This document shows positions 1 to 64,000 of a stretch of DNA of 64,000 nt, in pieces; positions within the stretch are counted from its first letter, which is position 1, and the number at the start of each line of letters is the position of its first letter. The notes under the pieces are model-generated. The model was not told the DNA's origin. It saw nothing but the letters and a program-made list of their open reading frames with translations, and ran no database searches. The translations under genes were made by a program, and so were the position numbers. Origin of the DNA: a virus; IMG/VR virus record IMGVR_UViG_3300049259_000288, positions 1 through 64,000 of that record, one strand, 5' to 3'.

Positions 1-81
1 CACAGAACCTCGGGCAGCGGTTCCGCCGCTGTCGGCGGCTCGGAGATCAACTCTCCGAAGTGGCTGCATCCCGCCCGGCGG

Positions 82-303
82 TCAGCCACGGTTCCTCGCC
101 TCTCGTGCCCGCCGGTGCAGGTCACGCATCCGCTCGTTGTCGGCGTCCCGCTTGGCTCGCTGCTCAGACGACTTCCACCATGTCGAATCCGTGCCGTGCT
201 CGGGACAGTCGGGGTTCCAGTTGCGCTGCTCGGTCACCGTCATCCCGACACGGATGCGTCCGCATCGGCAAGCGTCGTCTGCCGCCCCTCGGTCATTCGT
301 CAT
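82..303 (-). CDS. hypothetical protein
   Basis: Overlapping chain of small leftward ORFs with a CxC...CxxH pattern. Confidence 0.55.
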   Translation of the reverse strand: MTNDRGAADDACRCGRIRVGMTVTEQRNWNPDCPEHGTDSTWWKSSEQRAKRDADNERMRDLHRRAREARNRG

Positions 304-460
304 CGGGAACCTCCTCCCAACCGCTGACCCGTCGCATGACGACGTGGTCGAGCGGGTGCTTCGCCATCCGACGAGCGGCGTCCAAGTCGGCGTAGATGCG
401 GACGTGATTCGGGCCGTACTTCACGCCGTACTCGATGCGGTCGTCTGCCGCCCTAGCCAC
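293..460 (-). CDS. hypothetical protein
   Basis: GTG start overlaps the stop of the upstream gene; phage-like codon usage. Confidence 0.5.
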   Translation of the reverse strand: MARAADDRIEYGVKYGPNHVRIYADLDAARRMAKHPLDHVVMRRVSGWEEVPDDE

Positions 461-713
461 GGAGCAGCCGTTCGGTGAGCAGCGACAGCAGTTCCTCGAT
501 GCCAAAGCCACCACGCTCGTGCAGGCGCTTGAACGACTGGCTCGTGCCGTACTGCGCGGCGTACTCGACGTAGGCCGCTTCGGCGACCTCGCGCCGCACG
601 CCGGTGTACTCGGTGCCCATCGTTCGACGCGACACCTGCACCGGCACGAAGCCTTCCGGCAGCGGTCGCTTGTCGGTCAGAGCCGGACCCATCAGTCGGT
701 GGGTATCAGCCAT
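453..713 (-). CDS. hypothetical protein
   Basis: GAGGGG RBS; globular-looking sequence (RLHERGGFG). Confidence 0.65.
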   Translation of the reverse strand: MADTHRLMGPALTDKRPLPEGFVPVQVSRRTMGTEYTGVRREVAEAAYVEYAAQYGTSQSFKRLHERGGFGIEELLSLLTERLLRG

Positions 714-752
714 CGTTCGCGTCCCCTCTCGTCGATCTGATTGCCGCCCCGG

Positions 753-980
753 TCATCGGAGGTCGCCCTTCATCGCTTCGGCGAACGCTGCGAGCCTTCG
801 GAGTGGTGCCGCCGCGGCTTCGGCGAGCTGCTGGTGCCAGTCGGCGTGACGACGACGAGCGTCGAGCGCGACAGCCGAACCGCACACACCGCACGACACC
901 ATCACGTCGTCGATCGGGTCGTATCGGGGATCGAGAAGGCCACCCACGTACTCGTCCTCACCCGCCCGCGGTCCGGTCAT
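753..980 (-). CDS. hypothetical Zn-binding protein
   Basis: ATG overlaps the upstream stop; CxxC...HxxxH. Confidence 0.6.
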   Translation of the reverse strand: MTGPRAGEDEYVGGLLDPRYDPIDDVMVSCGVCGSAVALDARRRHADWHQQLAEAAAAPLRRLAAFAEAMKGDLR

Positions 981-1201
981 CGCTTCTCCACCCACATCGG
1001 CGGTGCCGTTGCCGACGCGTTGTTCGTCGCCGGCCCGGTCCATCGCACGCGCTCCATCCCCATCGCCTCCATGCGCTGCTCGACGGGGAGCGAACGGAGC
1101 GCGTCGAGCACCTTGCGAGCGGTCGGATAGCGGTAGTCCATCCCGCCATCTAGAGCGGCGGCGACGGCGTCCTCGGCGGCGGTCATCCCCGCCCGGCTCA
1201 T
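977..1201 (-). CDS. hypothetical protein
   Basis: ATGA overlaps on both sides; shares LPVxxRMxxMGMERV with 2420..2668. Confidence 0.6.
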   Translation of the reverse strand: MSRAGMTAAEDAVAAALDGGMDYRYPTARKVLDALRSLPVEQRMEAMGMERVRWTGPATNNASATAPPMWVEKR

Positions 1202-1428
1202 GGGCGCTCCATCTGCATCGTCTCGTAGTCGCCGTCGTCGAGGTCACCAGCGATCCACCGCTCGTAGCGAGCCAACGAAGCGCACCCACGCGACGACCCG
1301 CACGGATGCGGTCCTTGCAGGTGGTCGCGGAGCGCGAGGGCGAGCAGGTTCGCCACGGAGGCAACCTCGTCACGGTCGTTCTGCGCGGCCTCTAGTGCGT
1401 CCATGAGGCGCTGTTCCTTCGGTGTCAT
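1198..1428 (-). CDS. hypothetical protein
   Basis: MTPKEQRL start after GGCGGAG; coupled to the next gene. Confidence 0.55.
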   Translation of the reverse strand: MTPKEQRLMDALEAAQNDRDEVASVANLLALALRDHLQGPHPCGSSRGCASLARYERWIAGDLDDGDYETMQMERP

Positions 1429-1442
1429 CTCCGCCCCGCCCA

Positions 1443-1700
1443 TCAGAGGCCCCGAACGAACATGACCGGGCGGAACTGGCGCAGGTGCAGCCACGCTGCC
1501 TTCCACTGGCCCCGACGGGCGTCGCCGACCGCCCAACGGAGCGGCATCAGTCGCCACCGCATCTCGGCCCAGCGGTTCCACAACGGCTTGTTGCAGGACG
1601 AGCAGCGGGTGTCCTCGCCTCGCCACTGCTCGGTGAACGTGCGGTACTTCGGGTCGAGATAGCCGGGGTCTGTCGGCTTCGTTCGGAAGTCGGCCATCAC
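1443..1700 (-). CDS. hypothetical protein
   Basis: GAGGA RBS; CxxC. Confidence 0.55.
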   Translation of the reverse strand: MMADFRTKPTDPGYLDPKYRTFTEQWRGEDTRCSSCNKPLWNRWAEMRWRLMPLRWAVGDARRGQWKAAWLHLRQFRPVMFVRGL

Positions 1701-1736
1701 TTCGCGTCCTCTCGTAGTGCGTTGATTCCCGCCCGC

Positions 1737-1955
1737 TCACTCGACACGGCGTGCCTCCTCGATGCCAGGACGAAGCACGTCCTCGGGGGCGCCTACGCAG
1801 GCGATCTCGCCGCCGTCGCGCAAGCGGACGACGGTGTGGTGGCCGAGCTTGCGCGTGTGCTCGGCCTTAACCAGCACCACCTCGGTCAACGGGAACATGC
1901 GCACTCTCCCCGTCCGTGCTCCTCGCACCGACAGCCAGATGCGCGTGTCTCTCAT
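1737..1955 (-). CDS. hypothetical protein
   Basis: ORF in operon; beta-rich small domain. Confidence 0.5.
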   Translation of the reverse strand: MRDTRIWLSVRGARTGRVRMFPLTEVVLVKAEHTRKLGHHTVVRLRDGGEIACVGAPEDVLRPGIEEARRVE

Positions 1956-1972
1956 CGGTCCGTCAGCCGCCC

Positions 1973-2212
1973 TCAGTTCGTCGGCCACAGCACCACGCAG
2001 ACCTCTCCGCCGACACCGACGTCGCCGCTCCACGTCGTCTCGGGCTCGTAGTCGGATAGCTCAGCCTCGGCGAGCGGCGAGAAGCCGTTGCCCTCGGCGT
2101 CCTTCGACAGCACGACGAGCACGTCGTCGCGCAGTCCGTCGAGATGCCGACGCAGTTCTCCCACGCGCAGGTATCCGTCCGCGCCGCACTGGCTGCTTCT
2201 CTGCCCCGTCAT
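1973..2212 (-). CDS. hypothetical protein
   Basis: VVLSKDAEGNGFSPL...VVLWPTN; ATGA overlap. Confidence 0.65.
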   Translation of the reverse strand: MTGQRSSQCGADGYLRVGELRRHLDGLRDDVLVVLSKDAEGNGFSPLAEAELSDYEPETTWSGDVGVGGEVCVVLWPTN

Positions 2213-2427
2213 GCTTCATCCGCGATGTCGTCGAAGGCGTAGGCCAACACCTCGAGCTCGATCTCGCTCCGCGATGCGTCGAACCGCGCCGCCACCTCGG
2301 GCTTCGAGATGTTCTCGGGCTTTGAGCACACCCGGAGTGCCAACAGGGCGTCGTGAAGGGCCTGGCCCGAGATCGAGATGGTGAACTGGCGATCTCGCAT
2401 ATCCATTGGGATTTGGAGCTCAGGCAC
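2209..2427 (-). CDS. hypothetical protein
   Basis: GGAGG RBS; overlaps neighbours. Confidence 0.6.
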   Translation of the reverse strand: MPELQIPMDMRDRQFTISISGQALHDALLALRVCSKPENISKPEVAARFDASRSEIELEVLAYAFDDIADEA

Positions 2428-2668
2428 AGCGCACCTCCTGGTAGGTCGGTGGAACGATGGTGTCGAAGTCGGTTGGGAACACGCGCTCCATACCCATGAC
2501 CTTCATGCGCTCGTCGACGGGCAAGTCCGTGAGAAGCCACGACAGCACCCACCAGGCGGCCTCCTTCGGCCCGTAGTCCACGACACCGTCACCGTCAGCG
2601 TCGAGCTTCGACGCGAGCCAGTTCCTCACGTCGGTCTGGGTGTCGTGGACTGCTGGGTCGAAAGCCAC
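2420..2668 (-). CDS. hypothetical protein
   Basis: Operon position; motif shared with 977..1201. Confidence 0.6.
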   Translation of the reverse strand: MAFDPAVHDTQTDVRNWLASKLDADGDGVVDYGPKEAAWWVLSWLLTDLPVDERMKVMGMERVFPTDFDTIVPPTYQEVRCA

Positions 2669-2670
2669 GG

Positions 2671-3363
2671 CTATCGCCCGGTCGTCGAGGTGGAGCCGAA
2701 CGGGTCCTCAGGCGCTACCTCGTGCGTCGTCTGTGCTTCCTTCGCCTCGCGCACGAGCACGACGGTGCTCATCTGATCAAGCGCAGCCTGACCGTGCAGG
2801 ATGGTGTCGCCCTTCGCGGCCTTGAGGTTGTTGTTCGGGAAGCCGCCGCCGAAGGTGCGGACGGTGAAGCTGCCGGTCCGCCACTTCTCGAAGTCGGCGA
2901 TCATGCGTTGCAGCTTCGTCTGGATGTCGCGGTAGTCGGTGCGGCAGCCGTTGACGACGGTGAGCACCTTGTCGAAGCCCGAGCCGATGGCGGAGAGGTC
3001 GGGATACGCCTCCTTGATCGCGGAGAAGAGCTGGCCACCGCCGACCTGGGCAGACGAGCCCTTGTCGTAGCGGCCCTTGACCGCATCGGTGAGCACCTGG
3101 TCGAGCGCAGCGGTCTGGCCCTTGACGACGCCGGCGGACTCACGGATGCGGACGATGCAGTCGCTCAGGTAGTTCGAGTTGTCGTTGTACTGCGCGTTGA
3201 GGTCCTGCTCCTTCTGGTTGCCCTTGTTCGTCACGCCGTTCTTGGTGGCGAACGTGATGATCAACAGCAGCACGATGACACCCGCGATGACAGCGGGGAT
3301 CACCCAGCGGGGCAGGTTCGACAGCGGGGACTTGGACGTGGTCGTGTCGTTGGTGTCGGTCAT
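2671..3363 (-). CDS. LemA-like single-pass membrane protein
   Basis: One N-terminal TM helix, then a helical domain with AIKEAYPDL resembling the LemA ExYPxL motif. Confidence 0.6.
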   Translation of the reverse strand: MTDTNDTTTSKSPLSNLPRWVIPAVIAGVIVLLLIITFATKNGVTNKGNQKEQDLNAQYNDNSNYLSDCIVRIRESAGVVKGQTAALDQVLTDAVKGRYDKGSSAQVGGGQLFSAIKEAYPDLSAIGSGFDKVLTVVNGCRTDYRDIQTKLQRMIADFEKWRTGSFTVRTFGGGFPNNNLKAAKGDTILHGQAALDQMSTVVLVREAKEAQTTHEVAPEDPFGSTSTTGR

Positions 3364-3372
3364 GGTGGCCTT

Positions 3373-4806
3373 TCAGTAGTAGAGCCGGTTGGAACGGGGA
3401 CGACGTCGGCCGGTGCAGTAGCCGACCGGGTCGCAGAACAGCGCGATCGCCCAAAGGACCGTGGCGACGACGAGGGTGATGAGCACCATCGTGACCTTGG
3501 CGGCGCCAGAGATCGGGAGCGATGACTTGAGGTAGGTGTAGCCGGTGCCGTGGTCGCCCTTGTCCTTGCAGTTCATGCAGGCACGTCGGAACGGGTGATC
3601 GCTGAGCATGATCTTGCCGAGGAGTCCGTCGGGGCTCGCATCGTCGGCGTAGTCCACCTTCTTGCCGCCGCGCGAGACATGCGCGTTGGCCTCGCCGAGA
3701 ATGGTCTTGGCGTCGAGCGGCTTGTGCTCGAGATCGAAGCTGACGGCGGCGATCATCTCGCCGTTGCCTTCGGGCATCCCGGTCTTGGCGCGTGCCCACT
3801 CGATGGTCTTACCGTCGGCCGACGCGCCGAGCACCACCGCGATGCCGTTCTTCGGGAAGCCCCAGCGACCGAGGCGGTGCTGCCAGTACGACACCAGCGC
3901 GTTCATGTAGTCGTCGGGGTTCTGCACGCGCGACGCGGGCACGACGACCATGTGCAGGTCGCCTTGCACGCCGATGCCGAGCGCGGCGTTGAGACGCATG
4001 AGTCGCGCGTTCCACTCGCCCTCGTCGACCGAGACCTTGAGCGCCTGGAACTTCACGGCGAGCATGTCGTAGTCGAGCAGCACGTGTCCGTCGAGGTTGG
4101 CGGTGTGCTTGGGCAGGAGCCCCGCCTTGAGGTAGCGGTCGATGCTGGGGCTGTACTGCTTGTAGAGCTCGCCCTCAGTCGGGAGGATGAAGTTCGTGTA
4201 GGTGTGCAGCATCGTCACCGGATCGCCGATGCCCGTCTTGAGGTGGCTGACCGCTTCGGTCCAACGCGGTGGCTCACCGCGCGGCAGGTCGCCCGGGATG
4301 CCGTGACCATCGCGCCACTCCCGCGGATCGGCGTCGAGGTAGTCGGCGCCGATGAGCAGCTTCCGCCCGAGGTTGTCGTTGAGGAAGTAGTCGGACTCAC
4401 GCGTCGCATACGGGCAGTGGTGGTACTCGGTGTGGTACGTCGAGTAGGTGTAGCGACCCTTCGAGTCGTAATGCCGGTCCTCGACCTGATGCGGGTCGCA
4501 GCGGTACTTGTTCGAGCACTGACCGCCGTCGCGTGTGCAGGCGTGCGTCTCGACCGTTGATGAGATCAGCGAGCCGTTGAAGAACTCGTGGTAGCCGCCA
4601 GCGGTGCGTGCCTGGGCCGCGGCCGGGCCCCACACGATGGTGACGAGAACGGCGACCAGCAGCACCAGCGCGCCGGTGGCGGCCAGCTCGATGTTGGTGA
4701 CCTCGCAGGTCATGCCAGTGGCCGTGGTGATCGGTCGGCGGCGGACGTAGATCGTCGCCACGGCGCCAACGGCGAGCGCGACGAGGATCGTCATGATCGT
4801 GAGCAT
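3373..4806 (-). CDS. membrane protein with putative TPM (DUF477)-like domain
   Basis: 2 N-terminal and 1 C-terminal TM; DLHMVVV..DDYMNALVSYW..WG..KNGIAVVLG resembles the TPM core. Confidence 0.55.
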   Translation of the reverse strand: MLTIMTILVALAVGAVATIYVRRRPITTATGMTCEVTNIELAATGALVLLVAVLVTIVWGPAAAQARTAGGYHEFFNGSLISSTVETHACTRDGGQCSNKYRCDPHQVEDRHYDSKGRYTYSTYHTEYHHCPYATRESDYFLNDNLGRKLLIGADYLDADPREWRDGHGIPGDLPRGEPPRWTEAVSHLKTGIGDPVTMLHTYTNFILPTEGELYKQYSPSIDRYLKAGLLPKHTANLDGHVLLDYDMLAVKFQALKVSVDEGEWNARLMRLNAALGIGVQGDLHMVVVPASRVQNPDDYMNALVSYWQHRLGRWGFPKNGIAVVLGASADGKTIEWARAKTGMPEGNGEMIAAVSFDLEHKPLDAKTILGEANAHVSRGGKKVDYADDASPDGLLGKIMLSDHPFRRACMNCKDKGDHGTGYTYLKSSLPISGAAKVTMVLITLVVATVLWAIALFCDPVGYCTGRRRPRSNRLYY

Positions 4807-4813
4807 GGGTCTC

Positions 4814-6538
4814 CTAGCCGTAGATGAACTGGTCGTCGAGGTGGATCAGGCCGTCCCGTCGCTCGACGAGCCCGAGCTTCACGAGGATGCCGACCGCCGC
4901 GCCAGGCCCGCTCGAGGTGCGGCTCCATCCGGCTTGGTCGGCGAGCTCGTCCTGGGTCATCGGTGCGTGCCCGTAGAGGATCTGCAGCGCGCGTCGTGCC
5001 GCGCCGGCGCTGGGTCCGGTGATCCGGGATCCCCACCACTCGATGAGCTCAGGGCCCGAAGGTGGCTGCGCGCCGGGATCGACACCGGCGACCGCGAGCC
5101 CCTTCTCGGTGGCGATCCACTCGCCCTTGTCGAAGGTGGTGATGTAGCCAGCGTTCCGCAGCTGGCGCACCGCCGGATCCCACGCGCTGCTCGTGGGTGA
5201 CCGGTCAGCAGTCACCGACCACTGCCGCACCGTCATGGGCAGCGGATGGCGCGCCGCCAGCGACTTGAGCAGGTGCTCGGCGTAGGGCGTCAGAGCGGTT
5301 TCCTCGCGATCGCGAGCAATGGAGAACCCGGGCACTCGGATCGGCGGCTGCGATACCGCGCGCTCGCGCTTGACGACGGTCGCCTCGGCTTCGCGCGCCA
5401 GGGCCTTGCGATCAGCGCCGTCCTCGTTGGCCTTGATGGCGAGCGCGTACATCTTCTCGATGCGCTCGCCGAGGTTGTGGCACTCGGCGCGCAGCGCGCC
5501 CATCTCGTTCATGACCGTGACCGGCACCTCGGGGACCATGACCTCGACGGCCACGGACTTCACCGGCTGGCCCTCAAGGAACCGGACCCGCTCCTGTGCT
5601 TCACGCAGCTGGCGCGCCAGGAACTTGGGATCGGTCGCCTCGGCGCGCTCGATGGCGTCGGCCATCGCCTCCTTCACCACGTCGAGGTCGACGTCGGCGA
5701 GCGTCTTGGCCTCCCGCCTCGTCTCGCCGACCTTCGGCGTCCGCGACGAGTCGAACGTGCGGCGGGGCCGGAAGGCGACCTCCTCGAACACGTGGAGGAA
5801 CGACGTCGATGTCACGATCGCCGTGCCGGTGTTCAGATGTGGCAGCCGGCGCGCCGCCTCCTTGCTGCGGTCGGGGTCGTGGACCTCGAACCACGCCTTC
5901 ACCGCGTCGACGTCCTGGGGGCTGCGCACGCGGTGGGCGACGAGCACCTCGGTCTGGGTGCTCACCTCCTTGTTGATGGTCGCCGACCGCTGGGAGATCA
6001 GGGAGCAGCCGATGCCTTCGCCACGCCCGAGCCGCACGAGCTCCTCGACCACGCCGAGCATGGTCGTCTCCTCCTTCTGCGGGCGTTGCGGCGCGAACAG
6101 TGGCGCCTCTTCGAGCACGACGTGGACCGGCGACCGGTCGTTCGCTTCCAGGAGGCGCTCGAGGAAGGCGGTGACGAACCGGCGTCGGTCGGCCTTCGAC
6201 CACCTCTTGATGTCGAGGATCATCGACACCCGCTCGCCGATGGCCAGCTCGGCCATGTACTTGCCGGCGCCGGGCTCAAGCGGCACGTCGCCGCGGGCGC
6301 CGCCGAAGATCGGGATGGGGTAGCCGGTGTCGGTGCCGCTGGCCGAGGAGCGCAGCCCGTACCAGGCGTGCATCGGGTCGAGGATGATGACCTGGGCGCG
6401 CACGTCGAGCATCTCCTCGACGAACACCGAGCAGTCGTGTGTCTTGCCGCTTCCCCGGATGCCCAGCCACCAGAAGGTCTCGGTGACGGCGTCGATCGGG
6501 AGCGTGATCCCGCCGAGATCGAGCCCGCTACGACCCAT
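4814..6538 (-). CDS. HerA/FtsK-family (DUF87-like) ATPase with C-terminal winged-helix-like region
   Basis: Walker A GIRGSGKT, Walker B VVLEEA, RLGRGEGIGCSLISQR. Confidence 0.85.
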   Translation of the reverse strand: MGRSGLDLGGITLPIDAVTETFWWLGIRGSGKTHDCSVFVEEMLDVRAQVIILDPMHAWYGLRSSASGTDTGYPIPIFGGARGDVPLEPGAGKYMAELAIGERVSMILDIKRWSKADRRRFVTAFLERLLEANDRSPVHVVLEEAPLFAPQRPQKEETTMLGVVEELVRLGRGEGIGCSLISQRSATINKEVSTQTEVLVAHRVRSPQDVDAVKAWFEVHDPDRSKEAARRLPHLNTGTAIVTSTSFLHVFEEVAFRPRRTFDSSRTPKVGETRREAKTLADVDLDVVKEAMADAIERAEATDPKFLARQLREAQERVRFLEGQPVKSVAVEVMVPEVPVTVMNEMGALRAECHNLGERIEKMYALAIKANEDGADRKALAREAEATVVKRERAVSQPPIRVPGFSIARDREETALTPYAEHLLKSLAARHPLPMTVRQWSVTADRSPTSSAWDPAVRQLRNAGYITTFDKGEWIATEKGLAVAGVDPGAQPPSGPELIEWWGSRITGPSAGAARRALQILYGHAPMTQDELADQAGWSRTSSGPGAAVGILVKLGLVERRDGLIHLDDQFIYG

Positions 6539-6836
6539 TGGCGTTGACTCGGTCCTTGAACGGCTGGCTGGCGCGGAACACCGGTCGCCGCTTGGCCTCG
6601 ACGGCCACCTCTTCGCCGGTGTCAGGGCGCCGGCGGACGACCGGCTTCATCTGGCGGGCCTCGAACACGCCGAAGCCACGGAGCACGACCTGGTCGCCCT
6701 CGGAGAGCCGGGCGGCCACCTCATCGAGGAACGCCATGATGATGTCGTCGACGCCTTCCTCGGGGATTCCGAGACGCTCGGCGATGATCTGCACGAGCTC
6801 CATGCGGTACACGACGGTTCGGGCGGCTGTCGCCAT
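6528..6836 (-). CDS. HU/IHF-family DNA-binding protein
   Basis: VVLRGFGVFEAR...RRPDTGEEV...PVFRAS signature; apparently leaderless. Confidence 0.92.
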   Translation of the reverse strand: MATAARTVVYRMELVQIIAERLGIPEEGVDDIIMAFLDEVAARLSEGDQVVLRGFGVFEARQMKPVVRRRPDTGEEVAVEAKRRPVFRASQPFKDRVNANGS

Positions 6837-6843
6837 GGATCTC

Positions 6844-6849
6844 ACCTTA
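6844..6849 (-). promoter_or_regulatory. -10 element (TAAGGT) for leaderless HU operon transcript
   Basis: TANNNT 7 nt before the ATG at 6836. Confidence 0.5.
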
Positions 6850-6875
6850 GACCGTCCACGTTCCGAAAGGAAGCC

Positions 6876-6904
6876 TCGACAGCCCGACGACGCCACGATA
6901 CTGT
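6876..6904 (+). promoter_or_regulatory. housekeeping-sigma promoter
   Basis: TCGACA-N17-TACTGT in the divergent intergenic gap. Confidence 0.6.
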
Positions 6905-6932
6905 CGGGTCGAAGCCGAAGGGAGGGCGAGCC

Positions 6933-7211
6933 GTGCGTGCAGTCGTGATGAAGGGATCGAAGTCGAAGCTGGCCGGAGCCCGGTGCGGGCTGTGCCCTCG
7001 CCCGCTGCTGGCGGGCCAGACCATCCTCTACAAGCACATGGCGAACGACTCCTATGACGAGGACCGCCTCGTGTACCACCGCGACTGCATGGCGGCGCTG
7101 ATCGAACGCGCTCCCCGCGGTGTGCCGGCGACCGATCACAAGGCAGTGGCGACCGACATCCGTCAGCGGATCCTCGAAAGCGGTGACCTGTACGGCCGCG
7201 TAGGTGCCTGA
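6933..7211 (+). CDS. hypothetical Zn-binding protein
   Basis: GGAGG RBS; CxxC...HxxC. Confidence 0.7.
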   Translation: MRAVVMKGSKSKLAGARCGLCPRPLLAGQTILYKHMANDSYDEDRLVYHRDCMAALIERAPRGVPATDHKAVATDIRQRILESGDLYGRVGA

Positions 7212-7797
7212 CGCCAAGGCCATCACGCCCGAGGCGCTCGCCGAGATCGTCGAGGCGACCGGGAAGGCGAAGAAGCGGCTGATCGTCGTCGCCGCTGATC
7301 CGGCGGCGGCGCAGGCGTGGGCCAAGTACCGCGGCGTGAAGCGCCAGTGGTACTTCGCCGAGGACGACAGTCTGCTCTACGGCATCGAGGACCGCCCCGA
7401 CAGCGTCGACGTCGTGCTCGTGAAGGGCTACGCGTCGCACAGGCGGTGGACGCGGTTGAAGCGCCGCCTCGCCCTCGTCGGTGCCGCTGGCGTCAACATC
7501 CACATCGACGAGCTGCCGCCCGAGGCCACACCGCCCGGGCCGACCGTGGGCGGCGCGTACGTCGCTCATCGCGAGGTCGCCCAGCTGCGACCCGACAAGG
7601 ACCAGGGCGACACGTTCATCATCAGGTCGACGACAGACGAGGTCGTTCTCACCCGGCCGCAGGCGGAGATGCTGACCGAGCTGTTGACCGCGTACGTCGA
7701 GGGTGAACATGTCGCTGACGAGTCCCTCGCGCGCTTCGACGAGATCGTGGCCAGGGTGCGCGAGACCGGAGACATCTATGGGAGGCAACGTGGCTGA
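7204..7797 (+). CDS. hypothetical protein
   Basis: Overlapping ORF; C-terminus resembles that of the previous gene. Confidence 0.7.
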   Translation: MPDAKAITPEALAEIVEATGKAKKRLIVVAADPAAAQAWAKYRGVKRQWYFAEDDSLLYGIEDRPDSVDVVLVKGYASHRRWTRLKRRLALVGAAGVNIHIDELPPEATPPGPTVGGAYVAHREVAQLRPDKDQGDTFIIRSTTDEVVLTRPQAEMLTELLTAYVEGEHVADESLARFDEIVARVRETGDIYGRQRG

Positions 7798-8200
7798 GGG
7801 CATCGTCCCCGACGACTGGTGCATGGTCGAGTTCGACTACCGGAGCGACGGTGGTCCGCAGCTGGTGGGCCCGTTCCCGACGAAGGACGTCGCCGACCTC
7901 TGGCTGCAGTCGCTGCCGCCTATGGACTACGAGGCGAACATGGCGCCGTTCGAGCACCCAACCTGGCCTGAGTCGATGGTCATGGGCATTGCGCCGAGTC
8001 ACTCCGAGGTGATGAACGCGATCAACAAGGTCGCCTACCACTACGGGGGCGTGACCTACAGGATCATCGGCACGCACGACATCATCGAGCGCATCGAGGT
8101 GCGCGACTACGCCTTCGAGGGCGCCACCGGCGCGCGCCGGTTCGTCGAGTGGGCCAAGCGCCTTCCCTTCGACCCCAAGGCGGTGCCCGTTGCCGAGTGA
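7790..8200 (+). CDS. hypothetical protein
   Basis: GGAGG then GTG at 7790. Confidence 0.65.
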   Translation: MAEGIVPDDWCMVEFDYRSDGGPQLVGPFPTKDVADLWLQSLPPMDYEANMAPFEHPTWPESMVMGIAPSHSEVMNAINKVAYHYGGVTYRIIGTHDIIERIEVRDYAFEGATGARRFVEWAKRLPFDPKAVPVAE

Positions 8201-8498
8201 CGGCTCCTTCTCCATCGGCAGCACCGTCTGGCCGGGCGCGTCGAAGCTGATCGAGGAGATCGGCGAGCTCGGTCAGGTCCTCGGCAAGCTCATCGCCACC
8301 CACGGCGAGACCGCCCACTGGGACGGCACCGACCTCCGCGTGCGCCTGATCGAGGAGATGGGCGACGTCCAGGGCGCGCTCGACTTCATGGCGCAGATGA
8401 ACTTCAAGCCGTTCGAGCGCGTGGCGATGTCGACGCGCGCCGAGTGGAAGCGCCGGCAGTTCTTCGAGTGGCAGGACGAACAAGGGAGCGACACATGA
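8190..8498 (+). CDS. MazG-like NTP pyrophosphohydrolase
   Basis: KLIEEIGEL and LIEEMGDV (two EExxE/D helices). Confidence 0.75.
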   Translation: MPSDGSFSIGSTVWPGASKLIEEIGELGQVLGKLIATHGETAHWDGTDLRVRLIEEMGDVQGALDFMAQMNFKPFERVAMSTRAEWKRRQFFEWQDEQGSDT

Positions 8499-8761
8499 AC
8501 TTCGACACCGAGGGCAAGACCGTCATCGACATCGACCCGCAGCCATCGCTGTCGCCGGTGTGCATCGCACCGCGCACGCGCAACGATCCGACGCCGTGCG
8601 AGACGCCGTTCGTGCGCCGGATCGGGCTGAACTGGCAGAGCGGTCGATGGCAGTGGTCGTGGATGCGCGATTGCAAGCACAAGGGCATCAACGATGACAC
8701 CGTCCGCATCGAGTACCAGGAGCCGGAGGTCGTCAACGAGCCGGAGGTTGCCGATGTCTGA
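8495..8761 (+). CDS. hypothetical protein
   Basis: ATGA overlap; GGGAG RBS. Confidence 0.6.
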   Translation: MNFDTEGKTVIDIDPQPSLSPVCIAPRTRNDPTPCETPFVRRIGLNWQSGRWQWSWMRDCKHKGINDDTVRIEYQEPEVVNEPEVADV

Positions 8762-8900
8762 GTGCACGCACCCCGAGGAGAAGCTGCAGCCAGCGATGTT
8801 GGCGCGCGACGCGCGCTACTGCCCGGGCTGTCAGTCGCTGATCTTTGACGACGGGACCGTCGAGCGCGTGCAGATCACCGGCATCAGGACGTACAAGTGA
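8754..8900 (+). CDS. small Zn-ribbon protein
   Basis: GGAGG RBS; CxH...CxxC. Confidence 0.55.
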   Translation: MSECTHPEEKLQPAMLARDARYCPGCQSLIFDDGTVERVQITGIRTYK

Positions 8901-9181
8901 TGGCCGAGTATGACCTTCGCGTCGGCGGGAGCAGCACCGGGCGCGTGCTCATGCGCCGGTCGGACGCCGACGCAGCGTGGAGCGACATCGCCACGTTCAC
9001 GTCGTACAACGACGCCGACTGGGTGCTGCGGCAGCTGCGGAAGGCCGAGGCCACCGACGCCGCCATGGACGCGGTCCTCGATGCGCTGCAGGACGTGATC
9101 GCCGAGTGGGACGCCCGTGGTGACGGCGGCTGCACGAAGGAGGTGCAGGATGCGCTCCGGGAAGCGGTCATCGCGCTCTAG
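8897..9181 (+). CDS. hypothetical protein
   Basis: GTGA overlap. Confidence 0.6.
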   Translation: MMAEYDLRVGGSSTGRVLMRRSDADAAWSDIATFTSYNDADWVLRQLRKAEATDAAMDAVLDALQDVIAEWDARGDGGCTKEVQDALREAVIAL

Positions 9182-9572
9182 CCGTCCGCACCTGTTCTTC
9201 TACCGCGTGCGCAACTACTGGTACGGGCGGAAGAAGCGGTGCGACTACTGCGGGCGCCGGAAGCACTGGAACGACGCGTGGCACTCGTACCCGTCGGGTG
9301 ATCGCGTCTGGCACAGCGAGTGCATGGCCTACACCACCTGGCGCGGCAAGGCCCTCGAGCGCATCAAGGTGCTCGACCTCATCTGCGAGGTCTGGGGGAT
9401 CACCATGAGAGACGTCACCGAGCTGGCCAGCGGGCGCGCCGCCCAGGGCCCGGCGGACGGCCCCGAGACCCCCAGCAGCGCCACCTCCGACGCCTGGAAC
9501 ATGGCCTGGCGCGTCATGTACGACCTCGACAACCATCGGAAGGCAGGACACGAGGTCGTGCGCGGTGCCTGA
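9150..9572 (+). CDS. hypothetical Zn-binding protein
   Basis: AGGAGG RBS; CDYC...HSEC. Confidence 0.6.
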   Translation: MRSGKRSSRSSRPHLFFYRVRNYWYGRKKRCDYCGRRKHWNDAWHSYPSGDRVWHSECMAYTTWRGKALERIKVLDLICEVWGITMRDVTELASGRAAQGPADGPETPSSATSDAWNMAWRVMYDLDNHRKAGHEVVRGA

Positions 9573-9738
9573 GACCGACGACGGCCCCCGACTCGTCGGC
9601 GAGATCGGGGGCGGTCGGATCGTCCATCCCCTCCGCGTCGTCACCTTCGAGCACGTCCTCGAGCTCTGGTGGGGCTTCGCCGGCGGCGAGAAGCCCGTCG
9701 CCAAGCCCGAGACGTGGTGGAGTGTCCAGGGTGGATGA
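9565..9738 (+). CDS. hypothetical protein
   Basis: Fills the gap with overlaps on both sides. Confidence 0.4.
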   Translation: MPETDDGPRLVGEIGGGRIVHPLRVVTFEHVLELWWGFAGGEKPVAKPETWWSVQGG

Positions 9739-9982
9739 CGACCACGAGACCGAGGTGCTCGCCGTCGAGGCGGGCTGCACCCTCTGTCACGGGGCCGAAT
9801 CGGCGTGGGTGGCGTCCAACGCCATGGCCGTCGCCGCCCAGCACGCGCGGCGCTACGGCCACCCGACGTGGGTGCGCCAGACCATCGAAGTGCACTACGG
9901 CGCGTCCCCGCCGAAGCAGAAGGAGCACCTCCCGGGCTTCGAGCCCGTCCCGGCCGCCGGGACAGCATCCGTCACACCCTGA
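9731..9982 (+). CDS. hypothetical Zn-binding protein
   Basis: CxxC...HxxxxGH. Confidence 0.55.
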   Translation: MDDDHETEVLAVEAGCTLCHGAESAWVASNAMAVAAQHARRYGHPTWVRQTIEVHYGASPPKQKEHLPGFEPVPAAGTASVTP

Positions 9983-10025
9983 GTGATCGCCCCTACGCTG
10001 GCCGGATGCTCAGCCGGAACGCCGC

Positions 10026-10712
10026 GTGACCTACGTCGAGGAGGACGAGGAGGCTGGCCAGCCCAGCGAGCGCCGGTCCGACCTCTCGGTGGTGCTGCCG
10101 TCGGGGTCCTCGCAGCCGGTGATGACCTTCTCCGAGCGCGACCACCTCGAGATGCTCGTGGCGATGTACCACGAGCACAACCAGCTGACGAACATCGCCG
10201 ACCTCGCTGAGCTCGACCGGCTCCTGCTGCTCGAGCTCCTGGTCCACCGCCTCGGGATCTGGCTCGGCAAGGGCCGGGACTACCAGGGCGAGGAGGTCAA
10301 CGACGCCAAGCTCCGGGCCCAGCTCGACAGCCACTCCACCGAGATCCGGCTGATCAAGAAGACCCTGGGCCTCGACCGGCCGGCCCGGGAGCGCGCCAAG
10401 GGCGAGGGCTCGGTGGCGCACTACTGGGAGCAGTTGCGGGTGCGTGCCCTGGCGTTCGGCGTGAACCGGGACATGCAGGCGGCCAAGTCGATCGAGCTCG
10501 CCATGCAGCTGATCTCGCTCATCCAGGTGCACGACAACTGCGGGTCCGAGAAGGAGCGGGAGGATCTCCACTGCACCATGAAGGAGAACATCCAGTGGAT
10601 CAGGGACGTCTACATCCCCGAGTTCATGGCGATCGACGAGAAGTTCCGGAGCGTCGGCCACGACCCAGAGCATCCCGAGATGGCGCAGAAATATTGGATC
10701 CGTTCGCAATGA
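10026..10712 (+). CDS. probable terminase small subunit
   Basis: Helical protein (LTNIADLAELDRLL...IKKTLGLD) two genes upstream of TerL. Confidence 0.5.
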   Translation: MTYVEEDEEAGQPSERRSDLSVVLPSGSSQPVMTFSERDHLEMLVAMYHEHNQLTNIADLAELDRLLLLELLVHRLGIWLGKGRDYQGEEVNDAKLRAQLDSHSTEIRLIKKTLGLDRPARERAKGEGSVAHYWEQLRVRALAFGVNRDMQAAKSIELAMQLISLIQVHDNCGSEKEREDLHCTMKENIQWIRDVYIPEFMAIDEKFRSVGHDPEHPEMAQKYWIRSQ

Positions 10713-10719
10713 GCGCGCG

Positions 10720-11301
10720 ATGACCGACGTCGCCATGCCCGTCACCACCCGCCGCCCCCAGGACCGCCCGCGCTCCTGGCCCGACCGGCTGGCCCAGATC
10801 CGCTCCGAGTACCCCTCGACGATGGACGACCGGGCCACCGTCCGAGAGGCGCTGGCGGACTACGACCTCGTGGGCCGGATCATGCGCGACATCCTGCGCA
10901 TCGGCTGGGAAGCCCCCACCCGCGGCCAGCGGGCCCCGCTCGAGTGGAACGACGGCAGCGCCCGGCTCCGGGCCCTCGAGTCCCAGCGGACCGGCCAGGC
11001 CACCACCAAGCCCTTCGCCGAGGCGTTCCGTGAGCTCGCCGCCGGCATCACCCTCGACGCCCTCGCCGACGCTCTCGCGATGAGTCGCTCCCAGGTCCAT
11101 CGCCTGCTGCGCGATGAGATCCCAGCCACGCCGCCGGAGATCGTGAAGGTGGCCGTCTACTTCGACAAGCCGCCGACCTACTTCCACGAGTACCGGCTGC
11201 ACCTGATCTGCGCGTCGATCGCCGAACAGCTCAGCGCCGTGCCCGAGCGGTCGATCGACGTCGCCGTGCGCCTCGGCGTCCACCCTGTCAGCGACGACTG
11301 A
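10720..11301 (+). CDS. XRE-like helix-turn-helix DNA-binding protein
   Basis: ITLDALADALAMSRSQVHRLLR...IVKVAVYFDKPPTYF. Confidence 0.75.
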   Translation: MTDVAMPVTTRRPQDRPRSWPDRLAQIRSEYPSTMDDRATVREALADYDLVGRIMRDILRIGWEAPTRGQRAPLEWNDGSARLRALESQRTGQATTKPFAEAFRELAAGITLDALADALAMSRSQVHRLLRDEIPATPPEIVKVAVYFDKPPTYFHEYRLHLICASIAEQLSAVPERSIDVAVRLGVHPVSDD

Positions 11302-11332
11302 CCGCCCGCCCAGCGCGGGACAGTAGGTAGCG

Positions 11333-13159
11333 ATGGCCGTACTCGAAGCCGACATCGAACTCGAAGAAGCGGCCGCCCCACGGTTCTACGAGCCGCTGGA
11401 GGACGACGAGGCGTGTCTCTACGCCATCATGACCGACGAGTCGGGCATCGACCCGGCCGAGTTCCTCTGGACCGACGAGCGCAACCCCGACGGCTGCTGG
11501 CGCGCCTGGCCGTTCCAGTGGATGTGGTGGCGCCATCGCGCCATGAAGCAGATCGACCAGGCCGGCCGGTCGATCGGCAAGACCGAGTCGATCATCGCCA
11601 GGTGCTGCGTCTTCCCCTTCATCCACCCGCGCCAGGAGATGGTGCTCACCGCGCCCCAGGGGATCCACCTCGACGCCCTGACCGAGCGCATCGAGGCCAC
11701 CTTCAACAACGTCCGGATCCTTGACGAGATGACCCTCGGCGGCCGCGGCGGCGTGAAGCACCGCCCGTTCCTGATCTCGTTCATCAACGGCGCCCACATC
11801 ATGGGCCGCATCCCCCAGCTGTCCGGCGCCGGCGTGAAGGGCACGCACCCCGTCTGGCTCGAGCAGGACGAGGCCCAGGACTACCCCGAGAAGGGCTGGA
11901 AGGAGATCATCGAGACCCTCGACCGTCGCGTCGAGGGCGCCGAGTGGCGGGTGCACGGCGTGCCCCGCGGCATCCCCGACAAGTTCCAGGAGTACATCAA
12001 CAGCGACGACTGGGCGCACAACCGCTACACCGCCGTGCACAAGCCCTCGTGGTCCGACGAGGAGCGCCAGCAGAAGATCGCCGAGTACGGCACCAGCGAG
12101 GACGACCCGGAGTACCGGCGCAACGTCTACGGCGAGCTCGGCGACTCCACCAACCGCATCTTCGTGCTCGAGCGGTTCATGCGCTGCACGGACTCCGTCG
12201 AGGCGAGCGCTTACAACAACGAGGAGTACTTCCTCCGCAAGATCAGCGCCGAGAACGTCGAGCGCCTGGCGCGCGACGCCGGCGAGCTCGTAGAGGGCGC
12301 CACCGACGAGCACACGGCGGCGATGATGACGCTGCTCGACTTCCCCGTGGCGCACACCAGCAACTACCAGACCTTCTGGTGCGGCATGGACGTCGGCCTC
12401 ACCTCGGACCCGTCGGAGATCCTCGTCTTCGCCGAGTACCGGCCCAGCACGAAGGAGCTCAAGCTCGACGCCGCTGAGTTCCGCGCCGTGCCCAAGGACG
12501 GGGTGACGCGCCTCAAGCTCCTGACGCGGATCCAGCTCCAGCGCATCCCGGACCCGCTCCAGGAAGAAGTGATCATGGCGGTGGTCGACTTCTACAAGCC
12601 CAAGGCGTTCAGCCTCGACAAGACCGGCATCGGCGCCAACCTGCTGCAGGGTCTGCAGTCGCGCGCGCTCAAGTCGCGGTTCCAGGTGATCCCCGACGCC
12701 GAGAAGATCGACCAGGAGCGTGTCGACGACGCGCGCAAGACGCTCACGGCCATCAAGGGCTACGGCTACTCCGAGAAGATCGTCGTCGAGATCAACGAGG
12801 CCGAGGCCGAGCGTCTCCCGCCAGGCCTTTCCCTGCAGGAGATCGCCGAAAAGGCAGGCATCAAGCGCAACGTCAAGGAGTACGCCACCGACAAGCTGCG
12901 CGAGCTCGTCGACACCCAGCGCCTGCTGCTGCCGTGGGACAAGGACCTGATCAACCAGTGGAACGGCCAGACCTGGCAGTTCAGCAACGCCGGCACCGAC
13001 GCCTATGGCAACCGCGCGAAGTCCTACAGCCAGGGGATCTTCCACACGCTTGACGCCGGTCGCATGGCCGCCCTCGGCTACTTTCAGGCACCGATCGAAG
13101 CGATGCTGCTCGCTCCGCCGGAGCGCCGGCGTCCCGTCCTCGCCCAGTTCCTCAGCTAG
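11333..13159 (+). CDS. terminase large subunit
   Basis: Walker A GRSIGKT, Walker B WLEQDEAQD, RNase H-like GMDVG, DKTGIG, HTLDA. Confidence 0.9.
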   Translation: MAVLEADIELEEAAAPRFYEPLEDDEACLYAIMTDESGIDPAEFLWTDERNPDGCWRAWPFQWMWWRHRAMKQIDQAGRSIGKTESIIARCCVFPFIHPRQEMVLTAPQGIHLDALTERIEATFNNVRILDEMTLGGRGGVKHRPFLISFINGAHIMGRIPQLSGAGVKGTHPVWLEQDEAQDYPEKGWKEIIETLDRRVEGAEWRVHGVPRGIPDKFQEYINSDDWAHNRYTAVHKPSWSDEERQQKIAEYGTSEDDPEYRRNVYGELGDSTNRIFVLERFMRCTDSVEASAYNNEEYFLRKISAENVERLARDAGELVEGATDEHTAAMMTLLDFPVAHTSNYQTFWCGMDVGLTSDPSEILVFAEYRPSTKELKLDAAEFRAVPKDGVTRLKLLTRIQLQRIPDPLQEEVIMAVVDFYKPKAFSLDKTGIGANLLQGLQSRALKSRFQVIPDAEKIDQERVDDARKTLTAIKGYGYSEKIVVEINEAEAERLPPGLSLQEIAEKAGIKRNVKEYATDKLRELVDTQRLLLPWDKDLINQWNGQTWQFSNAGTDAYGNRAKSYSQGIFHTLDAGRMAALGYFQAPIEAMLLAPPERRRPVLAQFLS

Positions 13160-13166
13160 GAGGCCC

Positions 13167-13469
13167 ATGACCACCGACCACATCTACGCCCCGTTCACCG
13201 CGGAGCAGGTCACCACGCTGAACCACTACCAGCACAGCGGCCACTTCCATCCGTTCACCTGCGGGCGCTGCCGCGACAAGCTCGGCACCGGCGCGTGGCC
13301 GCACCAGCCATACCAGGGACCGCACGACGACCGCCTGCTCGTGGCCACGCTCAACGGCTGGATCTGCCCGACATGCGATTACACCCAAGACTGGGCGCAC
13401 GCCTTCATGGCGGCCGCCGACGCTCCGTGGATGCAGCCGGGCTACGCGGGACCGCTCGGTGTCCGCTGA
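13167..13469 (+). CDS. hypothetical Zn-binding protein
   Basis: GGAGG RBS; HPFTC..C, CPTCDYTQ. Confidence 0.7.
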   Translation: MTTDHIYAPFTAEQVTTLNHYQHSGHFHPFTCGRCRDKLGTGAWPHQPYQGPHDDRLLVATLNGWICPTCDYTQDWAHAFMAAADAPWMQPGYAGPLGVR

Positions 13470-13779
13470 GAGCGACATCGCACTCGCGCAGTCGGGCACC
13501 TGGTGGGACGTGCGGAACTGGCCGCGGTACCGCAGCGACCCCTTCCCGCACGAGACCGTGACCGAGAGCGGGCTCAAGATGCTCCTCGACCTCGCGCGGG
13601 ACGGCGATGATCTCTGCGATATCACCACCCAGATGCGCCACTACGACCTGCGGAAAGGCTCGGAGGTGCGCGACGCCGTGTGCATGATGCCCAAGGGCCA
13701 CGACACACCGCACCTTCCCCAGGACGTGGCCACCCTCGACGGTGTCGGTCGCATGATCGTGCGAAGCGTGAGTTCCTGA
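13459..13779 (+). CDS. hypothetical protein
   Basis: Overlapping ORF. Confidence 0.55.
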   Translation: MSAESDIALAQSGTWWDVRNWPRYRSDPFPHETVTESGLKMLLDLARDGDDLCDITTQMRHYDLRKGSEVRDAVCMMPKGHDTPHLPQDVATLDGVGRMIVRSVSS

Positions 13780-14054
13780 TGGTCGCTCCGCGCGCTGAGA
13801 CGATCTTCGACTGGAACCGCCACGTTGTGGTCGGCGTCGTGCTGCGGTGTCCCGAGTGCTCGGGCGTCCTCGCGAACCCGCTGCGCGTCGAGACGATCGC
13901 CGACTACGTGGGCGTCGGGGGCATCGCGGTCCCCGAGCTCGTGCGCAACGCCGGCGCGCTCGGCTTCATCCTGCGGTGCGACGTGTGCGGCTTCCGTGTC
14001 GAGATGCACGGCGACCGGCTGCCCACCGTCGCGATGCTCAAGGACTTCCGCTGA
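13779..14054 (+). CDS. Zn-finger protein
   Basis: TGATG overlap; CPEC...CDVC. Confidence 0.6.
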   Translation: MVAPRAETIFDWNRHVVVGVVLRCPECSGVLANPLRVETIADYVGVGGIAVPELVRNAGALGFILRCDVCGFRVEMHGDRLPTVAMLKDFR

Positions 14055-14326
14055 TGGTCCGCGTCGAGACCGTTGGCTCGGTGTGGCTGATCGACGAGAC
14101 CGAGGGTCGCTACTGCCGCTTCCCGCTCGAGGAGAAGCCGCGCGAGCGGGCCGAGTGGGGCGACGAGCGCGCCGGTGACCTGCAGGACCTCGTATGGCAC
14201 GACTTCGCCGGTCAGTGGCGCATCGACGACTACACCGGCCGGCTCTTCATCGAGACGCGTTGGAGCGAGGACGAGGGCTGGTGGGTGGTCACGGCCCCCC
14301 GTGCCCGCGTGGTCAGCGAGACGTGA
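14054..14326 (+). CDS. hypothetical protein
   Basis: TGATG overlap. Confidence 0.6.
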   Translation: MVRVETVGSVWLIDETEGRYCRFPLEEKPRERAEWGDERAGDLQDLVWHDFAGQWRIDDYTGRLFIETRWSEDEGWWVVTAPRARVVSET

Positions 14327-15045
14327 GCGAGGACCTCTGGGCGCAGCGCGACGACCCGCGCGTGCGCGAGCGGCTGATCCTGCAGTACCAGCCGCTCGTC
14401 GAGCGTGTCGCCGGCGGCATGTCGACCGGCCTGCCGGCGAGCGTCGATCGAGCCGACCTCGTCGCCGACGGCATCTTCGGTCTGATCGAGGCGGTCGAGT
14501 CCTTCGATCCCTCCGTCGGCGCGCAGTTCGAGTCCTTCGCGATGCGTCGCATCCGTGGCGCCATCCTGGATGCGCTGCGCTCGATCGACTGGGCTCCCCG
14601 GACGATCAGGATGAACGCGCGCCAGCTCGAGCGCGTGCGCAGCGACCTGCAGGCCGAGCTCAATCGCACGCCGACCGAGGCCGAGATCGGCGCCGAGATG
14701 GGCATGAGCGAGGAGTCCGTGGCGCGCCTGATGGGCGAGGTCAACGTGGCTCAGGTGGGTCGCTTCGACGCCGAACTCGAGCAGTGGCACGGCTACGTGT
14801 CCCGCAGCGACAACCCCGGCGCTCCGGAGTTCCGGCTGTTCGACCCCGAGCGCCTGGCCGACCTGCTGGCCGACGCCATCGTCGAGCTCACGGGCCGGGA
14901 GCGCGTGGTCTTCACGCTGTACTACGTGGAGGAGGTCACCTTCAAGGAGATCGGCGAGCTCCTCGGCGTGTCGAAGGTGCGCGTCAGCCAGCTGCGCGAC
15001 GACGCCATGCTGCGCGTCAAGGAACACCTGGCGAAGGCGTCATGA
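14323..15045 (+). CDS. RNA polymerase sigma factor, FliA/WhiG (sigma-28) family
   Basis: RERLILQYQPLV, DLVADGIFGLIEAV, RIRGAILDALRSIDWAPRTIR, PTEAEIG, region 4 TFKEIGELLGVSKVRVSQL. Confidence 0.93.
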   Translation: MSEDLWAQRDDPRVRERLILQYQPLVERVAGGMSTGLPASVDRADLVADGIFGLIEAVESFDPSVGAQFESFAMRRIRGAILDALRSIDWAPRTIRMNARQLERVRSDLQAELNRTPTEAEIGAEMGMSEESVARLMGEVNVAQVGRFDAELEQWHGYVSRSDNPGAPEFRLFDPERLADLLADAIVELTGRERVVFTLYYVEEVTFKEIGELLGVSKVRVSQLRDDAMLRVKEHLAKAS

Positions 15046-15170
15046 ACACGATCGAGAAGGCCATCTACACCGCCGACCGCGTGCTCACCGACAGGTTCCG
15101 CATCTGGTGGCGGCGGCGCCACGGCATCTACACCATCGGTCGATGGAAGTACCCGTGGCGATCCTCGTGA
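15042..15170 (+). CDS. small basic hypothetical protein
   Basis: ATGA overlap with the sigma stop. Confidence 0.45.
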   Translation: MNTIEKAIYTADRVLTDRFRIWWRRRHGIYTIGRWKYPWRSS

Positions 15171-15186
15171 CGATCGCATAGACGCC

Positions 15187-15262
15187 TGGCTCGGGGAGCA
15201 CGGTTCGAACGTGCATCGTCCTGATCCAAAGTCAGGCGTCTTTCCGCTTAGACCACCCCCGA
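15187..15262 (-). tRNA. tRNA-Gln(TTG)
   Basis: Cloverleaf; loop CT-TTG-GA; encoded CCA. Confidence 0.9.
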
Positions 15263-15277
15263 ACGAAGAACCAGCAA

Positions 15278-15299
15278 GGGGGTCCCTTTCGGGACCCCC
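15278..15299 (-). terminator. GC-rich hairpin, possible terminator or processing signal
   Basis: GGGGGTCCC-GAAA-GGGACCCCC followed by TTGCTGGTTCTT on the minus strand. Confidence 0.5.
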
Positions 15300-15351
15300 A
15301 GGCCGGGATAGAGCACCGCCTCGCGGCGGGGGCTTCGTAGCGCAGGTGATC

Positions 15352-15900
15352 CTACGCGACGGCGCCGGCGACGTTGTCGATGGGGAGGTACGGGGCCCAC
15401 GTCGGGTTGGCCTCGCGGATCCCCATGAGCAACCAGTACGTGCCCGTCGGGACGTAGGGCTTGAACGCGAGAACCCAGTCCATCTCGGCCAGCGTGTGAG
15501 CGGCCTTCCGCGCGTTGCACGGACGGCACGCGGCCACGACGTTGGTCCAGGTGTGCCGGCCACCCCGCGACCGCGGGTGAACATGGTCGACGGTGGTGCC
15601 GCGCCGCGGCGCCCACTGCCGTTCCCCGCGGTGGTTCTCGGGGATGCAGTAGGCGCACCGGTGCTCGTCACGCCGCAGGACCGCGGCGTTCGACAGCGCG
15701 ATGCGCGCGGTGTACGGCACCTGCACGTACTTCCGCAGGCGGATCACCTCGGGCACGGGCACCGAGGCGCGTGCTGAGTGGTAGGCGTCGTCACCGGCCT
15801 CGAGCACCTCGGCCTTCTCGGCCATGACGAGCACGACGGCCCGGCGGGTGTCGATGATCCGAAGCGGGGTGTAGTCAGCATTGATCAGCAGGGCCGCCAT
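15352..15900 (-). CDS. HNH endonuclease
   Basis: LLINADYTPL, RRDEHRCAYC, TVDHVHPRSRGG..W.NVVAAC..CN..K. Confidence 0.9.
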   Translation of the reverse strand: MAALLINADYTPLRIIDTRRAVVLVMAEKAEVLEAGDDAYHSARASVPVPEVIRLRKYVQVPYTARIALSNAAVLRRDEHRCAYCIPENHRGERQWAPRRGTTVDHVHPRSRGGRHTWTNVVAACRPCNARKAAHTLAEMDWVLAFKPYVPTGTYWLLMGIREANPTWAPYLPIDNVAGAVA

Positions 15901-15916
15901 CTGCGTCTCCTTTCCT

Positions 15917-16648
15917 TCATCGTTGGCGCGCCCTTGTTTGCGCATCCAGTCGTTGTTGTCGTTGGACCGGGTCGGCCCAAACCTTCCGCTGTGCCTCGGC
16001 CATGCGCGCGCGGGTCTCCTCGCTCACGACCCGCGCGGTGTTCATCTGCGCGATGGCTTCCCGCTGCGTCTCGGTGCGCTCGTAGCGCCCGACGCCAGGC
16101 GAGGGTCCGTTCCTGGCGTAGGTTGCACGCAGGGACGCAGCGATCTTGGACCGGGTCTCATCTGAGAGCCGTCGCCCGGTGTTCGACCTGGCGATCTTCG
16201 CGATGACTTCGGGCGCTCGTGGGCGGTCTTTGAGCGTCGCGCGTATCTTTTCGCGAACCACCGTGGGCATGGGCCCCTTGGGCTTGCCCCTTTGCCAGGC
16301 TGACATCTTCGCCTTTGTTGACACGGAGTGGTGATGGCCTGTCAGACCTTCGCCGCCATCCGTGTGATTCGTGAGTCGGGCTACAGCGCGGTAGTGCTGG
16401 ATCCAGTGGCGTTCGCGAGCGGCCCAGTCCTCGCGACCGTCTACGACCTCCACGAGCTGGATGATCGGCGGCGAGTTGTCTGCGAGACATCTTCTGATCC
16501 ACCGATCACGATGGGTGGAGGTTCGACCGGATCGCGCAGACCAAAGGTGGTAGGCGAGCCGGTCGCCCAGTGGCTTGACGGTCTTTCCGACGTACCGGAT
16601 TTCGTTGGAACGCTGGTCGATGAGCACATAGATGGACGTGGGTTGCAC
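15917..16648 (-). CDS. GIY-YIG homing endonuclease with NUMOD3-like repeats
   Basis: IYVLID...IRYVGKT, ERHWI, NHTDGGEG, HS..TKAKMS and LSDETRSKIA repeats. Confidence 0.85.
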   Translation of the reverse strand: MQPTSIYVLIDQRSNEIRYVGKTVKPLGDRLAYHLWSARSGRTSTHRDRWIRRCLADNSPPIIQLVEVVDGREDWAARERHWIQHYRAVARLTNHTDGGEGLTGHHHSVSTKAKMSAWQRGKPKGPMPTVVREKIRATLKDRPRAPEVIAKIARSNTGRRLSDETRSKIAASLRATYARNGPSPGVGRYERTETQREAIAQMNTARVVSEETRARMAEAQRKVWADPVQRQQRLDAQTRARQR

Positions 16649-16656
16649 GATCTCCG

Positions 16657-16678
16657 ACAGTAAACGGAGGGTGTGACG
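16657..16678 (-). promoter_or_regulatory. YGTCAC-N10-TANNNT promoter
   Basis: CGTCAC-N10-TACTGT, 8 nt before GTG 16648. Confidence 0.55.
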
Positions 16679-16683
16679 GAAAG

Positions 16684-16755
16684 CTCCGGGACGAGGACTT
16701 GAACCCCGTATTCGAGGTCCAGAACCTCGCGTGTTGCCGATTACACCATCCCGGA
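16684..16755 (-). tRNA. tRNA-Gln(CTG)
   Basis: Loop TT-CTG-GA. Confidence 0.9.
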
Positions 16756-16762
16756 ATGATGG

Positions 16763-16837
16763 TGGTCGGGAACCGGGGAGTCGAACCCCGCGCCTTCTGC
16801 CCCCCAGGCAGACGTGCTACCGCTGCACCAGTTCCCG
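16763..16837 (-). tRNA. tRNA-Pro(GGG)
   Basis: Loop CT-GGG-GG; CCA. Confidence 0.9.
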
Positions 16838-16844
16838 TTGTCGA

Positions 16845-16919
16845 TGGTCAGGGTGACACGAGTCGAACGTGCATCCTCCTGCCCCCAAAGCAGGCGCGCG
16901 GCCTTTGCGCTACACCCTG
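16845..16919 (-). tRNA. tRNA-Pro(TGG)
   Basis: Loop TT-TGG-GG; CCA. Confidence 0.9.
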
Positions 16920-16924
16920 TTGCG

Positions 16925-16999
16925 TCTAGCTGGGGAGATTTGAACTCCCGACCTCCTCGTCCCGAACGAGGCGCGCTGACCAAGCTGCGCTACAGCTAG
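16925..16999 (-). tRNA. tRNA-Pro(CGG)
   Basis: Loop TT-CGG-GA. Confidence 0.9.
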
Positions 17000-17000
17000 T

Positions 17001-17075
17001 TGGCGTCCCCGGCACGACTCGAACGTGCGCGCTGCGATTTAGAAGATCGCGGCTCTGCCGCTGAGCTACGGGGAC
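17001..17075 (-). tRNA. tRNA-Arg(TCT)
   Basis: Loop CT-TCT-AA; CCA. Confidence 0.9.
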
Positions 17076-17080
17076 TCGCG

Positions 17081-17153
17081 AGCCGGTGACAGGAGTCGAA
17101 CCTGCGCGTTCCGCATTACGAGGGCGGTGCTCAGCCACCCGAGCATCACCGGC
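17081..17153 (-). tRNA. tRNA-Thr(CGT)
   Basis: Loop CT-CGT-AA. Confidence 0.85.
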
Positions 17154-17198
17154 GAGAACTACTAAATCGCGAAGAACTAGTAGAGAACTAGTAGTTGG

Positions 17199-17274
17199 TG
17201 GTACCCGCGGCGCGAGTCGAACGCGCAAACACCTGATCTTGAGTCAGGCGGCTCGCCGGATGGCCTACGCGGGC
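17199..17274 (-). tRNA. tRNA-Leu(CAA), short variable loop
   Basis: Loop CT-CAA-GA; CCA. Confidence 0.85.
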
Positions 17275-17279
17275 TTGCG

Positions 17280-17354
17280 TGTCCACGACAGGCGTCGAAC
17301 CTGCACGTTACGACGGTCTGAACGTCGCTCCTCTGCCAGTTGGGATACGTGGAC
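17280..17354 (-). tRNA. tRNA-Leu(CAG), short variable loop
   Basis: Loop TT-CAG-AC. Confidence 0.85.
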
Positions 17355-17355
17355 G

Positions 17356-17432
17356 TGGTACTCGGGATGGGATTTGAACCCACACGCACCACGCTCTCGA
17401 CGTGGCGGCTTTGCCGATTTGCCTACCCGAGC
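17356..17432 (-). tRNA. tRNA-Leu(GAG), short variable loop, C33
   Basis: Loop TC-GAG-AG; CCA. Confidence 0.85.
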
Positions 17433-17439
17433 TTGGTGC

Positions 17440-17513
17440 TGGTGGACCCGACGGGAGTTGAACCCGCAATCGTCTCCTTGCAGGGGAGGTGCTAGCCGTT
17501 CAGCTTCGAGCCC
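17440..17513 (-). tRNA. tRNA-Ala(TGC), C33
   Basis: G3:U70, A73; loop CC-TGC-AA; CCA. Confidence 0.8.
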
Positions 17514-17521
17514 GAGATGGT

Positions 17522-17606
17522 TGGTGCGGCTGCCCACGCTCGTCAGCGCGAAGCATCACGGCAGGGGCTCTCCCGATGCGCTCGGGCGCCTTTCTCAGCC
17601 GCACCA
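17522..17606 (-). ncRNA. structured non-tRNA element in the tRNA array
   Basis: 11-bp terminal stem TGGTGCGGCTG/CAGCCGCACCA enclosing internal hairpins. Confidence 0.45.
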
Positions 17607-17607
17607 G

Positions 17608-17679
17608 TGGAGCCACGGAGAATCGAACTCCGACCTTCGCCATGCCATGGCGGCGTGCTGCCACTATCACTATGGCCCC
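17608..17679 (-). tRNA. tRNA-Ala(GGC)
   Basis: G3:U70; loop AT-GGC-AT. Confidence 0.88.
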
Positions 17680-17689
17680 GTAGAACGTG

Positions 17690-17732
17690 CTCGGCCCGGC
17701 TACGGATCCCTTGGGATTCCGACCGGGCCGAG
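17690..17732. other. strong spacer hairpin
   Basis: CTCGGCCCGG...CCGGGCCGAG. Confidence 0.6.
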
Positions 17733-17748
17733 ACGCTTCTCTCGCAAA

Positions 17749-17827
17749 TGGTGGCAGGGAGAGGATTTGAACCTCCGACCTCCGGGTTATGGGCCCGGCG
17801 AGCACATCCAGGCTGCTCCACCCTGCG
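17749..17827 (-). tRNA. initiator tRNA-fMet(CAT), C33
   Basis: 1:72 mismatch; three G-C pairs in the anticodon stem; loop CC-CAT-AA. Confidence 0.88.
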
Positions 17828-17838
17828 TCGCTCTTGAG

Positions 17839-17867
17839 ACGATACGCCTTGGCGCCGGCGTCGTCCA
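17839..17867 (-). promoter_or_regulatory. internal housekeeping-sigma promoter in the tRNA array
   Basis: TGGACG-N17-TATCGT just upstream of tRNA-fMet. Confidence 0.55.
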
Positions 17868-17872
17868 GTGTT

Positions 17873-17946
17873 TGGTACCGGTGCTCGGAGTCGAACCGAA
17901 GTCCGCGCGGGTATGGGCCGCACGTCGCACGCCTGTCATCACCGGC
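17873..17946 (-). tRNA. tRNA-Met/Ile2(CAT), weak D stem, C33
   Basis: Loop CC-CAT-AC; T-arm and CCA intact; D stem mismatched. Confidence 0.7.
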
Positions 17947-17947
17947 A

Positions 17948-17973
17948 TGAACCTTCTCGTCGATGTCGCCGAT
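17948..17973 (+). promoter_or_regulatory. sigma-28-type late promoter
   Basis: TGAA-N16-GCCGAT, GTG 9 nt downstream. Confidence 0.8.
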
Positions 17974-17982
17974 CGACGGGAT

Positions 17983-18105
17983 GTGAAGCTGAGCTCGCGT
18001 GCGGTCACCAACATCCTGACGATCATCGTGCTGATCGTGGCGCTGCTGCCGCTCGAGGTGTGGCTCCTCGACAACATCTTTCACTTCGGATACAGCGGCG
18101 ACTAG
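17983..18105 (+). CDS. small membrane protein antisense within the tRNA array
   Basis: 40 aa, one hydrophobic helix; fills the only long non-tRNA gap; own promoter. Confidence 0.65.
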   Translation: MKLSSRAVTNILTIIVLIVALLPLEVWLLDNIFHFGYSGD

Positions 18106-18106
18106 A

Positions 18107-18180
18107 TGGGGTGACCGAGCGGAATTGAACCGCCATCACCAGGGCCACAACCTGGCGCTCTACCATTGAGCTACGGCCAC
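18107..18180 (-). tRNA. tRNA-His(GTG)
   Basis: Loop TT-GTG-GC; C73; CCA; T at position -1. Confidence 0.9.
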
Positions 18181-18182
18181 AG

Positions 18183-18255
18183 TAGGCGTGGGGGGAGTCG
18201 AACCCCCGCAACACAGCGTGTGGAGCTGCTGCTCTGGCCACTGAGCTACACGCCC
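18183..18255 (-). tRNA. tRNA-Val(CAC), C33
   Basis: Loop TC-CAC-AC. Confidence 0.87.
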
Positions 18256-18264
18256 GAGAACTGC

Positions 18265-18341
18265 TGGTGCCGGCAGCGGGGATCGAACCCGCGATGCTGT
18301 CCGCTTAAAAGGCGGCTGCCTTGCCACTCGGCCACACCGGC
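18265..18341 (-). tRNA. tRNA-Lys(TTT)
   Basis: Loop CT-TTT-AA; CCA. Confidence 0.85.
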
Positions 18342-18349
18342 ATCGTTTC

Positions 18350-18425
18350 TGGTACGCCATCAGGGAGTCGAACCCCGGACCCTCTCCTCATCAGGGAGAT
18401 GCTCTCACCACTGAGCTAATGGCGC
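18350..18425 (-). tRNA. tRNA-Ile(GAT)
   Basis: Loop CT-GAT-GA (G37); CCA. Confidence 0.88.
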
Positions 18426-18426
18426 T

Positions 18427-18502
18427 TGGTAGTCGCGACTGGATTTGAACCAGCGACCTCCTGCGTGTCGAGCAGGCGCTCTAGCCACTGAGCTACGCGA
18501 CC
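18427..18502 (-). tRNA. tRNA-Val(GAC), C33
   Basis: Loop TC-GAC-AC; CCA. Confidence 0.9.
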
Positions 18503-18503
18503 A

Positions 18504-18580
18504 TGGTGGAACCGACTGGCGTCGAACCAGCACCCTTCCGGGCTTCAACCGGACGCTCTCCCTGCCTGAGCTTCGGTTCC
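18504..18580 (-). tRNA. tRNA-Phe(GAA)
   Basis: Loop TT-GAA-GC; CCA. Confidence 0.9.
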
Positions 18581-18584
18581 ATGA

Positions 18585-18636
18585 GGCGCTTGCCCCAGAG
18601 TCGCACTGGGTGAAACGGGCTCGAAGCCCAAGCGCC
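18585..18636 (-). ncRNA. mini tRNA-like three-way junction
   Basis: GGCGCTT/AAGCGCC stem with two hairpins, one T-arm-like (CCCAG-TGCGACT-CTGGG). Confidence 0.4.
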
Positions 18637-18638
18637 AG

Positions 18639-18712
18639 AGCCGGTGACAGGAATCGAACCCGCGTCCTTCTGCTTACAGGGCAGGTGCTCAACCAACGTG
18701 AGCTACACCGGC
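18639..18712 (-). tRNA. tRNA-Thr(TGT), C33
   Basis: Loop CC-TGT-AA. Confidence 0.85.
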
Positions 18713-18716
18713 GAGA

Positions 18717-18791
18717 TGGAGCGGCTGACGCGAATCGAACGCGCATCACATGCTTGGAAGGCACGAGCTCTAGCCATTGAGCTACAACCGC
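18717..18791 (-). tRNA. tRNA-Gly(TCC)
   Basis: Loop CT-TCC-AA; CCA. Confidence 0.9.
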
Positions 18792-18792
18792 A

Positions 18793-18869
18793 TGGAGTGT
18801 GTGACCGGGTTCGAACCGGCGACCTCGACGTTGGCAACGTCGCGCTCTGACCAACTGAGCTACACACAC
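18793..18869 (-). tRNA. tRNA-Gly(GCC)
   Basis: Loop TT-GCC-AA; CCA. Confidence 0.9.
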
Positions 18870-18873
18870 GCGA

Positions 18874-18949
18874 TGGAGAGCGTGACCGGAATCGAACCGG
18901 TGAATGGACTGGGTTGCAACCAGCCGCCTTCCCACTTGGCTACACGCCC
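18874..18949 (-). tRNA. tRNA-Cys(GCA)
   Basis: Loop TT-GCA-AC; U73; CCA. Confidence 0.9.
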
Positions 18950-18953
18950 ACGG

Positions 18954-19028
18954 CCCCGAGACGAGGACTCGAACCCCGCTCCTTCCGCGTTAACAGCGCG
19001 GCGTCGTCGCCCGGACGACTCTCTCGGG
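18954..19028 (-). tRNA. tRNA-Asn(GTT)
   Basis: Loop CT-GTT-AA; G at position 8. Confidence 0.82.
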
Positions 19029-19029
19029 T

Positions 19030-19105
19030 TGGTAGTCCGTACGAGATTCGAACTCGTGATCTTCTGGTTGAGAACCAGATGTGTTCACCCCTACACCAAC
19101 GGACC
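19030..19105 (-). tRNA. tRNA-Glu(CTC)
   Basis: Loop TT-CTC-AA; CCA. Confidence 0.9.
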
Positions 19106-19206
19106 ATGTGCGCCGTTGACGACGTGCGCCGGCGCTGCGCTTGCCATCGAAGAGCACGGCCCTGTGCGGCCCGGAACCGTGTGGCATCTCGTCGATCGTC
19201 GCCGAG

Positions 19207-19279
19207 CACTCCGTACCGGATTCGAACCGGTGCCGTGACCTTGAAAGGGTCGTGTCCTTGGCCGCTAGACGAACGGAGC
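19207..19279 (-). tRNA. tRNA-Glu(TTC)
   Basis: Loop CT-TTC-AA. Confidence 0.9.
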
Positions 19280-19280
19280 A

Positions 19281-19366
19281 TGGCGGAAGGTGGAGGAATT
19301 GAACCCCTGCGCTTGCACGCACCACTGGCTTCGAACCAGCTCGCCTCACCGTCGGCGGCACCTTCC
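19281..19366 (-). tRNA. tRNA-Ser(CGA)
   Basis: Loop TT-CGA-AG; long variable arm; CCA. Confidence 0.87.
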
Positions 19367-19371
19367 TCGAG

Positions 19372-19459
19372 CGGAGCGAGTGAGATTCGAACTCACGGCG
19401 CATTGCTGCGCGCACGTCTTTCCAGAACGGCCCGTTCAGCCAGACTCCGGCATCGCTCC
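19372..19459 (-). tRNA. tRNA-Ser(GGA)
   Basis: Loop CT-GGA-AA; long variable arm. Confidence 0.87.
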
Positions 19460-19463
19460 GAGA

Positions 19464-19553
19464 TGGCGGATCGTGGAGGGCTCGAACCCCCGCCAGTTCC
19501 TCACTGACGCCCCGCGCTTCAAACGCAGTTCGCCCCCACGGGCGGCACGATCC
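19464..19553 (-). tRNA. tRNA-Ser(TGA)
   Basis: Loop TT-TGA-AG; long variable arm; CCA. Confidence 0.85.
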
Positions 19554-19557
19554 TCGA

Positions 19558-19648
19558 TGGCGGAGACGGTGGGATTTGAACCCACGGCGCATCACTGCGC
19601 GCACGACTTAGCAGGTCGGCCCGATGAACCAGACTCTGGCACGTCTCC
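19558..19648 (-). tRNA. tRNA-Ser(GCT)
   Basis: Loop CT-GCT-AA; long variable arm; CCA. Confidence 0.88.
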
Positions 19649-19652
19649 GAGA

Positions 19653-19728
19653 TGGCGTCCTCGGCGCGACTCGAACGCGCGACCTGCGCGTTAGGAGCGC
19701 GCTGCTCTCGCCACTGAGCTACGAGGAC
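19653..19728 (-). tRNA. tRNA-Arg(CCT)
   Basis: Loop CT-CCT-AA; CCA. Confidence 0.9.
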
Positions 19729-19729
19729 G

Positions 19730-19806
19730 TGGAGCCGAAGTCGGGAATCGAACCCGAGGCCTCACCCGTACCAGGGGTGCGCTCTACCAAACTGAGCTAC
19801 GTCGGC
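19730..19806 (-). tRNA. tRNA-Thr(GGT)
   Basis: Loop CT-GGT-AC; CCA. Confidence 0.9.
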
Positions 19807-19807
19807 G

Positions 19808-19882
19808 TGGCGCCCACGACAGGACTCGAACCTGCAGCCTCGACCTCCGGAGGGTCGCGCTCTCCCATTGAGCTACGTGAGC
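19808..19882 (-). tRNA. tRNA-Arg(CCG)
   Basis: Loop CT-CCG-GA; CCA. Confidence 0.9.
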
Positions 19883-19909
19883 TACGTGCTACGTGAGCAT
19901 CGTGCATTG

Positions 19910-19981
19910 CGTCCCAGAGAGGGGTCGAACCTCCAACCTACGGCTCCGTAGACCGTCGCTCTTCCATTGAGCTACCGGGAC
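19910..19981 (-). tRNA. tRNA-Arg(ACG)
   Basis: Loop CT-ACG-GA. Confidence 0.88.
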
Positions 19982-19985
19982 TCGC

Positions 19986-20079
19986 GGCGGGCGCTCTGCC
20001 ACAGAGCTTCGCCGTCCTCGGATGCTGCGCGCAGCATCGTCATCGAACGGCGGCAGGAATTGAACCTGCGCCTCCCGCC
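19986..20079 (-). ncRNA. circularly permuted tRNA-like RNA (YrlA Y-RNA-like architecture)
   Basis: 5'-stem, T arm (GCAGG-TTCAATT-CCTGC), loop-closed acceptor stem, D arm (GCTC-TGTGGCA-GAGC), stem-3'. Confidence 0.75.
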
Positions 20080-20082
20080 TCG

Positions 20083-20158
20083 CGCGGCTGACGGGATTTG
20101 AACCCGCGATCTCTTCCTTGACAGGGAAGTGAGGACGACCAGACTCCTCCACAGCTGC
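20083..20158 (-). tRNA. tRNA-Asp(GTC)
   Basis: Loop CT-GTC-AA; G73. Confidence 0.88.
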
Positions 20159-20163
20159 TTGGG

Positions 20164-20238
20164 TGCGCGATCAGGGACTCGAACCCTGCCTATGTCGGTT
20201 TAAGAGACCGCTGGTCCAGCCATCTGACCAAATCGCGC
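20164..20238 (-). tRNA. tRNA-Lys(CTT)
   Basis: Loop CT-CTT-AA. Confidence 0.87.
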
Positions 20239-20243
20239 GTGAG

Positions 20244-20384
20244 GTGCGTGGAGTGGGCGCGGCGTGTGTGCCTGTTCTTCGATCGGTTTGGAACCCGGCC
20301 AGGCCCTCTGTCACGAGAGCCCACTTCCGTCGGTGACACGAACCGGGTGCGTTCTCGCACGCCTCCATGTCGATCTCCACGCAC
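20244..20384 (-). ncRNA. 141-nt rod-shaped RNA with central bubble (6S-like candidate)
   Basis: Nested stems GTGCGTGGAG, GGCGTG, ACCCGGTT, TGTCAC with an asymmetric internal loop. Confidence 0.5.
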
Positions 20385-20387
20385 GAG

Positions 20388-20467
20388 TGGGCCCGGAGGG
20401 AATCGAACCCCCTGTGTCATTCGACGTCTGGGTTACAACCAGGTGCGCCCCATGGCGCGTCGGACCC
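20388..20467 (-). tRNA. tRNA-Tyr(GTA)
   Basis: Loop TT-GTA-AC; variable arm; short D loop. Confidence 0.85.
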
Positions 20468-20536
20468 GTGTGGCGAGGGTTGGCGCCCTCGCCCTATCTC
20501 GGCGTCTATGCGATTGTCAACGAGCTGGTACTCAAG

Positions 20537-20608
20537 CAGGGGCGGGAGGGATCGAACCTCCGTTGCCGGTTTTGGAGACCGGAGTCCGTTCCACTGGACC
20601 ACGCCCCC
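20537..20608 (-). tRNA. tRNA-Trp(CCA)
   Basis: Loop CT-CCA-AA; first tRNA of the array. Confidence 0.9.
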
Positions 20609-20930
20609 TGGGTGTTGCTGCGGTGAAAGGCAGCCGAGCAGCGGCGCCGGGTATCCCGACGGCTGATCCGCTTCACTGGCTTGCCCTTCGATGTCCTGCG
20701 GTCTGTCGACCTACAGGTTCGACGGCGTTACCAGCTAACGCGGGTCCCCGGCTTATTCGCCGGGATGCGCTTGGCTTCGTACGTCACGCACGAAGGAAGC
20801 GCCTCGGGCGCGCCGGCGGACAGAGCGAATCGCTCTGTCCTCGCATCGGCGTGTGCCCGGTACAACATCGACGCCATCATGCCCACGTCTCGCGCCGCGC
20901 AGTCAATGAATTTCTCGCGATGATGTTCGT

Positions 20931-21116
20931 ATGAGGCTCATCGACCGGGCGACCGGCCAGCCGCCGGTGCTCCGGAACGGCTACTCCTTCTCCATCGAGA
21001 CCATGCTCATCGAGGGCACGGAAGTCCCCGACGGCGTCGTCGGCGAGGACGTCGCGACCGCTCAGTCCTTGCGGACCTCCACGTACTTCACCTCGTACCG
21101 TGCACCAGGTGGGTGA
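20931..21116 (+). CDS. hypothetical protein
   Basis: First ORF divergent from the tRNA array. Confidence 0.5.
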   Translation: MRLIDRATGQPPVLRNGYSFSIETMLIEGTEVPDGVVGEDVATAQSLRTSTYFTSYRAPGG

Positions 21117-21516
21117 CGTCGACCAGAAGGCGGAAGCCCGCGAGACGGTCGACGCGTTGCGCGGGCGGAGCGACTACGAGCTGGGGCTGCTCTGCACGGA
21201 GATCCTGCAGTCGCGCGCGCCGCGGCCGATCGAGAACCGCAAGGGACGCCGGTGCCGGTGGTGTGGCAACGGGATCGCGCCGGACGCGCCGGCGTACCGC
21301 ATGTTCTGTCGTGACGTCTGCATCCAGGCGAAGCAGGACGCCATGGTGCGCGCCAACTGCGAGCACCTCGATTGGGTCGAGGCGCGCGACGCCTATGGCG
21401 AGTTCGAGCGGTGCGCGCGCTGCGGCATGGAGCGCACCGTCGAGGACCGTGTCATGGCCATGCTGATCGCGCTCTTCCGGCCCATGGTCATCGTGCCGGT
21501 GGGCGAGTACCTCTAG
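21100..21516 (+). CDS. Zn-finger protein
   Basis: CRWC...FCRDVC, CEH...CARC; start uncertain. Confidence 0.6.
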   Translation: MHQVGDVDQKAEARETVDALRGRSDYELGLLCTEILQSRAPRPIENRKGRRCRWCGNGIAPDAPAYRMFCRDVCIQAKQDAMVRANCEHLDWVEARDAYGEFERCARCGMERTVEDRVMAMLIALFRPMVIVPVGEYL

Positions 21517-21526
21517 CCTTCCGGCC

Positions 21527-22000
21527 ATGCTGGATGCTGCGTACCTCGACCGTCGCCTCGGCGAGCGGCTCACCTTCCCGACCTTCCTCGCGTCGATCGG
21601 CGAGCCCCTCGAGGGCGACCGACTGCCCGACGGCGAGTGGACCTGGGTGACACTCGGTGGCTACGTGGAGCGGGCCCATGGCGCTATCGCGCCGCCGGCG
21701 GATCAGGTCGGCTTCCACGTCATGGAGTTCGTCACCGAGCTTGGCGATGCGGAGAACGTCGATCGGCTCATCGACCTCGCCGGCCAGCAGATCGACCGCG
21801 CCGTGCTCCTGCGGCTCAGCGCGCTCATCGCCGCGGGCTCGGGCTACCTCGTCGAGAACATGGACGTCATGTACTCGATCGGGGCGCGCGAGACGAAGGT
21901 GTGGGAGGAGCCGATGAACTTCGAGTCGTCGGTCCTGCACTGGATGTGCCGGACCCCGGTGCGCCTGGCGATTGGGATGCCAGCGGGCGTTCCCGCCTGA
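21527..22000 (+). CDS. hypothetical protein
   Basis: Clean ORF with phage codon usage. Confidence 0.65.
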   Translation: MLDAAYLDRRLGERLTFPTFLASIGEPLEGDRLPDGEWTWVTLGGYVERAHGAIAPPADQVGFHVMEFVTELGDAENVDRLIDLAGQQIDRAVLLRLSALIAAGSGYLVENMDVMYSIGARETKVWEEPMNFESSVLHWMCRTPVRLAIGMPAGVPA

Positions 22001-22014
22001 GCATCCGCCCAGCG

Positions 22015-22036
22015 CGTCACGGCGCCCCCGTATCAT
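22015..22036 (+). promoter_or_regulatory. YGTCAC-N10-TANNNT promoter
   Basis: CGTCAC-N10-TATCAT in the intergenic gap. Confidence 0.55.
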
Positions 22037-22109
22037 CGGTGCGAGGTTGCACGCGGCAAACCAACCGGTGGCCTCGGTAGCAGACGATTCGTCTCCCGAG
22101 GAGGGCCCT

Positions 22110-22352
22110 ATGGCCGAGCGAGTGCGTGCGAAGTTCTACGTGGCCGAGATCGGCAAGACGACCTACGGCGGCAAGGTCGTGCTGCGCGCGGTGTCGCGCG
22201 GTGAGGACAACAAGCAGTGGGCGAACGCGACGCCCAGCGGCGAGATCACGCTGTCCATCCGCAACGAGCTGGCGCTCGAGGTGTTCGACGTGAACGACGA
22301 GTTCTACGTCGACTTCATCAAGGCGCCCAAGGGCGAAGAGGGGATGGGCTGA
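22110..22352 (+). CDS. hypothetical beta-barrel-like phage protein
   Basis: GAGGAGG RBS; VRAKF...W..ATPSG.I.L.I.N...F......YVDF. Confidence 0.75.
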   Translation: MAERVRAKFYVAEIGKTTYGGKVVLRAVSRGEDNKQWANATPSGEITLSIRNELALEVFDVNDEFYVDFIKAPKGEEGMG

Positions 22353-23104
22353 TGGCCTACCCCGCCATCAACTGCAGGTTCATCACTCCCACCGGCTGGA
22401 TCCGGCGCGTCACCGTCCACTGGAAGCGCCCCGAGGGGTGCCGGGTCGAGGCGGCGTACTGCAACGAGCGCCGCAACGTCGACGACGGACCGGGCATCCC
22501 GGCCGACGATGGGTGGCAGACCCAGCTGCCGGCGCCGTGGACGCCAGGCATGTGCGAGGACTGCGCCAAGCCCTACGACGGCTCCGAGGCCCACGCCACG
22601 AGCATGGTCCAGATGCGGTGGAGCACCGAGAGCGGGCGGCCAGAGCCCGGCGACCTGCTCTACATCACCGAGGACATCCGCGAGATCGAGCGGATGATCC
22701 ACGTCAACGGTCACACCCCTCACGAGGGGTGCGACCAGTGCGTGCCGGGGGCCGCGGGCCCGATGGCGTGCGGTGACCTGTGCTACGCCCGGTCAGCCGG
22801 CGAACCGGAGGATGCTCCGCAGCGGATCGCGACAGCTGGCTGGCACAACTGCGATGGCCGTCACCTGGTGTGCATCCTGCCGAACGGACACCCCTGGGAC
22901 GTCGACGGCCGGGCCAACAACTGCACGATGCCGAACGAGCGGCTGCACCGCTGCTGGGTGCGACACGGCAGCCCGGAGAACCTGACCGTGCACGTCTCGA
23001 AGAACGGACCGTCCTGCGCCGCTGGCGCGGGGTCGATCCTCTCCGGCGACTACCACGGCTTCCTGCAGATGGCCAACGGGCGATCGACGCTGACCGCCGG
23101 ATAG
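22352..23104 (+). CDS. Cys/His-rich metal-binding protein
   Basis: TGATG overlap; NC...HRCW...C.AGAGSI....YHGFL. Confidence 0.7.
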   Translation: MAYPAINCRFITPTGWIRRVTVHWKRPEGCRVEAAYCNERRNVDDGPGIPADDGWQTQLPAPWTPGMCEDCAKPYDGSEAHATSMVQMRWSTESGRPEPGDLLYITEDIREIERMIHVNGHTPHEGCDQCVPGAAGPMACGDLCYARSAGEPEDAPQRIATAGWHNCDGRHLVCILPNGHPWDVDGRANNCTMPNERLHRCWVRHGSPENLTVHVSKNGPSCAAGAGSILSGDYHGFLQMANGRSTLTAG

Positions 23105-23161
23105 GTCTACGGTGCTCGTGGCGGCCGGCCTGCTTCCGCCGTGCAGGTCTGGCCGCCATCA

Positions 23162-23341
23162 TCACCTGGTGCGAGGGTTCCACCGCCAGTGATGCACGAC
23201 TGCGTCCGGATCCGCGAGGAACTCCTGGGCGTCGCGCTCGCCGAGCTTGAGCACGCTGAGCACGTAGGGGTTGACCCGGCCCACGCCGACGCGCTGGATC
23301 AGGTAGGTGGTGCCGGCCTCGGTCCGGACGAGGTCACCCAC
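23162..23341 (-). CDS. small hypothetical protein
   Basis: GDLVRTEAGTTYLI...; start uncertain. Confidence 0.45.
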   Translation of the reverse strand: MGDLVRTEAGTTYLIQRVGVGRVNPYVLSVLKLGERDAQEFLADPDAVVHHWRWNPRTR

Positions 23342-23382
23342 CTGGGGCGGGTCCGCGTGCCAAGACGTCGCCGTCAGGCGCC

Positions 23383-23607
23383 TTAGCGATTCCGGCGCTT
23401 GGACTCCCGCTGCATCTTGCGGCGCGCCGCGCGCGCGTCGAGCTCCTTGGCGCCGAGCTTCACGCGTTGGGCGATGGCGTTGATCTCGTCCTCGGTGCCG
23501 AAGGCGAGGATGGCGCCCTCCATCGCCTTGCGCGCTGCCATCTCGTGCTTCGCCTCATCGAACGTCGTCGCTTCGAGCATCTCGACGTGGCCGTCGGGTT
23601 GGATCAT
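23383..23607 (-). CDS. hypothetical protein
   Basis: GGAGGA RBS. Confidence 0.7.
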   Translation of the reverse strand: MIQPDGHVEMLEATTFDEAKHEMAARKAMEGAILAFGTEDEINAIAQRVKLGAKELDARAARRKMQRESKRRNR

Positions 23608-23684
23608 CGGGTCCTCCTGTGCGTCTGGGGACCTGGTACCAGCCGATGACGGCCACCGCAGGGTGCGCTCAGGATAGGCCAGCC

Positions 23685-23710
23685 TGAAACGTCGAGGTCG
23701 GATAGCCGAT
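23685..23710 (+). promoter_or_regulatory. sigma-28-type late promoter
   Basis: TGAA-N16-GCCGAT(AG). Confidence 0.8.
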
Positions 23711-23745
23711 AGAGGGAACGAGAACTCACCCCGTGGAGGACTGAG

Positions 23746-23967
23746 ATGGCAGAAGGCGACCGCCCGTTCGCGGGGACCCAGATCGGCAGCGACGGCAAGC
23801 GGTACGACACCGGCGATCAGCCGACGACCCGCGAGACGCCCAAGACCACCTACCAGGTGTTCGGCACGCCGTCGCCCGGCGACATCGTCTGGTGGAACCC
23901 CGACACCGAGCGCCTCGAGTTCACGGACTTCGACACGGCGTCGGCGTACGTCCCGTCGAGCAGCTAG
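23746..23967 (+). CDS. hypothetical protein (predicted late gene)
   Basis: GGAGG RBS; own late-type promoter; converges on the glycosyltransferase operon. Confidence 0.7.
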   Translation: MAEGDRPFAGTQIGSDGKRYDTGDQPTTRETPKTTYQVFGTPSPGDIVWWNPDTERLEFTDFDTASAYVPSSS

Positions 23968-24752
23968 CGAGTCGCTGGGTCGTACACCAGGGGCTCACCC
24001 TTGAGCCCCGCCTCGGGGTCGGGCGCGAAGAAGTGCTCGCGGAACCAGTCTGCGCACGCCTCGTCGCCGCGCTCTTCGGCGATGCCGCCGTACATGCGCC
24101 AGTGGGCGCCGGCTGAGTACGGCAGGTCCGTGGCGTCGTAGGCCGCCTTGCCGTTGATGGCCTTGCGCACGAACTGGGTGGCCGAGCGGTACGGGAAGTG
24201 GCGCACCTCGAGCACGCCGTCGATGCGCGTGGGCACCATGTTCGTGTAGTGGGCGCCGTGGTTGCCCTGCTCGATGACGAGGTCCTCGCGCCAGCGGCAC
24301 GCCACCTTGGGAAGCCCGCCCGGCGTGACGCGACGCCATCCCATCCGGAGGAACGGCGAGGTCTCCTCGTCGTCGTCGAGGCCGGTGGCGACGTGGTCGT
24401 AGAGCGTGGCCGTGGCGATCCAGGTGTCGTCGGGGAGTGTGGCCAGTGCTTCGGCGACGCGCCGGTGTCCGTAGGCGAACCAGAGCTCATCGGCGTCGAA
24501 GGGCACGATCCAGTCGGCGCCGTACTGCACGACCGCCGCCTGTGCCAGGGCCGTCATCTTCTCGGACTGCCGGTAGGCCGGGTCGGGGTCCTCGAGCACG
24601 TCCACGCCGAGCTCGTCGAGGATGGCGCGCGTGCCATCGGTGGAGAGGTTGTCGGCGACGAGGACATGGTCGACCTGGTGCATCATCCAGGTCACCGAGT
24701 CGCGGATGACGTCCTCCTCGTCCTTCACCATGGAGATCGCGACCGTGGTCAT
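23964..24752 (-). CDS. glycosyltransferase family 2
   Basis: MVKDEEDVI, VADNLSTDGT, WIVPFDADE. Confidence 0.88.
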   Translation of the reverse strand: MTTVAISMVKDEEDVIRDSVTWMMHQVDHVLVADNLSTDGTRAILDELGVDVLEDPDPAYRQSEKMTALAQAAVVQYGADWIVPFDADELWFAYGHRRVAEALATLPDDTWIATATLYDHVATGLDDDEETSPFLRMGWRRVTPGGLPKVACRWREDLVIEQGNHGAHYTNMVPTRIDGVLEVRHFPYRSATQFVRKAINGKAAYDATDLPYSAGAHWRMYGGIAEERGDEACADWFREHFFAPDPEAGLKGEPLVYDPATR

Positions 24753-25321
24753 GGCTTGGTCGCCAGGAAGATCGTCTCGACGCCGTACTGGGTCTGTGGG
24801 CTGTCGATCGTGGTGTGCGCCACGACGGCGCCAGCGGTTGCAAAGGCGTTCTCGATGTAGTCGGTCGGCAGCGACAGGTCGGGGACGCCAGGGTCTTCGT
24901 TCCACGCGATCTCATGGTCGTGCCACGCCGCGGGGAACTCGTCGCTCTGGTGCATCGGGGTGAAGATGATCAGCGCCATGCGCTCCCGGAACGACTCGAT
25001 GGCGTTGGAGAGGATCTCGCGCCAGCGGTAGTCGTGCTCGAGGACGTGGCGGATGAAGATCCCAGCCACGTCGCTGTGGTAAGTGGTGAGATCGGCGACC
25101 TCGTCGGCGAACGGCGAGTGCGAGCCGTCGATGCCGCGGTACCGCTCGGGCTCGACGAGCGTGCGCAACCAGCCCTTTCCGCACCCCCAGTCCTCGATCA
25201 CGCTGCAACCGGCGAGGTGCTCGGCGCCGAGCTTGTAGGTGTCGGAGTCGCCGTAGGGCTGGGGCCCATCCTCCTCGCTCATCAGCGAGTACCAGCGGTC
25301 CCACTTCCCGACGTTGCTCAT
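24749..25321 (-). CDS. class I SAM-dependent methyltransferase
   Basis: IEDWGCGKG, YRGIDGS, RHVLEH. Confidence 0.85.
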   Translation of the reverse strand: MSNVGKWDRWYSLMSEEDGPQPYGDSDTYKLGAEHLAGCSVIEDWGCGKGWLRTLVEPERYRGIDGSHSPFADEVADLTTYHSDVAGIFIRHVLEHDYRWREILSNAIESFRERMALIIFTPMHQSDEFPAAWHDHEIAWNEDPGVPDLSLPTDYIENAFATAGAVVAHTTIDSPQTQYGVETIFLATKP

Positions 25322-25998
25322 CAGTAGCCCGTCCCTGCTCGTTCGTCGCCGATGTGCAGCACCTTCGGGGGATCGAACTTCTTGCCCCAGAAGGCGAAGG
25401 GGCAGCCGCGTCGGTGCGTGAGCAGTCGGTGCGTGAACGCGCCCTCGCTGTGCTCGCCATCAGGCCAGCCTTCGCGCAGCAGGGCGCGATGGTAGACGGA
25501 CGGGTTCGTGGTGAAGAACCGGCGGTGTGCTGTCCACCACGACTCGCCGTCGCTCATCTGGAAGAAGTCCTGCGGGTTGGCCTCGATGATGCCGCCGGCG
25601 GCCCGCTCGATGTCGTTCCACGGCTGGCGCTTGAGGGCGACCTGGACGAGCTCACGCTGGCGGATCAGCAGGCGCTCCATGGCCACGACGTTGATGTCCT
25701 CGGTGAACACGAAGTCGTCCTCAAGGTGGAAGATGAAGTGCGAGTCGCTCGAGGCGAGGTAGGCCCAGGCTGAGCGGATGGCGCCGCCGAAGCCCGAGCG
25801 GCCGGGTGTCGAGATGATCGTGAACTGGGGGAACTGCTCGGCGAGCCACGCCCGGTAGTCCGGGTCGCCGGAGTCGTCGTGGATGATGCGCTCGGTGAAC
25901 GGCAACGCCTCGGCGCGGAGGTGCACGAGCGCCGAGTGCAGCGTCCGGCTGATGCAGTCGCGACGGCCGTCGGTCATCACCAGCAGCGTCGTGCTCAT
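25321..25998 (-). CDS. glycosyltransferase (GT-A fold)
   Basis: IIHDDSGD, IFHLEDDF, FTTNPS, HIG..R. Confidence 0.82.
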   Translation of the reverse strand: MSTTLLVMTDGRRDCISRTLHSALVHLRAEALPFTERIIHDDSGDPDYRAWLAEQFPQFTIISTPGRSGFGGAIRSAWAYLASSDSHFIFHLEDDFVFTEDINVVAMERLLIRQRELVQVALKRQPWNDIERAAGGIIEANPQDFFQMSDGESWWTAHRRFFTTNPSVYHRALLREGWPDGEHSEGAFTHRLLTHRRGCPFAFWGKKFDPPKVLHIGDERAGTGY

Positions 25999-26567
25999 CC
26001 CGCGGTCTCCCTCCCCGTGCGGCGCGCGTCGGTGTGCTTCGTGCGGTAGGTCCAGGTCACCTTCGGGACCACCTCGAAGGCGCAGCCCAGCCGGTACATC
26101 TGCTTCCAGAGCTCCCAGTCCTCGTACGGCTTGTCGAGCGGGAAGCCGCCGGCGCTGAGGACGGCGGAGCGCCGTGCCAGCACGGTGATGGGGAAGATGC
26201 CGTGCCGGCGCAGGTCGTTCCAGGCGAAGGGGCGGTTGTAGTAGCCCCCGCAGCACGCGATCTCCGGGAGCGGCGGGCCCTCGAAGCGGCAGTGCGGGAT
26301 CACCACGTCGACGCGGTTGTCCGCTGCGTGCGCGGCCAGCGTCTCGATGTGGTCGGTGTCCAGATGGTCGTCGTCGTCGAGGAAGGCGATCCAGGAGGTG
26401 GTAGCCGCCTCGACCAGCTGGTTGCGCGCCTCAGCGACCCCAACGCTGTCGTCCACGCAGATGAGGTGCGCGGCTGCCTGGGTCTGGGCGCCGACGGAGG
26501 CGACTGCCTCGGCGAGCAGGGACGCGCGTCGAGGCAGCGACGCGGTGATGACGGTGACGTCGATCAT
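25995..26567 (-). CDS. glycosyltransferase family 2
   Basis: VTVITA, ARN, WIAFLDDDD, GGF, EDWELW. Confidence 0.88.
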   Translation of the reverse strand: MIDVTVITASLPRRASLLAEAVASVGAQTQAAAHLICVDDSVGVAEARNQLVEAATTSWIAFLDDDDHLDTDHIETLAAHAADNRVDVVIPHCRFEGPPLPEIACCGGYYNRPFAWNDLRRHGIFPITVLARRSAVLSAGGFPLDKPYEDWELWKQMYRLGCAFEVVPKVTWTYRTKHTDARRTGRETAG

Positions 26568-27256
26568 GGCTCGATGGGCTCGAGGTGACGGGTGAAGGCG
26601 GCCAGACGCCGCTTCCGGATGTTCCAGGTGCGCGCGTCCATCCGCCACTGGGCCTTGCCCAGCTCGTAGGTCGGATCGCTCTCGGCCTTCTTCCAGGAGG
26701 GATGCACGTGCTCGACGATCGAGTCGGCGGCGAAGGCCCATGCCCGTCGGCGGATGGCGGTCTGGACCATCTCGACGTCACAGAAGTTGTGGTCGTATCC
26801 CTCGTGGTAGATCACGCCTGGCTGGTCGTAGGTGCCGTGCTCGAGGGCGTAGTCGCGTGTGACGATCGAGTGGGTGGCGTGGCGGCCAGCCACGACGTCG
26901 GGGTTGCCGAGGTCGTTCGTACCGACGACGCCGATGCCGTCGGCGAGCTTCGCCATGGCGGCCTCTAGCCAGCCGGGGGAGAACACGAGGTCGTCGGCGC
27001 CGGTGAAGATCAGCGGCTCCGTCGAGGCGCGCATCCCGGCGTTGATCTTGCGGGCGTAGTCGCCGGGCTGGCGGTCCGCCGAGGGCGTGATGTAGTCGGC
27101 GCCGGCGCGCGCCAGGGCTTCGATCTCAGGCCTGTCGGTGCCGGTGGCGACGAAGAGGAGCCGGAAGCCCGTCGTCGCCCTGGAGACGCTCTCGATGAAC
27201 GGAACGATCCGTTCTGGCCGGTTCAGCACCGGGACGACGATGCAGACGTTGGCCAC
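26564..27256 (-). CDS. glycosyltransferase family 2
   Basis: IVVPVLNRP, KINAG, FTGADDL, FCD.E, VEH.HP; TACCCT-N6-GTG leaderless start. Confidence 0.85.
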   Translation of the reverse strand: MANVCIVVPVLNRPERIVPFIESVSRATTGFRLLFVATGTDRPEIEALARAGADYITPSADRQPGDYARKINAGMRASTEPLIFTGADDLVFSPGWLEAAMAKLADGIGVVGTNDLGNPDVVAGRHATHSIVTRDYALEHGTYDQPGVIYHEGYDHNFCDVEMVQTAIRRRAWAFAADSIVEHVHPSWKKAESDPTYELGKAQWRMDARTWNIRKRRLAAFTRHLEPIEP

Positions 27257-27310
27257 GGGCCGAGGGTATGGATGCGCTGGCCGTCGTAGTGGGATGCCTA
27301 CTGTGCGGCG

Positions 27311-28039
27311 ATGGCGGTGTCGGTGCTCATCCCCTTCCGCCCCACCGATGTGCACCGCCAGCGCGCGCTCGACTGGGTGCTGGGGCAGTTCGAGCGCCAG
27401 TACCCCCGTTTCCAGGTGATCGTCCAGGAAAGCGAGCGAGGTCCATGGTCCAAGGGTGAGCTCGTCGAGCGGGCGCTGCGCCGCGCCACGGGCGATGTGA
27501 TCGTGGTCGCCGACGGCGACGTCTGGACCGCCGGACTCGAGCGGGCAGTGCAGCTGGTGGCCGACGGGGACTTCCACTGGGCGCTCCCGCAGCTCTGGGT
27601 CTACCGGCTGACCGAGGCGGCCACCGCCCGGGTCTACGGCGGCGCCGGCCTGTCGATCAACGCCGAGACCGTGCGAGTCCACAAGGCTGTGCGCGGCGGC
27701 GGCTGCGTCGTGCTGGACCGACCCACCATCGAGCGCATCCCGATGGATCCCCGCTTCGTGGGCTGGGGAGGAGAAGACATCGCCTGGGGCAAGGCGCTGT
27801 CGGTGCTCGCCGGCGACTGTTGGCGAGCTCGATCGCCGCTGTATCACCTCTGGCACCCGCCGGCGCTCCGGGAAGACGAGATCGCAGGCAGCGCCGAGAA
27901 CGCTGCCCTCCTCAAGCGGTACACGATGGCCAAGGCGCGCTCGAGCTGGCCGGAGAAGATGCAGGAGGTCATCGACGAGGTGCTGGCTGGCCATCCGCCG
28001 ACTGAGCTTGTCCAGCGAGCATCATCGGAACGTCACTGA
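27311..28039 (+). CDS. glycosyltransferase (GT2 with GT7 C-terminal-like motif)
   Basis: VLIPFR, VADGD, FVGWGGED, HLWH; TACTGT-N6-ATG leaderless start. Confidence 0.87.
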   Translation: MAVSVLIPFRPTDVHRQRALDWVLGQFERQYPRFQVIVQESERGPWSKGELVERALRRATGDVIVVADGDVWTAGLERAVQLVADGDFHWALPQLWVYRLTEAATARVYGGAGLSINAETVRVHKAVRGGGCVVLDRPTIERIPMDPRFVGWGGEDIAWGKALSVLAGDCWRARSPLYHLWHPPALREDEIAGSAENAALLKRYTMAKARSSWPEKMQEVIDEVLAGHPPTELVQRASSERH

Positions 28040-28052
28040 GGTCGCCGGAGCC

Positions 28053-28078
28053 TGAATCGAGCGCCTCCGAACGCCGAT
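28053..28078 (+). promoter_or_regulatory. sigma-28-type late promoter (portal)
   Basis: TGAA-N16-GCCGAT, GTG 9 nt downstream. Confidence 0.82.
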
Positions 28079-28087
28079 GAGGTGCAT

Positions 28088-30013
28088 GTGAGCGTCGTCC
28101 ATGTCGAGACCGACGAGTTCGGCGACATCGCAGCAGCGGATGCGACCGGTCTGCACCTGAGCCCGGGCGAGGTCCGTCAGGTGTGGTCGCAGATGATGGC
28201 GAACGACCCGCTGGTCGCCGCGCTGACCACCTGGACTCGCAAGGTCCAGCGGCCCCGGCGCCGGGGCGGCCTGCTCGATCGTGACCGCTACGCCACCCCC
28301 GGCACTACCTTCGACCAGATCCGCACGGCGCGCGACGCCATGGACGACGACGTCGTCGAGGGCATCGCCGACCTCACCGAGGCGCTCGCGTTCAAGAAGG
28401 TCGGCTTCTTCTCCCCCGACGAGGACGAGGAGAGCGCCTGGAACCAGTGGGCTGGCACGGTGAACCTCGACGGACTGCTGCGCCAGGCGTGGCGGACCTA
28501 CTTCACCGACTCGCAGGCGGTCGTTGCGTTGTGGTGGGGCCGCACGCAGTACAAGGTCACCGGCAAGACCCGCAAGGGCAACGAGCGCCGAAAGACCTTC
28601 GACCTCGCGGTGCCGACGGCGATCGACACCATCGACTCGCTCAAGGTCACGCCCGTCGGCGACATGCTCTTCGGCCGGGAGCGGCTGGCCTACATCGCCA
28701 CCATCGGAGAGGCCGAGGCGTTCGACGAGATCCTCGGGCGTCGGAACTCGATCATGAAGCGCACGGGCCGGCTGCCCAGCGGGGCGCCGTTCCCGCGGAT
28801 GCTTCCCGTGCGCTGGGACGACGAGGAGACCCTCGACAACGAGGTCGTCGATCGCCTGCTCGTGGGGCGCTACACGCCCGATGGTGACGAGGCGCGCCTG
28901 CTGATGAGCGAGGGGGTCGACCCCCAAAACCTCTTCCTGATGTCGAACGACTCGGTGTTCCGGCACACCGCGACCAAGGGCGGCCACGAGCGGTTCGCCC
29001 GGGTGCGGATGAAGTCCACCTTCGAGCTCCTCGACATGAAGCACCAGCTGCGCCAGAAGGACCGGGTCTTCCTGCTCGCCGGCATCAACTTCATCCTGGT
29101 GATCAAGCAGGGCTCGGACACGCTGCCAGCGCTGCCCGAGGAGATCAGCCACCTGCGCGCCAACACCCAGGTGCTGGCGCAGATGCCGGTCATCGTCGGG
29201 CCCCACACCCTGACCGTCGACGTGGTGACGCCGGACCAGGAGTCGGTGCTGAACCGCGACAAGTGGGATGTGCTTGATGAGCGCATCGCCGCGCGTCTGC
29301 TGCGGCAGTTCGGGCCACGCGGCGGCGGCGCCGGCGACCAGACCGCCGACCTCGCTCAGCTCGCCGGGCTGTGGCTCGAGTCCGAGCGCCACATGCTGAA
29401 CCGGACGCTCGAGGCCAAGATCTTCGACCTCATCCGCAAGCGGAACGAGCAGCTGACCCAGCGCGCCAAGCTCCGGTACTACCCGAAGCGCATCGCACTG
29501 GCCTTCGACTCGGCCTACGCCTCGTTCCTGCTGGACATGCGCGACAAGAACGAGGTCAGCCGCGACACCGTGCACACCGAGTTCGGCCTCGACCAGGGCG
29601 ACGAGGCGGCGATGCGCGAGCGCGAAGAGCGCGACTTCGACGAGATCTTCAAGACCCTGGCGACGCCCGGCGCCGGCATGGCGACCGGAACGCCGGGGGC
29701 TCCAGCCGGTCTCCCGGGCGGAAATCCCGGCGGCGGGGACGGCGGTGCCGGCGGCGGCCGCGCGGCGCAGAAGCAGGCGGGTCGCAATGGTGGTGGCACC
29801 AGCAACGGCGGCGGTGCGGCGCCGGGCAGCGGCCAGGGTCAGGCGCCGCGCCGGCTGCGCAAGCTGTCGGCGAGCTCGACGCGCACGGCGCTGCTCGCCG
29901 CGGCCAAGGAGCTCGAGATCCCCGGGCGCTCTGGCATGAACCGTGAGCAGCTGGCGACGGCGATCCACGCCGAGCTGGGAATCGACGGTCCCGAGGAGGA
30001 CGACGATGAGTGA
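28088..30013 (+). CDS. portal protein with Gly-rich tail and Rho-N-like C-terminal domain
   Basis: Size and first position in the head module; C-terminal LLAAAKELEIPGRSGMNREQLATAI. Confidence 0.7.
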   Translation: MSVVHVETDEFGDIAAADATGLHLSPGEVRQVWSQMMANDPLVAALTTWTRKVQRPRRRGGLLDRDRYATPGTTFDQIRTARDAMDDDVVEGIADLTEALAFKKVGFFSPDEDEESAWNQWAGTVNLDGLLRQAWRTYFTDSQAVVALWWGRTQYKVTGKTRKGNERRKTFDLAVPTAIDTIDSLKVTPVGDMLFGRERLAYIATIGEAEAFDEILGRRNSIMKRTGRLPSGAPFPRMLPVRWDDEETLDNEVVDRLLVGRYTPDGDEARLLMSEGVDPQNLFLMSNDSVFRHTATKGGHERFARVRMKSTFELLDMKHQLRQKDRVFLLAGINFILVIKQGSDTLPALPEEISHLRANTQVLAQMPVIVGPHTLTVDVVTPDQESVLNRDKWDVLDERIAARLLRQFGPRGGGAGDQTADLAQLAGLWLESERHMLNRTLEAKIFDLIRKRNEQLTQRAKLRYYPKRIALAFDSAYASFLLDMRDKNEVSRDTVHTEFGLDQGDEAAMREREERDFDEIFKTLATPGAGMATGTPGAPAGLPGGNPGGGDGGAGGGRAAQKQAGRNGGGTSNGGGAAPGSGQGQAPRRLRKLSASSTRTALLAAAKELEIPGRSGMNREQLATAIHAELGIDGPEEDDDE

Positions 30014-32000
30014 GCTCGAAGCGCCCCTGGTGGTGCAGGCGAACCGCGGGTTCCACGTGCTGTCGCTGGCCGAGGTCATCGACGACACGAAGGAGACGGC
30101 GGCGTCCTGGGCCGGCGAGCACATCCAGCTGCGCCCGGACTTCGGCTGGATCGTGGGCCGCTACGTCGAGGCGGACAAGCCCAACCGCAACGGCCACATC
30201 TTCCCGATGGAGGACCTGCGCGCCTCGCACCAGGGCGTGGTGCACACCTACCTGAACATGCTCCACCGCCAGCACCACGTCGTGGGCACCTTCACCGCGG
30301 CCAAGCTGCTCGAGGGCGTGGAGTCTGCGGTGCCGTTCGCGGCGTCGGAGCAGGCGGCGATGCTCAACCCGCACGTCGAGGCCGTCTCGGCGTTCTGGCG
30401 CTACGCCTTCCCGGACGAGTACCGCGCCACCCAGGCCGCCTTCCGCGATCGCAGCGCGTGGCTGTCGATGGAGGCCGTGCCCCGGCGGATCACCTGCACC
30501 GCCGACAACCTCACCTTCGACTACAAGGGCCCGGCGCACGACAGCTACTGCGAGCACCTCCTCGCCTCGCCGCGTGCGCAGCGTCGGCTGAACCAGCCGC
30601 ACTTCGTCGGCGGCGCCGTCATCATCCCGCCGACGCGCCCGGGTTGGGCCCACGCCGACATCCGCGACGTCGCCGGCGTCATCGAGAAGCACCTGGATGA
30701 GGCGGAGATGGTCTATGAGACGGTGGCCGCCGCCGCGTCGCACCTCGATCCCAAGACCTGGGAAGCGGTGATGGCCAAGGTGCTCGCCCACGCGTTCCCC
30801 CGCGACGCCGTGGCCACGGCGCGCCAGTTCTCCACCGGTGAGCGCGAGAAGCTCGCGAAGAGCGGCGAGGCCATGTCCGACGGCTCCTTCCCGATCAAGA
30901 ACGCCGAGGACCTCAAGAACGCGATCAGCGCCTACGGCCGCGCCAAGAACCGCGCAGCTGCCAAGCGCCACATCATGAAGCGCGCCCGCTCGCTGGGCCT
31001 CGAGAACCTGATCCCCGAGGAGTGGAAGGGCCGGGAGACAGCGGCGACGTCGATGCCGGCGAACGTCCGGGCAGCGTATGACGCCCACCTCGCCGAGGGC
31101 GGCTGGGAGCCCGACCCGCAGGTGAACTACCAGGCGCACCCCTACAAGGGCGGCGTGCTGCACATGGTCGCCGACGGCTGGGGCGAGTGGTTCTTCGCCG
31201 AGGTGCAGGGCCAGGTGGCCTTCGTGGCCCAGAAGATGGCTGACGTCCGCGCCTTCCACGTCGCCGAGGGCATCAACATCGGCAAGCCCCTCGTGAAGCA
31301 GATGGGCTGGGGCGACAAGGCGTGGATCGCCGAGCTCATCACCCAGCTCGAGAAGGCCCAGCCTGACGTGAAGCCCAAGCCAGCGGCTGCTGCGCTTGAG
31401 GACATCTCCGGGCTCATCCTCGAAGCGGCGGCCACCAAGAAGGGCGCCATCGTGGCTCTCGTGCCGCCGCCGGCGATCGCCGAGGACATGGCGAAGCTCG
31501 GCAAGGAGCTCCCCGAGGAGATGCACGTCACCCTCGTTTTCCTGGGCGAGATCGCTGATGGCGGCGGCACGGTGGCCCTCGACGACAAGGACCCGGCGTC
31601 GACCGGTCAGCCGGTGAGCAAGGAGCGCGTGCTCGGCGCCGTCGCTGCCTTCTGCGCCGGCGCGCCGGCGCTGCCCAAGGCCGCCGTGTCGGGACTCGGC
31701 GCCTTCGCGCTCGGCGACGACCGAGCCGTGATCTACGCCTCTCTCGACGTCCCCGGCCTGCCCGAGACCCGTGAGCGCCTGGTGGCGTCGCTCAAGGCCG
31801 CCGGCGTGCCGGTGAGCACGCTGCACGGGTTCAGCCCGCACATGAGCCTCGAGTACACGACCGCGGCCGACGCCGCGCCGCGCGTCGACGCCTTCGACGG
31901 CGACCTGCCGGAGTGGGTCGTCGATCACCTCGAGGTGTGGTGGGACGGCGAGCACATCAGCTATGAGCTGGCCGGCGGCAAGGTGGCGTTGCCGGCGTGA
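30006..32000 (+). CDS. capsid maturation protease fused to a C-terminal 2H phosphoesterase
   Basis: PNRNGHIF..LNMLH..VVG and LSME protease motifs; MHVTLVFLG and FSPHMSL 2H motifs. Confidence 0.75.
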   Translation: MSELEAPLVVQANRGFHVLSLAEVIDDTKETAASWAGEHIQLRPDFGWIVGRYVEADKPNRNGHIFPMEDLRASHQGVVHTYLNMLHRQHHVVGTFTAAKLLEGVESAVPFAASEQAAMLNPHVEAVSAFWRYAFPDEYRATQAAFRDRSAWLSMEAVPRRITCTADNLTFDYKGPAHDSYCEHLLASPRAQRRLNQPHFVGGAVIIPPTRPGWAHADIRDVAGVIEKHLDEAEMVYETVAAAASHLDPKTWEAVMAKVLAHAFPRDAVATARQFSTGEREKLAKSGEAMSDGSFPIKNAEDLKNAISAYGRAKNRAAAKRHIMKRARSLGLENLIPEEWKGRETAATSMPANVRAAYDAHLAEGGWEPDPQVNYQAHPYKGGVLHMVADGWGEWFFAEVQGQVAFVAQKMADVRAFHVAEGINIGKPLVKQMGWGDKAWIAELITQLEKAQPDVKPKPAAAALEDISGLILEAAATKKGAIVALVPPPAIAEDMAKLGKELPEEMHVTLVFLGEIADGGGTVALDDKDPASTGQPVSKERVLGAVAAFCAGAPALPKAAVSGLGAFALGDDRAVIYASLDVPGLPETRERLVASLKAAGVPVSTLHGFSPHMSLEYTTAADAAPRVDAFDGDLPEWVVDHLEVWWDGEHISYELAGGKVALPA

Positions 32001-32125
32001 TCCGGTGCCTCTTGCAGGCCCTTGGGCGGGCGTGCGCTGCCTTCGCGCAGGCCGGTTCTGCTGGCCCGAATCGCTCGGAACGACGGGGTGAACGACCCGA
32101 GGAGAACCGGCTCCGACGCCGTTTC

Positions 32126-32151
32126 TGAATCTTCGGAGGGTCGCCGCCGAT
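32126..32151 (+). promoter_or_regulatory. sigma-28-type late promoter (scaffold/capsid)
   Basis: TGAA-N16-GCCGAT, GTG 9 nt downstream. Confidence 0.82.
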
Positions 32152-32160
32152 CCATCGAAC

Positions 32161-32862
32161 GTGGAGGGCGCAGTGGTCACCGACGAGCTTCGTGCGATCC
32201 ACGATCTGCTCGTCGAAGCCAAGGCGCCTGAGAGCGAGCACGGTCCTGCGAACTGCGGGGTGTGCGCCGAGCGTGCCGGTCTGACGCCGGTTCATCAGGA
32301 GGGACACGTGAGCACCTACACCAAGGAGCAGCTCGACGCAGCCGTCGCCGAGGCGACGGGTCCGCTGCAGGCGCAGCTGGCCGAGCTCGAGAAGGCACAG
32401 ACCGCCGAGCAGATCGCGGCCCAGATCGCCGAGGCGGTCACGCCGCTGAACGACAAGATCGCTGAGCTCGAGGCTGCGAGCGACACGCTCACCGCCGAGC
32501 TCAACACGGTGAAGGCCGAGCGCGACGAGCTCGTGCAGGCCAACACCGACCGCGAGGCCGCAGCCGCCGCCGAGGCCGAGAAGGCCGCCCGGCGCGACGA
32601 GCGGGTCTCCAAGGTGCTCGAGGTGGCGTCGTTCACCGAGGAGCAGGTGGCCGAGCGCGCCGACCGGTGGGCCGACATGGACGACACGTCCTTCGACACG
32701 CTCATCGAGGATCTCAAGGCCCAGGCCACCCCGCCCGGGCCCGGCGAGGTCGTGCCGAGGCCGGTCCTCAAGGCCCACGAGTCCGCCAAGGCCACCGGTG
32801 GTCTGTCCAGCGCCATGACCACGGCGCTCGGCTTCCGCCGCCAGGGCATCAAGACCGTCTGA
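32161..32862 (+). CDS. capsid scaffolding protein
   Basis: Ala/Glu coiled coil between protease and capsid genes. Confidence 0.7.
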   Translation: MEGAVVTDELRAIHDLLVEAKAPESEHGPANCGVCAERAGLTPVHQEGHVSTYTKEQLDAAVAEATGPLQAQLAELEKAQTAEQIAAQIAEAVTPLNDKIAELEAASDTLTAELNTVKAERDELVQANTDREAAAAAEAEKAARRDERVSKVLEVASFTEEQVAERADRWADMDDTSFDTLIEDLKAQATPPGPGEVVPRPVLKAHESAKATGGLSSAMTTALGFRRQGIKTV

Positions 32863-32878
32863 GGTTCGAGGAGGACCG

Positions 32879-33451
32879 ATGAGCAACTACGGCCGCTACT
32901 TCGAGTTCCGCAACAGCCCCCGTCCGGAGAACCGGTACGGGCGTGCGCTGTCGCCGAACGCCGTCATCCCGATCGGTGCGCCGGTCGTGGCTGGCACTGC
33001 CGCCCCCAACGCCGACGGTCGCAGCGTGTACGCGCTCAAGACCGGCGGCCAGACGGGTCGGCCCCTGCCGGTCAAGAACGGGCTGGCGATCTTCGAGCAC
33101 TCGTACAACGCGTACGCGGGCTTCGACACCGAGCTCACCGTGCCGTCGGACTTCTCCGACATCCCGGCGAACTCGCCGATCCAGGTGTGCCACGGCACGA
33201 ACATCAAGGTGGTGTTCCGCAACATCACGGCGGACACGGTCTTCCTGGGCCAGCGGACCTACGACGACGCCAGGGTGATGATCGCCCCCGGCAACCTCGG
33301 CACCCTCGGTGTCGGCGACTTCATCGTGCCCGGCACGGGCGACGGCACCTCGGGCTACTGGGCCGAGGGCGGCGACGCCGACACGGCCTGGTTCCAGATC
33401 ACCTCGGTCGACACCGCTCGCGGTGAGGTCGAGGCCCAGATGTTGTTCTGA
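32879..33451 (+). CDS. capsid decoration/cement protein
   Basis: Beta-rich, directly upstream of the major capsid gene; GAGGAGG RBS. Confidence 0.55.
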   Translation: MSNYGRYFEFRNSPRPENRYGRALSPNAVIPIGAPVVAGTAAPNADGRSVYALKTGGQTGRPLPVKNGLAIFEHSYNAYAGFDTELTVPSDFSDIPANSPIQVCHGTNIKVVFRNITADTVFLGQRTYDDARVMIAPGNLGTLGVGDFIVPGTGDGTSGYWAEGGDADTAWFQITSVDTARGEVEAQMLF

Positions 33452-33471
33452 CGGTCTGAGGAGGACCTGAC

Positions 33472-34407
33472 ATGACCACGGTGACCAAGGTCGACCCCTG
33501 GACCAACAACGAGGAGCGAGCCAAGGCTCGCGCCATCGTCGAGGCCGCCAACCAGGAGGCGCGCGACCGGTGGGAAGATGACGACTTCCACCGGGAGTTC
33601 GCGGCGGTGATGACCACCAACATCTTCGAGGGCTTCCGGCACGAGAACGTGCTCTCGCTGATGACCCAGGTGGAGACGGTCGGGCTCAACGACCGCATCA
33701 CCATCCGCGAGGTGCGCGGCCTCCGGGTGTTCTGGGTCTCGCTGGGTGGCTACATCGAGCAGAGCACCCTGCGTGCTCGCGTGATGGAGCTCACCAAGGA
33801 CCAGGTGGGCTTCCACCTGTCCGAGAACGAGGACAAGATGACGGCGAACTTCGTCGAGTCCTCGGGCGAGATCGAGGACCTGGCCATCCAGACGATGGAT
33901 GCCGCCATGCAGGTCCGCCTGATCTCGATGTTCCAGGTGGCGATCCCCGACACCTCGCCGTACTACATCGAGGGCGCGGGGCTGTCGCTGGCGGCGCTCG
34001 ACACCGCCCTCACCGAGGTCGAGGACGAGACCGAGCTCGACCTGCCGGCCATCATCGGTCGTGCGCCGATGGTCAACCAGATCTTCAACGATCTGCTGGC
34101 CAGCAACAACTTCACGCCGGAGACCAACGAGCAGCTGCTCCGCACCGGCGTCATCGGCATCTACAAGGGTGCCCGCGTCATCCGGCTCCGCAACTTCAAG
34201 AACGACATCGGGACGCCCTACTTCCCGAACAACGAGCTCTACGTCGTCGGACGTGACGCCTCGAAGTTCGGCTTCTGGGGCGGCCTGACCACGAAGGAGT
34301 GGGTGGAGCAGGGCGGCTGGTACTGGCACCTCATGGGTCGCCGGCTGGCCGGTGGGGCGCTCTACCGCCCCGAGCGGGTGCGCCGCATCGTCGACACCTC
34401 GCTCTGA
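33472..34407 (+). CDS. major capsid protein
   Basis: 311 aa; strong RBS; position; HK97-like C-terminal pattern; followed by a hairpin. Confidence 0.75.
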   Translation: MTTVTKVDPWTNNEERAKARAIVEAANQEARDRWEDDDFHREFAAVMTTNIFEGFRHENVLSLMTQVETVGLNDRITIREVRGLRVFWVSLGGYIEQSTLRARVMELTKDQVGFHLSENEDKMTANFVESSGEIEDLAIQTMDAAMQVRLISMFQVAIPDTSPYYIEGAGLSLAALDTALTEVEDETELDLPAIIGRAPMVNQIFNDLLASNNFTPETNEQLLRTGVIGIYKGARVIRLRNFKNDIGTPYFPNNELYVVGRDASKFGFWGGLTTKEWVEQGGWYWHLMGRRLAGGALYRPERVRRIVDTSL

Positions 34408-34420
34408 TCCGAGACGCGAT

Positions 34421-34452
34421 GACCGCCGGCCCCTTCACCGGGGCCGGCTGTC
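34421..34452 (+). terminator. hairpin after the major capsid gene
   Basis: GCCGGCCCC-TTCACC-GGGGCCGGC. Confidence 0.6.
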
Positions 34453-34539
34453 GCGTCCGGGACCATCACGTGCATCTTGGCCATGCTGCGGTAGAACTCG
34501 TCGCTGCGCACGTGCTCAGCGTGCAGACGGAGGACACCT

Positions 34540-35124
34540 ATGGCGACAGAAGTCGACCCCGCAGACCCGTTCGCCGGTCTCGAGGCATGGCAGTACACGG
34601 CGCGCGGCAAGCTCTACCTGCGGAGGTACACCGGCAAGCACGGCGAGGTCTCCTACGAGCCCATCCAGGGCGGGCAGACCTTCCACCTGACGCCGGCGGA
34701 GCGCCACCTCAACAGCGACAAGGTGAAGGACCCGGCCCGGGACCCCTTCCGCAACGGCACCTGCGTGCCGGTGCGCCTGACCGAGGAGACGCCGTCGCGC
34801 GACCGCGAGGCGATCGAGTCGAACCCGACGCTGCTGACCGACGATCAGATCATCGCTCTGTTCTCGAACCGCAAGGGCTCGGCCGAGACGCTCGTCGACA
34901 CGCTGGCCAAGATCGACAACCCGGTGGTGCTCGAGCGCATCCTCAACCTGGCCAACGATGCCGACCTGCCGGGCAGCCGGATCTCGGCCATCAAGTCCAG
35001 GCTCGAGGACGTCAACCCCGGCGTCGCCGGCGAGCGCACGCTCATCGCGGCGGCGAACGAGGTGGACTCGGCCGACATCTACGGCGACACCATGACCGGG
35101 CCGAGGACGGTCACGGCCGACTGA
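34540..35124 (+). CDS. hypothetical protein (head-tail region)
   Basis: GGAGG RBS. Confidence 0.7.
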   Translation: MATEVDPADPFAGLEAWQYTARGKLYLRRYTGKHGEVSYEPIQGGQTFHLTPAERHLNSDKVKDPARDPFRNGTCVPVRLTEETPSRDREAIESNPTLLTDDQIIALFSNRKGSAETLVDTLAKIDNPVVLERILNLANDADLPGSRISAIKSRLEDVNPGVAGERTLIAAANEVDSADIYGDTMTGPRTVTAD

Positions 35125-35164
35125 GCCTGCCGGTCGTCCCGGCTGGCGGGACGAGGAGGATCCC

Positions 35165-35671
35165 GTGGGAGTAGCACTCGCCAACCTGGTGCCGACGCTG
35201 CGGCGGACGGTGAACCCACCCGGACAGGACTTCTATCCGGGGACCGGCCAGGCCGAGTGGCGGGGCCGTCTCGCTGACGCGTTCTGGAAGGCGCGGCTCA
35301 ACGACTTCTTCTCGGGCTACGCCATCAACGAGGACGGCTCCGAGGTCGTGCCGATCGACTCCACCGCCGAGGACCTCGGTCGCGAGCAGCAGGAGCTGAT
35401 CGTGCAGTTCGCCGCGCTCACCGCCATCCGCAACAAGATCCTGTCGCTGCCGACGACCTCGCGGGCCAAGGCGGGGCCGGTCGAGACCGAGACCCAGCGG
35501 TCCGCCGCGGTGCTCGTCCAGATGCTCAAGGACATCACCGCGGAGATGGCCGAGACCCGCCACATCGTGCTCGCCGGCAACGCGCCGCGCGCCGCCACGT
35601 TCTTCGACAGCATGGTGCTCGCCGCCAACCGGCTGGCTGCGAGCTACGACGTCTACGGGTTCGTGACCTGA
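35165..35671 (+). CDS. putative head-to-tail adaptor
   Basis: Position; helical with RAKAGPVETET. Confidence 0.5.
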   Translation: MGVALANLVPTLRRTVNPPGQDFYPGTGQAEWRGRLADAFWKARLNDFFSGYAINEDGSEVVPIDSTAEDLGREQQELIVQFAALTAIRNKILSLPTTSRAKAGPVETETQRSAAVLVQMLKDITAEMAETRHIVLAGNAPRAATFFDSMVLAANRLAASYDVYGFVT

Positions 35672-35672
35672 C

Positions 35673-36122
35673 GTGGCCGAGCCCGACCCGACCGGCAACT
35701 TCAACGCCGCGGAGACGCGCGCCCAGCTGCAGGCGGCGATGCAGCTGGGCCTGCCGAACGACGAGGACCAGCGCCCGACGTTCTACTTCCCGACCGACGA
35801 CTCCTTCGTCGAGGCGTCGATGTCGGGCGCGCCGTGGGACTGGGAGGCCACGCCCCTCGAGAACAACCCCGACCGCGAGCCCGTGCAGGTTCCGTGCGCC
35901 GTGGAGGTCAGCGGCATCGAGATCGACCTGAGCACGGTCGGGCAGTTCAATCCCCAGCGCGCGCGGCTCACGATCCTCGACGAGGACTTCGAGCTCGTGC
36001 GCGGCTTCCACGAGGTGACGATGAGCGGTGCCATCTACCGCTACTCGAAGCTCGTGCAGATCATCGGGCTCTACGACATGGACACCTATATCGTGGAAGT
36101 CCTCGCCCGGGATCGCCCCTGA
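35673..36122 (+). CDS. putative head-to-tail stopper
   Basis: Position; beta-rich. Confidence 0.45.
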   Translation: MAEPDPTGNFNAAETRAQLQAAMQLGLPNDEDQRPTFYFPTDDSFVEASMSGAPWDWEATPLENNPDREPVQVPCAVEVSGIEIDLSTVGQFNPQRARLTILDEDFELVRGFHEVTMSGAIYRYSKLVQIIGLYDMDTYIVEVLARDRP

Positions 36123-36643
36123 TGACCGTCGACTTCACCACCGGCGGCAAGCGCGACCGGCTGATCCGCGACGCCGTGGCCGGCGTGGTCAAGGACGGCA
36201 TCGACTCCCTCGGCTGGCTCAGCGGGACGCGCAAGCACCTGCCGATCAACTGGCGCGATGAGGCGATCACCGAGACCGACACCGTGGTGCCGCTGAACAC
36301 CATCACGCTGGTGTCCGACAGCGAGCGGGACGAGGAGCGCGAGCTCGGCACCAACGCCACCGAGGACCGCTGGTCGTTCTGGGTCGACTTCTACGCCGAG
36401 AACGAGGACATCGGCCGCGAGATGATCGGTGACGTCCGGGACATCCTGCGCGGCAAGTACCCGTCGATCGGGCGGACGGCGCCGGTGGTGCTGGTCTATG
36501 ACCCGCTCTCGGACCCGCCCGAGCTGCTCTTCGGGCTCGAGATCGAGAACGTCGAACCCGACCGGCCGCCCCGGCAGACCCAGCGCCCATTCGAGCAGTT
36601 CTGGTTCACCTGCTCCTTCGATGTGGTCGACGAGCGTGACTGA
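36122..36643 (+). CDS. putative tail terminator
   Basis: Position; FWVDFYA, WFTCSFDV. Confidence 0.5.
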   Translation: MTVDFTTGGKRDRLIRDAVAGVVKDGIDSLGWLSGTRKHLPINWRDEAITETDTVVPLNTITLVSDSERDEERELGTNATEDRWSFWVDFYAENEDIGREMIGDVRDILRGKYPSIGRTAPVVLVYDPLSDPPELLFGLEIENVEPDRPPRQTQRPFEQFWFTCSFDVVDERD

Positions 36644-36929
36644 CGAGCTCGCCAGCCTGGTCGAAGACCGGTCGCGCGCCGCGGTCAAGCGGATCCTGTC
36701 GCTCAAGGAGCGCATTGCGGATCCCCACCTGGAAAAGCGGGACCAGGAGAGGCTTCGTGCGGTCGTCGTCGACGAGATCGGCGAGCTCACGCGCCTGTCC
36801 TCCACGCTGCTGCGTTCGCTGAGCGGCCAGCTCGTGGACGGGTACGCCATGAACCAGATGTGGCTCGAGCAGATCGCCCAGAGCCTGGGCGTCGAGCTCG
36901 AGGAGGTGGAGGGTGCCCGCACCGTATAG
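36636..36929 (+). CDS. hypothetical protein
   Basis: Overlapping ORF. Confidence 0.6.
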   Translation: MTDELASLVEDRSRAAVKRILSLKERIADPHLEKRDQERLRAVVVDEIGELTRLSSTLLRSLSGQLVDGYAMNQMWLEQIAQSLGVELEEVEGARTV

Positions 36930-37851
36930 GCACGCCCGGATGCTCGACGCCCATCTCGTGGCGACGTCGCATGACATGGGCCAGGCCTACAACCTCGCGC
37001 TGGTGGACGCCTTCGTCGCCGCCGTGGAAGCCGCTGGCACTGAGGTCGGCAAGGTCCTGCGCGACATCACCCGTGTCATGGCATCGGGCGTGGGCGATGC
37101 GCAGCTCGCCAAGGCCCACGAGACCATCGCCCGCAAGGGCCAGGACTCGGTGCTGCGCTCCTATGACCAGGTGGTCACCGCGCGCAACAAGCGCCGCCTG
37201 GGGCCCTACCGCGACGTCATCGACCCGCCGTCGCGCCCGCAGAACGTCCGCTTCGCCAACGGCAAGCTGCGCGCGGCACTGGGCGCGGCGGACTTCTGGG
37301 AGGCCGATGCCCACGGCATCCGCTTCATCAACGTCGACATGCTCAACCACCGGGCTCGGCAGTGGGCCCGTCTGTCCGCGGGCGCCGGCGGCCGTGGCGC
37401 GGGCAGCAAGCAGCGGTTCGAGGTGAAGTGGGGCGAGCTCGTGGTGGCGAGCCTCGGGCTGAACATGCGCCCCTCGCCATCCTTCGTGGTCCCGAAGGGC
37501 TACTGGTTCGATCCCGAGTCCGGGCATCCGGTCGGCCCGGGAGCTCGCGGCACGTCCCGCTTCTTCCCCATGGGTGAGGGCCCTCGTTCCGGTGCGCGCT
37601 CTTCTCTCGTCGGCAAGAACGCCGATGGCAAGAAGGTCCGGGTGCCCATGCAGCGTCGACGCGTCTCGAGGGGCATCGAGGCGCGCAACTTCCTCGACGC
37701 CGGCGTGCGGCGCATCGCGCGCGAGATCGGGCCCACCTACGAGCGCGTCCACCGGGAGTGGTTCGAGACCAAGGTCGCGCACGCCCGTCCGGCGTCCCAG
37801 ACCTTCCACGTGACCGTGCGGAAGAACCTGGCATCCGTCGGCGTCCGGTGA
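36913..37851 (+). CDS. putative neck/tail completion protein
   Basis: Basic; GIEARNFLDAG resembles the C-terminus of HK97 gp10-like proteins. Confidence 0.45.
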   Translation: MPAPYRHARMLDAHLVATSHDMGQAYNLALVDAFVAAVEAAGTEVGKVLRDITRVMASGVGDAQLAKAHETIARKGQDSVLRSYDQVVTARNKRRLGPYRDVIDPPSRPQNVRFANGKLRAALGAADFWEADAHGIRFINVDMLNHRARQWARLSAGAGGRGAGSKQRFEVKWGELVVASLGLNMRPSPSFVVPKGYWFDPESGHPVGPGARGTSRFFPMGEGPRSGARSSLVGKNADGKKVRVPMQRRRVSRGIEARNFLDAGVRRIAREIGPTYERVHREWFETKVAHARPASQTFHVTVRKNLASVGVR

Positions 37852-37874
37852 ATCTTCGGCCCTCGGCCGCCGAT
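37849..37874 (+). promoter_or_regulatory. sigma-28-type late promoter (tail operon)
   Basis: TGAA-N16-GCCGAT, GTG 8 nt downstream. Confidence 0.8.
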
Positions 37875-37882
37875 CTGTGAGC

Positions 37883-38149
37883 GTGAACGCTGCAACGCCG
37901 CGCACCGATCAGGCGTTCATCTACGCGCTCTCGGACCCCCGGGACGGCCGGGTTCGGTACGTCGGCAAGACGATCGACGTGGGTCAGCGCCTTGCCGATC
38001 ACATGCAGCCGTCACACTCGGTTGCGCGCGCCTTCGGCACCAGCGGTGCCTACGTCAACCAGATCGTTCACGGGTTGTACCGGCTCGCCGCCGGCGGGCC
38101 GATCCGTGAGTTTGCCGCCGGGCACGTCGCCCAGCCGGCCCAGGTGTAG
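37883..38149 (+). pseudogene. internally deleted GIY-YIG homing endonuclease
   Basis: FIYALSDPRDGRVRYVGKT...RL..H joined directly to an HTH-like VARAFGTS..YVNQIV. Confidence 0.65.
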
Positions 38150-38161
38150 GAGGAATCGGTC

Positions 38162-39379
38162 ATGGCAGTGAAAAGTGGGCAGTTCCTCCACGTCGCGAAC
38201 GGCTACCTCATCGACCGCATCCAGTCCGCTGGGGCGGGGAACCTCAACATCCCCGAGGAGCGGATCTACGAGCTCGGCAACTACAAGACCGTCGGCCTGA
38301 TCCGCGACACCCCGGATCTGGCCTTCGACCTCGAGTCCCTCGACCCCACGGTCGAGATCGAGGCCATCCTCATGGGGATCGACCCCACGACGGTCTCGGC
38401 CGGCGACGAGATCGACTTCGCCGACTGCCAGCCCATCGACATCGTCGCCCCGTTCAAGGACCAGGGCGGCGTGTTCACGACGGTCAAGGGCGTCATCGTC
38501 CCCGAGCTCCGCATGGAGTCGGCGGCCTACCGCGCCGGTGTCCGCCAGAACTTCTCCAAGCAGTTCTCGCTGCGCGGCGACTCGATCTACTACACCCAGG
38601 GCACGCCGTACGCGGCGGTCTACACCGTGCCGGGCTCGGGTGGGACGGGCCCGTACGTGCTGGCGCACACGGCGCTGCCGTACGTCGACAGCCACGGCGA
38701 CACGCGCTACGTCCTCAACGCCCGCCTGGTCTACGCCTCGGGTGCCACGCGCCGGCTGGTGCACGGTGTCGACTACACCGACACCAACGCCAACATCACG
38801 CTGGCTTCGGCGCCGCCGGCGGGCACGCTGCTGCGGGTCGTCTACGGCTCGGCCGCCGCCGCCACCTTCGCCCAGGCGGGGCACCCGACCAGCTCGGTCA
38901 AGCCGGCCGCGGCCCGAGCCCGCAACGTCAAGGTCTACGTCGGCCCGCAGGGTGGTCCGCTCACCCAGTGGCTGGGCGTGCAGACCGTCGAGGCGAACTG
39001 GCGCGTCAACCTCGACCGTGACGAGGAGCTCGGCAACGACCAGATCGTCGCCGCCGACTACGACACCGCCGAGGTCACCGGCAGCCTGGCCGTCCGGGCA
39101 CGGGACGTGGCCTACCTCTTCGACCGCATCGCCGAGGTCACGGACACGGCGAACTCGGGCGTCGTCGCCGGCACGCTGTCGTCGATCCCGCTCGAGGTCG
39201 AGGTGCAGATCGAGAACATCACGACCGGCGACGTCGAGGAGACCCTCTTCGTTCCCGACGCCGTGATCCAGCCGCCAGCCATCCAGGGCCGTGTCCAGCA
39301 GAAGATCGAGACGAGCTTCCCGTTCACCAGCGAGAGCGGAACGCTCCTCGCCTACTCGGGCGAGCGCCCGGCGTCGTAG
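38162..39379 (+). CDS. major tail (tube) protein
   Basis: GGAGG RBS; two tube-like halves (ERIYELGN / DRDEELGN); precedes the chaperone. Confidence 0.75.
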   Translation: MAVKSGQFLHVANGYLIDRIQSAGAGNLNIPEERIYELGNYKTVGLIRDTPDLAFDLESLDPTVEIEAILMGIDPTTVSAGDEIDFADCQPIDIVAPFKDQGGVFTTVKGVIVPELRMESAAYRAGVRQNFSKQFSLRGDSIYYTQGTPYAAVYTVPGSGGTGPYVLAHTALPYVDSHGDTRYVLNARLVYASGATRRLVHGVDYTDTNANITLASAPPAGTLLRVVYGSAAAATFAQAGHPTSSVKPAAARARNVKVYVGPQGGPLTQWLGVQTVEANWRVNLDRDEELGNDQIVAADYDTAEVTGSLAVRARDVAYLFDRIAEVTDTANSGVVAGTLSSIPLEVEVQIENITTGDVEETLFVPDAVIQPPAIQGRVQQKIETSFPFTSESGTLLAYSGERPAS

Positions 39380-39445
39380 TCACTCGAGCAAGACCGGGGC
39401 CTTCGGGCCATGTGCGGCGAGAGCCGTAGGAGAAAGGGGTAGTCC

Positions 39446-40381
39446 ATGGGGAACCGCTCGAAGCAGCGGCGCCTTGGCGATCTGTACGTCATGGGCACGC
39501 CGGTGGAGGTCACCGGCAGGCTCGGTGACGTGACCACCGTCTGGGTGCAGAAGCTCGATCCCGTCGACCACGACACGTGCGTGCGCAAGGCGAAGGCGGC
39601 GCGCGCCCGGGCTCGGGCGTCCTACCGTGACACCGACAGCGAGGAGTACCTCGACGCACGGGACACGGTGGAGTCGATCCCGCGAGAGACCCTGATCGAG
39701 ACCATCATCTCGCCCGAGGTCGACAAGATCCGCGAGTCGGTCCGGGCCGAGCTGTCGATGGGCGAGGACAGCGAGTGGGCCAAGGACGACTACCTCTCCG
39801 GGCTCTACGACGAGTGGGGCGACGCCCTCTCGGCGCGCTACGAGGAGGATCCCGATGATCCCGAGGCGCTCCGCGTGCTCGCCGAGTTCGAGCGGTTCGA
39901 GGCGGCGCTCAAGGAGGCGCTCGACCCCCAGGTCGACGAGCTCCGCACGATGTGGACCGCAGCCGACGAGTCGGCGCTGCAGGAGAAGGCGCTCGAGGTG
40001 CTCATCGAGCGCCAGCTGCAGGAGCGGTGGCTTGAGGAGTTCGTCCGCTCGGAGGTCTGGCTTGCCACGCGAGAAGCCTGCGAGCACTGCCTGAGCGAGA
40101 TCGACGAGGCCCGTCGTCGCATCGACGCTGGCGAGCCGCCCCAGGACGCCAAGAACCTCCACCAGGACCCGCACCCTCGCTACTACTTCGTCGATCGGGT
40201 CGAGGTCGATCGGCTCCCACCGCATGTCCGCTCCTACCTCGAGGCCGTCTACATGCAGGTCGCGGTGGACGCTACGGAGGGAAAAGACTTGCCGGAGACT
40301 GGGGCTTCCTCCGGCTCGTCCGACTCGTCCGAAGCGGAGGAGACACCAGCGTCCTCTGGCCCCGCGGCTGTACCCGCGTAG
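39446..40381 (+). CDS. tail assembly chaperone (G)
   Basis: Between tail tube and tape measure; slippery site near the end. Confidence 0.75.
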   Translation: MGNRSKQRRLGDLYVMGTPVEVTGRLGDVTTVWVQKLDPVDHDTCVRKAKAARARARASYRDTDSEEYLDARDTVESIPRETLIETIISPEVDKIRESVRAELSMGEDSEWAKDDYLSGLYDEWGDALSARYEEDPDDPEALRVLAEFERFEAALKEALDPQVDELRTMWTAADESALQEKALEVLIERQLQERWLEEFVRSEVWLATREACEHCLSEIDEARRRIDAGEPPQDAKNLHQDPHPRYYFVDRVEVDRLPPHVRSYLEAVYMQVAVDATEGKDLPETGASSGSSDSSEAEETPASSGPAAVPA

Positions 40382-40626
40382 AGGACATCCCTTGGGATCT
40401 CGTCAACGCCGTGGACCACGCACACATGGTCCTCAACTGGCACGAGAACCGCCCCAGCAAGGAGATCCCGCCTCGATGGATGTGGCACGTGGACCACGAG
40501 ATCACCGATTGGTTCGAGCGCATCTCCAACGAGCAGGACGCCAAGTCGAACCCGGTCTCGGGTCGCAATGACGAAGAGGCCCCGATGATGACCAACGAGC
40601 TCGCGGCAGGAGTACGAGGTCGATGA
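40279..40626 (+). CDS. tail assembly chaperone -1 frameshift extension (GT)
   Basis: G GGA AAA at 40279-40285; -1 frame open to 40626. Confidence 0.8.
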   Translation, partial: GKRLAGDWGFLRLVRLVRSGGDTSVLWPRGCTRVEDIPWDLVNAVDHAHMVLNWHENRPSKEIPPRWMWHVDHEITDWFERISNEQDAKSNPVSGRNDEEAPMMTNELAAGVRGR

Positions 40627-41090
40627 TCACGAAGGTCTGTACGAAGTGCGGGGTCGAGAAGCCACTCGACTCCTTCGTCACGGAACGACGGACGAAGTCG
40701 GGCCGTGGGGCGCGGTGCCGCGCCTGCCAGTACCTCGCGGTCAAGGACTGGGATCGGCGCCATCCCGAGAAGCGCGCCGAGTACCTGCGGCGTGAGCGCC
40801 AGGTCCGTCCTGAGCGGACCCGGCAGTACAACCGCCAGCGGTGGGCGCGCCGCGCGAACGCCGGCGGGGTGATCCGCGATGCGGATTGGCGGCGGCTTGT
40901 CGATCGGTTCGGTGGTCGCTGCGCGTACTGCGAGCGCCCGGCGACGTCGCAGGATCACGTCGTTCCGCTGAGTCGCGGTGGTCGGCACACGATCGGCAAC
41001 GTGGTCCCGGCGTGCGGGTCCTGCAATAGCAGCAAGGGCAGCCTGCTGCTCGTCGAGTGGCGGTCGCGTCAGATTCGAGAGGCGGCGTAG
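40623..41090 (+). CDS. HNH endonuclease
   Basis: CTKC..CRAC, CAYC, DHVVPLSRGG.H...NVVPAC..CN..K. Confidence 0.88.
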   Translation: MITKVCTKCGVEKPLDSFVTERRTKSGRGARCRACQYLAVKDWDRRHPEKRAEYLRRERQVRPERTRQYNRQRWARRANAGGVIRDADWRRLVDRFGGRCAYCERPATSQDHVVPLSRGGRHTIGNVVPACGSCNSSKGSLLLVEWRSRQIREAA

Positions 41091-41092
41091 CC

Positions 41093-44000
41093 ATGCCTCC
41101 CTCGAACTTCCAGCTGGTCATCGAGGCGCTGCTTCGCACGCCGAACGTGCGCGGCTTCGCTGGCGAGTTCGAGTCGACCATGGCGCGCATCCGCGCCCAG
41201 GCAGCGGCGGGAACGACGACGCCACAGCGGGCGTCGAAGGAGCTTCGCTCCTCAGCGGCCGCCACCGAGGCGGCGATCCAGCTTGAGGGACAGGGAGGGT
41301 TCCTCAGCAGCCAGGAGCAGGATGCGCTCCGCAAGCACTTCCGCCAGCTCTACGCGAACACTGTTCGGGAGACGCGGACGCTACTCGGCAAGGAGGTCAC
41401 CCTTGCCACCCAGAAGCAGGTCGAGACCGAAGCGCGGCGCCAGATCGGCCGCTCGGGAAGTCCGATCGTCCCGTCGCTGCAGACGGACCCCGCTCGCAAC
41501 CAGCCCTCGCTGAGCCCGGCCATCACGCGCATCCAGCGACGGCTGGCCGAGATCGCGCTCACCGACCTCGACTACATCGAGGAGCGCGCCAAGCTCGTCT
41601 CCGCGCTGCGCCGGCTGCGCACGGCAGAGAACGCGGTCGCCGAGGCGCTCGAGAGCCCGGAGGTCCGCGGCGAGCGAGAGTCGGTCCGCGCTGAGCAGGC
41701 GCGCAACCGCCGAGCGGCCGCCCTCGGCGTGCCGGAGAGGTCCGTCGGCCGAGACGCCAACGGCCAGCTGCGGACCGAGACCACCGCGGACTACGAGGCT
41801 CGTCTCGACGCCGCCAAGATCCACCAGGCCAACGTCAAGAAGATCCACACCATCAACACCCTGACCGACGAGCAGAAGCAGCTCCAAGCCGTCGCCAACG
41901 AGGACCAGGCCGCACTCAACCGGGAGATCAAGGAGCGCCAGCTCGCCGAGCGTCGCGCCCGGAACGGTCCCGCCGGCTTCTTCCGCACCGCTCTCAACAT
42001 CGCCCACGGCCGTCCTGGGCGCACGGTGGACGCCGCCGACGAGCAGGGGCCAGTCCAGTTCCTGGCCTCTCGCCTGCTGACCACGGCGTCCTATGGCGCC
42101 TCGGCGGCGCTGCTCTACGGCTTCGTCAACAGCGCCCGGGAGGCCACCAAGCAGGCGCTTGAGCTGCAGCGCGTCACCGAGCGACTGCGGGCCCAGTTCC
42201 AGGCGCTCGGCCAAGGGGATCAGTTCACCGGCTTCCGTCGTTCTCTGCTCAGCATCGCGCGCGACACGGGTGTGGCCGGCAGCGACGTCGTCGAAGTCGG
42301 CCTGCAGATGAAGGGCGCCTTCGGCGACACCGAGCTCGCCGTCCGGCGGACCAGCGAGGCGATCCGGGCGGCCCAGATCTCGGGTCTGCCCCTCGCCGAG
42401 GTCGTCGACTCGCTGACCGCGGCGTCCATCTCCTACGGCGTGTCGATCGACGCCATCTCCGACAAGGCCATCGGCATCGAGCAGCGGTTCGGTGTGCTCG
42501 CTGGCGCGTCGATCAAGTCCTTCGGTGATTTCGCGTCGACGGCGGAGGAAGTCGGGCTCAACCTGAACGAGGTCGCCGGCATCCTCGGCGTGATCAACCA
42601 GCGATCGGGCAAGGGGCTCGGGGCCATCACCGAGGGTCTGTCGCGCGTGCTGCCCCAGGTCCACGACAAGTTCGCCGACATCCTGCTGCTCGCCAACCAG
42701 GACCCGGCGCTCCGTCCGTCGTTGCCGAAGCTGCAGGAGGAGGTCGCCGGCGGCCAGAGCGGTCAGGTGCTCCTCACCCTGGCGGGGGCGTGGGACCACC
42801 TCGGTCGCTCGACGCGATCGACGATCCTCACCATGCTGGGCGCCAGCCGCAACGCCCAGTACCTCATCCCGCTCTTCGAGGGCAACGCCAAGCTGGCGGA
42901 GGAGGCAGCGCGCGCCAACGAGGACGACGGCAAGGCCATCGCCTACCAGGCCGCTCAGCACCGCACGCTCAGCTACGAGCTCGGGCGGCTCCGTGAGCAG
43001 TTCAATCAGATCGCCGGCTCCCTCGGCCGGTTGGGTCTGCTGCAGGGCTTCTCTGCCCTCGCGGGCCTCGCCGTTGGTCTCGCCACCGGCATCGGCACGC
43101 TCGTGCGCATCCTCGCCGACCTGAACGACGCCGCCAATGGCATCCCCTCGAGGCTGCTGGCGATCGCCTTCGCGATGGCTGCTCTCACGAAGGCGGCGGC
43201 CGCCGGCGCGGCTATCCGCACGGTCCTCAGCGGCTACGGCATCGGCATCGGTGGCGTTGGTCGCAGCGCCGCAGAGGGTGAGGAGCTTGCAGCCGCCACC
43301 GGAGGGCGTCTCGCAGGTGCCGGTCGGGGCGCGCTCGCAGCGACCGGACTGCCGGCCATCGGTGGTGCTGTCGGGCGAGGCCTCGGCGCTCTCGGTGCCG
43401 GCGGCGCGGCGGAGGCCATCGCCGGCAGCACGCTGGCCGCCACCGGGGTGGGCGTCCTCGCTGTGGGCGCTGTCGCCGGCGGCCTCTACCTGCTCAGCAA
43501 GTCTCAAGGCGAGCGCGACCGCAAGGAGAAGGCGGCCAACGCCGCCGCCAAGCGCACCATCGACTCGCTGATCCGGACTGGCCGTGTGGCCAACGCAGAG
43601 CTCGACAAGGCCACCAGCGACTTCATCAAGGCCGAACAGGGTGGACCTGGTGGCCCCGAGAAGCTCGGGCCTGGTGAGGCGTATGACCGTCTCGCTGCTG
43701 GCGAACAGCGGCACCCCTCGCGCGACGACAAGCACAAGGGAATCCTCGGCGCCGCCTCGCGTTTCCTCGGCCGCGTCGGTGGACTCGGCAACGTCTTCGG
43801 CAACTCCGATGACAGCGAGGACGTCGGCGACGAGTACAACAAGGCACTCGTCGAGGCGACCGAAAAGCGGTTCAAGGCTGCTGTGGGTCTCGGACTTCTC
43901 GGCAAGCACGCCACCGCTCCTGAGCACCTCTCGGGCAAGAAGCTGCGAGAGGCCGTCGCGTTTCTCCGCGGCCTGTCGACCAAGCAGAAGGGCAAGGTCG

Positions 44001-45466
44001 ACGAGGCCGTCGACGCCCAGGATGGTGTCGACAAGGCCGTCGCCGACGGCGGCGCCAACATCCTCAAGTCGGCGCAGCAGCTGGCGCAGAGCTACGCCGA
44101 TGGCGAGATCGCCTGGGATGCCTACATCGCGGCGCTCAAGTCCCAGATCGCGGCGCTCGGCACGAGTCCCGAGACCGCTGATGCCGTGGCCGCGCTGCAC
44201 CAGCAGGAGCGCCAGGCGCTGGTTGACCACACGAACGCGCTTGGTCAGCTTGCCAAGACCCAGGGCCAGGTCGCGCTCGGGTCCGATCCCACCGCGCATC
44301 AGCGGGCCCAGCAGCAGCGCCGTGATGCCGAGGTCGATCTCTACACGAAGCTGGCTCAGCCGCACAGCGACGACCAACGGAGACAGGCCGAGGCCGACTT
44401 CGCCGCGGCGATCCAGCAGGCGGACAAGGCCGATGCCGATGCTGCTGAGAACGCAGCCATCGCCCACCTGAACTTCCAGCTCGCGCAGACCGAGGACCCC
44501 CAGCAGCAGGCGCGGATCCGTCAGTCGATCGCTGCCCTCAAGGTCTCCTACGCCAATGCCGACGAGCTTGACGCCGCGAAGCAGGAGCAGGTCGAGGCGG
44601 CGCGCCAGGCCCGCGACGCCGATCGCGCCGTGCAGGACTCCCGGCACGACCTGGCCGAGGCCCAGGCGGGAAGCAACGATCAGCTGTTGGCCGTGATCGC
44701 CCAGGACCGCGCCAAGGACCAGGTCGAGCGCGCCCGCGGCGCCGGCACCGCTGCTCAGCTCGAGGCCATGGCAGCGAAGATCAGAGCCGACCGCCAGATG
44801 GAGGACTACATGGTCGACGCCGCGCGTGCGCGGCGCGAACTCGCCATTGCCGTCGCCGAGTCCGTCGGTGACGCTGCCAAGGTCGGCCAGCTGACCGTGG
44901 AGCAGGCCAATGAGGACCTGCGCATCATCAAGGAGAAGCAGTCCAAGGGCGAGGCCGACCAGGGCGATGTTGACCGCGCCACGGCCGCCAAGGTGAAGGC
45001 CGAGGCTGCCGAGAAGACGCGTGCGCGTAACGACCGGATCGGTGATCTTGAGTACCTCTTCGACTTCGACAAGATCACGGCGAACGAGCTCATCAACGGT
45101 CTCACCGCGGAACTGAACACCATCCCGGAGACCAACAAGGAAGCGCGTCGGGATATCGAGCGCCGCATCAAGCAGCTGCGCGACGACATGGGCAAGGACC
45201 TGAGCTTCAACCTGCCGACGACGATCCACCTCCCGTCGCTGCTCTACGAGACCCGCCGTCTCACCGCCGAGGGCCGCTTTGGAGCGTCGGGCATCGCCGC
45301 GCTCGGTGGCGCGCCGGCGGCGGGTTCGATGTCGACGTCGACCTACAACGACAACCGCACCCAGCAGATCATCATTCAGGGCGGCAACGCCGAAGAGGTC
45401 AAGCGCGGCGTCCTCGACGCGCTCGACGAGCGGCCGCGGCTCGGCACCTACGCGGGGGTCTACTGA
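41093..45466 (+). CDS. tape measure protein
   Basis: About 1457 aa, Ala-rich helical, central hydrophobic segment. Confidence 0.88.
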   Translation: MPPSNFQLVIEALLRTPNVRGFAGEFESTMARIRAQAAAGTTTPQRASKELRSSAAATEAAIQLEGQGGFLSSQEQDALRKHFRQLYANTVRETRTLLGKEVTLATQKQVETEARRQIGRSGSPIVPSLQTDPARNQPSLSPAITRIQRRLAEIALTDLDYIEERAKLVSALRRLRTAENAVAEALESPEVRGERESVRAEQARNRRAAALGVPERSVGRDANGQLRTETTADYEARLDAAKIHQANVKKIHTINTLTDEQKQLQAVANEDQAALNREIKERQLAERRARNGPAGFFRTALNIAHGRPGRTVDAADEQGPVQFLASRLLTTASYGASAALLYGFVNSAREATKQALELQRVTERLRAQFQALGQGDQFTGFRRSLLSIARDTGVAGSDVVEVGLQMKGAFGDTELAVRRTSEAIRAAQISGLPLAEVVDSLTAASISYGVSIDAISDKAIGIEQRFGVLAGASIKSFGDFASTAEEVGLNLNEVAGILGVINQRSGKGLGAITEGLSRVLPQVHDKFADILLLANQDPALRPSLPKLQEEVAGGQSGQVLLTLAGAWDHLGRSTRSTILTMLGASRNAQYLIPLFEGNAKLAEEAARANEDDGKAIAYQAAQHRTLSYELGRLREQFNQIAGSLGRLGLLQGFSALAGLAVGLATGIGTLVRILADLNDAANGIPSRLLAIAFAMAALTKAAAAGAAIRTVLSGYGIGIGGVGRSAAEGEELAAATGGRLAGAGRGALAATGLPAIGGAVGRGLGALGAGGAAEAIAGSTLAATGVGVLAVGAVAGGLYLLSKSQGERDRKEKAANAAAKRTIDSLIRTGRVANAELDKATSDFIKAEQGGPGGPEKLGPGEAYDRLAAGEQRHPSRDDKHKGILGAASRFLGRVGGLGNVFGNSDDSEDVGDEYNKALVEATEKRFKAAVGLGLLGKHATAPEHLSGKKLREAVAFLRGLSTKQKGKVDEAVDAQDGVDKAVADGGANILKSAQQLAQSYADGEIAWDAYIAALKSQIAALGTSPETADAVAALHQQERQALVDHTNALGQLAKTQGQVALGSDPTAHQRAQQQRRDAEVDLYTKLAQPHSDDQRRQAEADFAAAIQQADKADADAAENAAIAHLNFQLAQTEDPQQQARIRQSIAALKVSYANADELDAAKQEQVEAARQARDADRAVQDSRHDLAEAQAGSNDQLLAVIAQDRAKDQVERARGAGTAAQLEAMAAKIRADRQMEDYMVDAARARRELAIAVAESVGDAAKVGQLTVEQANEDLRIIKEKQSKGEADQGDVDRATAAKVKAEAAEKTRARNDRIGDLEYLFDFDKITANELINGLTAELNTIPETNKEARRDIERRIKQLRDDMGKDLSFNLPTTIHLPSLLYETRRLTAEGRFGASGIAALGGAPAAGSMSTSTYNDNRTQQIIIQGGNAEEVKRGVLDALDERPRLGTYAGVY

Positions 45467-45840
45467 TGGTTGTTCGATGGACCTTCTCGGACGGCAGCAC
45501 GACGTACACGTTCGAGATCAACCCCAACGAGGGCGGCTCACCAGCACGCAAGCGCGGTGTCGGATTCAGCGTGACGGCGGCACCCGACGGCGGCGTGCTC
45601 GTGTACGAGAAGCGATCCGATCCGCGCACGCTGTCGTTCTCGGGCGTCGTGCTCACCCAGGCGCACTACGACGCGCTCGACGAGTGGTCGGACAAGCACG
45701 AGCCGATCACCCTCACCGACGACCTCTCGCGGTCGTTCACCGTGATCCTCACGAGCTTCGAGCCAAGGCGCGTGCGCTCGGCGCTGTATCCCTGGAAGCA
45801 CACCTACACGTGTGAGGCAATCGTCCTCGCTGCAGCCTGA
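45466..45840 (+). CDS. distal tail-like protein
   Basis: Directly after the tape measure; YTFEINP. Confidence 0.6.
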   Translation: MVVRWTFSDGSTTYTFEINPNEGGSPARKRGVGFSVTAAPDGGVLVYEKRSDPRTLSFSGVVLTQAHYDALDEWSDKHEPITLTDDLSRSFTVILTSFEPRRVRSALYPWKHTYTCEAIVLAAA

Positions 45841-48149
45841 TGCGCACGATCCCGACGCCGATGCGAGAGCGGTGGGAGGCCGGCGGCCCGTTCGTCGGTG
45901 ACGCCGGTCGCCCGAACGGCTACGTGACCGTGCAGCCCGACTGGTCGTTGCACGAGACGAGCTCGGTCACCACCCCGATCACGAGCAAGTTGCCGTTCCG
46001 CTGGTTCCAGAACCTCGACAACGACCAGACGGAGATCGTCGTCCCGAACGTGCGCGCCATCGTGAAGGACCGGTCGCTCGACGCCGACTCCAACACGTGC
46101 GAGATCGTGATGGTCAACACGAGGATGGGCTCGAACGTCGGCAACCCCGGCGGGATCGGTCAACCGGGCTACTACTCGTGGGACTACGGCTCTCCGGCCG
46201 CCGCCGCCCGATGGGGCCAGGTCATCCACTCGTGGTCGAACGTGCTCATCCCCAACGCCCTGTTGCGGACCTACCAGGGGTACGGCGGCTGGGACGGCAA
46301 CGCGCAGATCCCGCTCGCGGATGCCATCGAGGCCGGGTACGTGGTGCTCACCGGGCTGTGGCTCATCGACGAGGTCACGCCCAGCACCAACGCGCTGCAG
46401 ACCATCAAGTGCCGGGACATGTTCAAGCTGCTGATCGAGCAGCCGATCTACGGCTACTTCGCCGGCATCATCCCGTACTTCCGGCCCGTGGGACACACCG
46501 AGGTCGCGTACCCGCTTGACTACCGGCGGTACTGGTACGAGGAGATCGTCAACCCCGCAGTCCCCGTCTACGACTTCACCGACCCCGTCGCCTCGGGGCC
46601 TGGCGGCGAAGGCCCGAAGTACATCACCGACGTCTCGATGTCCGCTGACGGCAAGGGCTACTGGCTCGTCGGCACCGACGGCGGTGTGTTCACGTTCGGC
46701 ACCAAGTTCTACGGGTCACGCGGCGGTGTCACCGACACCGACTCGATGGTGTCGATCGCCGCTGACCCGCGCAACCACGGCTACTGGCTGCTGTCCGAGG
46801 ACGGCGGCGTGTTCACCGAAGGCGATGTCGACTTCTTCGGTGCGGGCGCCGGCGGCGGAACGCCCAACTACCGGCGGATCCGTGCGCACCCGTCCGGTGA
46901 TGGGTACTGGACGGTCCGCAAGGACGGCACCGTCGAGGCGTTCGGCGCTGCCGTGCACCACGGCGACCATCCGGCGACGGCGTTCGACATCATCGACATC
47001 TGCCCTACCAAGTCTGGCAACGGCTACTGGTTGCTCGCGATCGACGGCGCCATCTACACCTACGGCGACGCGCTGTTCTACGGCCGTGCCGCGGCGAGCC
47101 TCGACATCTCCGTCGCGATGTGCGCGACACCCGACGGGAAGGGCTACTGGATTGTCAGTTGGAACGGCGTGCTCCGTGCCTACGGATCCGCGCCGACGCT
47201 CAGGCTCAACGGTGCCGATTACGCTGGCCATCTCAACGACCCGATGGTCGGCATCGCCGCCACCCCCACCGGTCACGGCGTCGTGCTCGCCGGCGGCGAC
47301 GGCGGCGTGTTCACCTACGGCGACGGCCCCTTCTACGGGTCGCTGCCAGCTGGGTTCACGTACTTCGTGCAGCACCCGGGGAACTATCTCGACTACCGAG
47401 ACATCGTGAAGGATCTGCTTCGGTGGGCGGGGTTCCTCGCCTACGGCGACGGCGGCGACAGCGTGTACGGCACGCTCGAGGCCACCGGGGCGTTCTCTGA
47501 CGACAAGCTGCCGAAGGAGATGTTCGACAAGGTCCCGGTGATCGACGCTCTCAAGAAGATCAAGGAAGTCGTCGGCTACAACCTGTGGTGCGGCGACGAA
47601 GGCGAGGCGCGGTTCCAGCAGCCGAACTGGTATGCGCTCGGCAATCTGATCGAGGACAACTCACGTGTCGAGGACGTCCCCGAGATCGACGAGCGGATCC
47701 AGCTCGTCGACTACAGCGTGCCCTACAACGACAAGAGCACGCGCTCGTCGATCATCGTCGCGAGCGTCGATCCCACCGCCGGTCTTGACGCCATCGTGTC
47801 CACTGAGGCACCGCTGACGTCACCGCTGCTGCGCGGCATGAAGCGGCCCATGATGATCGTCAACGGCAACCTCACGAACATCTACGAGCAGTGGCGGATG
47901 ATCGATCTCATCAAGCGGCACCTTGAGTTCGCGTACCGTCCGGGTAGCGCGACCTGCTGGGCGACACCGATGATCCAGCTGAACGACCAGGTTCGCATCT
48001 ACGAGCGGCAGACAGCGGAGACGGCCATCCACTATGTGCGCGGCATCCACGACGAGATGGTGCTCGATTCGAGTGGTGAAGCGTCCTGGATGATGTCGGT
48101 GACAACGATCTGGTTGGGAGAGGCTGATGACTTCGTTCTCACAGAGTGA
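45840..48149 (+). CDS. tail hub protein with inserted GYWL..DGGVFTFG repeats
   Basis: Position; about 6 tandem repeats; IQLNDQVRI C-terminus. Confidence 0.7.
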   Translation: MRTIPTPMRERWEAGGPFVGDAGRPNGYVTVQPDWSLHETSSVTTPITSKLPFRWFQNLDNDQTEIVVPNVRAIVKDRSLDADSNTCEIVMVNTRMGSNVGNPGGIGQPGYYSWDYGSPAAAARWGQVIHSWSNVLIPNALLRTYQGYGGWDGNAQIPLADAIEAGYVVLTGLWLIDEVTPSTNALQTIKCRDMFKLLIEQPIYGYFAGIIPYFRPVGHTEVAYPLDYRRYWYEEIVNPAVPVYDFTDPVASGPGGEGPKYITDVSMSADGKGYWLVGTDGGVFTFGTKFYGSRGGVTDTDSMVSIAADPRNHGYWLLSEDGGVFTEGDVDFFGAGAGGGTPNYRRIRAHPSGDGYWTVRKDGTVEAFGAAVHHGDHPATAFDIIDICPTKSGNGYWLLAIDGAIYTYGDALFYGRAAASLDISVAMCATPDGKGYWIVSWNGVLRAYGSAPTLRLNGADYAGHLNDPMVGIAATPTGHGVVLAGGDGGVFTYGDGPFYGSLPAGFTYFVQHPGNYLDYRDIVKDLLRWAGFLAYGDGGDSVYGTLEATGAFSDDKLPKEMFDKVPVIDALKKIKEVVGYNLWCGDEGEARFQQPNWYALGNLIEDNSRVEDVPEIDERIQLVDYSVPYNDKSTRSSIIVASVDPTAGLDAIVSTEAPLTSPLLRGMKRPMMIVNGNLTNIYEQWRMIDLIKRHLEFAYRPGSATCWATPMIQLNDQVRIYERQTAETAIHYVRGIHDEMVLDSSGEASWMMSVTTIWLGEADDFVLTE

Positions 48150-48348
48150 CGACGAGCCGGTCGACCCGCGACGCCTGCCGCTCACGCCGATCACTGGCCG
48201 TTCACGCAGGCTGCTGCTGACCCAGCTCGACAAGAGCGACAGCGAGGTCGTCGTCATGCGGCCGCACATGATGCGCAGCATCCCCACGATCATCGAGCCG
48301 GAGGAGGATACCGATGCCACAGCCAGGCCCGGCGATCCGCCCGTTTGA
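48127..48348 (+). CDS. hypothetical protein
   Basis: GGGAGAGG RBS; overlaps neighbours. Confidence 0.45.
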   Translation: MTSFSQSDDEPVDPRRLPLTPITGRSRRLLLTQLDKSDSEVVVMRPHMMRSIPTIIEPEEDTDATARPGDPPV

Positions 48349-48703
48349 GGTTCGTCGTGAGCAGATCGACCGTGTTGAGGCACTCGCGGGTGGCGTGTTC
48401 CGGTACTGCACGTCCTTCGCCGTGCATGGCGCTGGCGAAGCTGCCGTTGATATCAACTTCCCCGTGAAGTTCTCCGAGTTGCCGAACGTCAGCGACGGCA
48501 CGAGCCTCAAAGCCGGCTCCGTCGTCGAGGAAGGCAACATGCCACACGGCCACGCCTGCGTTCTCGAGTGGCAGTTCGACGGGGCCGACGCGTACATCGG
48601 CGCGACGGTCGGGCTTGTCATGTACGGCTCCGACGACCAGGACGCCCTCATCCACCTCGGCGTCGAAGGCAAGGCGCTGCAGGCGCCGTTCCCGACGTCG
48701 TAG
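48314..48703 (+). CDS. minor tail protein
   Basis: GGAGGAGG RBS; position. Confidence 0.55.
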   Translation: MPQPGPAIRPFEVRREQIDRVEALAGGVFRYCTSFAVHGAGEAAVDINFPVKFSELPNVSDGTSLKAGSVVEEGNMPHGHACVLEWQFDGADAYIGATVGLVMYGSDDQDALIHLGVEGKALQAPFPTS

Positions 48704-51700
48704 TGGCCGCCTGGGCTCCCATCGCCGACCTTCCCGAAGTCGGCGACACGTGGTCGGTGTGCGCGCACGCCGGCAAGGTGTACCTCACCCTCGGGCGGAC
48801 GCCCACCTACGGCGCCGGCTACCCGTGGATCCTTGAGTACGACCCGGTCGCGGACACCTACACCCAGAAGGCGGAGTGCCCGCACCCGTGCAGCTACGGA
48901 AGCTTCGCGTACTGGGACGGGGTGTTCTACCTGATCGGCGGCGACGACGTCGACGACAACAGCACCCGCGTGCTCGGGTACGACATCGCCACCGACACCT
49001 GGTTCGAGTGTGCTGCGCTGCCGTACAAGTCCGAGGACGGCGCGGCGATCGCGATCGCCGGCGGGGCAGGCGGCAAGATCGTCGTCACCGGCGGCTACGA
49101 CGACACGACCCTGCACGGCCACACCCAGGTCTACGACATCGCCACCGACACGTGGTCGGTTGGCACCGACTGGCCTGGCGTCATCGGCTATCACGCCATG
49201 GTCCCCGGCGCCACCAGCGGCACGGTGCAGACCATCGGCGGCTACGGGAACCTCACCGGCCCCGACGACCCGCGCGACGACATGATCGTCGTCTACGAGT
49301 ACACGCTCGCCACGAGCACATGGGCGCACGTCGGCGACGTCTCCCTCCCGATCGACGGGCCCGCGTTTACCCAGGTCGGCACCGACGCGTATCTGGTGTC
49401 CGGCACCTACATCCCCGATGCTGACTACGTGCCGACCGTGCAGGTGTGGGGCATCGCGTCGCACGCACCGCAGCACGACACCGACTACCCGTCCGGCATC
49501 TGGGCAGCAGCAGCAACGGCGATCGGCACGACGATCTTCGTGTTCGGCGGCTACGCCACCGGGCCTGGCGAGACAGCCGGCGCGTACAAGCTCGCCACCG
49601 ACCCGCAACCCGGCTGGCCGAGTTCACCGGTGCCGTCCGAGACCCCCGGCGACTCCGCCTACCGGCCGCTCCTCATCCCCGACCCCGGCGGGTCGTCCGA
49701 CGTCAGCGGAACGCTCGACGCCACGACGGTCGGCGCGACGTCGAGGGGCTACGACCCGTACGCGACCTTCGGCTACGGGTCGAGCATCTGGATCAAGTTC
49801 CCGCGGCTGCCAGAAGGAGCGTTCGTTCACGTCACCGTGCACGGCGGCGCGTTTGGTGCGAGCTGGTTCGCGGCCCTCTACCGCGTCACTCCCGGCAACT
49901 TCTTCGGGAGCAGCAGCGGCGGCAACCAGCTCGCCGGCGCGACCGTTGAGCTCGACAACACGTTCATCCCGAGCGACGGGACCTACGACTACTTGCTCGT
50001 CGTCGTCTCGCAGACCACCGACGAGCACGCGTTCACCGTCGACTGGCGCCACGCCATCCCGCTGTCGGCACCGCACAACGACGGCAAGTACAGCCTCGCC
50101 GTGCCCGAACGACGAAAGCGGCACCCGTGGTACACCAAGCCGCGCTGGGCGCAAGGCAGAGGCACGTCGAGCTACCCGACGTATCCGGGAAACCCGAACG
50201 CGTACGACGTCACCATGCGGCCCGCCCCCTATGGACCAAACGACGCGATGATCATCACGAACGAGCACATCGGAGCCGGCGTCCGCCACGTGCACTTCAC
50301 CGCTGACGCCGTGACGGTCGGTCCGCCGACGCTGCTGCGTCCTGTCACCGATGACGGTGGCGGTATCTATCACTCCGACTTCCTCGGCAACGATGGCATC
50401 GCCGCGATGATCACGAACCGCATCGAAGGCGAACCCGAGTTCTGGATCTACGGGCTTGATGCCGCCACCCAAGCGTTCGACGTCGCGCCGGGACCGGTCG
50501 GCCTCTACAACTCGAACGCCATTTGGACGGTGCGCCTCTCAGCGACGCGCGGCTTGTTCTTCTGTGACGCCAGCCAGACGGGGATCGGGCCGTACATCTC
50601 CTCGGGCATCATCGGCATTGTCGACTTCGACGGCGTCACCCCCACGATCACGTCCATCAGTCTCGACGAAGCTCTCGGCAGCCCCACCCCGAGCACGCAG
50701 TCCACGTCGGTGTTCACGTTCACGTGGGCGACCCGGCTCACCGACACGACGGCGCTCGTGCTGTTCCGCTACTACGAGTACACGGGGCCTGACTTCCCGT
50801 TCTACACCGAGCGCCGCCGCGCCGGGGTGCTCACCATCTCCGGTTCGACCGCGACGTTCGGGCCGCTCACCGAGCTCGACCCCATCGAGAACATCGACCC
50901 CGAGAACTGGGGAATCGGGTACTACGGCCTGTTCAACTCGTTCCGGTCAGCGACACCCGGCCGTGTCGACGCGCCCGTCCGCCACTTCGACGACTCGATC
51001 GACCTCGCCGTGTTCACCATCGCGGGCGGCGCCGTCTCCATCAGCTTCGAGCCTGTACCAATCCACCCGTTCATCATCATCGGATGGCCGATGGACTTGG
51101 GCGGAGGACTGGGCTGGGCGCTCGTCGACCCCCGGTCGTCCATCCCGAACACACTTCTCGCGCCCGTGTCTCGGTTCTCGCAGAGCGGAGTCCGCTACCC
51201 GCTGCAATCCGTCGAGGACCCCGACGTCTCCATCGACATCGAGAACGCGATCCTGATCGGCGGCTCCCCCTACGGCGACAACAACAGCGAGTATTCGCTC
51301 AACCCCGTCTACATGGTCCGGCCGACCCTCGTCGGCGACCTCGTCCTCAACACCAACTTCGGGACGGACGTCGTCACCTGCATCCAGATCCCGCCGGAAC
51401 CAGCGGGGCCGCGCGACGCGCAGCACGCCACCATCATCGAAGTCGACCCGACCATCCCCGACCCTTCCGGCTTCGCGATGGCCGCCTACACGCCGATCTA
51501 CGAGTTCACCGGCGAAGCAGACAGCGGCCCCGCGTTGTTCATGGGCGACGCGCACCGTTCCGACCATGACGCCTGGCGCGCCCTCGACGGGTCCACGCTC
51601 CCGGTCCTGTTTCACGAGGGCTACCGCACCGTCGACTTCCTCGGCGTGCCGCCGTACATCCCGGACCAGGATCTTGACATTCGCGTCCGGTGGGTCGGCA

Positions 51701-53298
51701 CCGGCGCGCCGGCGGTCATCGGCGTGGAAAGACCCGCCGACACCTACTTCGTTGACGCTGGCGACGTCACCACGTTCGTTGCGCACTGCATGTTCCTGCT
51801 GTCGTGGGCGTTCGACGGCACCGACCAGCCGGTGCGTGAGGCGCGCGCATCGATCACGTTCGCCAACAGTTTCAACGAGGACATCACCACCGTGCACGGG
51901 CCGTGGCTTGTCCTTCCGTTCTTCGACGCCGGGTTCCGACCGATCAAGGTGAAGGCCGCCGCCCCTACTGGCACGGTCACGGCCGGGTTCACCGTCGAGA
52001 TGCGCCACGGCGACGGCACACCGTTCACCTCGACCGATGACCAGCTCGTTGTGAGCTCCCCCGACTTCTGGGTGGGCGCCGACAAGCTCGTCGACTTCGG
52101 CGACAACGGCCTCGTCAAGCTCGGCGACGCGCTCATCGCCGCAGGACCATCCGCCCCGGGCGGGCCGACGCAGATGCACGTGCTCGGCGGCGACGCTTTC
52201 GGCCCACGCGCCGATCACCACGCGCTCACCGCGGGTGTGGACGACGGCACCATCTGGGCCGCGGCGTGGCTCGGCGCGCCGACCTACGAGTACCGGATCC
52301 GCCAGTACAGCCATCTCGGCGCGCTGCTCCGCGACTTCCCGTCGCCGCACGGGATGCCGGTGCAGTTGGCGCCCACCGACGGCTGGCTCTACTACACGGT
52401 CGGCACCATGAACGTGTACGGCATCCACCTCGCTACCGGCACCGACGTCATCGTCATCGACAGCGCCTACAACCACGACCACCTCGACAACGACAACATC
52501 GCCGGCCTCGCCGTGCTCAAGCAGCCCACAGGTGACGCGCCTGCGCCGGACGACCCGGCGATGCCGCTCCTCCCCGACGGCATCAGGCTTCTCACCGGAC
52601 GGCAAGACACCTTCCACATCACCGAACCCGGCGTCGACACGACACCCGCCGACATCCTCCGCTTCGCCGCCAGCGCCATGGTCCCCGGCACCGTGCACGC
52701 GGAGTCGGAGCGGTCGTTCGTGTACCTCGCGCGCGGCAGCCTCAGCGGCTACGACCACGGCATCGCCCGCATGTGGACTGACGGCATCACCTGGATGGAG
52801 GACCCCGTCGTCACGTTCCTCACCCCAGCGCGCGGAGCCGCCGTCGCGCTCGTCCCATCGCGGGTCGTGCACGTCCTCGCGGCGCAGGGTGTGACCGCGA
52901 CGTTGCACCGCGGCCGGCAGGTCAAGACCGCGAACGTCAACGTCGGCCGGATGCGACCCAACCATCGCGTGTCGACCGGCGGCGACCTCGTGCGCGTCGC
53001 GTGGGAGGTCACCGGCCGCGTCTACGAGAACGGTCCCGACGCGACGCCGATCGACATCACTGGGCATCTCGTCAAGGCGGTCCTCACTGCCGACATTGCC
53101 GGTACCACGGACACGACGATCACCGTGACGCGCGACGGCACCACCGTCGGCACGGCGATGCTTCCTGCCGGTGAGACCGAATGGGAGACGCCGTTCGGCA
53201 CGATCACCTGGGCGTCCGGGCAGGATGTCGACTTCACCCTCGCTCCCGGCATGGGACTCGAGGGGCTCATCGTCGAGCTCGACTGGTCGTGGTCATGA
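48703..53298 (+). CDS. large minor tail/receptor-binding protein with N-terminal Kelch propeller
   Basis: YLxxG/IGG/GG...YD..TDTW repeats. Confidence 0.7.
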   Translation: MAAWAPIADLPEVGDTWSVCAHAGKVYLTLGRTPTYGAGYPWILEYDPVADTYTQKAECPHPCSYGSFAYWDGVFYLIGGDDVDDNSTRVLGYDIATDTWFECAALPYKSEDGAAIAIAGGAGGKIVVTGGYDDTTLHGHTQVYDIATDTWSVGTDWPGVIGYHAMVPGATSGTVQTIGGYGNLTGPDDPRDDMIVVYEYTLATSTWAHVGDVSLPIDGPAFTQVGTDAYLVSGTYIPDADYVPTVQVWGIASHAPQHDTDYPSGIWAAAATAIGTTIFVFGGYATGPGETAGAYKLATDPQPGWPSSPVPSETPGDSAYRPLLIPDPGGSSDVSGTLDATTVGATSRGYDPYATFGYGSSIWIKFPRLPEGAFVHVTVHGGAFGASWFAALYRVTPGNFFGSSSGGNQLAGATVELDNTFIPSDGTYDYLLVVVSQTTDEHAFTVDWRHAIPLSAPHNDGKYSLAVPERRKRHPWYTKPRWAQGRGTSSYPTYPGNPNAYDVTMRPAPYGPNDAMIITNEHIGAGVRHVHFTADAVTVGPPTLLRPVTDDGGGIYHSDFLGNDGIAAMITNRIEGEPEFWIYGLDAATQAFDVAPGPVGLYNSNAIWTVRLSATRGLFFCDASQTGIGPYISSGIIGIVDFDGVTPTITSISLDEALGSPTPSTQSTSVFTFTWATRLTDTTALVLFRYYEYTGPDFPFYTERRRAGVLTISGSTATFGPLTELDPIENIDPENWGIGYYGLFNSFRSATPGRVDAPVRHFDDSIDLAVFTIAGGAVSISFEPVPIHPFIIIGWPMDLGGGLGWALVDPRSSIPNTLLAPVSRFSQSGVRYPLQSVEDPDVSIDIENAILIGGSPYGDNNSEYSLNPVYMVRPTLVGDLVLNTNFGTDVVTCIQIPPEPAGPRDAQHATIIEVDPTIPDPSGFAMAAYTPIYEFTGEADSGPALFMGDAHRSDHDAWRALDGSTLPVLFHEGYRTVDFLGVPPYIPDQDLDIRVRWVGTGAPAVIGVERPADTYFVDAGDVTTFVAHCMFLLSWAFDGTDQPVREARASITFANSFNEDITTVHGPWLVLPFFDAGFRPIKVKAAAPTGTVTAGFTVEMRHGDGTPFTSTDDQLVVSSPDFWVGADKLVDFGDNGLVKLGDALIAAGPSAPGGPTQMHVLGGDAFGPRADHHALTAGVDDGTIWAAAWLGAPTYEYRIRQYSHLGALLRDFPSPHGMPVQLAPTDGWLYYTVGTMNVYGIHLATGTDVIVIDSAYNHDHLDNDNIAGLAVLKQPTGDAPAPDDPAMPLLPDGIRLLTGRQDTFHITEPGVDTTPADILRFAASAMVPGTVHAESERSFVYLARGSLSGYDHGIARMWTDGITWMEDPVVTFLTPARGAAVALVPSRVVHVLAAQGVTATLHRGRQVKTANVNVGRMRPNHRVSTGGDLVRVAWEVTGRVYENGPDATPIDITGHLVKAVLTADIAGTTDTTITVTRDGTTVGTAMLPAGETEWETPFGTITWASGQDVDFTLAPGMGLEGLIVELDWSWS

Positions 53299-56207
53299 CA
53301 AACAGGGTTCGGCTGTACGACGGCACCACCATCACGCCGGCGCTCGACTTCAACGCGTACCACGGGCGGTGGACGTGCACCGTCGACCCGTTCACGTGGC
53401 CGACGGGCACCGACGGCACGTTCTTCGAGTACGACTTCGCGGTCGCCGACCCGCTCGACTCGACGCTGTTCTACTGGTTCTACATCGGGTGCAACACGGC
53501 GCTGCCGACGTCGACGGTCACCGGCGGGTTCACCTTCGACAGCGACGCCCCGCCGGCCTGGGCTGACTACTGGGGTGTTGGGCACAAGGCCAAGACCGCG
53601 TATGACGGCACGTACCCGTCGCCGATCATCTACGACGGCACCTACACCGCGTACAACGTCTCGACACCCGCGTTCAGCGTTGACGTGGCGAGCCACCCCG
53701 ACTGGTATCAGCACGCCCCGGTGCCGCCGTGGGATCCGCCGGACATCACGATGCCGGCGTCGGGCATCACCATCAACTCCGCGGTGACCGACATCCTCAT
53801 GGTGAGCTGGAACTACCCGTCGACCGGCGGCGGGCTCAAGGACGCCGACATCCGCGTCGTACTCGACGCGGACGACACGATCGTCTGGCACACCGAAGCG
53901 CGCGGCGGCGTGTCACTCGCGCACGAGCTGGCGACCCCGTACTCCGCGCTCACCGGCCCAGCGACGCTACAGGTACGCCACCAACCGTGGAACACCTACG
54001 GCTGGTCGGACTGGGCGTCGATCCCGATCACGTTGGCGCCGACGATCGTCGAGAACGCCGACTGCTTCCGCCAGCAGATCATCGGCTCAGCGCCGGTCGT
54101 CGCCTATCTGTTCCAAGACACCGAGCCCCCCGTCGTCGAGGACATCAGCGGCCACGGGTTCGACGGGCAATGGCAGGTCGACTACCGGCCGGTGTTCATG
54201 AACACGCCGGCGGCTTGGCAGAACAGCCTCGGCGGAAGCAGCAACAACAAGTTCGGACCAGCGAACTACGGCATGGCCGGACAGGTGTACCCGGTCGCGT
54301 TCTACAAGTTCTATTACACGCCGGGCGACCCGGGCAACCTCGACGTCGGCGACACCATGTCGTACATGGCGACCATGCCCGCCGACTACTCGATCGCGAC
54401 GCCCGCCGGCTGGACAGCGCACGTCGACAACGTCGTGAGTGGTGGTGTGCGCGCCTACTTCGCGACCAAGGTCCACGAAGCGAGCGACCCCGACACCTAT
54501 CCGTTCACGATGACCGGTCCCGGCGACCCGTTCGGCGTCGGCGTGTCCCTGACCGGCGTGTTCCAGGACGTCACGCTCGCCGACGTCGACATGATCGTGC
54601 AAGGCGACGACGACCACTGGCACTGGCCGGGGTTCACCGCCGGATCGTGCACCGACTTCATGTTCTGCATCGGGTTCGCGGAGCCCACCGTCGGCAGCGT
54701 CAACGGCCCGCCCTACTTCGCCTCCGGGTTCGTCAGCTACGGCGCCGGCGGCTACCTCGTGTTCGGCGGCTTCACCCCGCGCGTGGTCGGCACCTATTCC
54801 GACTACACGATGCCAGCCGAGGCGCCGGGATATCACGGCTACCGCGTCGCGGTGATCGTGAAGTTCGAGACGACGGATACGTTCACGCCGGCGCCGATCA
54901 CGATCACGGTCCCGAACCCCGCCGCCACTTACGCCGGCCGGGAAGCGTGGATGCTGCTCGAGGCCGAAGCTGACTCCGGGTACCGGTACCACCCGACGTA
55001 CCTACTCCCGCCGCGCTCACCGTCAACGCCCGCTGGGTGGACGCTCATCGGCGACGTCGTGTTCGAGGACACGCGGTGGCTCGCGCTTCGGCGCGTTATC
55101 CAGGCCGGCGACCCGGACACCGTGGACGTGACATGGCCCGACCGGTACGCGACGCAGAAGTGGGCCGTCGCCTTCTCCCAGGAGCAAGCCGGTCTGCCCT
55201 TCGAGTCGAACGACCATGCGCTTGTCGTTGGCGACGCACAGGTCGGATACTCGACGCCGAGCTTCGACGAGCCCGGCTCGGTCACGTACATGCGGTTCCT
55301 CCGACGCCACGCCAAGGGTGACACCATCCCGTTCGGGCACATCACCAACGCCGGTACCGGCGAAGGCGTCGGCGGCGCGATCACCTCGGGAGCGAACGCC
55401 GCGTCGTTCAAGGGGAACCTGCCCGGCCAGTCGACGGTCCTGAGTGTCGCCAACGTGCACGACCCGGTGTTCGACACCGACTCCGGCATCGAAGGGATCA
55501 TCGTCGTCGCCACCCACCACGACTGGGACGACTACCCGATCCTCAACCAGCACCCGGCGCCCGTGTGCGACGCGGGCTGCGACGAGAACCTCGGCTACCT
55601 CGCGGGACTGTGGCGCGGCGACGACTCGAGCCTCGACACCGCGGATCGGGTCTATCCCTCGCTCCAATACATCGCCAACGCCGACGCCCACGGCGACGGC
55701 ACGTCCGTCGCGATGGAGCTCGTGTTCCGGTTCCCCCGGTCGCTCGGCGCAAACGACATCGACCGAGGCGTTTGGCTGTCCGCCGGCGGAACCCTCTCGG
55801 CCTCGATCAGCTCCTACTTCACCGGCTACTACACGTGGATCACGATGGACGACGGGAGCACGATCATCTTCTCGGAGGAGTTCCCGTTCGAGCTGGGGTG
55901 CTGGTACCACCTCGTCGCGAGCTTCTACGCCGGCAAGTTCCATGTGTTCATCAACGGGCTCGAAGTCCGTTCGCAGTCCACGTCGAGGACGCCGCACGCT
56001 GACTACAGCGGCGCGATGATGACCGCCGACGCCGACGTCCTCCTCGCCGCCTACTACCGCGACGAGCTCGACAGCGAGGCGATCCGAGCGCACTTCCGGC
56101 ACCTCTGCGACCTCTGCGGGAACACGTGGACGAAGCGCCAGGTGCTCCGCGGCCGGCTTGCCGTCACCGGCGTCACCGGAACGGTCGTCAAGATCAAGCC
56201 GCACTAG
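53295..56207 (+). CDS. minor tail protein with LamG/ConA-like domain
   Basis: WYHLVASF...VFING, YYRDELDSEAIRAHF. Confidence 0.65.
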   Translation: MTNRVRLYDGTTITPALDFNAYHGRWTCTVDPFTWPTGTDGTFFEYDFAVADPLDSTLFYWFYIGCNTALPTSTVTGGFTFDSDAPPAWADYWGVGHKAKTAYDGTYPSPIIYDGTYTAYNVSTPAFSVDVASHPDWYQHAPVPPWDPPDITMPASGITINSAVTDILMVSWNYPSTGGGLKDADIRVVLDADDTIVWHTEARGGVSLAHELATPYSALTGPATLQVRHQPWNTYGWSDWASIPITLAPTIVENADCFRQQIIGSAPVVAYLFQDTEPPVVEDISGHGFDGQWQVDYRPVFMNTPAAWQNSLGGSSNNKFGPANYGMAGQVYPVAFYKFYYTPGDPGNLDVGDTMSYMATMPADYSIATPAGWTAHVDNVVSGGVRAYFATKVHEASDPDTYPFTMTGPGDPFGVGVSLTGVFQDVTLADVDMIVQGDDDHWHWPGFTAGSCTDFMFCIGFAEPTVGSVNGPPYFASGFVSYGAGGYLVFGGFTPRVVGTYSDYTMPAEAPGYHGYRVAVIVKFETTDTFTPAPITITVPNPAATYAGREAWMLLEAEADSGYRYHPTYLLPPRSPSTPAGWTLIGDVVFEDTRWLALRRVIQAGDPDTVDVTWPDRYATQKWAVAFSQEQAGLPFESNDHALVVGDAQVGYSTPSFDEPGSVTYMRFLRRHAKGDTIPFGHITNAGTGEGVGGAITSGANAASFKGNLPGQSTVLSVANVHDPVFDTDSGIEGIIVVATHHDWDDYPILNQHPAPVCDAGCDENLGYLAGLWRGDDSSLDTADRVYPSLQYIANADAHGDGTSVAMELVFRFPRSLGANDIDRGVWLSAGGTLSASISSYFTGYYTWITMDDGSTIIFSEEFPFELGCWYHLVASFYAGKFHVFINGLEVRSQSTSRTPHADYSGAMMTADADVLLAAYYRDELDSEAIRAHFRHLCDLCGNTWTKRQVLRGRLAVTGVTGTVVKIKPH

Positions 56208-56240
56208 TCACCCAGCGTGGTGTCACCGTTCGTCCAGGCG

Positions 56241-56266
56241 TGAAACTCGGTTCCGATCCTGCCGAT
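56241..56266 (+). promoter_or_regulatory. sigma-28-type late promoter (membrane/lysis module)
   Basis: TGAA-N16-GCCGAT, GTG 8 nt downstream. Confidence 0.82.
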
Positions 56267-56274
56267 TTAGAGAC

Positions 56275-56721
56275 GTGAAGCTCCCGGTGCCCAACTGGTT
56301 CCCGCCGCTGGCGCGCAACCACCCGGCGTTCTTCCTGTCGTACTCCTTCACCATCCTCCTGAACGCTGGACTTGCGATCTGCTACGCGGTCATTCCCGCC
56401 CGTTCCTTCGACCTCGGCTATCTCCGGCTCGTGAACATGGTCCCGCGCTGGGCGTGGGGCGGCTCCGGTGCTCTGATCGCCGCGCTCCTCATGTTCGGCC
56501 TTCGGCCCGGCCGGTTCCAGTGGGGCCGCGCCGGGTTCGCGATCGGCGTGCTCGTGTGGTTCACACGCGGCTGGCTGATGCTCTGCGCGTTGTGGCTCGA
56601 CGGCGAACGCATCTCGTCGATCGCCGTCCTGGCGTTCTTCTACGCCGCCCTCATGCACATCCCGCAGGGCGTCGAACCCCCCATCAACCCGGTCACCCAG
56701 ACAGAGATCGACATCGAGTGA
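56275..56721 (+). CDS. 4-TM membrane protein
   Basis: Four hydrophobic helices. Confidence 0.75.
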   Translation: MKLPVPNWFPPLARNHPAFFLSYSFTILLNAGLAICYAVIPARSFDLGYLRLVNMVPRWAWGGSGALIAALLMFGLRPGRFQWGRAGFAIGVLVWFTRGWLMLCALWLDGERISSIAVLAFFYAALMHIPQGVEPPINPVTQTEIDIE

Positions 56722-57107
56722 TCGAGGTCCTCGCCGCAACTGGTCAGTCGCCGTCAACTACTCCCGTCGCGATCGCGATCGTCATCGCGATCATCGGGAT
56801 GCTCGGCGGCGTCATCGCGGCGCTCCTCACCTTTTTCAGCAGCCGACGGACGACGGAGAGTGCATCGAGAGTGGCGGACACCAAGACCGTCGTCGAGGGT
56901 CTGTCGGGCCTCGTCGACCAGCTGCAGGAAGAGGTCGCCAAGGCACGGGATCACGCCGCCGAGACGCAGGTGTTGCTCGACCATGCACGCGCTGATGCCG
57001 AGCAGCTGCGGCGTGACCTCGCCGAGCGCGAGACCGAACTGGACAACCTTCGAGCCGAGATCGCTGGCCTTGTCGCCCAGCTCGAGCGTCTGAGAGGAAA
57101 GCAGTGA
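56718..57107 (+). CDS. single-TM coiled-coil membrane protein
   Basis: N-terminal TM plus coiled coil, typical of actinophage lysis cassettes. Confidence 0.7.
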   Translation: MIEVLAATGQSPSTTPVAIAIVIAIIGMLGGVIAALLTFFSSRRTTESASRVADTKTVVEGLSGLVDQLQEEVAKARDHAAETQVLLDHARADAEQLRRDLAERETELDNLRAEIAGLVAQLERLRGKQ

Positions 57108-57556
57108 CCGAAGCAACCGCACTCCCCCCGGAGGAGCCACCGACCGTTGGCGACGCCGTACGGGCGTTGCAGAGCCAGCTGGAGTTCTGGCGCCGCATGG
57201 CGATCATCTTCGGCTCGGCACTGGCGTTCGCCGCCGTCGTCATCCTCGTCGGCCTCGGCGCGTTGCTGTCGGTGGCGTCCACGTCAGGGAGCGCCTCGAA
57301 CGACGCCAAGATCGCCGCGCAGGCAGCACAGGACTCCTCCGAGTCGAACCACAAGGTGCTCGCCATCATCCAGGAGCAGACCGGCCCGGCCGCCCAGGAC
57401 CGCCAAGCGACCGTCCTCAAGACGTTCCAGCACACCCTCGACTGCAACGTCCGCATGGCTGCAGCCGAGCTCGTCAAGCCGTTCGGACCGCCGCCGGCGG
57501 GCTACCTGGACGGGTGCTCAGCCACCCCGACCACCACAACCACGGAGGCACCATGA
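57104..57556 (+). CDS. single-TM membrane protein
   Basis: One TM; two C-terminal Cys. Confidence 0.7.
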   Translation: MTEATALPPEEPPTVGDAVRALQSQLEFWRRMAIIFGSALAFAAVVILVGLGALLSVASTSGSASNDAKIAAQAAQDSSESNHKVLAIIQEQTGPAAQDRQATVLKTFQHTLDCNVRMAAAELVKPFGPPPAGYLDGCSATPTTTTTEAP

Positions 57557-58044
57557 CCACAGCAGTCGTGCTGAGCCACGAGTGGGCGGAGACAGTCCGC
57601 CTGCTCCTGGCCGTCGGCATCCCCATCATCGTCGGGCTCATCAGCAAGTCCTCGGCGTCGAGCGGCCTCAAGTCGACGCTGAACGTCGTGCTCTCCGCGC
57701 TCGTCACCGCGGTGACCACGATCCTCGATCACGCCAACGCCGATGTCGCCCACGTGATCCGGGACTTCATCTACACCGCCGGGTTCAGCTTCGCCACCTA
57801 CTACGGCGTCTGGAAGCCCACCGGCATCGCCGGCACGATCGCCGCCAAGACCGAGAAGTTCGGCTTCGGATCGCCGCCTGACCTCACGACGTCGGAGAAG
57901 GGGCTCGAGGACCTGCAGGTGGAGCCGAAGGTGATGGCCGCTGTCGCCGACGCCGTCGAAGCGGCCGACGAGGAACCGCCGCCGCCCAAGAAGGCGCCGG
58001 CCAAGAAGGTGGCCAAGAAGGCCCCCGCGACGAAGAAGGGGTAG
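57553..58044 (+). CDS. putative holin
   Basis: 3 TM; IPIIVGLISK...YYGVWKPTGIA; Lys-rich tail. Confidence 0.65.
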   Translation: MTTAVVLSHEWAETVRLLLAVGIPIIVGLISKSSASSGLKSTLNVVLSALVTAVTTILDHANADVAHVIRDFIYTAGFSFATYYGVWKPTGIAGTIAAKTEKFGFGSPPDLTTSEKGLEDLQVEPKVMAAVADAVEAADEEPPPPKKAPAKKVAKKAPATKKG

Positions 58045-58053
58045 GGGACCGCC

Positions 58054-58200
58054 ATGTGGCTGATCGTTCTCATCCTGCTCGCCGTCCTGCTCTTCGGCCT
58101 CGGCGCCGTGATCAAGGGCGCCGTGCTCTTCGGTCTCATCCTCATCGCCGCCTCTGCACTCGGCGCCGCCCTGGCGGGGCCTCGCTACTGGCGACGGTGA
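58054..58200 (+). CDS. small hydrophobic membrane protein
   Basis: 48 aa; 2 TM. Confidence 0.6.
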   Translation: MWLIVLILLAVLLFGLGAVIKGAVLFGLILIAASALGAALAGPRYWRR

Positions 58201-58562
58201 ACTCGTCCCGGCCGCCGGAACGGCGTACTCCCCTTCGTCGATCCGGCGGTCTGGGGCGGTCCAGGATCAAGCCCGTATCGGACAAGCGGCGTGAGGAGAA
58301 CTACGAGCGTCGCCGTGAGCTCGAGGCCGCCTTCGGGCGGTTCCCCGACTGCGTGCTCTGCGCGCCGCTCAAGGCCGCGGGCATCGACACCGGCTGCAAC
58401 GGCAAGGCCACCGACGGCGACGAGATCCTGAGCCGGGCCCGAGGTGGCTCGATCGTCGACGTCGCCAACATCAGACCGGTCGGCCGGCGCTGCCACAACT
58501 GGCTGACCACGCACCCGGCGAAGGCGCGCGAGCTCGGCCTCGTGGAGTCGCAGTTCGGCTGA
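58197..58562 (+). CDS. HNH-like protein with degenerate active site
   Basis: CVLC...ATDGDEILSRARGG...NIRPVGRRCHNW. Confidence 0.6.
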   Translation: MNSSRPPERRTPLRRSGGLGRSRIKPVSDKRREENYERRRELEAAFGRFPDCVLCAPLKAAGIDTGCNGKATDGDEILSRARGGSIVDVANIRPVGRRCHNWLTTHPAKARELGLVESQFG

Positions 58563-58565
58563 CGC

Positions 58566-58587
58566 TGTCACACCGCCTCAGTACAGT
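58566..58587 (+). promoter_or_regulatory. YGTCAC-N10-TANNNT promoter
   Basis: TGTCAC-N10-TACAGT upstream of the next operon. Confidence 0.55.
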
Positions 58588-58619
58588 CGCCGTGAACGAC
58601 TGTTCGACTCGGAGGTGAG

Positions 58620-59588
58620 ATGGCCGTCGCGATGATCGAGGACCCCGCCCTCGGCGAGCTTCGGCGCGAGACGGGCTATGGCCAGATCGAGGACGTGAAG
58701 CTGCCCGCGGGCAAGCGCAACGCCCAGGTGGTGATCAAGGCCGAGCAGCTCAAGGACCCGGTCCAGGGTTGGGTGGACTCGACGGGCGACCGCGACACCT
58801 ACCTCGCCGCCGTGTCGGCCCAGGAGCAGGGCCAGCGCATCTACTACCAGATCGACACGCACCGCAAGGACAGCGTCGACGTGTCGATCCCCTTCGAGTC
58901 GCTGGGGCGTGGCGACAAGGTCCGCGACGTCCGAGTCATCCAGGCCGTCAACGGCAAGGGCCAGCCGATTTCCGGAAGCGTTCCGGAACAGGGTCCCGTC
59001 GAGCAGCCCACGCTGCCCGTTTCCGGAAATGGACCAGGAAACGAGGAGGCCGCCACTGGGCCCGGCGCCAGCTCCACGGGTGAAGAAAGTCCTGGTCAGG
59101 GCGCTGCGGCAGCTCCAGCTCCGGCGGCTTCGAGCGCCCCGGGGGATCGTTCCGGAAAGCGCGGCCCTCGCATCGTCGAGGGCAAGCCATGGGAGCCGAT
59201 GAACAGCGATGGGAGCCTGAACCTGGGCTCCTACGCCGTGCAGGCGGCCGAGGGCATGTCGCTGCTCGCGCAGGACCTGCTGGTGAGCCGGTGGCGGGCC
59301 GGTGATGCCGAGGCGCCGCCCACCCAGGGCCAGATCCGCTCGCTGGCACGGCTGCTGCTGATCGCTGCGGACCGCGCGCAGGCTTCGGCGCGCGCCGACG
59401 GCCACGCTGACCGGATGGACAACAGCCATTCCCGCTCGCGCGCGGCGGTGCGCGCCGCGCTCGACATCTATCCCGTACCATTCGGCGCCGACCAGGCGGC
59501 CCGTGACGCGTGGCTCGAGGACATCACCAAGCACGCGTCGGAGTTCCTCGGCACCGTTCTGTCCCTCGTTGACCGGGAGGTCCCCTAG
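58620..59588 (+). CDS. hypothetical two-domain protein
   Basis: GGAGG RBS; low-complexity linker between globular halves. Confidence 0.75.
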   Translation: MAVAMIEDPALGELRRETGYGQIEDVKLPAGKRNAQVVIKAEQLKDPVQGWVDSTGDRDTYLAAVSAQEQGQRIYYQIDTHRKDSVDVSIPFESLGRGDKVRDVRVIQAVNGKGQPISGSVPEQGPVEQPTLPVSGNGPGNEEAATGPGASSTGEESPGQGAAAAPAPAASSAPGDRSGKRGPRIVEGKPWEPMNSDGSLNLGSYAVQAAEGMSLLAQDLLVSRWRAGDAEAPPTQGQIRSLARLLLIAADRAQASARADGHADRMDNSHSRSRAAVRAALDIYPVPFGADQAARDAWLEDITKHASEFLGTVLSLVDREVP

Positions 59589-59626
59589 AGCATGAGCATC
59601 CGTCCACCGTCCCCGTCCACCGTCCG

Positions 59627-60085
59627 ATGAGCCGCACCTGCCCGCTCTGCAACGGCAGCGGCACGCTTGAGGCCCGCCCCCGAGAGCAGGACGACACGCT
59701 CTTCGACGCTGGCGCCGCCATCGTCGAGATGGATCAGGAGCCCCCGGCACACCGTGCGGCGCGTGCCGCCGAGCAGCTGGCACGTCTTGCCATCGCGCCA
59801 CACGCTGGCACGCTGCGCCGGCGCGTGCTCGACCTGGCGCTCGGCCGGGACTTCGGCATCACGAGCATCGAGGCCACCGAGGCGTTGGTGTACGAGGACC
59901 TCGTGCGAGCCGGCCAGGTCCTCGGGCGCGAGCAGTTCGAGCTCGCGGTTCGCAAGAAGCTCTACTCGATCGCTCCTCGCCTGACCGAGCTCGTGGACGG
60001 CGGCTGGCTCGCCGACAGCGACGAGGTGCGCGGGAAGCGCATGGTCTACCGGGCGACCGACAAGGCGCGCGCCGAGGCTGCCTGA
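59627..60085 (+). CDS. winged-helix-like DNA-binding protein
   Basis: CPLCNGSG; SIAPRLTELVDGGWLADS. Confidence 0.55.
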   Translation: MSRTCPLCNGSGTLEARPREQDDTLFDAGAAIVEMDQEPPAHRAARAAEQLARLAIAPHAGTLRRRVLDLALGRDFGITSIEATEALVYEDLVRAGQVLGREQFELAVRKKLYSIAPRLTELVDGGWLADSDEVRGKRMVYRATDKARAEAA

Positions 60086-60555
60086 TGCCGGTGATGCGCT
60101 TCCCCGAGCGGCTCGGCTTCGGCACGCTGGTCGACGTCGCAGGCACCATGGCGCGCCTTGTCAACGACGAGACCGGCTTCCGTGAGCTCCTGCGCAGCCG
60201 CGGCTACGCCGCGAACCAGGCCGGTGCGCGCTTCGATCCCGGCGACTGGCCGGGCGCGGCGGTGCCCACCGCGTGGGAGGAAGGCCCGCGCGGCTACCCG
60301 CTGCAGCCCGACCTCCGCCTCGCCGGCGCGCCGTCGGTGAGGCTGCGACGACTGCTCACCGACAAGCCCGTGCGCGGCATCGTCGTGGGCTCGACCTACC
60401 GCCAGGAGGGCTACCTCGTCGACGGCATGTTGGTGCCGCCGTCGCGCACCATCCACGCCCTCGAGATCGCGCTGAACGTACGATCGGGCCGAGCCCGCAT
60501 CGTTCTCGCCCACCCGAACGACGTCCAACCAGTCCCTCGTCGGAGTCGCCCATGA
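60085..60555 (+). CDS. hypothetical protein
   Basis: TGATG overlap. Confidence 0.6.
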   Translation: MPVMRFPERLGFGTLVDVAGTMARLVNDETGFRELLRSRGYAANQAGARFDPGDWPGAAVPTAWEEGPRGYPLQPDLRLAGAPSVRLRRLLTDKPVRGIVVGSTYRQEGYLVDGMLVPPSRTIHALEIALNVRSGRARIVLAHPNDVQPVPRRSRP

Positions 60556-60791
60556 CCAACCTCCCTCCTGGCACGCGCGTTCGTGTGAACGACCGCTCCG
60601 GCTGGCCCGAGCGCATCGGCAGCGACGGCGTGATCATGGCGCCGGCGCCCGACGGCTCATATCCGCAGCCCGGCCCGGGCGAGGTGCTGCTGCTGCTCGA
60701 CAACGACCCGCTCGACCCCGGGCGGCGCAACAGGACGTGGTCGTGCGTCATCAACGCGCGCGCACTCGACACCATCTACAAGGAGAAGTAG
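60552..60791 (+). CDS. hypothetical SH3-like protein
   Basis: PGTRVRV...G..GVI. Confidence 0.55.
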   Translation: MTNLPPGTRVRVNDRSGWPERIGSDGVIMAPAPDGSYPQPGPGEVLLLLDNDPLDPGRRNRTWSCVINARALDTIYKEK

Positions 60792-61054
60792 TGGCAGACG
60801 AAGAGACGCCGGTCGTGATCGACCCGGTGGAAGAGGCGCTCGCGTCACAGGTCGACGCGTGGGAGAGCGACATCGAGGTGCTCGGTGAGGCCATCGCCGC
60901 CGCCGAGGCACAGCTGGCTCGCCAGCGCGCGTCGAAGAAGGAGCGCGCCGACAAGGTCGCCTCGATCAAGGCGCACCTCGACAAGAACTACGAGGGCTGG
61001 GACATCCGGCGCGCCGAGTACCTGCAGACGAACGTCACCAAGAAGGGCCGGTGA
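60791..61054 (+). CDS. coiled-coil hypothetical protein
   Basis: AGGAG RBS. Confidence 0.6.
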   Translation: MADEETPVVIDPVEEALASQVDAWESDIEVLGEAIAAAEAQLARQRASKKERADKVASIKAHLDKNYEGWDIRRAEYLQTNVTKKGR

Positions 61055-61230
61055 GCCTCACCGTCACCGTCGTCGACAACGAGACCGGCGACACCGACAG
61101 CGCCCAGGTGGCCGACGGTGACTATGTACTGATCTGCGCTGCGCCCTGTCATCTTGCGCACACGCAGTCGTATCCGACCAAGGGCACGCACGTGCTCACC
61201 GTGAAGGGACGGCTCGGTGCCCTGGGGTGA
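61051..61230 (+). CDS. hypothetical protein
   Basis: GTGA overlap; 59 aa. Confidence 0.55.
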   Translation: MSLTVTVVDNETGDTDSAQVADGDYVLICAAPCHLAHTQSYPTKGTHVLTVKGRLGALG

Positions 61231-61365
61231 GGAGCACAAGCCGATGAACGGCGGCGCCGGCACCACCGGCGAGATCGAGGACGCGCACGCGGCGCTCGAC
61301 GTCTACGACGTGCCGCGCGGCCCGCTTGCGCTGCGCGTGTTGCACTTCATCGAGCGGATGAAGCC

Positions 61366-61578
61366 GTGACCCCGCGCGAGTTCCGTCGCGAGACGCTCGG
61401 CGAGTTGAAGCCCGACGGTCGCGGGCATCTGTTCGAGCGAAGCGTCGAGAACGACATGCCGGTGCTGCGCTGCATGTACGGCGACTGCGGGTTCATCTGG
61501 TGGCCCGACGAGCATAAGCCCAGCAGGGAGTGCCGATCGGAGATGGCACCAGGACGCACGCTGCCGGGACGCACATGA
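61366..61578 (+). CDS. hypothetical protein
   Basis: Overlaps on both sides. Confidence 0.5.
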   Translation: MTPREFRRETLGELKPDGRGHLFERSVENDMPVLRCMYGDCGFIWWPDEHKPSRECRSEMAPGRTLPGRT

Positions 61579-62324
61579 CCGCGCCGACGCCGAAGCATCC
61601 GGCCCGGTTCTCGGACCCGATCATGCCGGTGCTCGCCAAGTTCGTGGAGCCCGGTTGGACCGTGGTCGACCGGTTCGCCGGCACTGGGCGCGTCCACGAG
61701 CTGCGCGACCTCGTCCCCGGCGTGCACACCTTCGCCGTCGAGATCGAGTTCGAGTGGGCGGCGATGCACCCGTCGACGTGGTGTGGCGACGCGTTCGAGA
61801 TGACCGGCGAGAACCGCTACGACGCCGAGGTCACCTCGGTCACCTACGGCAACCGGTTCGCCGACTCACACAACGCGCAGGAACGCTGTCGGGCGTGCAA
61901 GGGCACCGGGTGGATACCGATCGCGAGTGGCGCGCCGGCGGAGCCATGCGAGAAGTGCGAGGGCACCGGCACCCGGAACCATCACCGCCGTTCGTACACG
62001 CACAACCTTGGGCGCCCTCTCACGCGCGGCAGCAGCGGGTCGATGCACTGGGGCCAGGACTACCGCGCGTTCCACACGAAGTGGCTCGAGTCGAGCTTCA
62101 CGCTCGTGCGCCGACGGCTGGTCCTCAACGTGAGCGACCACATCCGCGACAAGAAGCGCCAGCCTGTCGTCCGCTGGTTCAGGAACACCGCACGCGAGGT
62201 GGGGTTCACGCTCGTGGCCGAGCGCAGCATCGAGACGAAGCGCCTGCGCGACGGCGCGAACCGCGAGTCGCGCGTCAAGTACGAGAAGGTCCTGGTGTTC
62301 GACAAGGAGGCAACCGATGGGTAA
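61575..62324 (+). CDS. amino (N4C/N6A)-type DNA methyltransferase-like protein with inserted Zn finger
   Basis: HPARFS, DRFAGTG, AVEIE, GDA, VTSVTYGN; CxxCxGxG twice. Confidence 0.65.
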   Translation: MTAPTPKHPARFSDPIMPVLAKFVEPGWTVVDRFAGTGRVHELRDLVPGVHTFAVEIEFEWAAMHPSTWCGDAFEMTGENRYDAEVTSVTYGNRFADSHNAQERCRACKGTGWIPIASGAPAEPCEKCEGTGTRNHHRRSYTHNLGRPLTRGSSGSMHWGQDYRAFHTKWLESSFTLVRRRLVLNVSDHIRDKKRQPVVRWFRNTAREVGFTLVAERSIETKRLRDGANRESRVKYEKVLVFDKEATDG

Positions 62325-62697
62325 GGCCGCACGACTCAAGCGCGAGCGCCGAGCGCGCGGCACGGCCGACATCGAGGTCGTGTGCCCGGGGATGCTCGAG
62401 ATCCTCAGTGTTGGCAAGGGCGACATCAAGCTCACGATCGACGGCAGCAACGAGGGCGAGGTCAACGACGCCCGCACGATCATCGAGGAGATGCTGGCCA
62501 AGGGCTACGGCATCTTCGTGGAGACTGACAAGGGGCTGACGCGCGTCAAGAAGTTCAATCCCAAGCGCATGACCTACGTGATCTCGGAAGTCGTCGAGAA
62601 CGCCGAGGAAAAGCCGCTCGGCAAGCGCACGCGCGAGAAGCACGTTCCTGTCGCCGGCACGAAGGCCAAGGCCATTGGCAGGACGGCGGGCGGATGA
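62317..62697 (+). CDS. hypothetical protein ending in Gly-Gly
   Basis: AGGAGG RBS; GDIKL...KGY.IFV...FNP...AGG-stop. Confidence 0.75.
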   Translation: MGKAARLKRERRARGTADIEVVCPGMLEILSVGKGDIKLTIDGSNEGEVNDARTIIEEMLAKGYGIFVETDKGLTRVKKFNPKRMTYVISEVVENAEEKPLGKRTREKHVPVAGTKAKAIGRTAGG

Positions 62698-62831
62698 TGT
62701 TCCGGCTCTCGATTTGGCGGCACAAGCGACGTGGTCACACCCAGACGTGGAGCCGCGTCACGATCCCGGTGACGTCGCCCGACCGCGGTGACCTCGTCCG
62801 GTGCTCGTGCGGCGAGGTGTGGACCCGATGA
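62694..62831 (+). CDS. small hypothetical protein
   Basis: ATGA overlaps on both sides; H..CSC. Confidence 0.45.
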   Translation: MMFRLSIWRHKRRGHTQTWSRVTIPVTSPDRGDLVRCSCGEVWTR

Positions 62832-63637
62832 CCGACGTCTCGACGTACATGCGCCAGGCCCGTGCCCGCCGCGGTGTCGACCCGCGCCAGAAGGACGGCT
62901 GGACCTGGGATGAGTCCCGGGCGTGGATCGACGCGCTCTCCGATCACGTCGGCGAGTGGCAGGGCATCCCCATCCCGCTCGGTGCGGACAACCCGCTGGT
63001 CCTCGCCGAGGGCCACCCGCTGCGCGACTTTTACGCCAAGGAGCTCGGCCAGGCTGACCTGACCGACGTGGACATCATCGTCGCTGGCGGCGAGGTGCCC
63101 GAGGACGAGGAGATTGTCAACACCTGGTTCTCCCGGAGGCGCAACGCCCAGGTGTACGTGGCCCGCGGCGGCGGCCGCTACTACGCGTTCGTCGTGCCGG
63201 TTTCCCCGGACCGCTCCATGGATCGCCTGACCTTCTGGCTGCAGACGATCGGCTCGGCCGACGCGTGGGACCTCGAGGCTGAGTACCGGGCCCGCGACAC
63301 GCTGCGGGCCATGCTCACTGAGCGCCAGTGGATGCACTACGACCTCACCGGCTGCTTCTTCGAGACGTCTCCGCGCTCTCGCGTCACCTACGTGTTCCGC
63401 CGGCTGCGCCCAACGCTCGCGCTGAGCCCTCGCGGCAGGGATGGGCGCGTGGGCAACATGCTCTGCCTTGCCGTGCTCTGCCTGCATCCGATCGGCTACT
63501 ACGCGAACAGCTGGGCGGGCTGCATGGTGCCGAGCGACGACGTGATCGCGCACCTCAGCTGGATGCGTGGGGATGAAGCAGCGTTCTGGAAGCACGCCAA
63601 CCAGCACGACCCGGCTTCGCCCGAGGCCGGCATCTGA
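62828..63637 (+). CDS. hypothetical protein
   Basis: AE.RA..L...Q...Y...G.F...LCLHP...DD......DE..F...AN. Confidence 0.75.
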   Translation: MTDVSTYMRQARARRGVDPRQKDGWTWDESRAWIDALSDHVGEWQGIPIPLGADNPLVLAEGHPLRDFYAKELGQADLTDVDIIVAGGEVPEDEEIVNTWFSRRRNAQVYVARGGGRYYAFVVPVSPDRSMDRLTFWLQTIGSADAWDLEAEYRARDTLRAMLTERQWMHYDLTGCFFETSPRSRVTYVFRRLRPTLALSPRGRDGRVGNMLCLAVLCLHPIGYYANSWAGCMVPSDDVIAHLSWMRGDEAAFWKHANQHDPASPEAGI

Positions 63638-63834
63638 TGGCCGAGACGTTCCTCTGTTCCTGCGGCGCAGCGGCAAAGGCATCCGGCTACCCGCCCGCCC
63701 AGGCGGAGGCGATCATCGCCGAGCTTCGACGCATCCACGTCGAGGACGAGGGCCACCATGAGGTGGAACCGAAGGAACACAAGCGGATCCGCGAGCGTCA
63801 GCGCCGCGATGAGATCAAGGGGCTCTATGGCTGA
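63637..63834 (+). CDS. hypothetical protein
   Basis: TGATG overlap; CSC..H...GH. Confidence 0.55.
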   Translation: MAETFLCSCGAAAKASGYPPAQAEAIIAELRRIHVEDEGHHEVEPKEHKRIRERQRRDEIKGLYG

Positions 63835-63988
63835 GCGATGCAAGGTGACCTATCCCGACGACGCGACCGTGCAGTGCCTCAAGAAGGCCGACGAGCCCGG
63901 CACCGGCAAGCACGAGCACTACGGCAAGGACTCACAGGGCTTCGAGTACACGTGGCGCGACGTGCCGACAGGTGGCTTCGATGCCTGA
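63827..63988 (+). CDS. hypothetical protein
   Basis: C...C...H.H...W. Confidence 0.5.
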   Translation: MAERCKVTYPDDATVQCLKKADEPGTGKHEHYGKDSQGFEYTWRDVPTGGFDA

Positions 63989-64000
63989 CGATGACGCAGC

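Follow-up and report, generated by a model that had tools for sequence, protein, structure and literature searches.

Does a phage that encodes a sigma factor of the FliA/WhiG family also carry a class of promoters for it? The window analysed here, positions 1-64,000 (64,000 nucleotides) of the 77 kb genome of an uncultured soil phage, contains such a sigma gene together with six copies of a sigma-28-like sequence, most of them at the borders of virion and lysis modules. We infer from the sequence, at a probability of about 0.72, that the phage uses its own FliA/WhiG-family sigma with its own promoter class, represented by the six TGAAnC-N14-GCCGAT sites. The relevant features, all on the plus strand, are:

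14323-15045, plus strand: phage sigma gene (240 aa) with a GTG start, overlapping the preceding ORF by 4 nt; Pfam r2/r3/r4 and TIGR02479 matches
17948-17973, plus strand: promoter-like site 1, TGAACC-N14-GCCGAT, between tRNA genes of a minus-strand array (gap of 280 nt)
17983-18105, plus strand: ORF for a 40-aa hydrophobic peptide, GTG 9 nt past GCCGAT, without a Shine-Dalgarno box
23685-23710, plus strand: promoter-like site 2, TGAAAC-N14-GCCGAT
23746-23967, plus strand: 73-aa ORF with an ATG start; with a leader, the GCCGAT-to-ATG gap being 35 nt, and GGAGG 6 nt before the ATG
28053-28078, plus strand: promoter-like site 3, TGAATC-N14-GCCGAT
28088-30013, plus strand: portal-position gene, GTG 9 nt past GCCGAT; synteny with GX15bay and G001
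30006-32000, plus strand: prohead-protease-like gene, C-terminal part 2H-like; PHROG matches for 29943-32000
32126-32151, plus strand: promoter-like site 4, TGAATC-N14-GCCGAT
32161-37851, plus strand: head module (scaffold-like gene, major capsid protein, head-completion genes)
32161 or 32173 to 32862, plus strand: scaffold-like coiled-coil gene, 33% identity to GX15bay
33472-34407, plus strand: major capsid protein, 49-50% identity to GX15bay and G001
37849-37874, plus strand: promoter-like site 5, TGAATC-N14-GCCGAT; its TGA doubles as the stop of the preceding gene
37883-38149, plus strand: GIY-YIG-like small gene (Pfam GIY-YIG), homologue in G001
38168-56207, plus strand: tail module, including proteins of 1457 and 1531 aa; synteny with GX15bay and G001
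56241-56266, plus strand: promoter-like site 6, TGAAAC-N14-GCCGAT
56275-58200, plus strand: five membrane proteins in succession, holin-/spanin-like, with transmembrane-like segments and PHROG holin, hol-like and Rz-like matches

The sigma protein has the domain set of group 3, with Pfam Sigma70_r2, r3 and r4 and without region 1.1 or the non-conserved region, and it scores 212.4 bits against the TIGR02479 FliA_WhiG model (cut-off 189.6), bearing out the full FliA/WhiG-family sigma that the sequence-only reading had placed at 14323-15045. Its start codon is supported by homologues of 238-242 aa. Among solved proteins, Streptomyces venezuelae WhiG is the closest relative (184 bits), and the phage protein shares the group 3 architecture of WhiG. 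Unlike WhiG, however, it is phage-encoded, is only ~45% identical to any cellular homologue, and scores 210.9 bits against the WhiG equivalog model NF004935, below the cut-off of 343. The protein is a member of a small metagenomic clade. Scans of IMG/VR, JGI metagenomes and GTDB genomes with the clade alignment returned no clade member and only homologues of 26-48% identity; a scan with the single sigma protein returned no clade member either.

We compared residues between 8 clade members and the 111 nearest cellular homologues. The -10 and extended -10 elements are read by DWxPR..R and FE.(F/Y)A..RI(R/K)GAI.D.LR, which are kept in both sets, with DWAPR, R96, R100 and FE.FA..RIRGAI.D.LR invariant; the Arg of DWxPR contacts the extended -10 (residue roles from PMC12784957). 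The recognition helix of region 4.2, VSKVRVSQLRDDA, lacks the canonical (T/S)ESRxxQxH pattern, which reads a -35 TAAA, and has SKVRVSQLRDD in place of TESRVCQIHTK. Five substitutions in this helix are fixed in the clade (E to K, S to V/A, H to R, T to D, and K to D), the 8 clade members differing at each position from 109-111 of the 111 cellular homologues. The S-to-V/A position, V in the phage sigma, aligns with S224 of Pseudomonas aeruginosa sigma-28, a residue that contacts the -35 in a base-specific way (PMC12784957). A further departure from WhiG lies in region 2.1, where the c-di-GMP contact residues Lys57, Gly61 and Arg62 are E, G and G in the phage sigma; K57 is present in 110 and R62 in all 111 cellular homologues, whereas the clade has E/D and G, respectively, in 8/8.

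Recounting TGAA-N16-GCCGAT in the window gave the same six exact copies, all on the plus strand, that had been listed before (17948, 23685, 28053, 32126, 37849 and 56241), compared with 0.10 on average, and never more than 1, in shuffled sequence. The invariant core is longer than the original motif: position 6 is also fixed, giving 11 fixed bases in TGAAnC-N14-GCCGAT, for which 0.025 copies are expected per genome on both strands. Only ~7% of the genome lies outside gene calls, and all six copies in the window are located between genes; sites 2, 3, 4 and 6 are wholly intergenic, and site 5 overlaps the preceding gene by its stop codon only. All six sites are co-oriented with the next gene, at distances of 8-35 nt from the start codon. 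By contrast, variants in the window with one mismatch or an N15 or N17 spacer are all inside genes. The sole intergenic variant of this kind in the genome lies outside the window, at genome position 71882, and one additional exact copy of TGAA-N16-GCCGAT lies outside the window at genome positions 66070-66095, on the minus strand and within a gene. In an underpowered blind enumeration of dyads, TGAA-N17-CCGAT ranked fifth.

Sites 3-6, read alongside the synteny with two relatives, GX15bay and G001, divide a contiguous virion and lysis block at 28-58.5 kb into modules. If host core polymerase, once bound by the phage sigma, is guided to the six sites, four of the promoters would lie at module borders (portal/protease, head, tail and lysis), and the other two would each drive a single small gene. 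One of these, the ORF at 17983-18105 behind site 1, has a GC3 of 0.93, a codon score of 31.6 and one transmembrane-like segment; the other, the 73-aa ORF at 23746-23967, had no match in Pfam and PHROG searches. A scan with a consensus terminator found no plus-strand terminators between modules and none ahead of sites 3-5, so these sites are best described as internal promoters where modules meet, and not as established starts of separate units, and read-through transcripts could also express the genes behind them. The earlier proposal that each motif copy heads a transcription unit is thus retained as far as module borders are concerned, but not for separate units at sites 3-5, nor readily for site 1, which sits inside a tRNA array on the opposite strand. 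Similarly, site 5 does have the tail genes downstream, as proposed, but the first gene behind it is the small GIY-YIG-like gene. Transcription from site 1 would proceed along the antisense strand of the tRNA genes, an odd direction for a late promoter.

The large terminase gene and a probable small terminase gene (encoding an HTH-containing protein, 10720-11301) lie upstream of the sigma gene, in the same operon and without a copy of the motif, indicating that the putative regulon omits some classical late genes. Since this operon has no motif copy, its transcription would probably fall to the host RNA polymerase with a sigma of the host. The gene layout, with sigma in a motif-free operon, is the one observation that points to expression of sigma before its targets.

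The form of the six sites is that of a sigma-28/WhiG-type promoter, as had been claimed. WhiG promoters have a spacing of N16, compared with N15 for flagellar sigmas (PMC7005675), and the actinobacterial WhiG consensus consists of a -35 XT(C/A)AX, a 16-nt spacer and a -10 GCCGA (PMC13595943). All six sites have the N16 spacer and an invariant GCCGAT; the trailing AA of GCCGA(TAA) is missing, with A as the next base at site 2 only. The -35 departs from the consensus, being TGAA in 6/6 sites, with G at the base that is C or A in WhiG promoters. Flagellar sigma-28 factors (Escherichia coli and P. aeruginosa FliA, Bacillus subtilis SigD) use TAAA-N15-GCCGATAA; the phage system resembles theirs in sigma family, in the -10 core GCCGAT and in T1, A3 and A4 of the -35, but has a spacer one base longer, G as the second -35 base, V at the equivalent of S224, and virion and lysis genes rather than flagellar genes as its targets. 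The five fixed substitutions in the 4.2 helix of the clade, next to conserved -10 readers, lend independent support to the suggestion of a shifted -35. In the mechanism that we propose, conserved region 2.4/3.0 residues would read the -10 GCCGA as in bacterial sigma-28 and WhiG, and the rewritten region 4.2 helix would read T-G-A-A instead of T-A/C-A-A.

The sequence-only reading had also noted an in-frame GTG 8-9 nt past GCCGAT at five of the six sites, and this holds for all except site 2: sites 1, 3 and 4 have a distance of 9 nt, and sites 5 and 6 one of 8 nt. In a solved sigma-28 open complex, GCCGATAA occupies -15 to -8 (PMC12784957), which places +1 at the tenth base past GCCGAT. Hence the GTG coincides with the predicted +1 at sites 1, 3 and 4, and precedes it by one base at sites 5 and 6. 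Transcription starting on, or one base off, the G of the GTG would yield leaderless mRNAs at four or five promoters. A Shine-Dalgarno box is present in 39% of all genes and absent at the proposed leaderless starts of sites 1, 4 (32161), 5 and 6 (GTG at 56275). High-GC Gram-positive hosts translate leaderless mRNAs well.

We considered whether the sites are sigma-dependent promoters whose mRNAs nevertheless have leaders, with translation beginning at downstream start codons or on read-through transcripts with upstream Shine-Dalgarno-like sequences, and with GTGA at +1 reflecting a preference of polymerase in the initiation region. The GTG is followed by A in 4/5 cases, the modules are not separated by terminators, and Shine-Dalgarno-like sequences are found at two sites. 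At site 3, GAGGT lies 4 nt upstream of the GTG at 28088 and would be usable by read-through transcripts. At site 4, the start is either 32161 (leaderless) or the GTG 12 nt downstream at 32173, which has GGAGG 5 nt upstream and is slightly favoured by the N-termini of homologues. Set against this, the homologues in G001, a structural relative, align from residues 8-10 at sites 3 and 5, and use of the next in-frame start would remove conserved residues. Specifically, the site 3 alignment begins at phage residue 10, so the portal-position gene can start only at 28082 or 28088, and the homologue of the small gene behind site 5 restricts its start to 37877 or 37883. Moreover, an in-frame GTG at +1 or -1 in 5/6 sites has a chance probability of ~3e-7, estimated from base composition. 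We therefore regard leaders throughout as rather unlikely. Rather than the five of six originally proposed, these data suggest four likely leaderless mRNAs, one ambiguous case (site 4) and one leadered mRNA (site 2, 35 nt, GGAGG).

A second alternative is that a host WhiG/FliA sigma is the main reader of the six sites, with the phage sigma put to a different use: it might reprogram genes for development or motility in the host, for example, or stand in for host WhiG while the latter is sequestered. In favour of this, the spacer length of 16 nt and the -10 GCCGA agree exactly with the actinobacterial WhiG consensus (PMC13595943), and the -10-reading residues of the phage sigma are canonical; with these two elements the same as in host WhiG-type promoters, the sites might also be recognised by a host sigma. 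By contrast, 6/6 sites have G at a -35 position where the host consensus permits only C or A, and the -35 recognition helix is rewritten to match, in a way specific to the phage clade. Dependence of all virion genes on a developmentally restricted host factor under anti-sigma control would also be fragile. We consider a mainly host-driven regulon improbable. That the motif is not a promoter at all, but is bound by some other DNA-binding protein of the phage or is an intergenic repeat (processing/insulator), and looks sigma-28-like by coincidence, is more improbable still: sites 4 and 5 share TGAATCTTCGG ... GCCGCCGAT beyond both boxes, as in duplicated elements, but the remaining spacers are unrelated, the two fixed blocks keep a constant 16-nt distance, the sites are strictly oriented 8-35 nt ahead of start codons, and they match the consensus of a family of which this same genome encodes a member.

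A more elaborate version of the phage-sigma reading combines the helix, the c-di-GMP contacts and the start codons. If the K, V, R, D and D of the helix read TGAAnC and not T(A/C)AA, host WhiG would be silent on the phage late promoters and the phage sigma silent on the host regulon, making the two mutually orthogonal. The change of K57 to E and R62 to G, with loss of c-di-GMP contacts, would allow escape from the host RsiG/c-di-GMP anti-sigma, and initiation on the GTG would free the late mRNAs from the need for a ribosome-binding site. We put this combination forward tentatively, and as a whole it is somewhat doubtful.

A megablast search of a phage database gave no match, nor did a capsid scan with the single protein; a capsid scan with a two-sequence alignment found the IMG/VR contig G001, which shares the entire virion gene block. 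The G001 sigma is canonical FliA-like. TGAA-N16-GCCGAT was not found in G001; equivalent gaps there contain possible TT(A/C)A-N15-GTCGAA sites, but GTCGAA is not enriched between genes in G001, so these sites are a lead only. GX15bay has neither a sigma gene nor the intergenic motif. Its gene annotated as portal was considered as the homologue of 28088-30013 and rejected; the homologue is the GX15bay 'PhoH' gene. We observed no comparable regulon in 45 IMG/VR loci with sigma homologues (20 kb examined for each), and TGAAnC-N14-GCCGAT in none of the loci examined; co-occurrence of this sigma type with the motif is an observation from one genome. No RNA run was listed among the sequencing runs that contain this DNA. 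For three runs with small shares of it, the contig pieces listed against 23600-38100 were short stretches inside coding parts, of no use for judging promoter conservation.

A phage sigma with cognate middle or late promoters is an already known strategy. As with SPO1 gp28 and gp33/34, T4 gp55, phiEco32 gp36 and phage 7-11, the sigma described here would redirect host core polymerase to a few highly conserved promoters ahead of late genes. The sigmas of SPO1, T4, phiEco32 and phage 7-11 are highly diverged or ECF-like, whereas the present one is a clear FliA/WhiG member with a recognisable bacterial-type promoter, coupled to predicted leaderless start codons. Promoters of phage 7-11 and phiEco32 are low in copy number and highly conserved (PMC4331800), the same pattern as here. 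In the present phage the -35-reading helix is altered, and several late mRNAs are predicted to start at the start codon; a literature search found no description of WhiG/FliA-derived late sigmas as a strategy of high-GC phages. For a soil phage that is uncultured and has no cultured relative, the whole programme of late transcription may be readable from the genome sequence. The changed -35 box and changed recognition helix, on an otherwise canonical sigma-28 scaffold, form a natural pair with which DNA reading by region 4.2 could be probed in group 3 sigmas, and which might serve actinobacterial engineering as an orthogonal sigma and promoter.

Lastly, we compared the phage protein with other viral sigmas. 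TIGR02479 was passed by 7 of the 10 IMG/VR viral sigmas tested. The canonical 4.2 helix, (T/S)ESR..Q.H, is retained in 7/7 other viral FliA/WhiG-like sigmas compared; by contrast, the phage described here combines a rewritten helix with a full invariant -35 box.

Six exact copies of TGAA-N16-GCCGAT were found in the window, all on the + strand, against a mean of 0.10 and never more than one in dinucleotide-preserving shuffles, so that this recount reproduced the number and orientation given in the sequence-only reading with a strong excess over chance. Alignment of the six copies revealed one more invariant C, giving the core TGAAnC-N14-GCCGAT, whose 11 fixed bases are expected in 0.025 copies per whole genome; the spacers are unrelated among sites, except for a likeness between sites 4 and 5. 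Placement also agreed with promoters between genes. About 7% of the genome falls outside gene calls, and sites 2, 3, 4 and 6 are wholly intergenic, while the overlap of site 5 with the preceding gene is limited to the stop codon (the TGA of the site is that stop) and site 1 lies inside a 280-nt gap of a tRNA array. Variants in the window with one mismatch or an N15 or N17 spacer are all within genes, and the only one between genes is found farther along the genome, at position 71882, outside the window. A seventh exact copy, also beyond the window (genome 66070–66095, minus strand; L013:3070-3095), is antisense inside a + strand gene and probably reflects chance, the other reading being an antisense promoter.

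The virus record is a single sequence of 76,960 bp with 68% G+C from a soil metagenome assembly, the window being its first 64 kb, and a nucleotide search of the record found no near-identical sequence in the phage database. Virion genes at 28–48.7 kb are syntenic with those of two distant phages, GX15bay (from mangrove soil) and G001 (an IMG/VR contig of 61 kb, 44% G+C), whose capsid proteins have 49–50% identity to that of this phage. A codon-usage gene call and ARAGORN gave the following layout.

0.3–6.8 kb, minus strand: leftward block (gene call)
7.2–15.2 kb, + strand: rightward operon with terminases, four small ORFs and the sigma gene (gene call)
10720–11301, + strand: HTH protein in the rightward operon, probably the small terminase
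11333–13159, + strand: large terminase, 41% identical to that of GX15bay
14323–15045, + strand: sigma gene, in the rightward operon
15187–20608, minus strand: 37 tRNA genes (ARAGORN), nearly every amino acid represented
20.9–28 kb: small genes and a minus-strand cluster with glycosyltransferase-like genes
28–75.7 kb, + strand: unbroken rightward block

The distance from the terminase to the portal-position gene is much shorter in GX15bay and G001; here ~15 kb lies between them (window 13167–28039), containing small ORFs, the sigma, the tRNA array and the cluster with glycosyltransferase-like genes, after which site 3 heads the portal gene. A probable small gene missed by the gene call (6933–7200, + strand, GGGAGGG before its GTG) occupies part of the divergent region that precedes the terminase/sigma operon.

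The sigma, a 240-aa protein with sigma-70 regions 2, 3 and 4, scored 212.4 bits on TIGR02479 (FliA/WhiG family; cut-off 189.6), which upholds its original family assignment. With the equivalog and subfamily models for WhiG, FliA and SigD its scores did not reach the cut-offs, and among relatives of solved structure S. venezuelae WhiG matched it best (184 bits). A collection of 5.8 billion proteins held seven near relatives with 57–74% identity (P0002–P0006, P0008 and P0009), all from soil-type metagenome assemblies; with the phage sigma, these form a clade of eight. The next tier comprises actinobacterial WhiG/FliA proteins of ~45% identity. The best species-genome matches (41–47% identity) are mostly from Pseudonocardiales, a weak hint that the host may be found there. 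No clade members were found in IMG/VR, JGI metagenomes or GTDB genomes; FliA/WhiG-family sigmas occur in several IMG/VR viral contigs.

Target promoters of WhiG have an N16 spacer, whereas those of true flagellar sigmas have N15 (Gallagher et al., PMC7005675), and a 2026 survey of Actinomycetota gives the consensus -35 XT(C/A)AX, 16-nt spacer and -10 GCCGA (PMC13595943). The phage motif shares GCCGA and N16 with this actinobacterial WhiG-type consensus but has G at the C/A position of the -35 in all six copies; compared with flagellar promoters, it lacks AA after GCCGAT. We aligned the eight clade members with the 111 nearest cellular homologues. Readers of the -10 and extended -10 (DWxPR, regions 2.3–2.4) are conserved in both groups, the DWxPR Arg being equivalent to P. 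aeruginosa R97, which contacts extended -10 G:C pairs (PMC12784957). The region 4.2 recognition helix differs: cellular homologues have VTESRVCQIHTKA, with E, S, R and H invariant (111/111) and Q, T and K in 109–110 of 111, whereas the clade has VSK(V/A)(R/W)VSQLRDDA, with K, R, D and D in 8/8 and the S position occupied by V or A. Mapped from alignment to solved relatives, that position is equivalent to S224 in P. aeruginosa sigma-28, which is among the two residues with base-specific -35 contacts (PMC12784957). The canonical helix is retained in seven further viral FliA/WhiG-like sigmas, that of G001 among them. The proposed shift of the -35 gains support from both promoter and protein. The conserved part of the promoter matches the conserved part of the sigma, and the unusual part the rewritten part. 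This match is a correlation, not proof; of the arguments for reading of the six sites by the phage sigma and not by a host WhiG, it is the strongest.

In the RsiG-WhiG-c-di-GMP structure, c-di-GMP is touched by WhiG Lys57, Gly61 and Arg62 (PMC7005675), to which E, G and G align in the phage sigma. At the Lys57 and Arg62 positions, cellular homologues have K (110/111) and R (111/111), and the clade has E/D and G (8/8). We infer only that loss of these contact residues would fit escape from c-di-GMP-armed RsiG.

The six boxes divide the entire virion and lysis block, plus two small genes, as follows.

Site 1 (17948, + strand): 40-aa hydrophobic peptide ORF with good codon usage, 17983–18105 (+)
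Site 2 (23685, + strand): 73-aa ORF with no Pfam or PHROG hit
Site 3 (28053, + strand): portal-position gene and protease-like gene
Site 4 (32126, + strand): scaffold-like coiled-coil protein, capsid protein and head-completion genes
Site 5 (37849, + strand): small GIY-YIG-like gene, then tail genes to 56207
Site 6 (56241, + strand): five membrane proteins in a row, with PHROG hits to holin, hol-like and spanin-like

The genes originally named after the sites (portal, scaffold/capsid, tail and membrane/holin) stand, except that a GIY-YIG-like gene precedes the tail module. Placement at module borders also stands. A terminator scan found no + strand intrinsic terminators between modules, and sites 3–5 are therefore best called putative internal promoters at such borders rather than established heads of separate transcription units. 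The GIY-YIG-like protein (37883–38149, 88 aa) has the same position at the head of the tail module in G001. The site 1 membrane peptide lies in the tRNA-array gap on the strand opposite to the tRNAs, and a transcript from site 1 would be antisense to tRNA-His and beyond.

The last unit ends at ~58.56 kb, at a different promoter-like sequence, GTCAC-N10-TACAGT, followed by genes including those for an ATP-grasp protein, a Clp-N domain protein, DUF5131, an exonuclease, Dam methylase and Gam. Sequences of the form GTCAC-N10-TAnnnT make up a second promoter-like class between genes (22016–22036, +; 58567–58587, +; 16657–16677, minus). GTCA(C/T) also occurs just upstream of sites 1, 3 and 6, and the sigma-containing operon is itself preceded by a related ...GATACTGT sequence (compare 6880–6910). 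Such sequences may represent promoters for a host sigma.

In the P. aeruginosa open complex, GCCGATAA spans -15 to -8 (PMC12784957), which puts the predicted +1 at base 10 after GCCGAT. The first base of a GTG coincides with this position at sites 1, 3 and 4, and at sites 5 and 6 the GTG starts 1 nt before it; all five GTGs are in frame with the ORF that follows. The spacing and frame claimed for five of the six sites (GTG 8–9 nt after GCCGAT) were thus recovered; the leaderless interpretation is ambiguous at site 4, where another GTG, lying 12 nt further on, has GGAGG ahead of it and fits homologue N-termini slightly better. At sites 3 and 5 the start codon must, judging from the alignments, be no more than 9 nt from the -10 box, because G001 homologues align from residues 8–10 and the next in-frame start would cut conserved sequence. 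A Shine-Dalgarno box is absent at the proposed starts of sites 1, 5 and 6 and present in 39% of all genes. The site 2 mRNA is predicted to have a leader, ~26 nt from the predicted +1 to an ATG at 23746 with GGAGG before it. The portal-position gene could also be translated from read-through transcripts via GAGGT just upstream of 28088.

Phage-encoded sigmas with few, highly conserved late promoters are of a textbook kind (SPO1, T4, phiEco32, phage 7-11; PMC4331800). In our literature search, no publication was found to describe a late regulon of the WhiG/FliA type in a phage, and a phage-sigma survey does not mention the family (PMC9429907). Particular here is the complete, invariant two-box promoter with WhiG spacing and a -35 off the host consensus, matched by a clade-specific recognition helix, a sigma/promoter pair well suited to direct biochemical testing. 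Neither sigma nor motif was found in GX15bay, and TGAA-N16-GCCGAT was not found in G001, whose own sigma is FliA-like and canonical (TIGR02479 score, 222 bits); these two phages are only mildly informative on co-occurrence. In G001, TT(A/C)A-N15-GTCGAA boxes, not statistically enriched, may occupy equivalent gaps. The candidates (L009-L012, ~31102, 36856 and 39712) precede portal-region, head-completion and GIY-YIG/tail genes. Another IMG/VR contig (L033), whose sigma is 32% identical, has two canonical TAAA-N15-GCCGATA boxes (11610–11636 and 13429–13455) and may derive from a phage that has a standard sigma-28 regulon or consist of flagellar DNA of bacterial origin that was binned as viral. 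The public annotation of GX15bay (L004) seems shifted at 22352–25174 and 25301–27283: what is labelled 'PhoH' there is homologous to our portal-position gene, and the 'portal protein' resembles our protease-like gene in its C-terminal part only.

What the first reader, a model, noticed from the sequence alone, without database searches (positions are those of the whole stretch)
19986..20079. Circularly permuted tRNA-like RNA embedded in the tRNA array (YrlA-like, but with no Ro-binding stem)
Seen (minus strand): GGCGGG | AGGC | GCAGG-TTCAATT-CCTGC | CGCCGTT | 29-nt insert containing hairpin GATGCTG-CGCG-CAGCATC | GACGGCG | AA | GCTC-TGTGGCA-GAGC | G | CCCGCC. This is a tRNA opened at the anticodon loop and closed at the acceptor end, with order T arm, acceptor, D arm. 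Established: bacterial YrlA Y RNAs have this T-acceptor-D order and normally extend into a Ro60-binding stem; permuted tRNA genes are known in algae and archaea. Here only about 3-4 nt separate it from tRNA-Asp and tRNA-Arg, so no long Ro stem fits, and no Ro60 gene is visible in the window. Inference: an anticodon-less tRNA mimic or decoy released by processing of its neighbours.
Basis: partly seen in the sequence, partly recalled or inferred. Interest (0 to 1): 0.85.

Follow-up and report, generated by a model that had tools for sequence, protein, structure and literature searches.

The report
Back-to-front sealed tRNA look-alike in phage
An uncultured soil phage carries, between two ordinary tRNA genes, a 94-base gene for an RNA with every tRNA part in rotated order, a sealed amino-acid end and no anticodon loop; it resembles the tRNA-shaped head of bacterial Y RNAs without their protein-docking stem, and its job is untested.

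Summary
The fold has dG -51.1 kcal/mol and z -3.4. Nearly all nucleotides behind tRNA tertiary contacts are present. Rotated back in silico, ARAGORN calls it a tRNA with any loop (20 of 20).

It sits 3 nt after tRNA-Asp and 4 nt before tRNA-Arg, in a 39-tRNA operon of an orphan, probably actinobacterial, soil phage.

- no Rfam hit;
- no Ro60-binding motif or handle;
- no Ro60, RtcB, RNA ligase or CCA enzyme in the 77 kb held (record 73% complete).

My best reading (0.52) is a non-decoding tRNA mimic released by its neighbours' processing. Function and expression are untested.

I could retrieve no homologue. Contigs from two or three other samples cover it, but I could not see their variant letters, so there is no covariation test.

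This scan has noted similar handle-less mimics in other phages; those notes are leads, not evidence. Verdict: new variant of a known kind.

The parts
20074..20079 (-). Closing stem, 5' strand GGCGGG (equivalent to anticodon-stem positions 38-43)
   Evidence: Pairs perfectly with CCCGCC at 19986-19991 in the MFE fold; sequence.
20070..20073 (-). Variable loop AGGC (A44 G45 G46 C48)
   Evidence: Direct reading. C48 can make the Levitt pair with G15. G45 and G46 fit the tRNA-Phe-type base triples.
20053..20069 (-). T arm GCAGG-UUCAAUU-CCUGC
   Evidence: 5-bp stem and 7-nt loop in the MFE fold. U54, U55, C56, A58 and the G53:C61 pair are all present.
20046..20052 (-). Acceptor stem, 3' strand CGCCGUU (positions 66-72)
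   Evidence: Seven pairs with GACGGCG, including G1.U72.
20017..20045 (-). 29-nt insert sealing the acceptor end: C73, GAUGAC, hairpin GAUGCUG-CGCG-CAGCAUC (20038-20021), CGA, G-1
   Evidence: MFE fold. C73 pairs with G-1, extending the acceptor helix to 8 bp. The 7-bp hairpin stacks beyond a small internal loop.
20010..20016 (-). Acceptor stem, 5' strand GACGGCG (positions 1-7)
20008..20009 (-). A8 A9 linker
   Evidence: Direct reading. A8 replaces the usual U8, and U14 replaces the usual A14.
19993..20007 (-). D arm GCUC-UGUGGCA-GAGC (G15, G18, G19 and A21 present)
   Evidence: The D stem is identical to that of many tRNAs and to the YrlA consensus.
19992..19992 (-). G26, opposite A44
   Evidence: Direct reading.
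19986..19991 (-). Closing stem, 3' strand CCCGCC (equivalent to anticodon-stem positions 27-32)
20080..20082 (-). Upstream spacer CGA, between the tRNA-Asp discriminator (20083) and the element
19982..19985 (-). Downstream spacer GCGA, the leader of tRNA-Arg(ACG); the same 4-nt leader precedes tRNA-Arg(TCT)
20083..20158 (-). tRNA-Asp(GTC), upstream neighbour; no CCA encoded
19909..19981 (-). tRNA-Arg(ACG), downstream neighbour

Best explanation
The element is a gene for a non-decoding tRNA mimic: a tRNA body written in rotated order. It is probably descended from a tRNA related to this phage's own tRNA-Val(GAC).

Proposed mechanism (inferred unless marked):
1. It is transcribed as part of the minus-strand polycistronic tRNA operon.
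2. RNase P cuts at G1 of tRNA-Arg(ACG) and makes its 3' end. 3' maturation of tRNA-Asp makes its 5' end.
3. The released ~94-100-nt RNA folds into a tRNA L-shape with an intact D/T-loop elbow. The fold is shown by prediction only.
4. Its acceptor helix is sealed and lengthened by a hairpin, so there is no CCA end to charge. The arm that should carry the anticodon stops as a 6-bp stem formed by the RNA's two ends, so there is nothing to decode.
5. It therefore most likely works by being bound as a tRNA. It would occupy or recruit a protein that recognises the tRNA elbow or body, such as a host tRNA-targeting factor, a tRNA-processing or modifying enzyme, or a phage protein.

This is how the tRNA-like head of YrlA Y RNAs is thought to work. 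Here that head stands alone, without the Ro60-binding handle.
For: Structure:
- The fold is recovered unaided and is more stable than every shuffle.
- All 29 predicted stem pairs are standard: 28 Watson-Crick plus G1.U72.
- These tRNA tertiary-contact nucleotides are present by direct reading: G15:C48, G18, G19, U54, U55, C56, A58, G53:C61, G26/A44, A9 with U12:A23, G45 with G10:C25, and G46 with C13:G22.
- The rotated version is a tRNA for ARAGORN whatever loop is inserted.

Context:
- The spacers are 3 and 4 nt, which is typical of this array. GCGA is a recurrent leader.
- No promoter-like site was found in the scanned region and no terminator-like site lies inside the array.

Comparison with YrlA:
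- The module order is that of the Rfam YrlA model and of the Bxz1 YrlA next to the Ro gene. That RNA has a 6-bp acceptor stem with an 18-nt insert.
- Published work shows the YrlA head folds like tRNA and is handled by tRNA enzymes (PMC4201824; 10.1101/312249).

Against a fresh break of an existing array tRNA:
- The closest array tRNA, Val(GAC), matches only 82% of body positions.
- Relative to it, five base pairs (2-71, 3-70, 4-69, 29-41, 51-63) differ on both sides and none is broken.

Persistence:
- Contigs from other soil and groundwater samples cover the element. One has 3 differences and 1 gap in 289 nt. One is ~94% identical over 329 nt.
- In another contig of the ~94% sample, the neighbouring 26-nt duplication scar has lost 21 nt.
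Against: - There is no expression evidence.
- I retrieved no homologous sequence, so there is no covariation test on the element itself.
- Compensated differences from a paralogue could predate the rearrangement, so they do not prove selection on the permuted form.
- The array does contain a true rearrangement scar 80 nt away, so rearrangements happen here.
- No partner protein is identified.
- The Rfam YrlA model gives no hit at E <= 10.
- A8/U14 departs from the tRNA norm.
Confidence: 0.52

Rival explanations
1. It is an evolutionary scar with no function of its own. A tRNA gene was duplicated in tandem and the outer halves were lost, or replaced by neighbouring tRNA units. What remains is the 3' half of copy 1, the old spacer, and the 5' half of copy 2. 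It is transcribed only because it lies in the operon.
For: - This array has undergone slippage and duplication. A 16-nt tandem duplication of the 5' end of tRNA-Arg(CCG) lies at 19872-19903 and is largely deleted in a relative.
- GIY-YIG and HNH homing nucleases lie in the array.
- GCGA also precedes tRNA-Arg(TCT), which suggests the Arg unit moved with its leader.
- I found no homologue, no partner and no RNA evidence.
Against: - It needs at least three events, with breakpoints landing exactly at the two ends of one helix.
- No parental copy is present. The best match covers 82% of body positions.
- All 29 stem pairs and the tertiary-contact nucleotides are intact.
- It is retained at apparently unchanged length in a ~94%-identical relative in which a real scar nearby was deleted.
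Confidence: 0.2
2. It is a precursor that is opened at the acceptor end, as shown for Mycobacterium smegmatis YrlA. RNase P cuts in the insert at or one base before G1. The hairpin trailer is trimmed and CCA is added. The product is a two-piece tRNA body with a free, possibly chargeable, acceptor end and no anticodon.
For: - The acceptor stem is 7 bp. That length was proposed to be why RNase P cuts M. smegmatis YrlA and CCA is then added in vivo, while 6-bp YrlAs stay sealed (PMC4201824; 10.1101/312249).
- The T arm and elbow that RNase P recognises are canonical.
- The likely host phylum is Actinomycetota.
- C73 pairs with G-1, as it does in bacterial tRNA-His.
Against: - The leader and trailer are largely base-paired into a stable hairpin that continues the helix. 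That should hinder RNase P and 3' trimming.
- No CCA-adding enzyme is encoded in the phage record, although the host has one.
- There is no experimental data.
Confidence: 0.12
3. It is a genuine circularly permuted tRNA gene. The ends left by RNase P and by 3' processing of tRNA-Asp are ligated, which creates an anticodon loop from the two spacers. The acceptor end is then opened to give a decoding tRNA.
For: - Joining GCGA and CGA gives a 7-nt loop, GCGACGA, on the 6-bp stem. ARAGORN calls the product tRNA-Val(GAC).
- The closest array tRNA is Val(GAC). It shares G1.U72 and itself has C33 before GAC.
Against: - No Rnl1, Rnl2 or RtcB ligase is found in the record.
- RNase P and RNase Z ends (3'-OH, 5'-P) are not RtcB substrates (established enzymology).
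- There is no bulge-helix-bulge at the termini.
- The loop lacks U33, and the discriminator is C, not the A of this phage's Val tRNAs.
- GCGA is a recurrent leader, so the match may be coincidence.
- A normal Val(GAC) is already present.
Confidence: 0.05
4. It is an ordinary Ro60-bound Y RNA. Its Ro60 gene lies in the missing ~27% of the phage genome or in the host.
For: - The record is only ~73% complete.
- Actinophages such as Bxz1 and Archie carry Ro-like or RNA-binding protein genes with Y-RNA-like tRNA mimics.
- Bxz1 also has a permuted tRNA-like RNA in its tRNA array, 34 kb from its Ro gene.
Against: - Those RNAs all carry a long terminal handle. This element has only 6 bp and abuts tRNAs on both sides.
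- The only GNCGAA(N)G match lies inside the acceptor/D junction, not near the 5' end. There is no YACAGC handle motif inside the tRNA genes or spacers on the array strand.
Confidence: 0.06

Closest known systems
YrlA (Y RNA-like A) of bacteria and actinobacteriophages, Rfam RF02553 (Chen et al. 2014, PMC4201824; Wang et al. 2018, 10.1101/312249)
   Same: - The order of modules is the same: closing stem, variable region, T arm, loop-closed acceptor-like stem, two linker bases, D arm, closing stem. I checked this against the Rfam consensus and the Bxz1 YrlA.
- tRNA tertiary-contact nucleotides are kept.
- The D stem GCUC/GAGC is identical to the YrlA consensus.
- The acceptor stem is 7 bp, as in the RNase P-cleaved M. 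smegmatis YrlA.
   Different: - There is no long terminal stem, no GNCGAA(N0-1)G motif near the 5' end, and no Ro60 gene within 4 kb or anywhere in 77 kb.
- The Rfam model gives no hit at E <= 10.
- The ends are defined by neighbouring tRNAs.
- The insert in the acceptor loop is 29 nt with its own 7-bp hairpin, against ~3 nt in the model and 18 nt in Bxz1.
- It has A8 A9 where YrlA has UA.
Circularly permuted tRNA genes of Cyanidioschyzon merolae, other algae and Thermofilum pendens (from my own knowledge; discussed in 10.1101/312249)
   Same: The 3' half lies upstream of the 5' half. The acceptor ends are joined by an intervening sequence. The RNA's termini pair as the anticodon stem.
   Different: Those are eukaryotic or archaeal. 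They rely on a bulge-helix-bulge, a splicing endonuclease and a ligase, and they yield decoding tRNAs. Here there is no such motif, no ligase and no canonical anticodon loop.
Small stable tRNA-like RNAs in phage tRNA clusters: T4 species 1 and 2 RNAs and T5 tRNA-like RNAs (from my own knowledge; not tested here)
   Same: They are non-decoding structured RNAs, co-transcribed and co-processed with phage tRNAs, with unknown function.
   Different: I did not compare them here. As far as I know they are not permuted tRNA bodies.
Permuted (two-piece) tmRNA, Rfam RF04321
   Same: The gene order is rotated, with the T arm and 3' acceptor strand ahead of the 5' acceptor strand.
   Different: There is no tag reading frame, no pseudoknots and no G3.U70. 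ARAGORN and Rfam find no tmRNA here. The element is 94 nt.

Membership tests
YrlA (RF02553) | tRNA-like domain in the order T arm, loop-closed acceptor-like stem, D arm, on a stem formed by flanking strands | tested here: met
   The MFE fold compared with the Rfam consensus line and the Bxz1 YrlA alignment.
YrlA (RF02553) | Nucleotides for tRNA tertiary interactions conserved (elbow G18/G19 with U55/C56, U54:A58, 15:48) | tested here: met
   Direct reading. The exception is position 8:14, which is A:U instead of U:A.
YrlA (RF02553) | Score at or above the Rfam gathering threshold (69 bits) | tested here: not met
   No YrlA hit at the element even at E <= 10; the hits in the array are tRNA-tRNA junctions. 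The bona fide Bxz1 YrlA also reaches only 32.5 bits, so this test is strict.
YrlA (RF02553) | GNCGAA(N0-1)G Ro60-contact motif near the 5' end, with a long terminal stem | tested here: not met
   The only match on this strand near the element is GGCGAAG at 20013, spanning the acceptor/A8A9/D-stem junction. The flanks are tRNAs.
YrlA (RF02553) | Encoded within about 4 kb of a Ro60/TROVE gene on the same strand | tested here: not met
   No TROVE match in the 76,960-bp record; the control genomes rang. The record is ~73% complete.
Circularly permuted tRNA gene | 3' half upstream of 5' half of one and the same tRNA, with complementary acceptor and anticodon-stem strands | tested here: met
Circularly permuted tRNA gene | Termini processed and ligated (bulge-helix-bulge motif, endonuclease, ligase) to form a circular intermediate | tested here: not met
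   The termini form a plain 6-bp stem with 3- and 4-nt tails. No RtcB, Rnl1 or Rnl2 in the record; the Rnl1 control rang nowhere, so that negative is weak.
Circularly permuted tRNA gene | The joined product has a canonical anticodon loop and decodes | tested here: inconclusive
   The joined spacers give the loop GCGACGA, which ARAGORN calls Val(GAC). It has C33 and a 6-bp stem. Some of this phage's tRNAs also have C33.
Canonical tRNA (RF00005) | Cloverleaf in normal order with an anticodon loop | tested here: not met
   Not called by ARAGORN or Rfam at the locus.
Permuted tmRNA (RF04321) | Tag reading frame, pseudoknots, alanine identity pair | tested here: not met
   No tmRNA by ARAGORN. No RF04321 hit at the element. 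Positions 3-70 are C-G.

The most novel reading that the evidence does not exclude
The element is a working split or permuted tRNA of a bacterial virus. There are two routes. [quoted passage not shown] (b) The termini left by the neighbours' processing are ligated, so that the spacers GCGA and CGA become the anticodon loop of a Val(GAC)-type tRNA, matching the body's closest paralogue. Either route would be the first permuted tRNA maturation pathway in the bacterial or phage world.
Probability: 0.08. Interest if true: 0.9.

Novelty: new variant of a known kind. Interest (0 to 1): 0.5.

Why it matters
The tRNA-shaped head of bacterial Y RNAs has a solved structure but no known binding partner. 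A head that stands alone, without the Ro60 handle and released simply by tRNA processing, implies that the head has a job of its own. It also gives a minimal object for pull-downs and RNase P/CCA assays.

If such mimics soak up or recruit tRNA-binding host factors, they would add a third role to phage tRNA arrays, beside codon supply and replacement of cleaved tRNAs.

This instance is a weak experimental handle. The phage is uncultured, has no retrievable relatives, and the RNA is not shown to exist.

Tried and rejected
Searches for homologues of the element all failed:
- Exact and gapped DNA patterns in IMG/VR and in JGI metagenomes.
- GTDB genomes. One search gave one false hit, a tRNA-Sec followed by a hairpin. 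One search showed that the 22-mer spanning T arm and acceptor occurs mainly in tRNA-Met(CAU) genes of unrelated bacteria, so there is no host attB-like match.
- blastn against 50,697 phage records found only short T-arm matches; megablast found nothing.
- A single-sequence covariance model (R1) run on two terminase relatives, four actinobacterial genomes and 151 Actinomycetota genomes. All hits were tRNA-tRNA junctions.

Searches for relatives of the phage:
- The neighbouring protein at 21527-22000 has no homologue among 5.8 billion proteins.
- Terminase relatives at 43-56% identity are fragments without tRNAs.
- None were found in GTDB genomes.
- Using the spurious 87-aa ORF across the element as bait found nothing.

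Sequencing runs: no RNA holder is listed. Laying contigs of four DNA runs showed coverage by relatives, but the low-depth variant letters inside the element were not printed.

Rejected ideas:
- attP-like tRNA fragment: no tyrosine or serine recombinase in the record.
- tmRNA.
- Shared handle motif with other phage Y-like RNAs: no YACAGC inside the tRNA genes or spacers on the array strand.
- The 8-nt match between the insert and the nearby 26-nt spacer: that spacer is a diverged tandem copy of the tRNA-Arg(CCG) 5' end.
- A search of mycobacteriophage Archie's tRNA array for a handle-less head found none.

Full report
**What is there.** The window is the first 64 kb of a 76,960-bp IMG/VR virus record. 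The record is about 73% complete and has 68% G+C. The minus strand of 15187-20608 carries a tRNA operon:
- 37 tRNAs by ARAGORN;
- one more found by Rfam only, at 17443-17513;
- a further CAU tRNA-like gene at about 17873-17952, seen only with relaxed ARAGORN settings.

The finding lies in a 100-nt gap between tRNA-Asp(GTC), whose discriminator is at 20083, and tRNA-Arg(ACG), whose G1 is at 19981.

Read 5' to 3' on the minus strand, the 94 nt are:
- GGCGGG;
- AGGC;
- GCAGG-UUCAAUU-CCUGC;
- CGCCGUU;
- a 29-nt insert holding GAUGCUG-CGCG-CAGCAUC;
- GACGGCG;
- AA;
- GCUC-UGUGGCA-GAGC;
- G;
- CCCGCC.

RNAfold returns these helices as the minimum-free-energy and centroid structure. The energy is -51.1 kcal/mol, against -39.1 (sd 3.6) for shuffles, so z is -3.4 and 0 of 200 shuffles fold as well. 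RNAfold also adds a C73:G-1 pair, which lengthens the acceptor helix to 8 bp.

In tRNA numbering the element keeps the following (direct reading):
- G10-C25, C11-G24, U12-A23 and C13-G22;
- G15 with C48;
- G18 and G19 with U55 and C56;
- U54 with A58;
- G53-C61;
- G26 opposite A44;
- A9, G45 and G46 placed as in the tRNA-Phe base triples.

The one departure is A8/U14 in place of U8/A14. Other tRNAs of this array also have A8.

When I rotated the two halves back to normal order in a script, ARAGORN called the product a tRNA, both with the real spacers and with 20 of 20 random loops. A covariance model of the permuted fold (R1) finds the element at 122.9 bits. Nothing else in the record scores above 22.7 bits, and the better secondary hits are junctions of adjacent tRNAs. 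This is one tRNA body in rotated order, not a chance juxtaposition.

**Context.**
- Spacers in the array are mostly 1 nt after an encoded CCA, or 4 nt (UCUC, UCGA, GCAA, GCGA).
- The 4-nt GCGA before tRNA-Arg(ACG) also precedes tRNA-Arg(TCT).
- No sigma-70-like promoter was found in the scanned region, and no terminator-like site lies inside the array. Co-transcription and release by the neighbours' processing is therefore the simplest expectation. It is an inference.
- GIY-YIG and HNH nuclease genes separate the last tRNA-Gln from the rest of the array.
- The phage is an orphan. Its nearest catalogued terminase is 41% identical, and a gene next to the array has no homologue in 5.8 billion proteins.
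- A conserved DUF5131 protein of the phage has its best matches almost wholly in Actinomycetota. An actinobacterial host is therefore likely, though this is a weak inference.

**What it is like.** The Rfam YrlA consensus reads: 4-bp stem, 4 nt, T arm, 6-bp stem closed by about 3 nt, UA, D arm, closing strand. As a control I took mycobacteriophage Bxz1. The RNA in the gap just upstream of its Ro-like gene gp220 has this order, with an 18-nt insert in the acceptor loop. The present element has the same order.

Published work supports the comparison:
- The YrlA head folds like tRNA and is a substrate of TruB and DusA.
- The M. smegmatis YrlA, whose acceptor stem has 7 bp, is cut by RNase P and receives CCA in vivo (PMC4201824; 10.1101/312249).

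**Why it is not a YrlA member.**
- The Rfam model gives no hit at the element at E <= 10. It does hit tRNA junctions in the same array. The test is strict, because the Bxz1 YrlA itself reaches only 32.5 of the 69 bits required.
- The Ro60-contact motif GNCGAA(N)G is absent from the 5' end. Its one occurrence is an accident of the acceptor/A8A9/D junction.
- There is no space for a handle, because tRNAs abut both ends.
- No TROVE gene exists in the 77 kb.
- Other actinophage Y-like RNAs that I looked at all carry long handles. One is a second permuted tRNA-like RNA in the Bxz1 tRNA array gap between tRNA-Met and tRNA-Cys. Another lies downstream of the 'RNA-binding protein' gp55 of phage Archie and has a GGACUCC-UACAGCAA handle. 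The YACAGC motif is absent from the tRNA genes and spacers on the tRNA-coding strand here.

**Origin.** The closest array tRNA is Val(GAC), identical at 82% of the 66 body positions. Other array tRNAs reach 74-77%. Both the element and Val(GAC) have G1.U72. They differ on both sides at pairs 2-71, 3-70, 4-69, 29-41 and 51-63, and no pair is broken. So the element is not a fresh break of an existing array gene. These compensations could predate the rotation, however, so they do not prove selection on the permuted form.

The 22-mer covering the T arm and acceptor occurs mainly in tRNA-Met(CAU) genes of unrelated bacteria, so ancestry is not firmly fixed.

**An unresolved coincidence.** Joining the two spacers (GCGA + CGA) gives a 7-nt loop, GCGACGA, on the 6-bp stem. 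Positions 33-36 of that loop, CGAC, equal the C33 plus anticodon of the phage's own Val(GAC). GCGA is a recurrent leader, the discriminator is C rather than A, and no ligase is encoded. I therefore rate a true permuted tRNA gene at about 5%.

**Conservation.** I could not retrieve any homologous sequence; the searches are listed under tried and rejected. Laying contigs of four DNA runs from other soil and groundwater studies showed three things:
- A 289-nt contig covers 19938-20225 with 3 differences and 1 gap. One of the differences is at 19984, in the spacer.
- A 380-nt contig covers 19834-20162 with 20 differences and 17 gap letters.
- Another contig of the same run lacks 21 nt of the 26-nt duplication scar at 19883-19908.

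So the element persists in a ~94%-identical relative in which nearby junk was lost. The substituted positions inside the element were not printed, so this is weak support only.

**RNA-repair genes.** The record has no RtcB, Rnl1, Rnl2, CCA-adding enzyme or integrase. The Rnl1 control rang nowhere, so that negative is weak. The only RNA-end enzyme-like domain is a 2H (2'-5' RNA ligase superfamily) domain at the C-terminus of the protein encoded at 29943-31997. It would not join 3'-OH and 5'-P ends.

**Verdict.** The structure is real and well formed. The best-supported reading (about 0.5) is a non-decoding, sealed tRNA mimic. It is made as part of the tRNA operon, freed by RNase P and 3' processing of its neighbours, and acts through its tRNA shape: the YrlA head without the Ro60 handle.

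The rivals are:
- a neutral rearrangement scar (0.2);
- an RNase P/CCA-opened two-piece form, as in M. smegmatis (0.12);
- a Ro60-bound Y RNA whose protein gene lies off-contig (0.06);
- a true permuted tRNA gene (0.05).

I found no paper describing handle-less permuted tRNA mimics in phages. Earlier notes of this scan report at least eight such elements in other soil phages and actinophages. I did not verify those notes, and they are not independent evidence. They do suggest that this is one more instance of a recurring, undescribed variant rather than a singular oddity.

Noticed in passing
window 29943-31997 (+): A 685-aa protein in the head-gene region has a C-terminal 2H phosphoesterase / 2'-5' RNA ligase superfamily domain (PF13563, 34.4 bits, residues 526-669). 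A first-stage note on this genome had flagged the same thing.
   Followed up: partly
window ~17873-17952 (-): A tRNA-like gene missed by default ARAGORN and by Rfam. It has the anticodon loop CCCAUAC (CAU with C33), G1.U72, an odd D arm and an encoded CCA. ARAGORN calls it tRNA-Met only at relaxed settings.
   Followed up: partly
window 17443-17513 (-): A tRNA found by Rfam (46.2 bits) but not by default ARAGORN. Its loop CCUGCAA reads as Ala(UGC) with C33, or as Cys(GCA) by relaxed ARAGORN.
   Followed up: partly
window 20239-20386, 17514-17606, 18581-18637, 17680-17748 (-): Other long spacers of the array are structured RNAs. Three are closed by terminal stems: 148 nt with a 10-bp closing stem, 93 nt with an 11-bp closing stem, and 57 nt with a 7-bp closing stem and two hairpins. 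The fourth is a 69-nt hairpin with z -5.5. Several begin U-S-G-K-G-C and end C-N-C-A-Y, so they may share a clamp.
   Followed up: no
window 19872-19903 (-): A 16-nt tandem duplication of the 5' end of tRNA-Arg(CCG) forms the 26-nt spacer. In a related phage from another sample, 21 nt of it are missing.
   Followed up: partly
window 15187-20608 (-): CCA is encoded in about two thirds of the tRNA genes. The 4-nt leaders recur (UCUC, UCGA, GCAA, GCGA). Val(GAC) and several other tRNAs have C33 instead of U33. The tRNA-His gene has no encoded G-1.
   Followed up: partly
window 15352-16648 (-): HNH (15352-15945) and GIY-YIG/NUMOD3 (15917-16648) homing-nuclease genes separate tRNA-Gln(TTG) from the rest of the array.
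   Followed up: no
L007 1220-1343 (AY129337 95735-95858, +): Mycobacteriophage Bxz1 has an unannotated permuted tRNA-like RNA in the gap between tRNA-Met and tRNA-Cys, 34 kb from its Ro gene. It has a T arm, an 8-bp sealed acceptor stem and a D arm, mounted on a long terminal stem. The fold has dG -52 kcal/mol and z -3.9.
   Followed up: partly
L072 1440-1620 (NC_028878 ~42290-42470, +): Mycobacteriophage Archie has a Y-RNA-like permuted tRNA head flanked by GGACUCC...GGAGUCC with UACAGCAA motifs. It lies just downstream of 'RNA-binding protein' gp55.
   Followed up: no
L003 578-1312 (record 64477-65214, +): An ATP-grasp R2K-clade protein (PF14243, E 4e-7) lies among early genes. Nearby are DUF4326, Clp_N, DUF5131, DUF1643, a D12 methyltransferase and a Mu Gam-like protein.
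   Followed up: no
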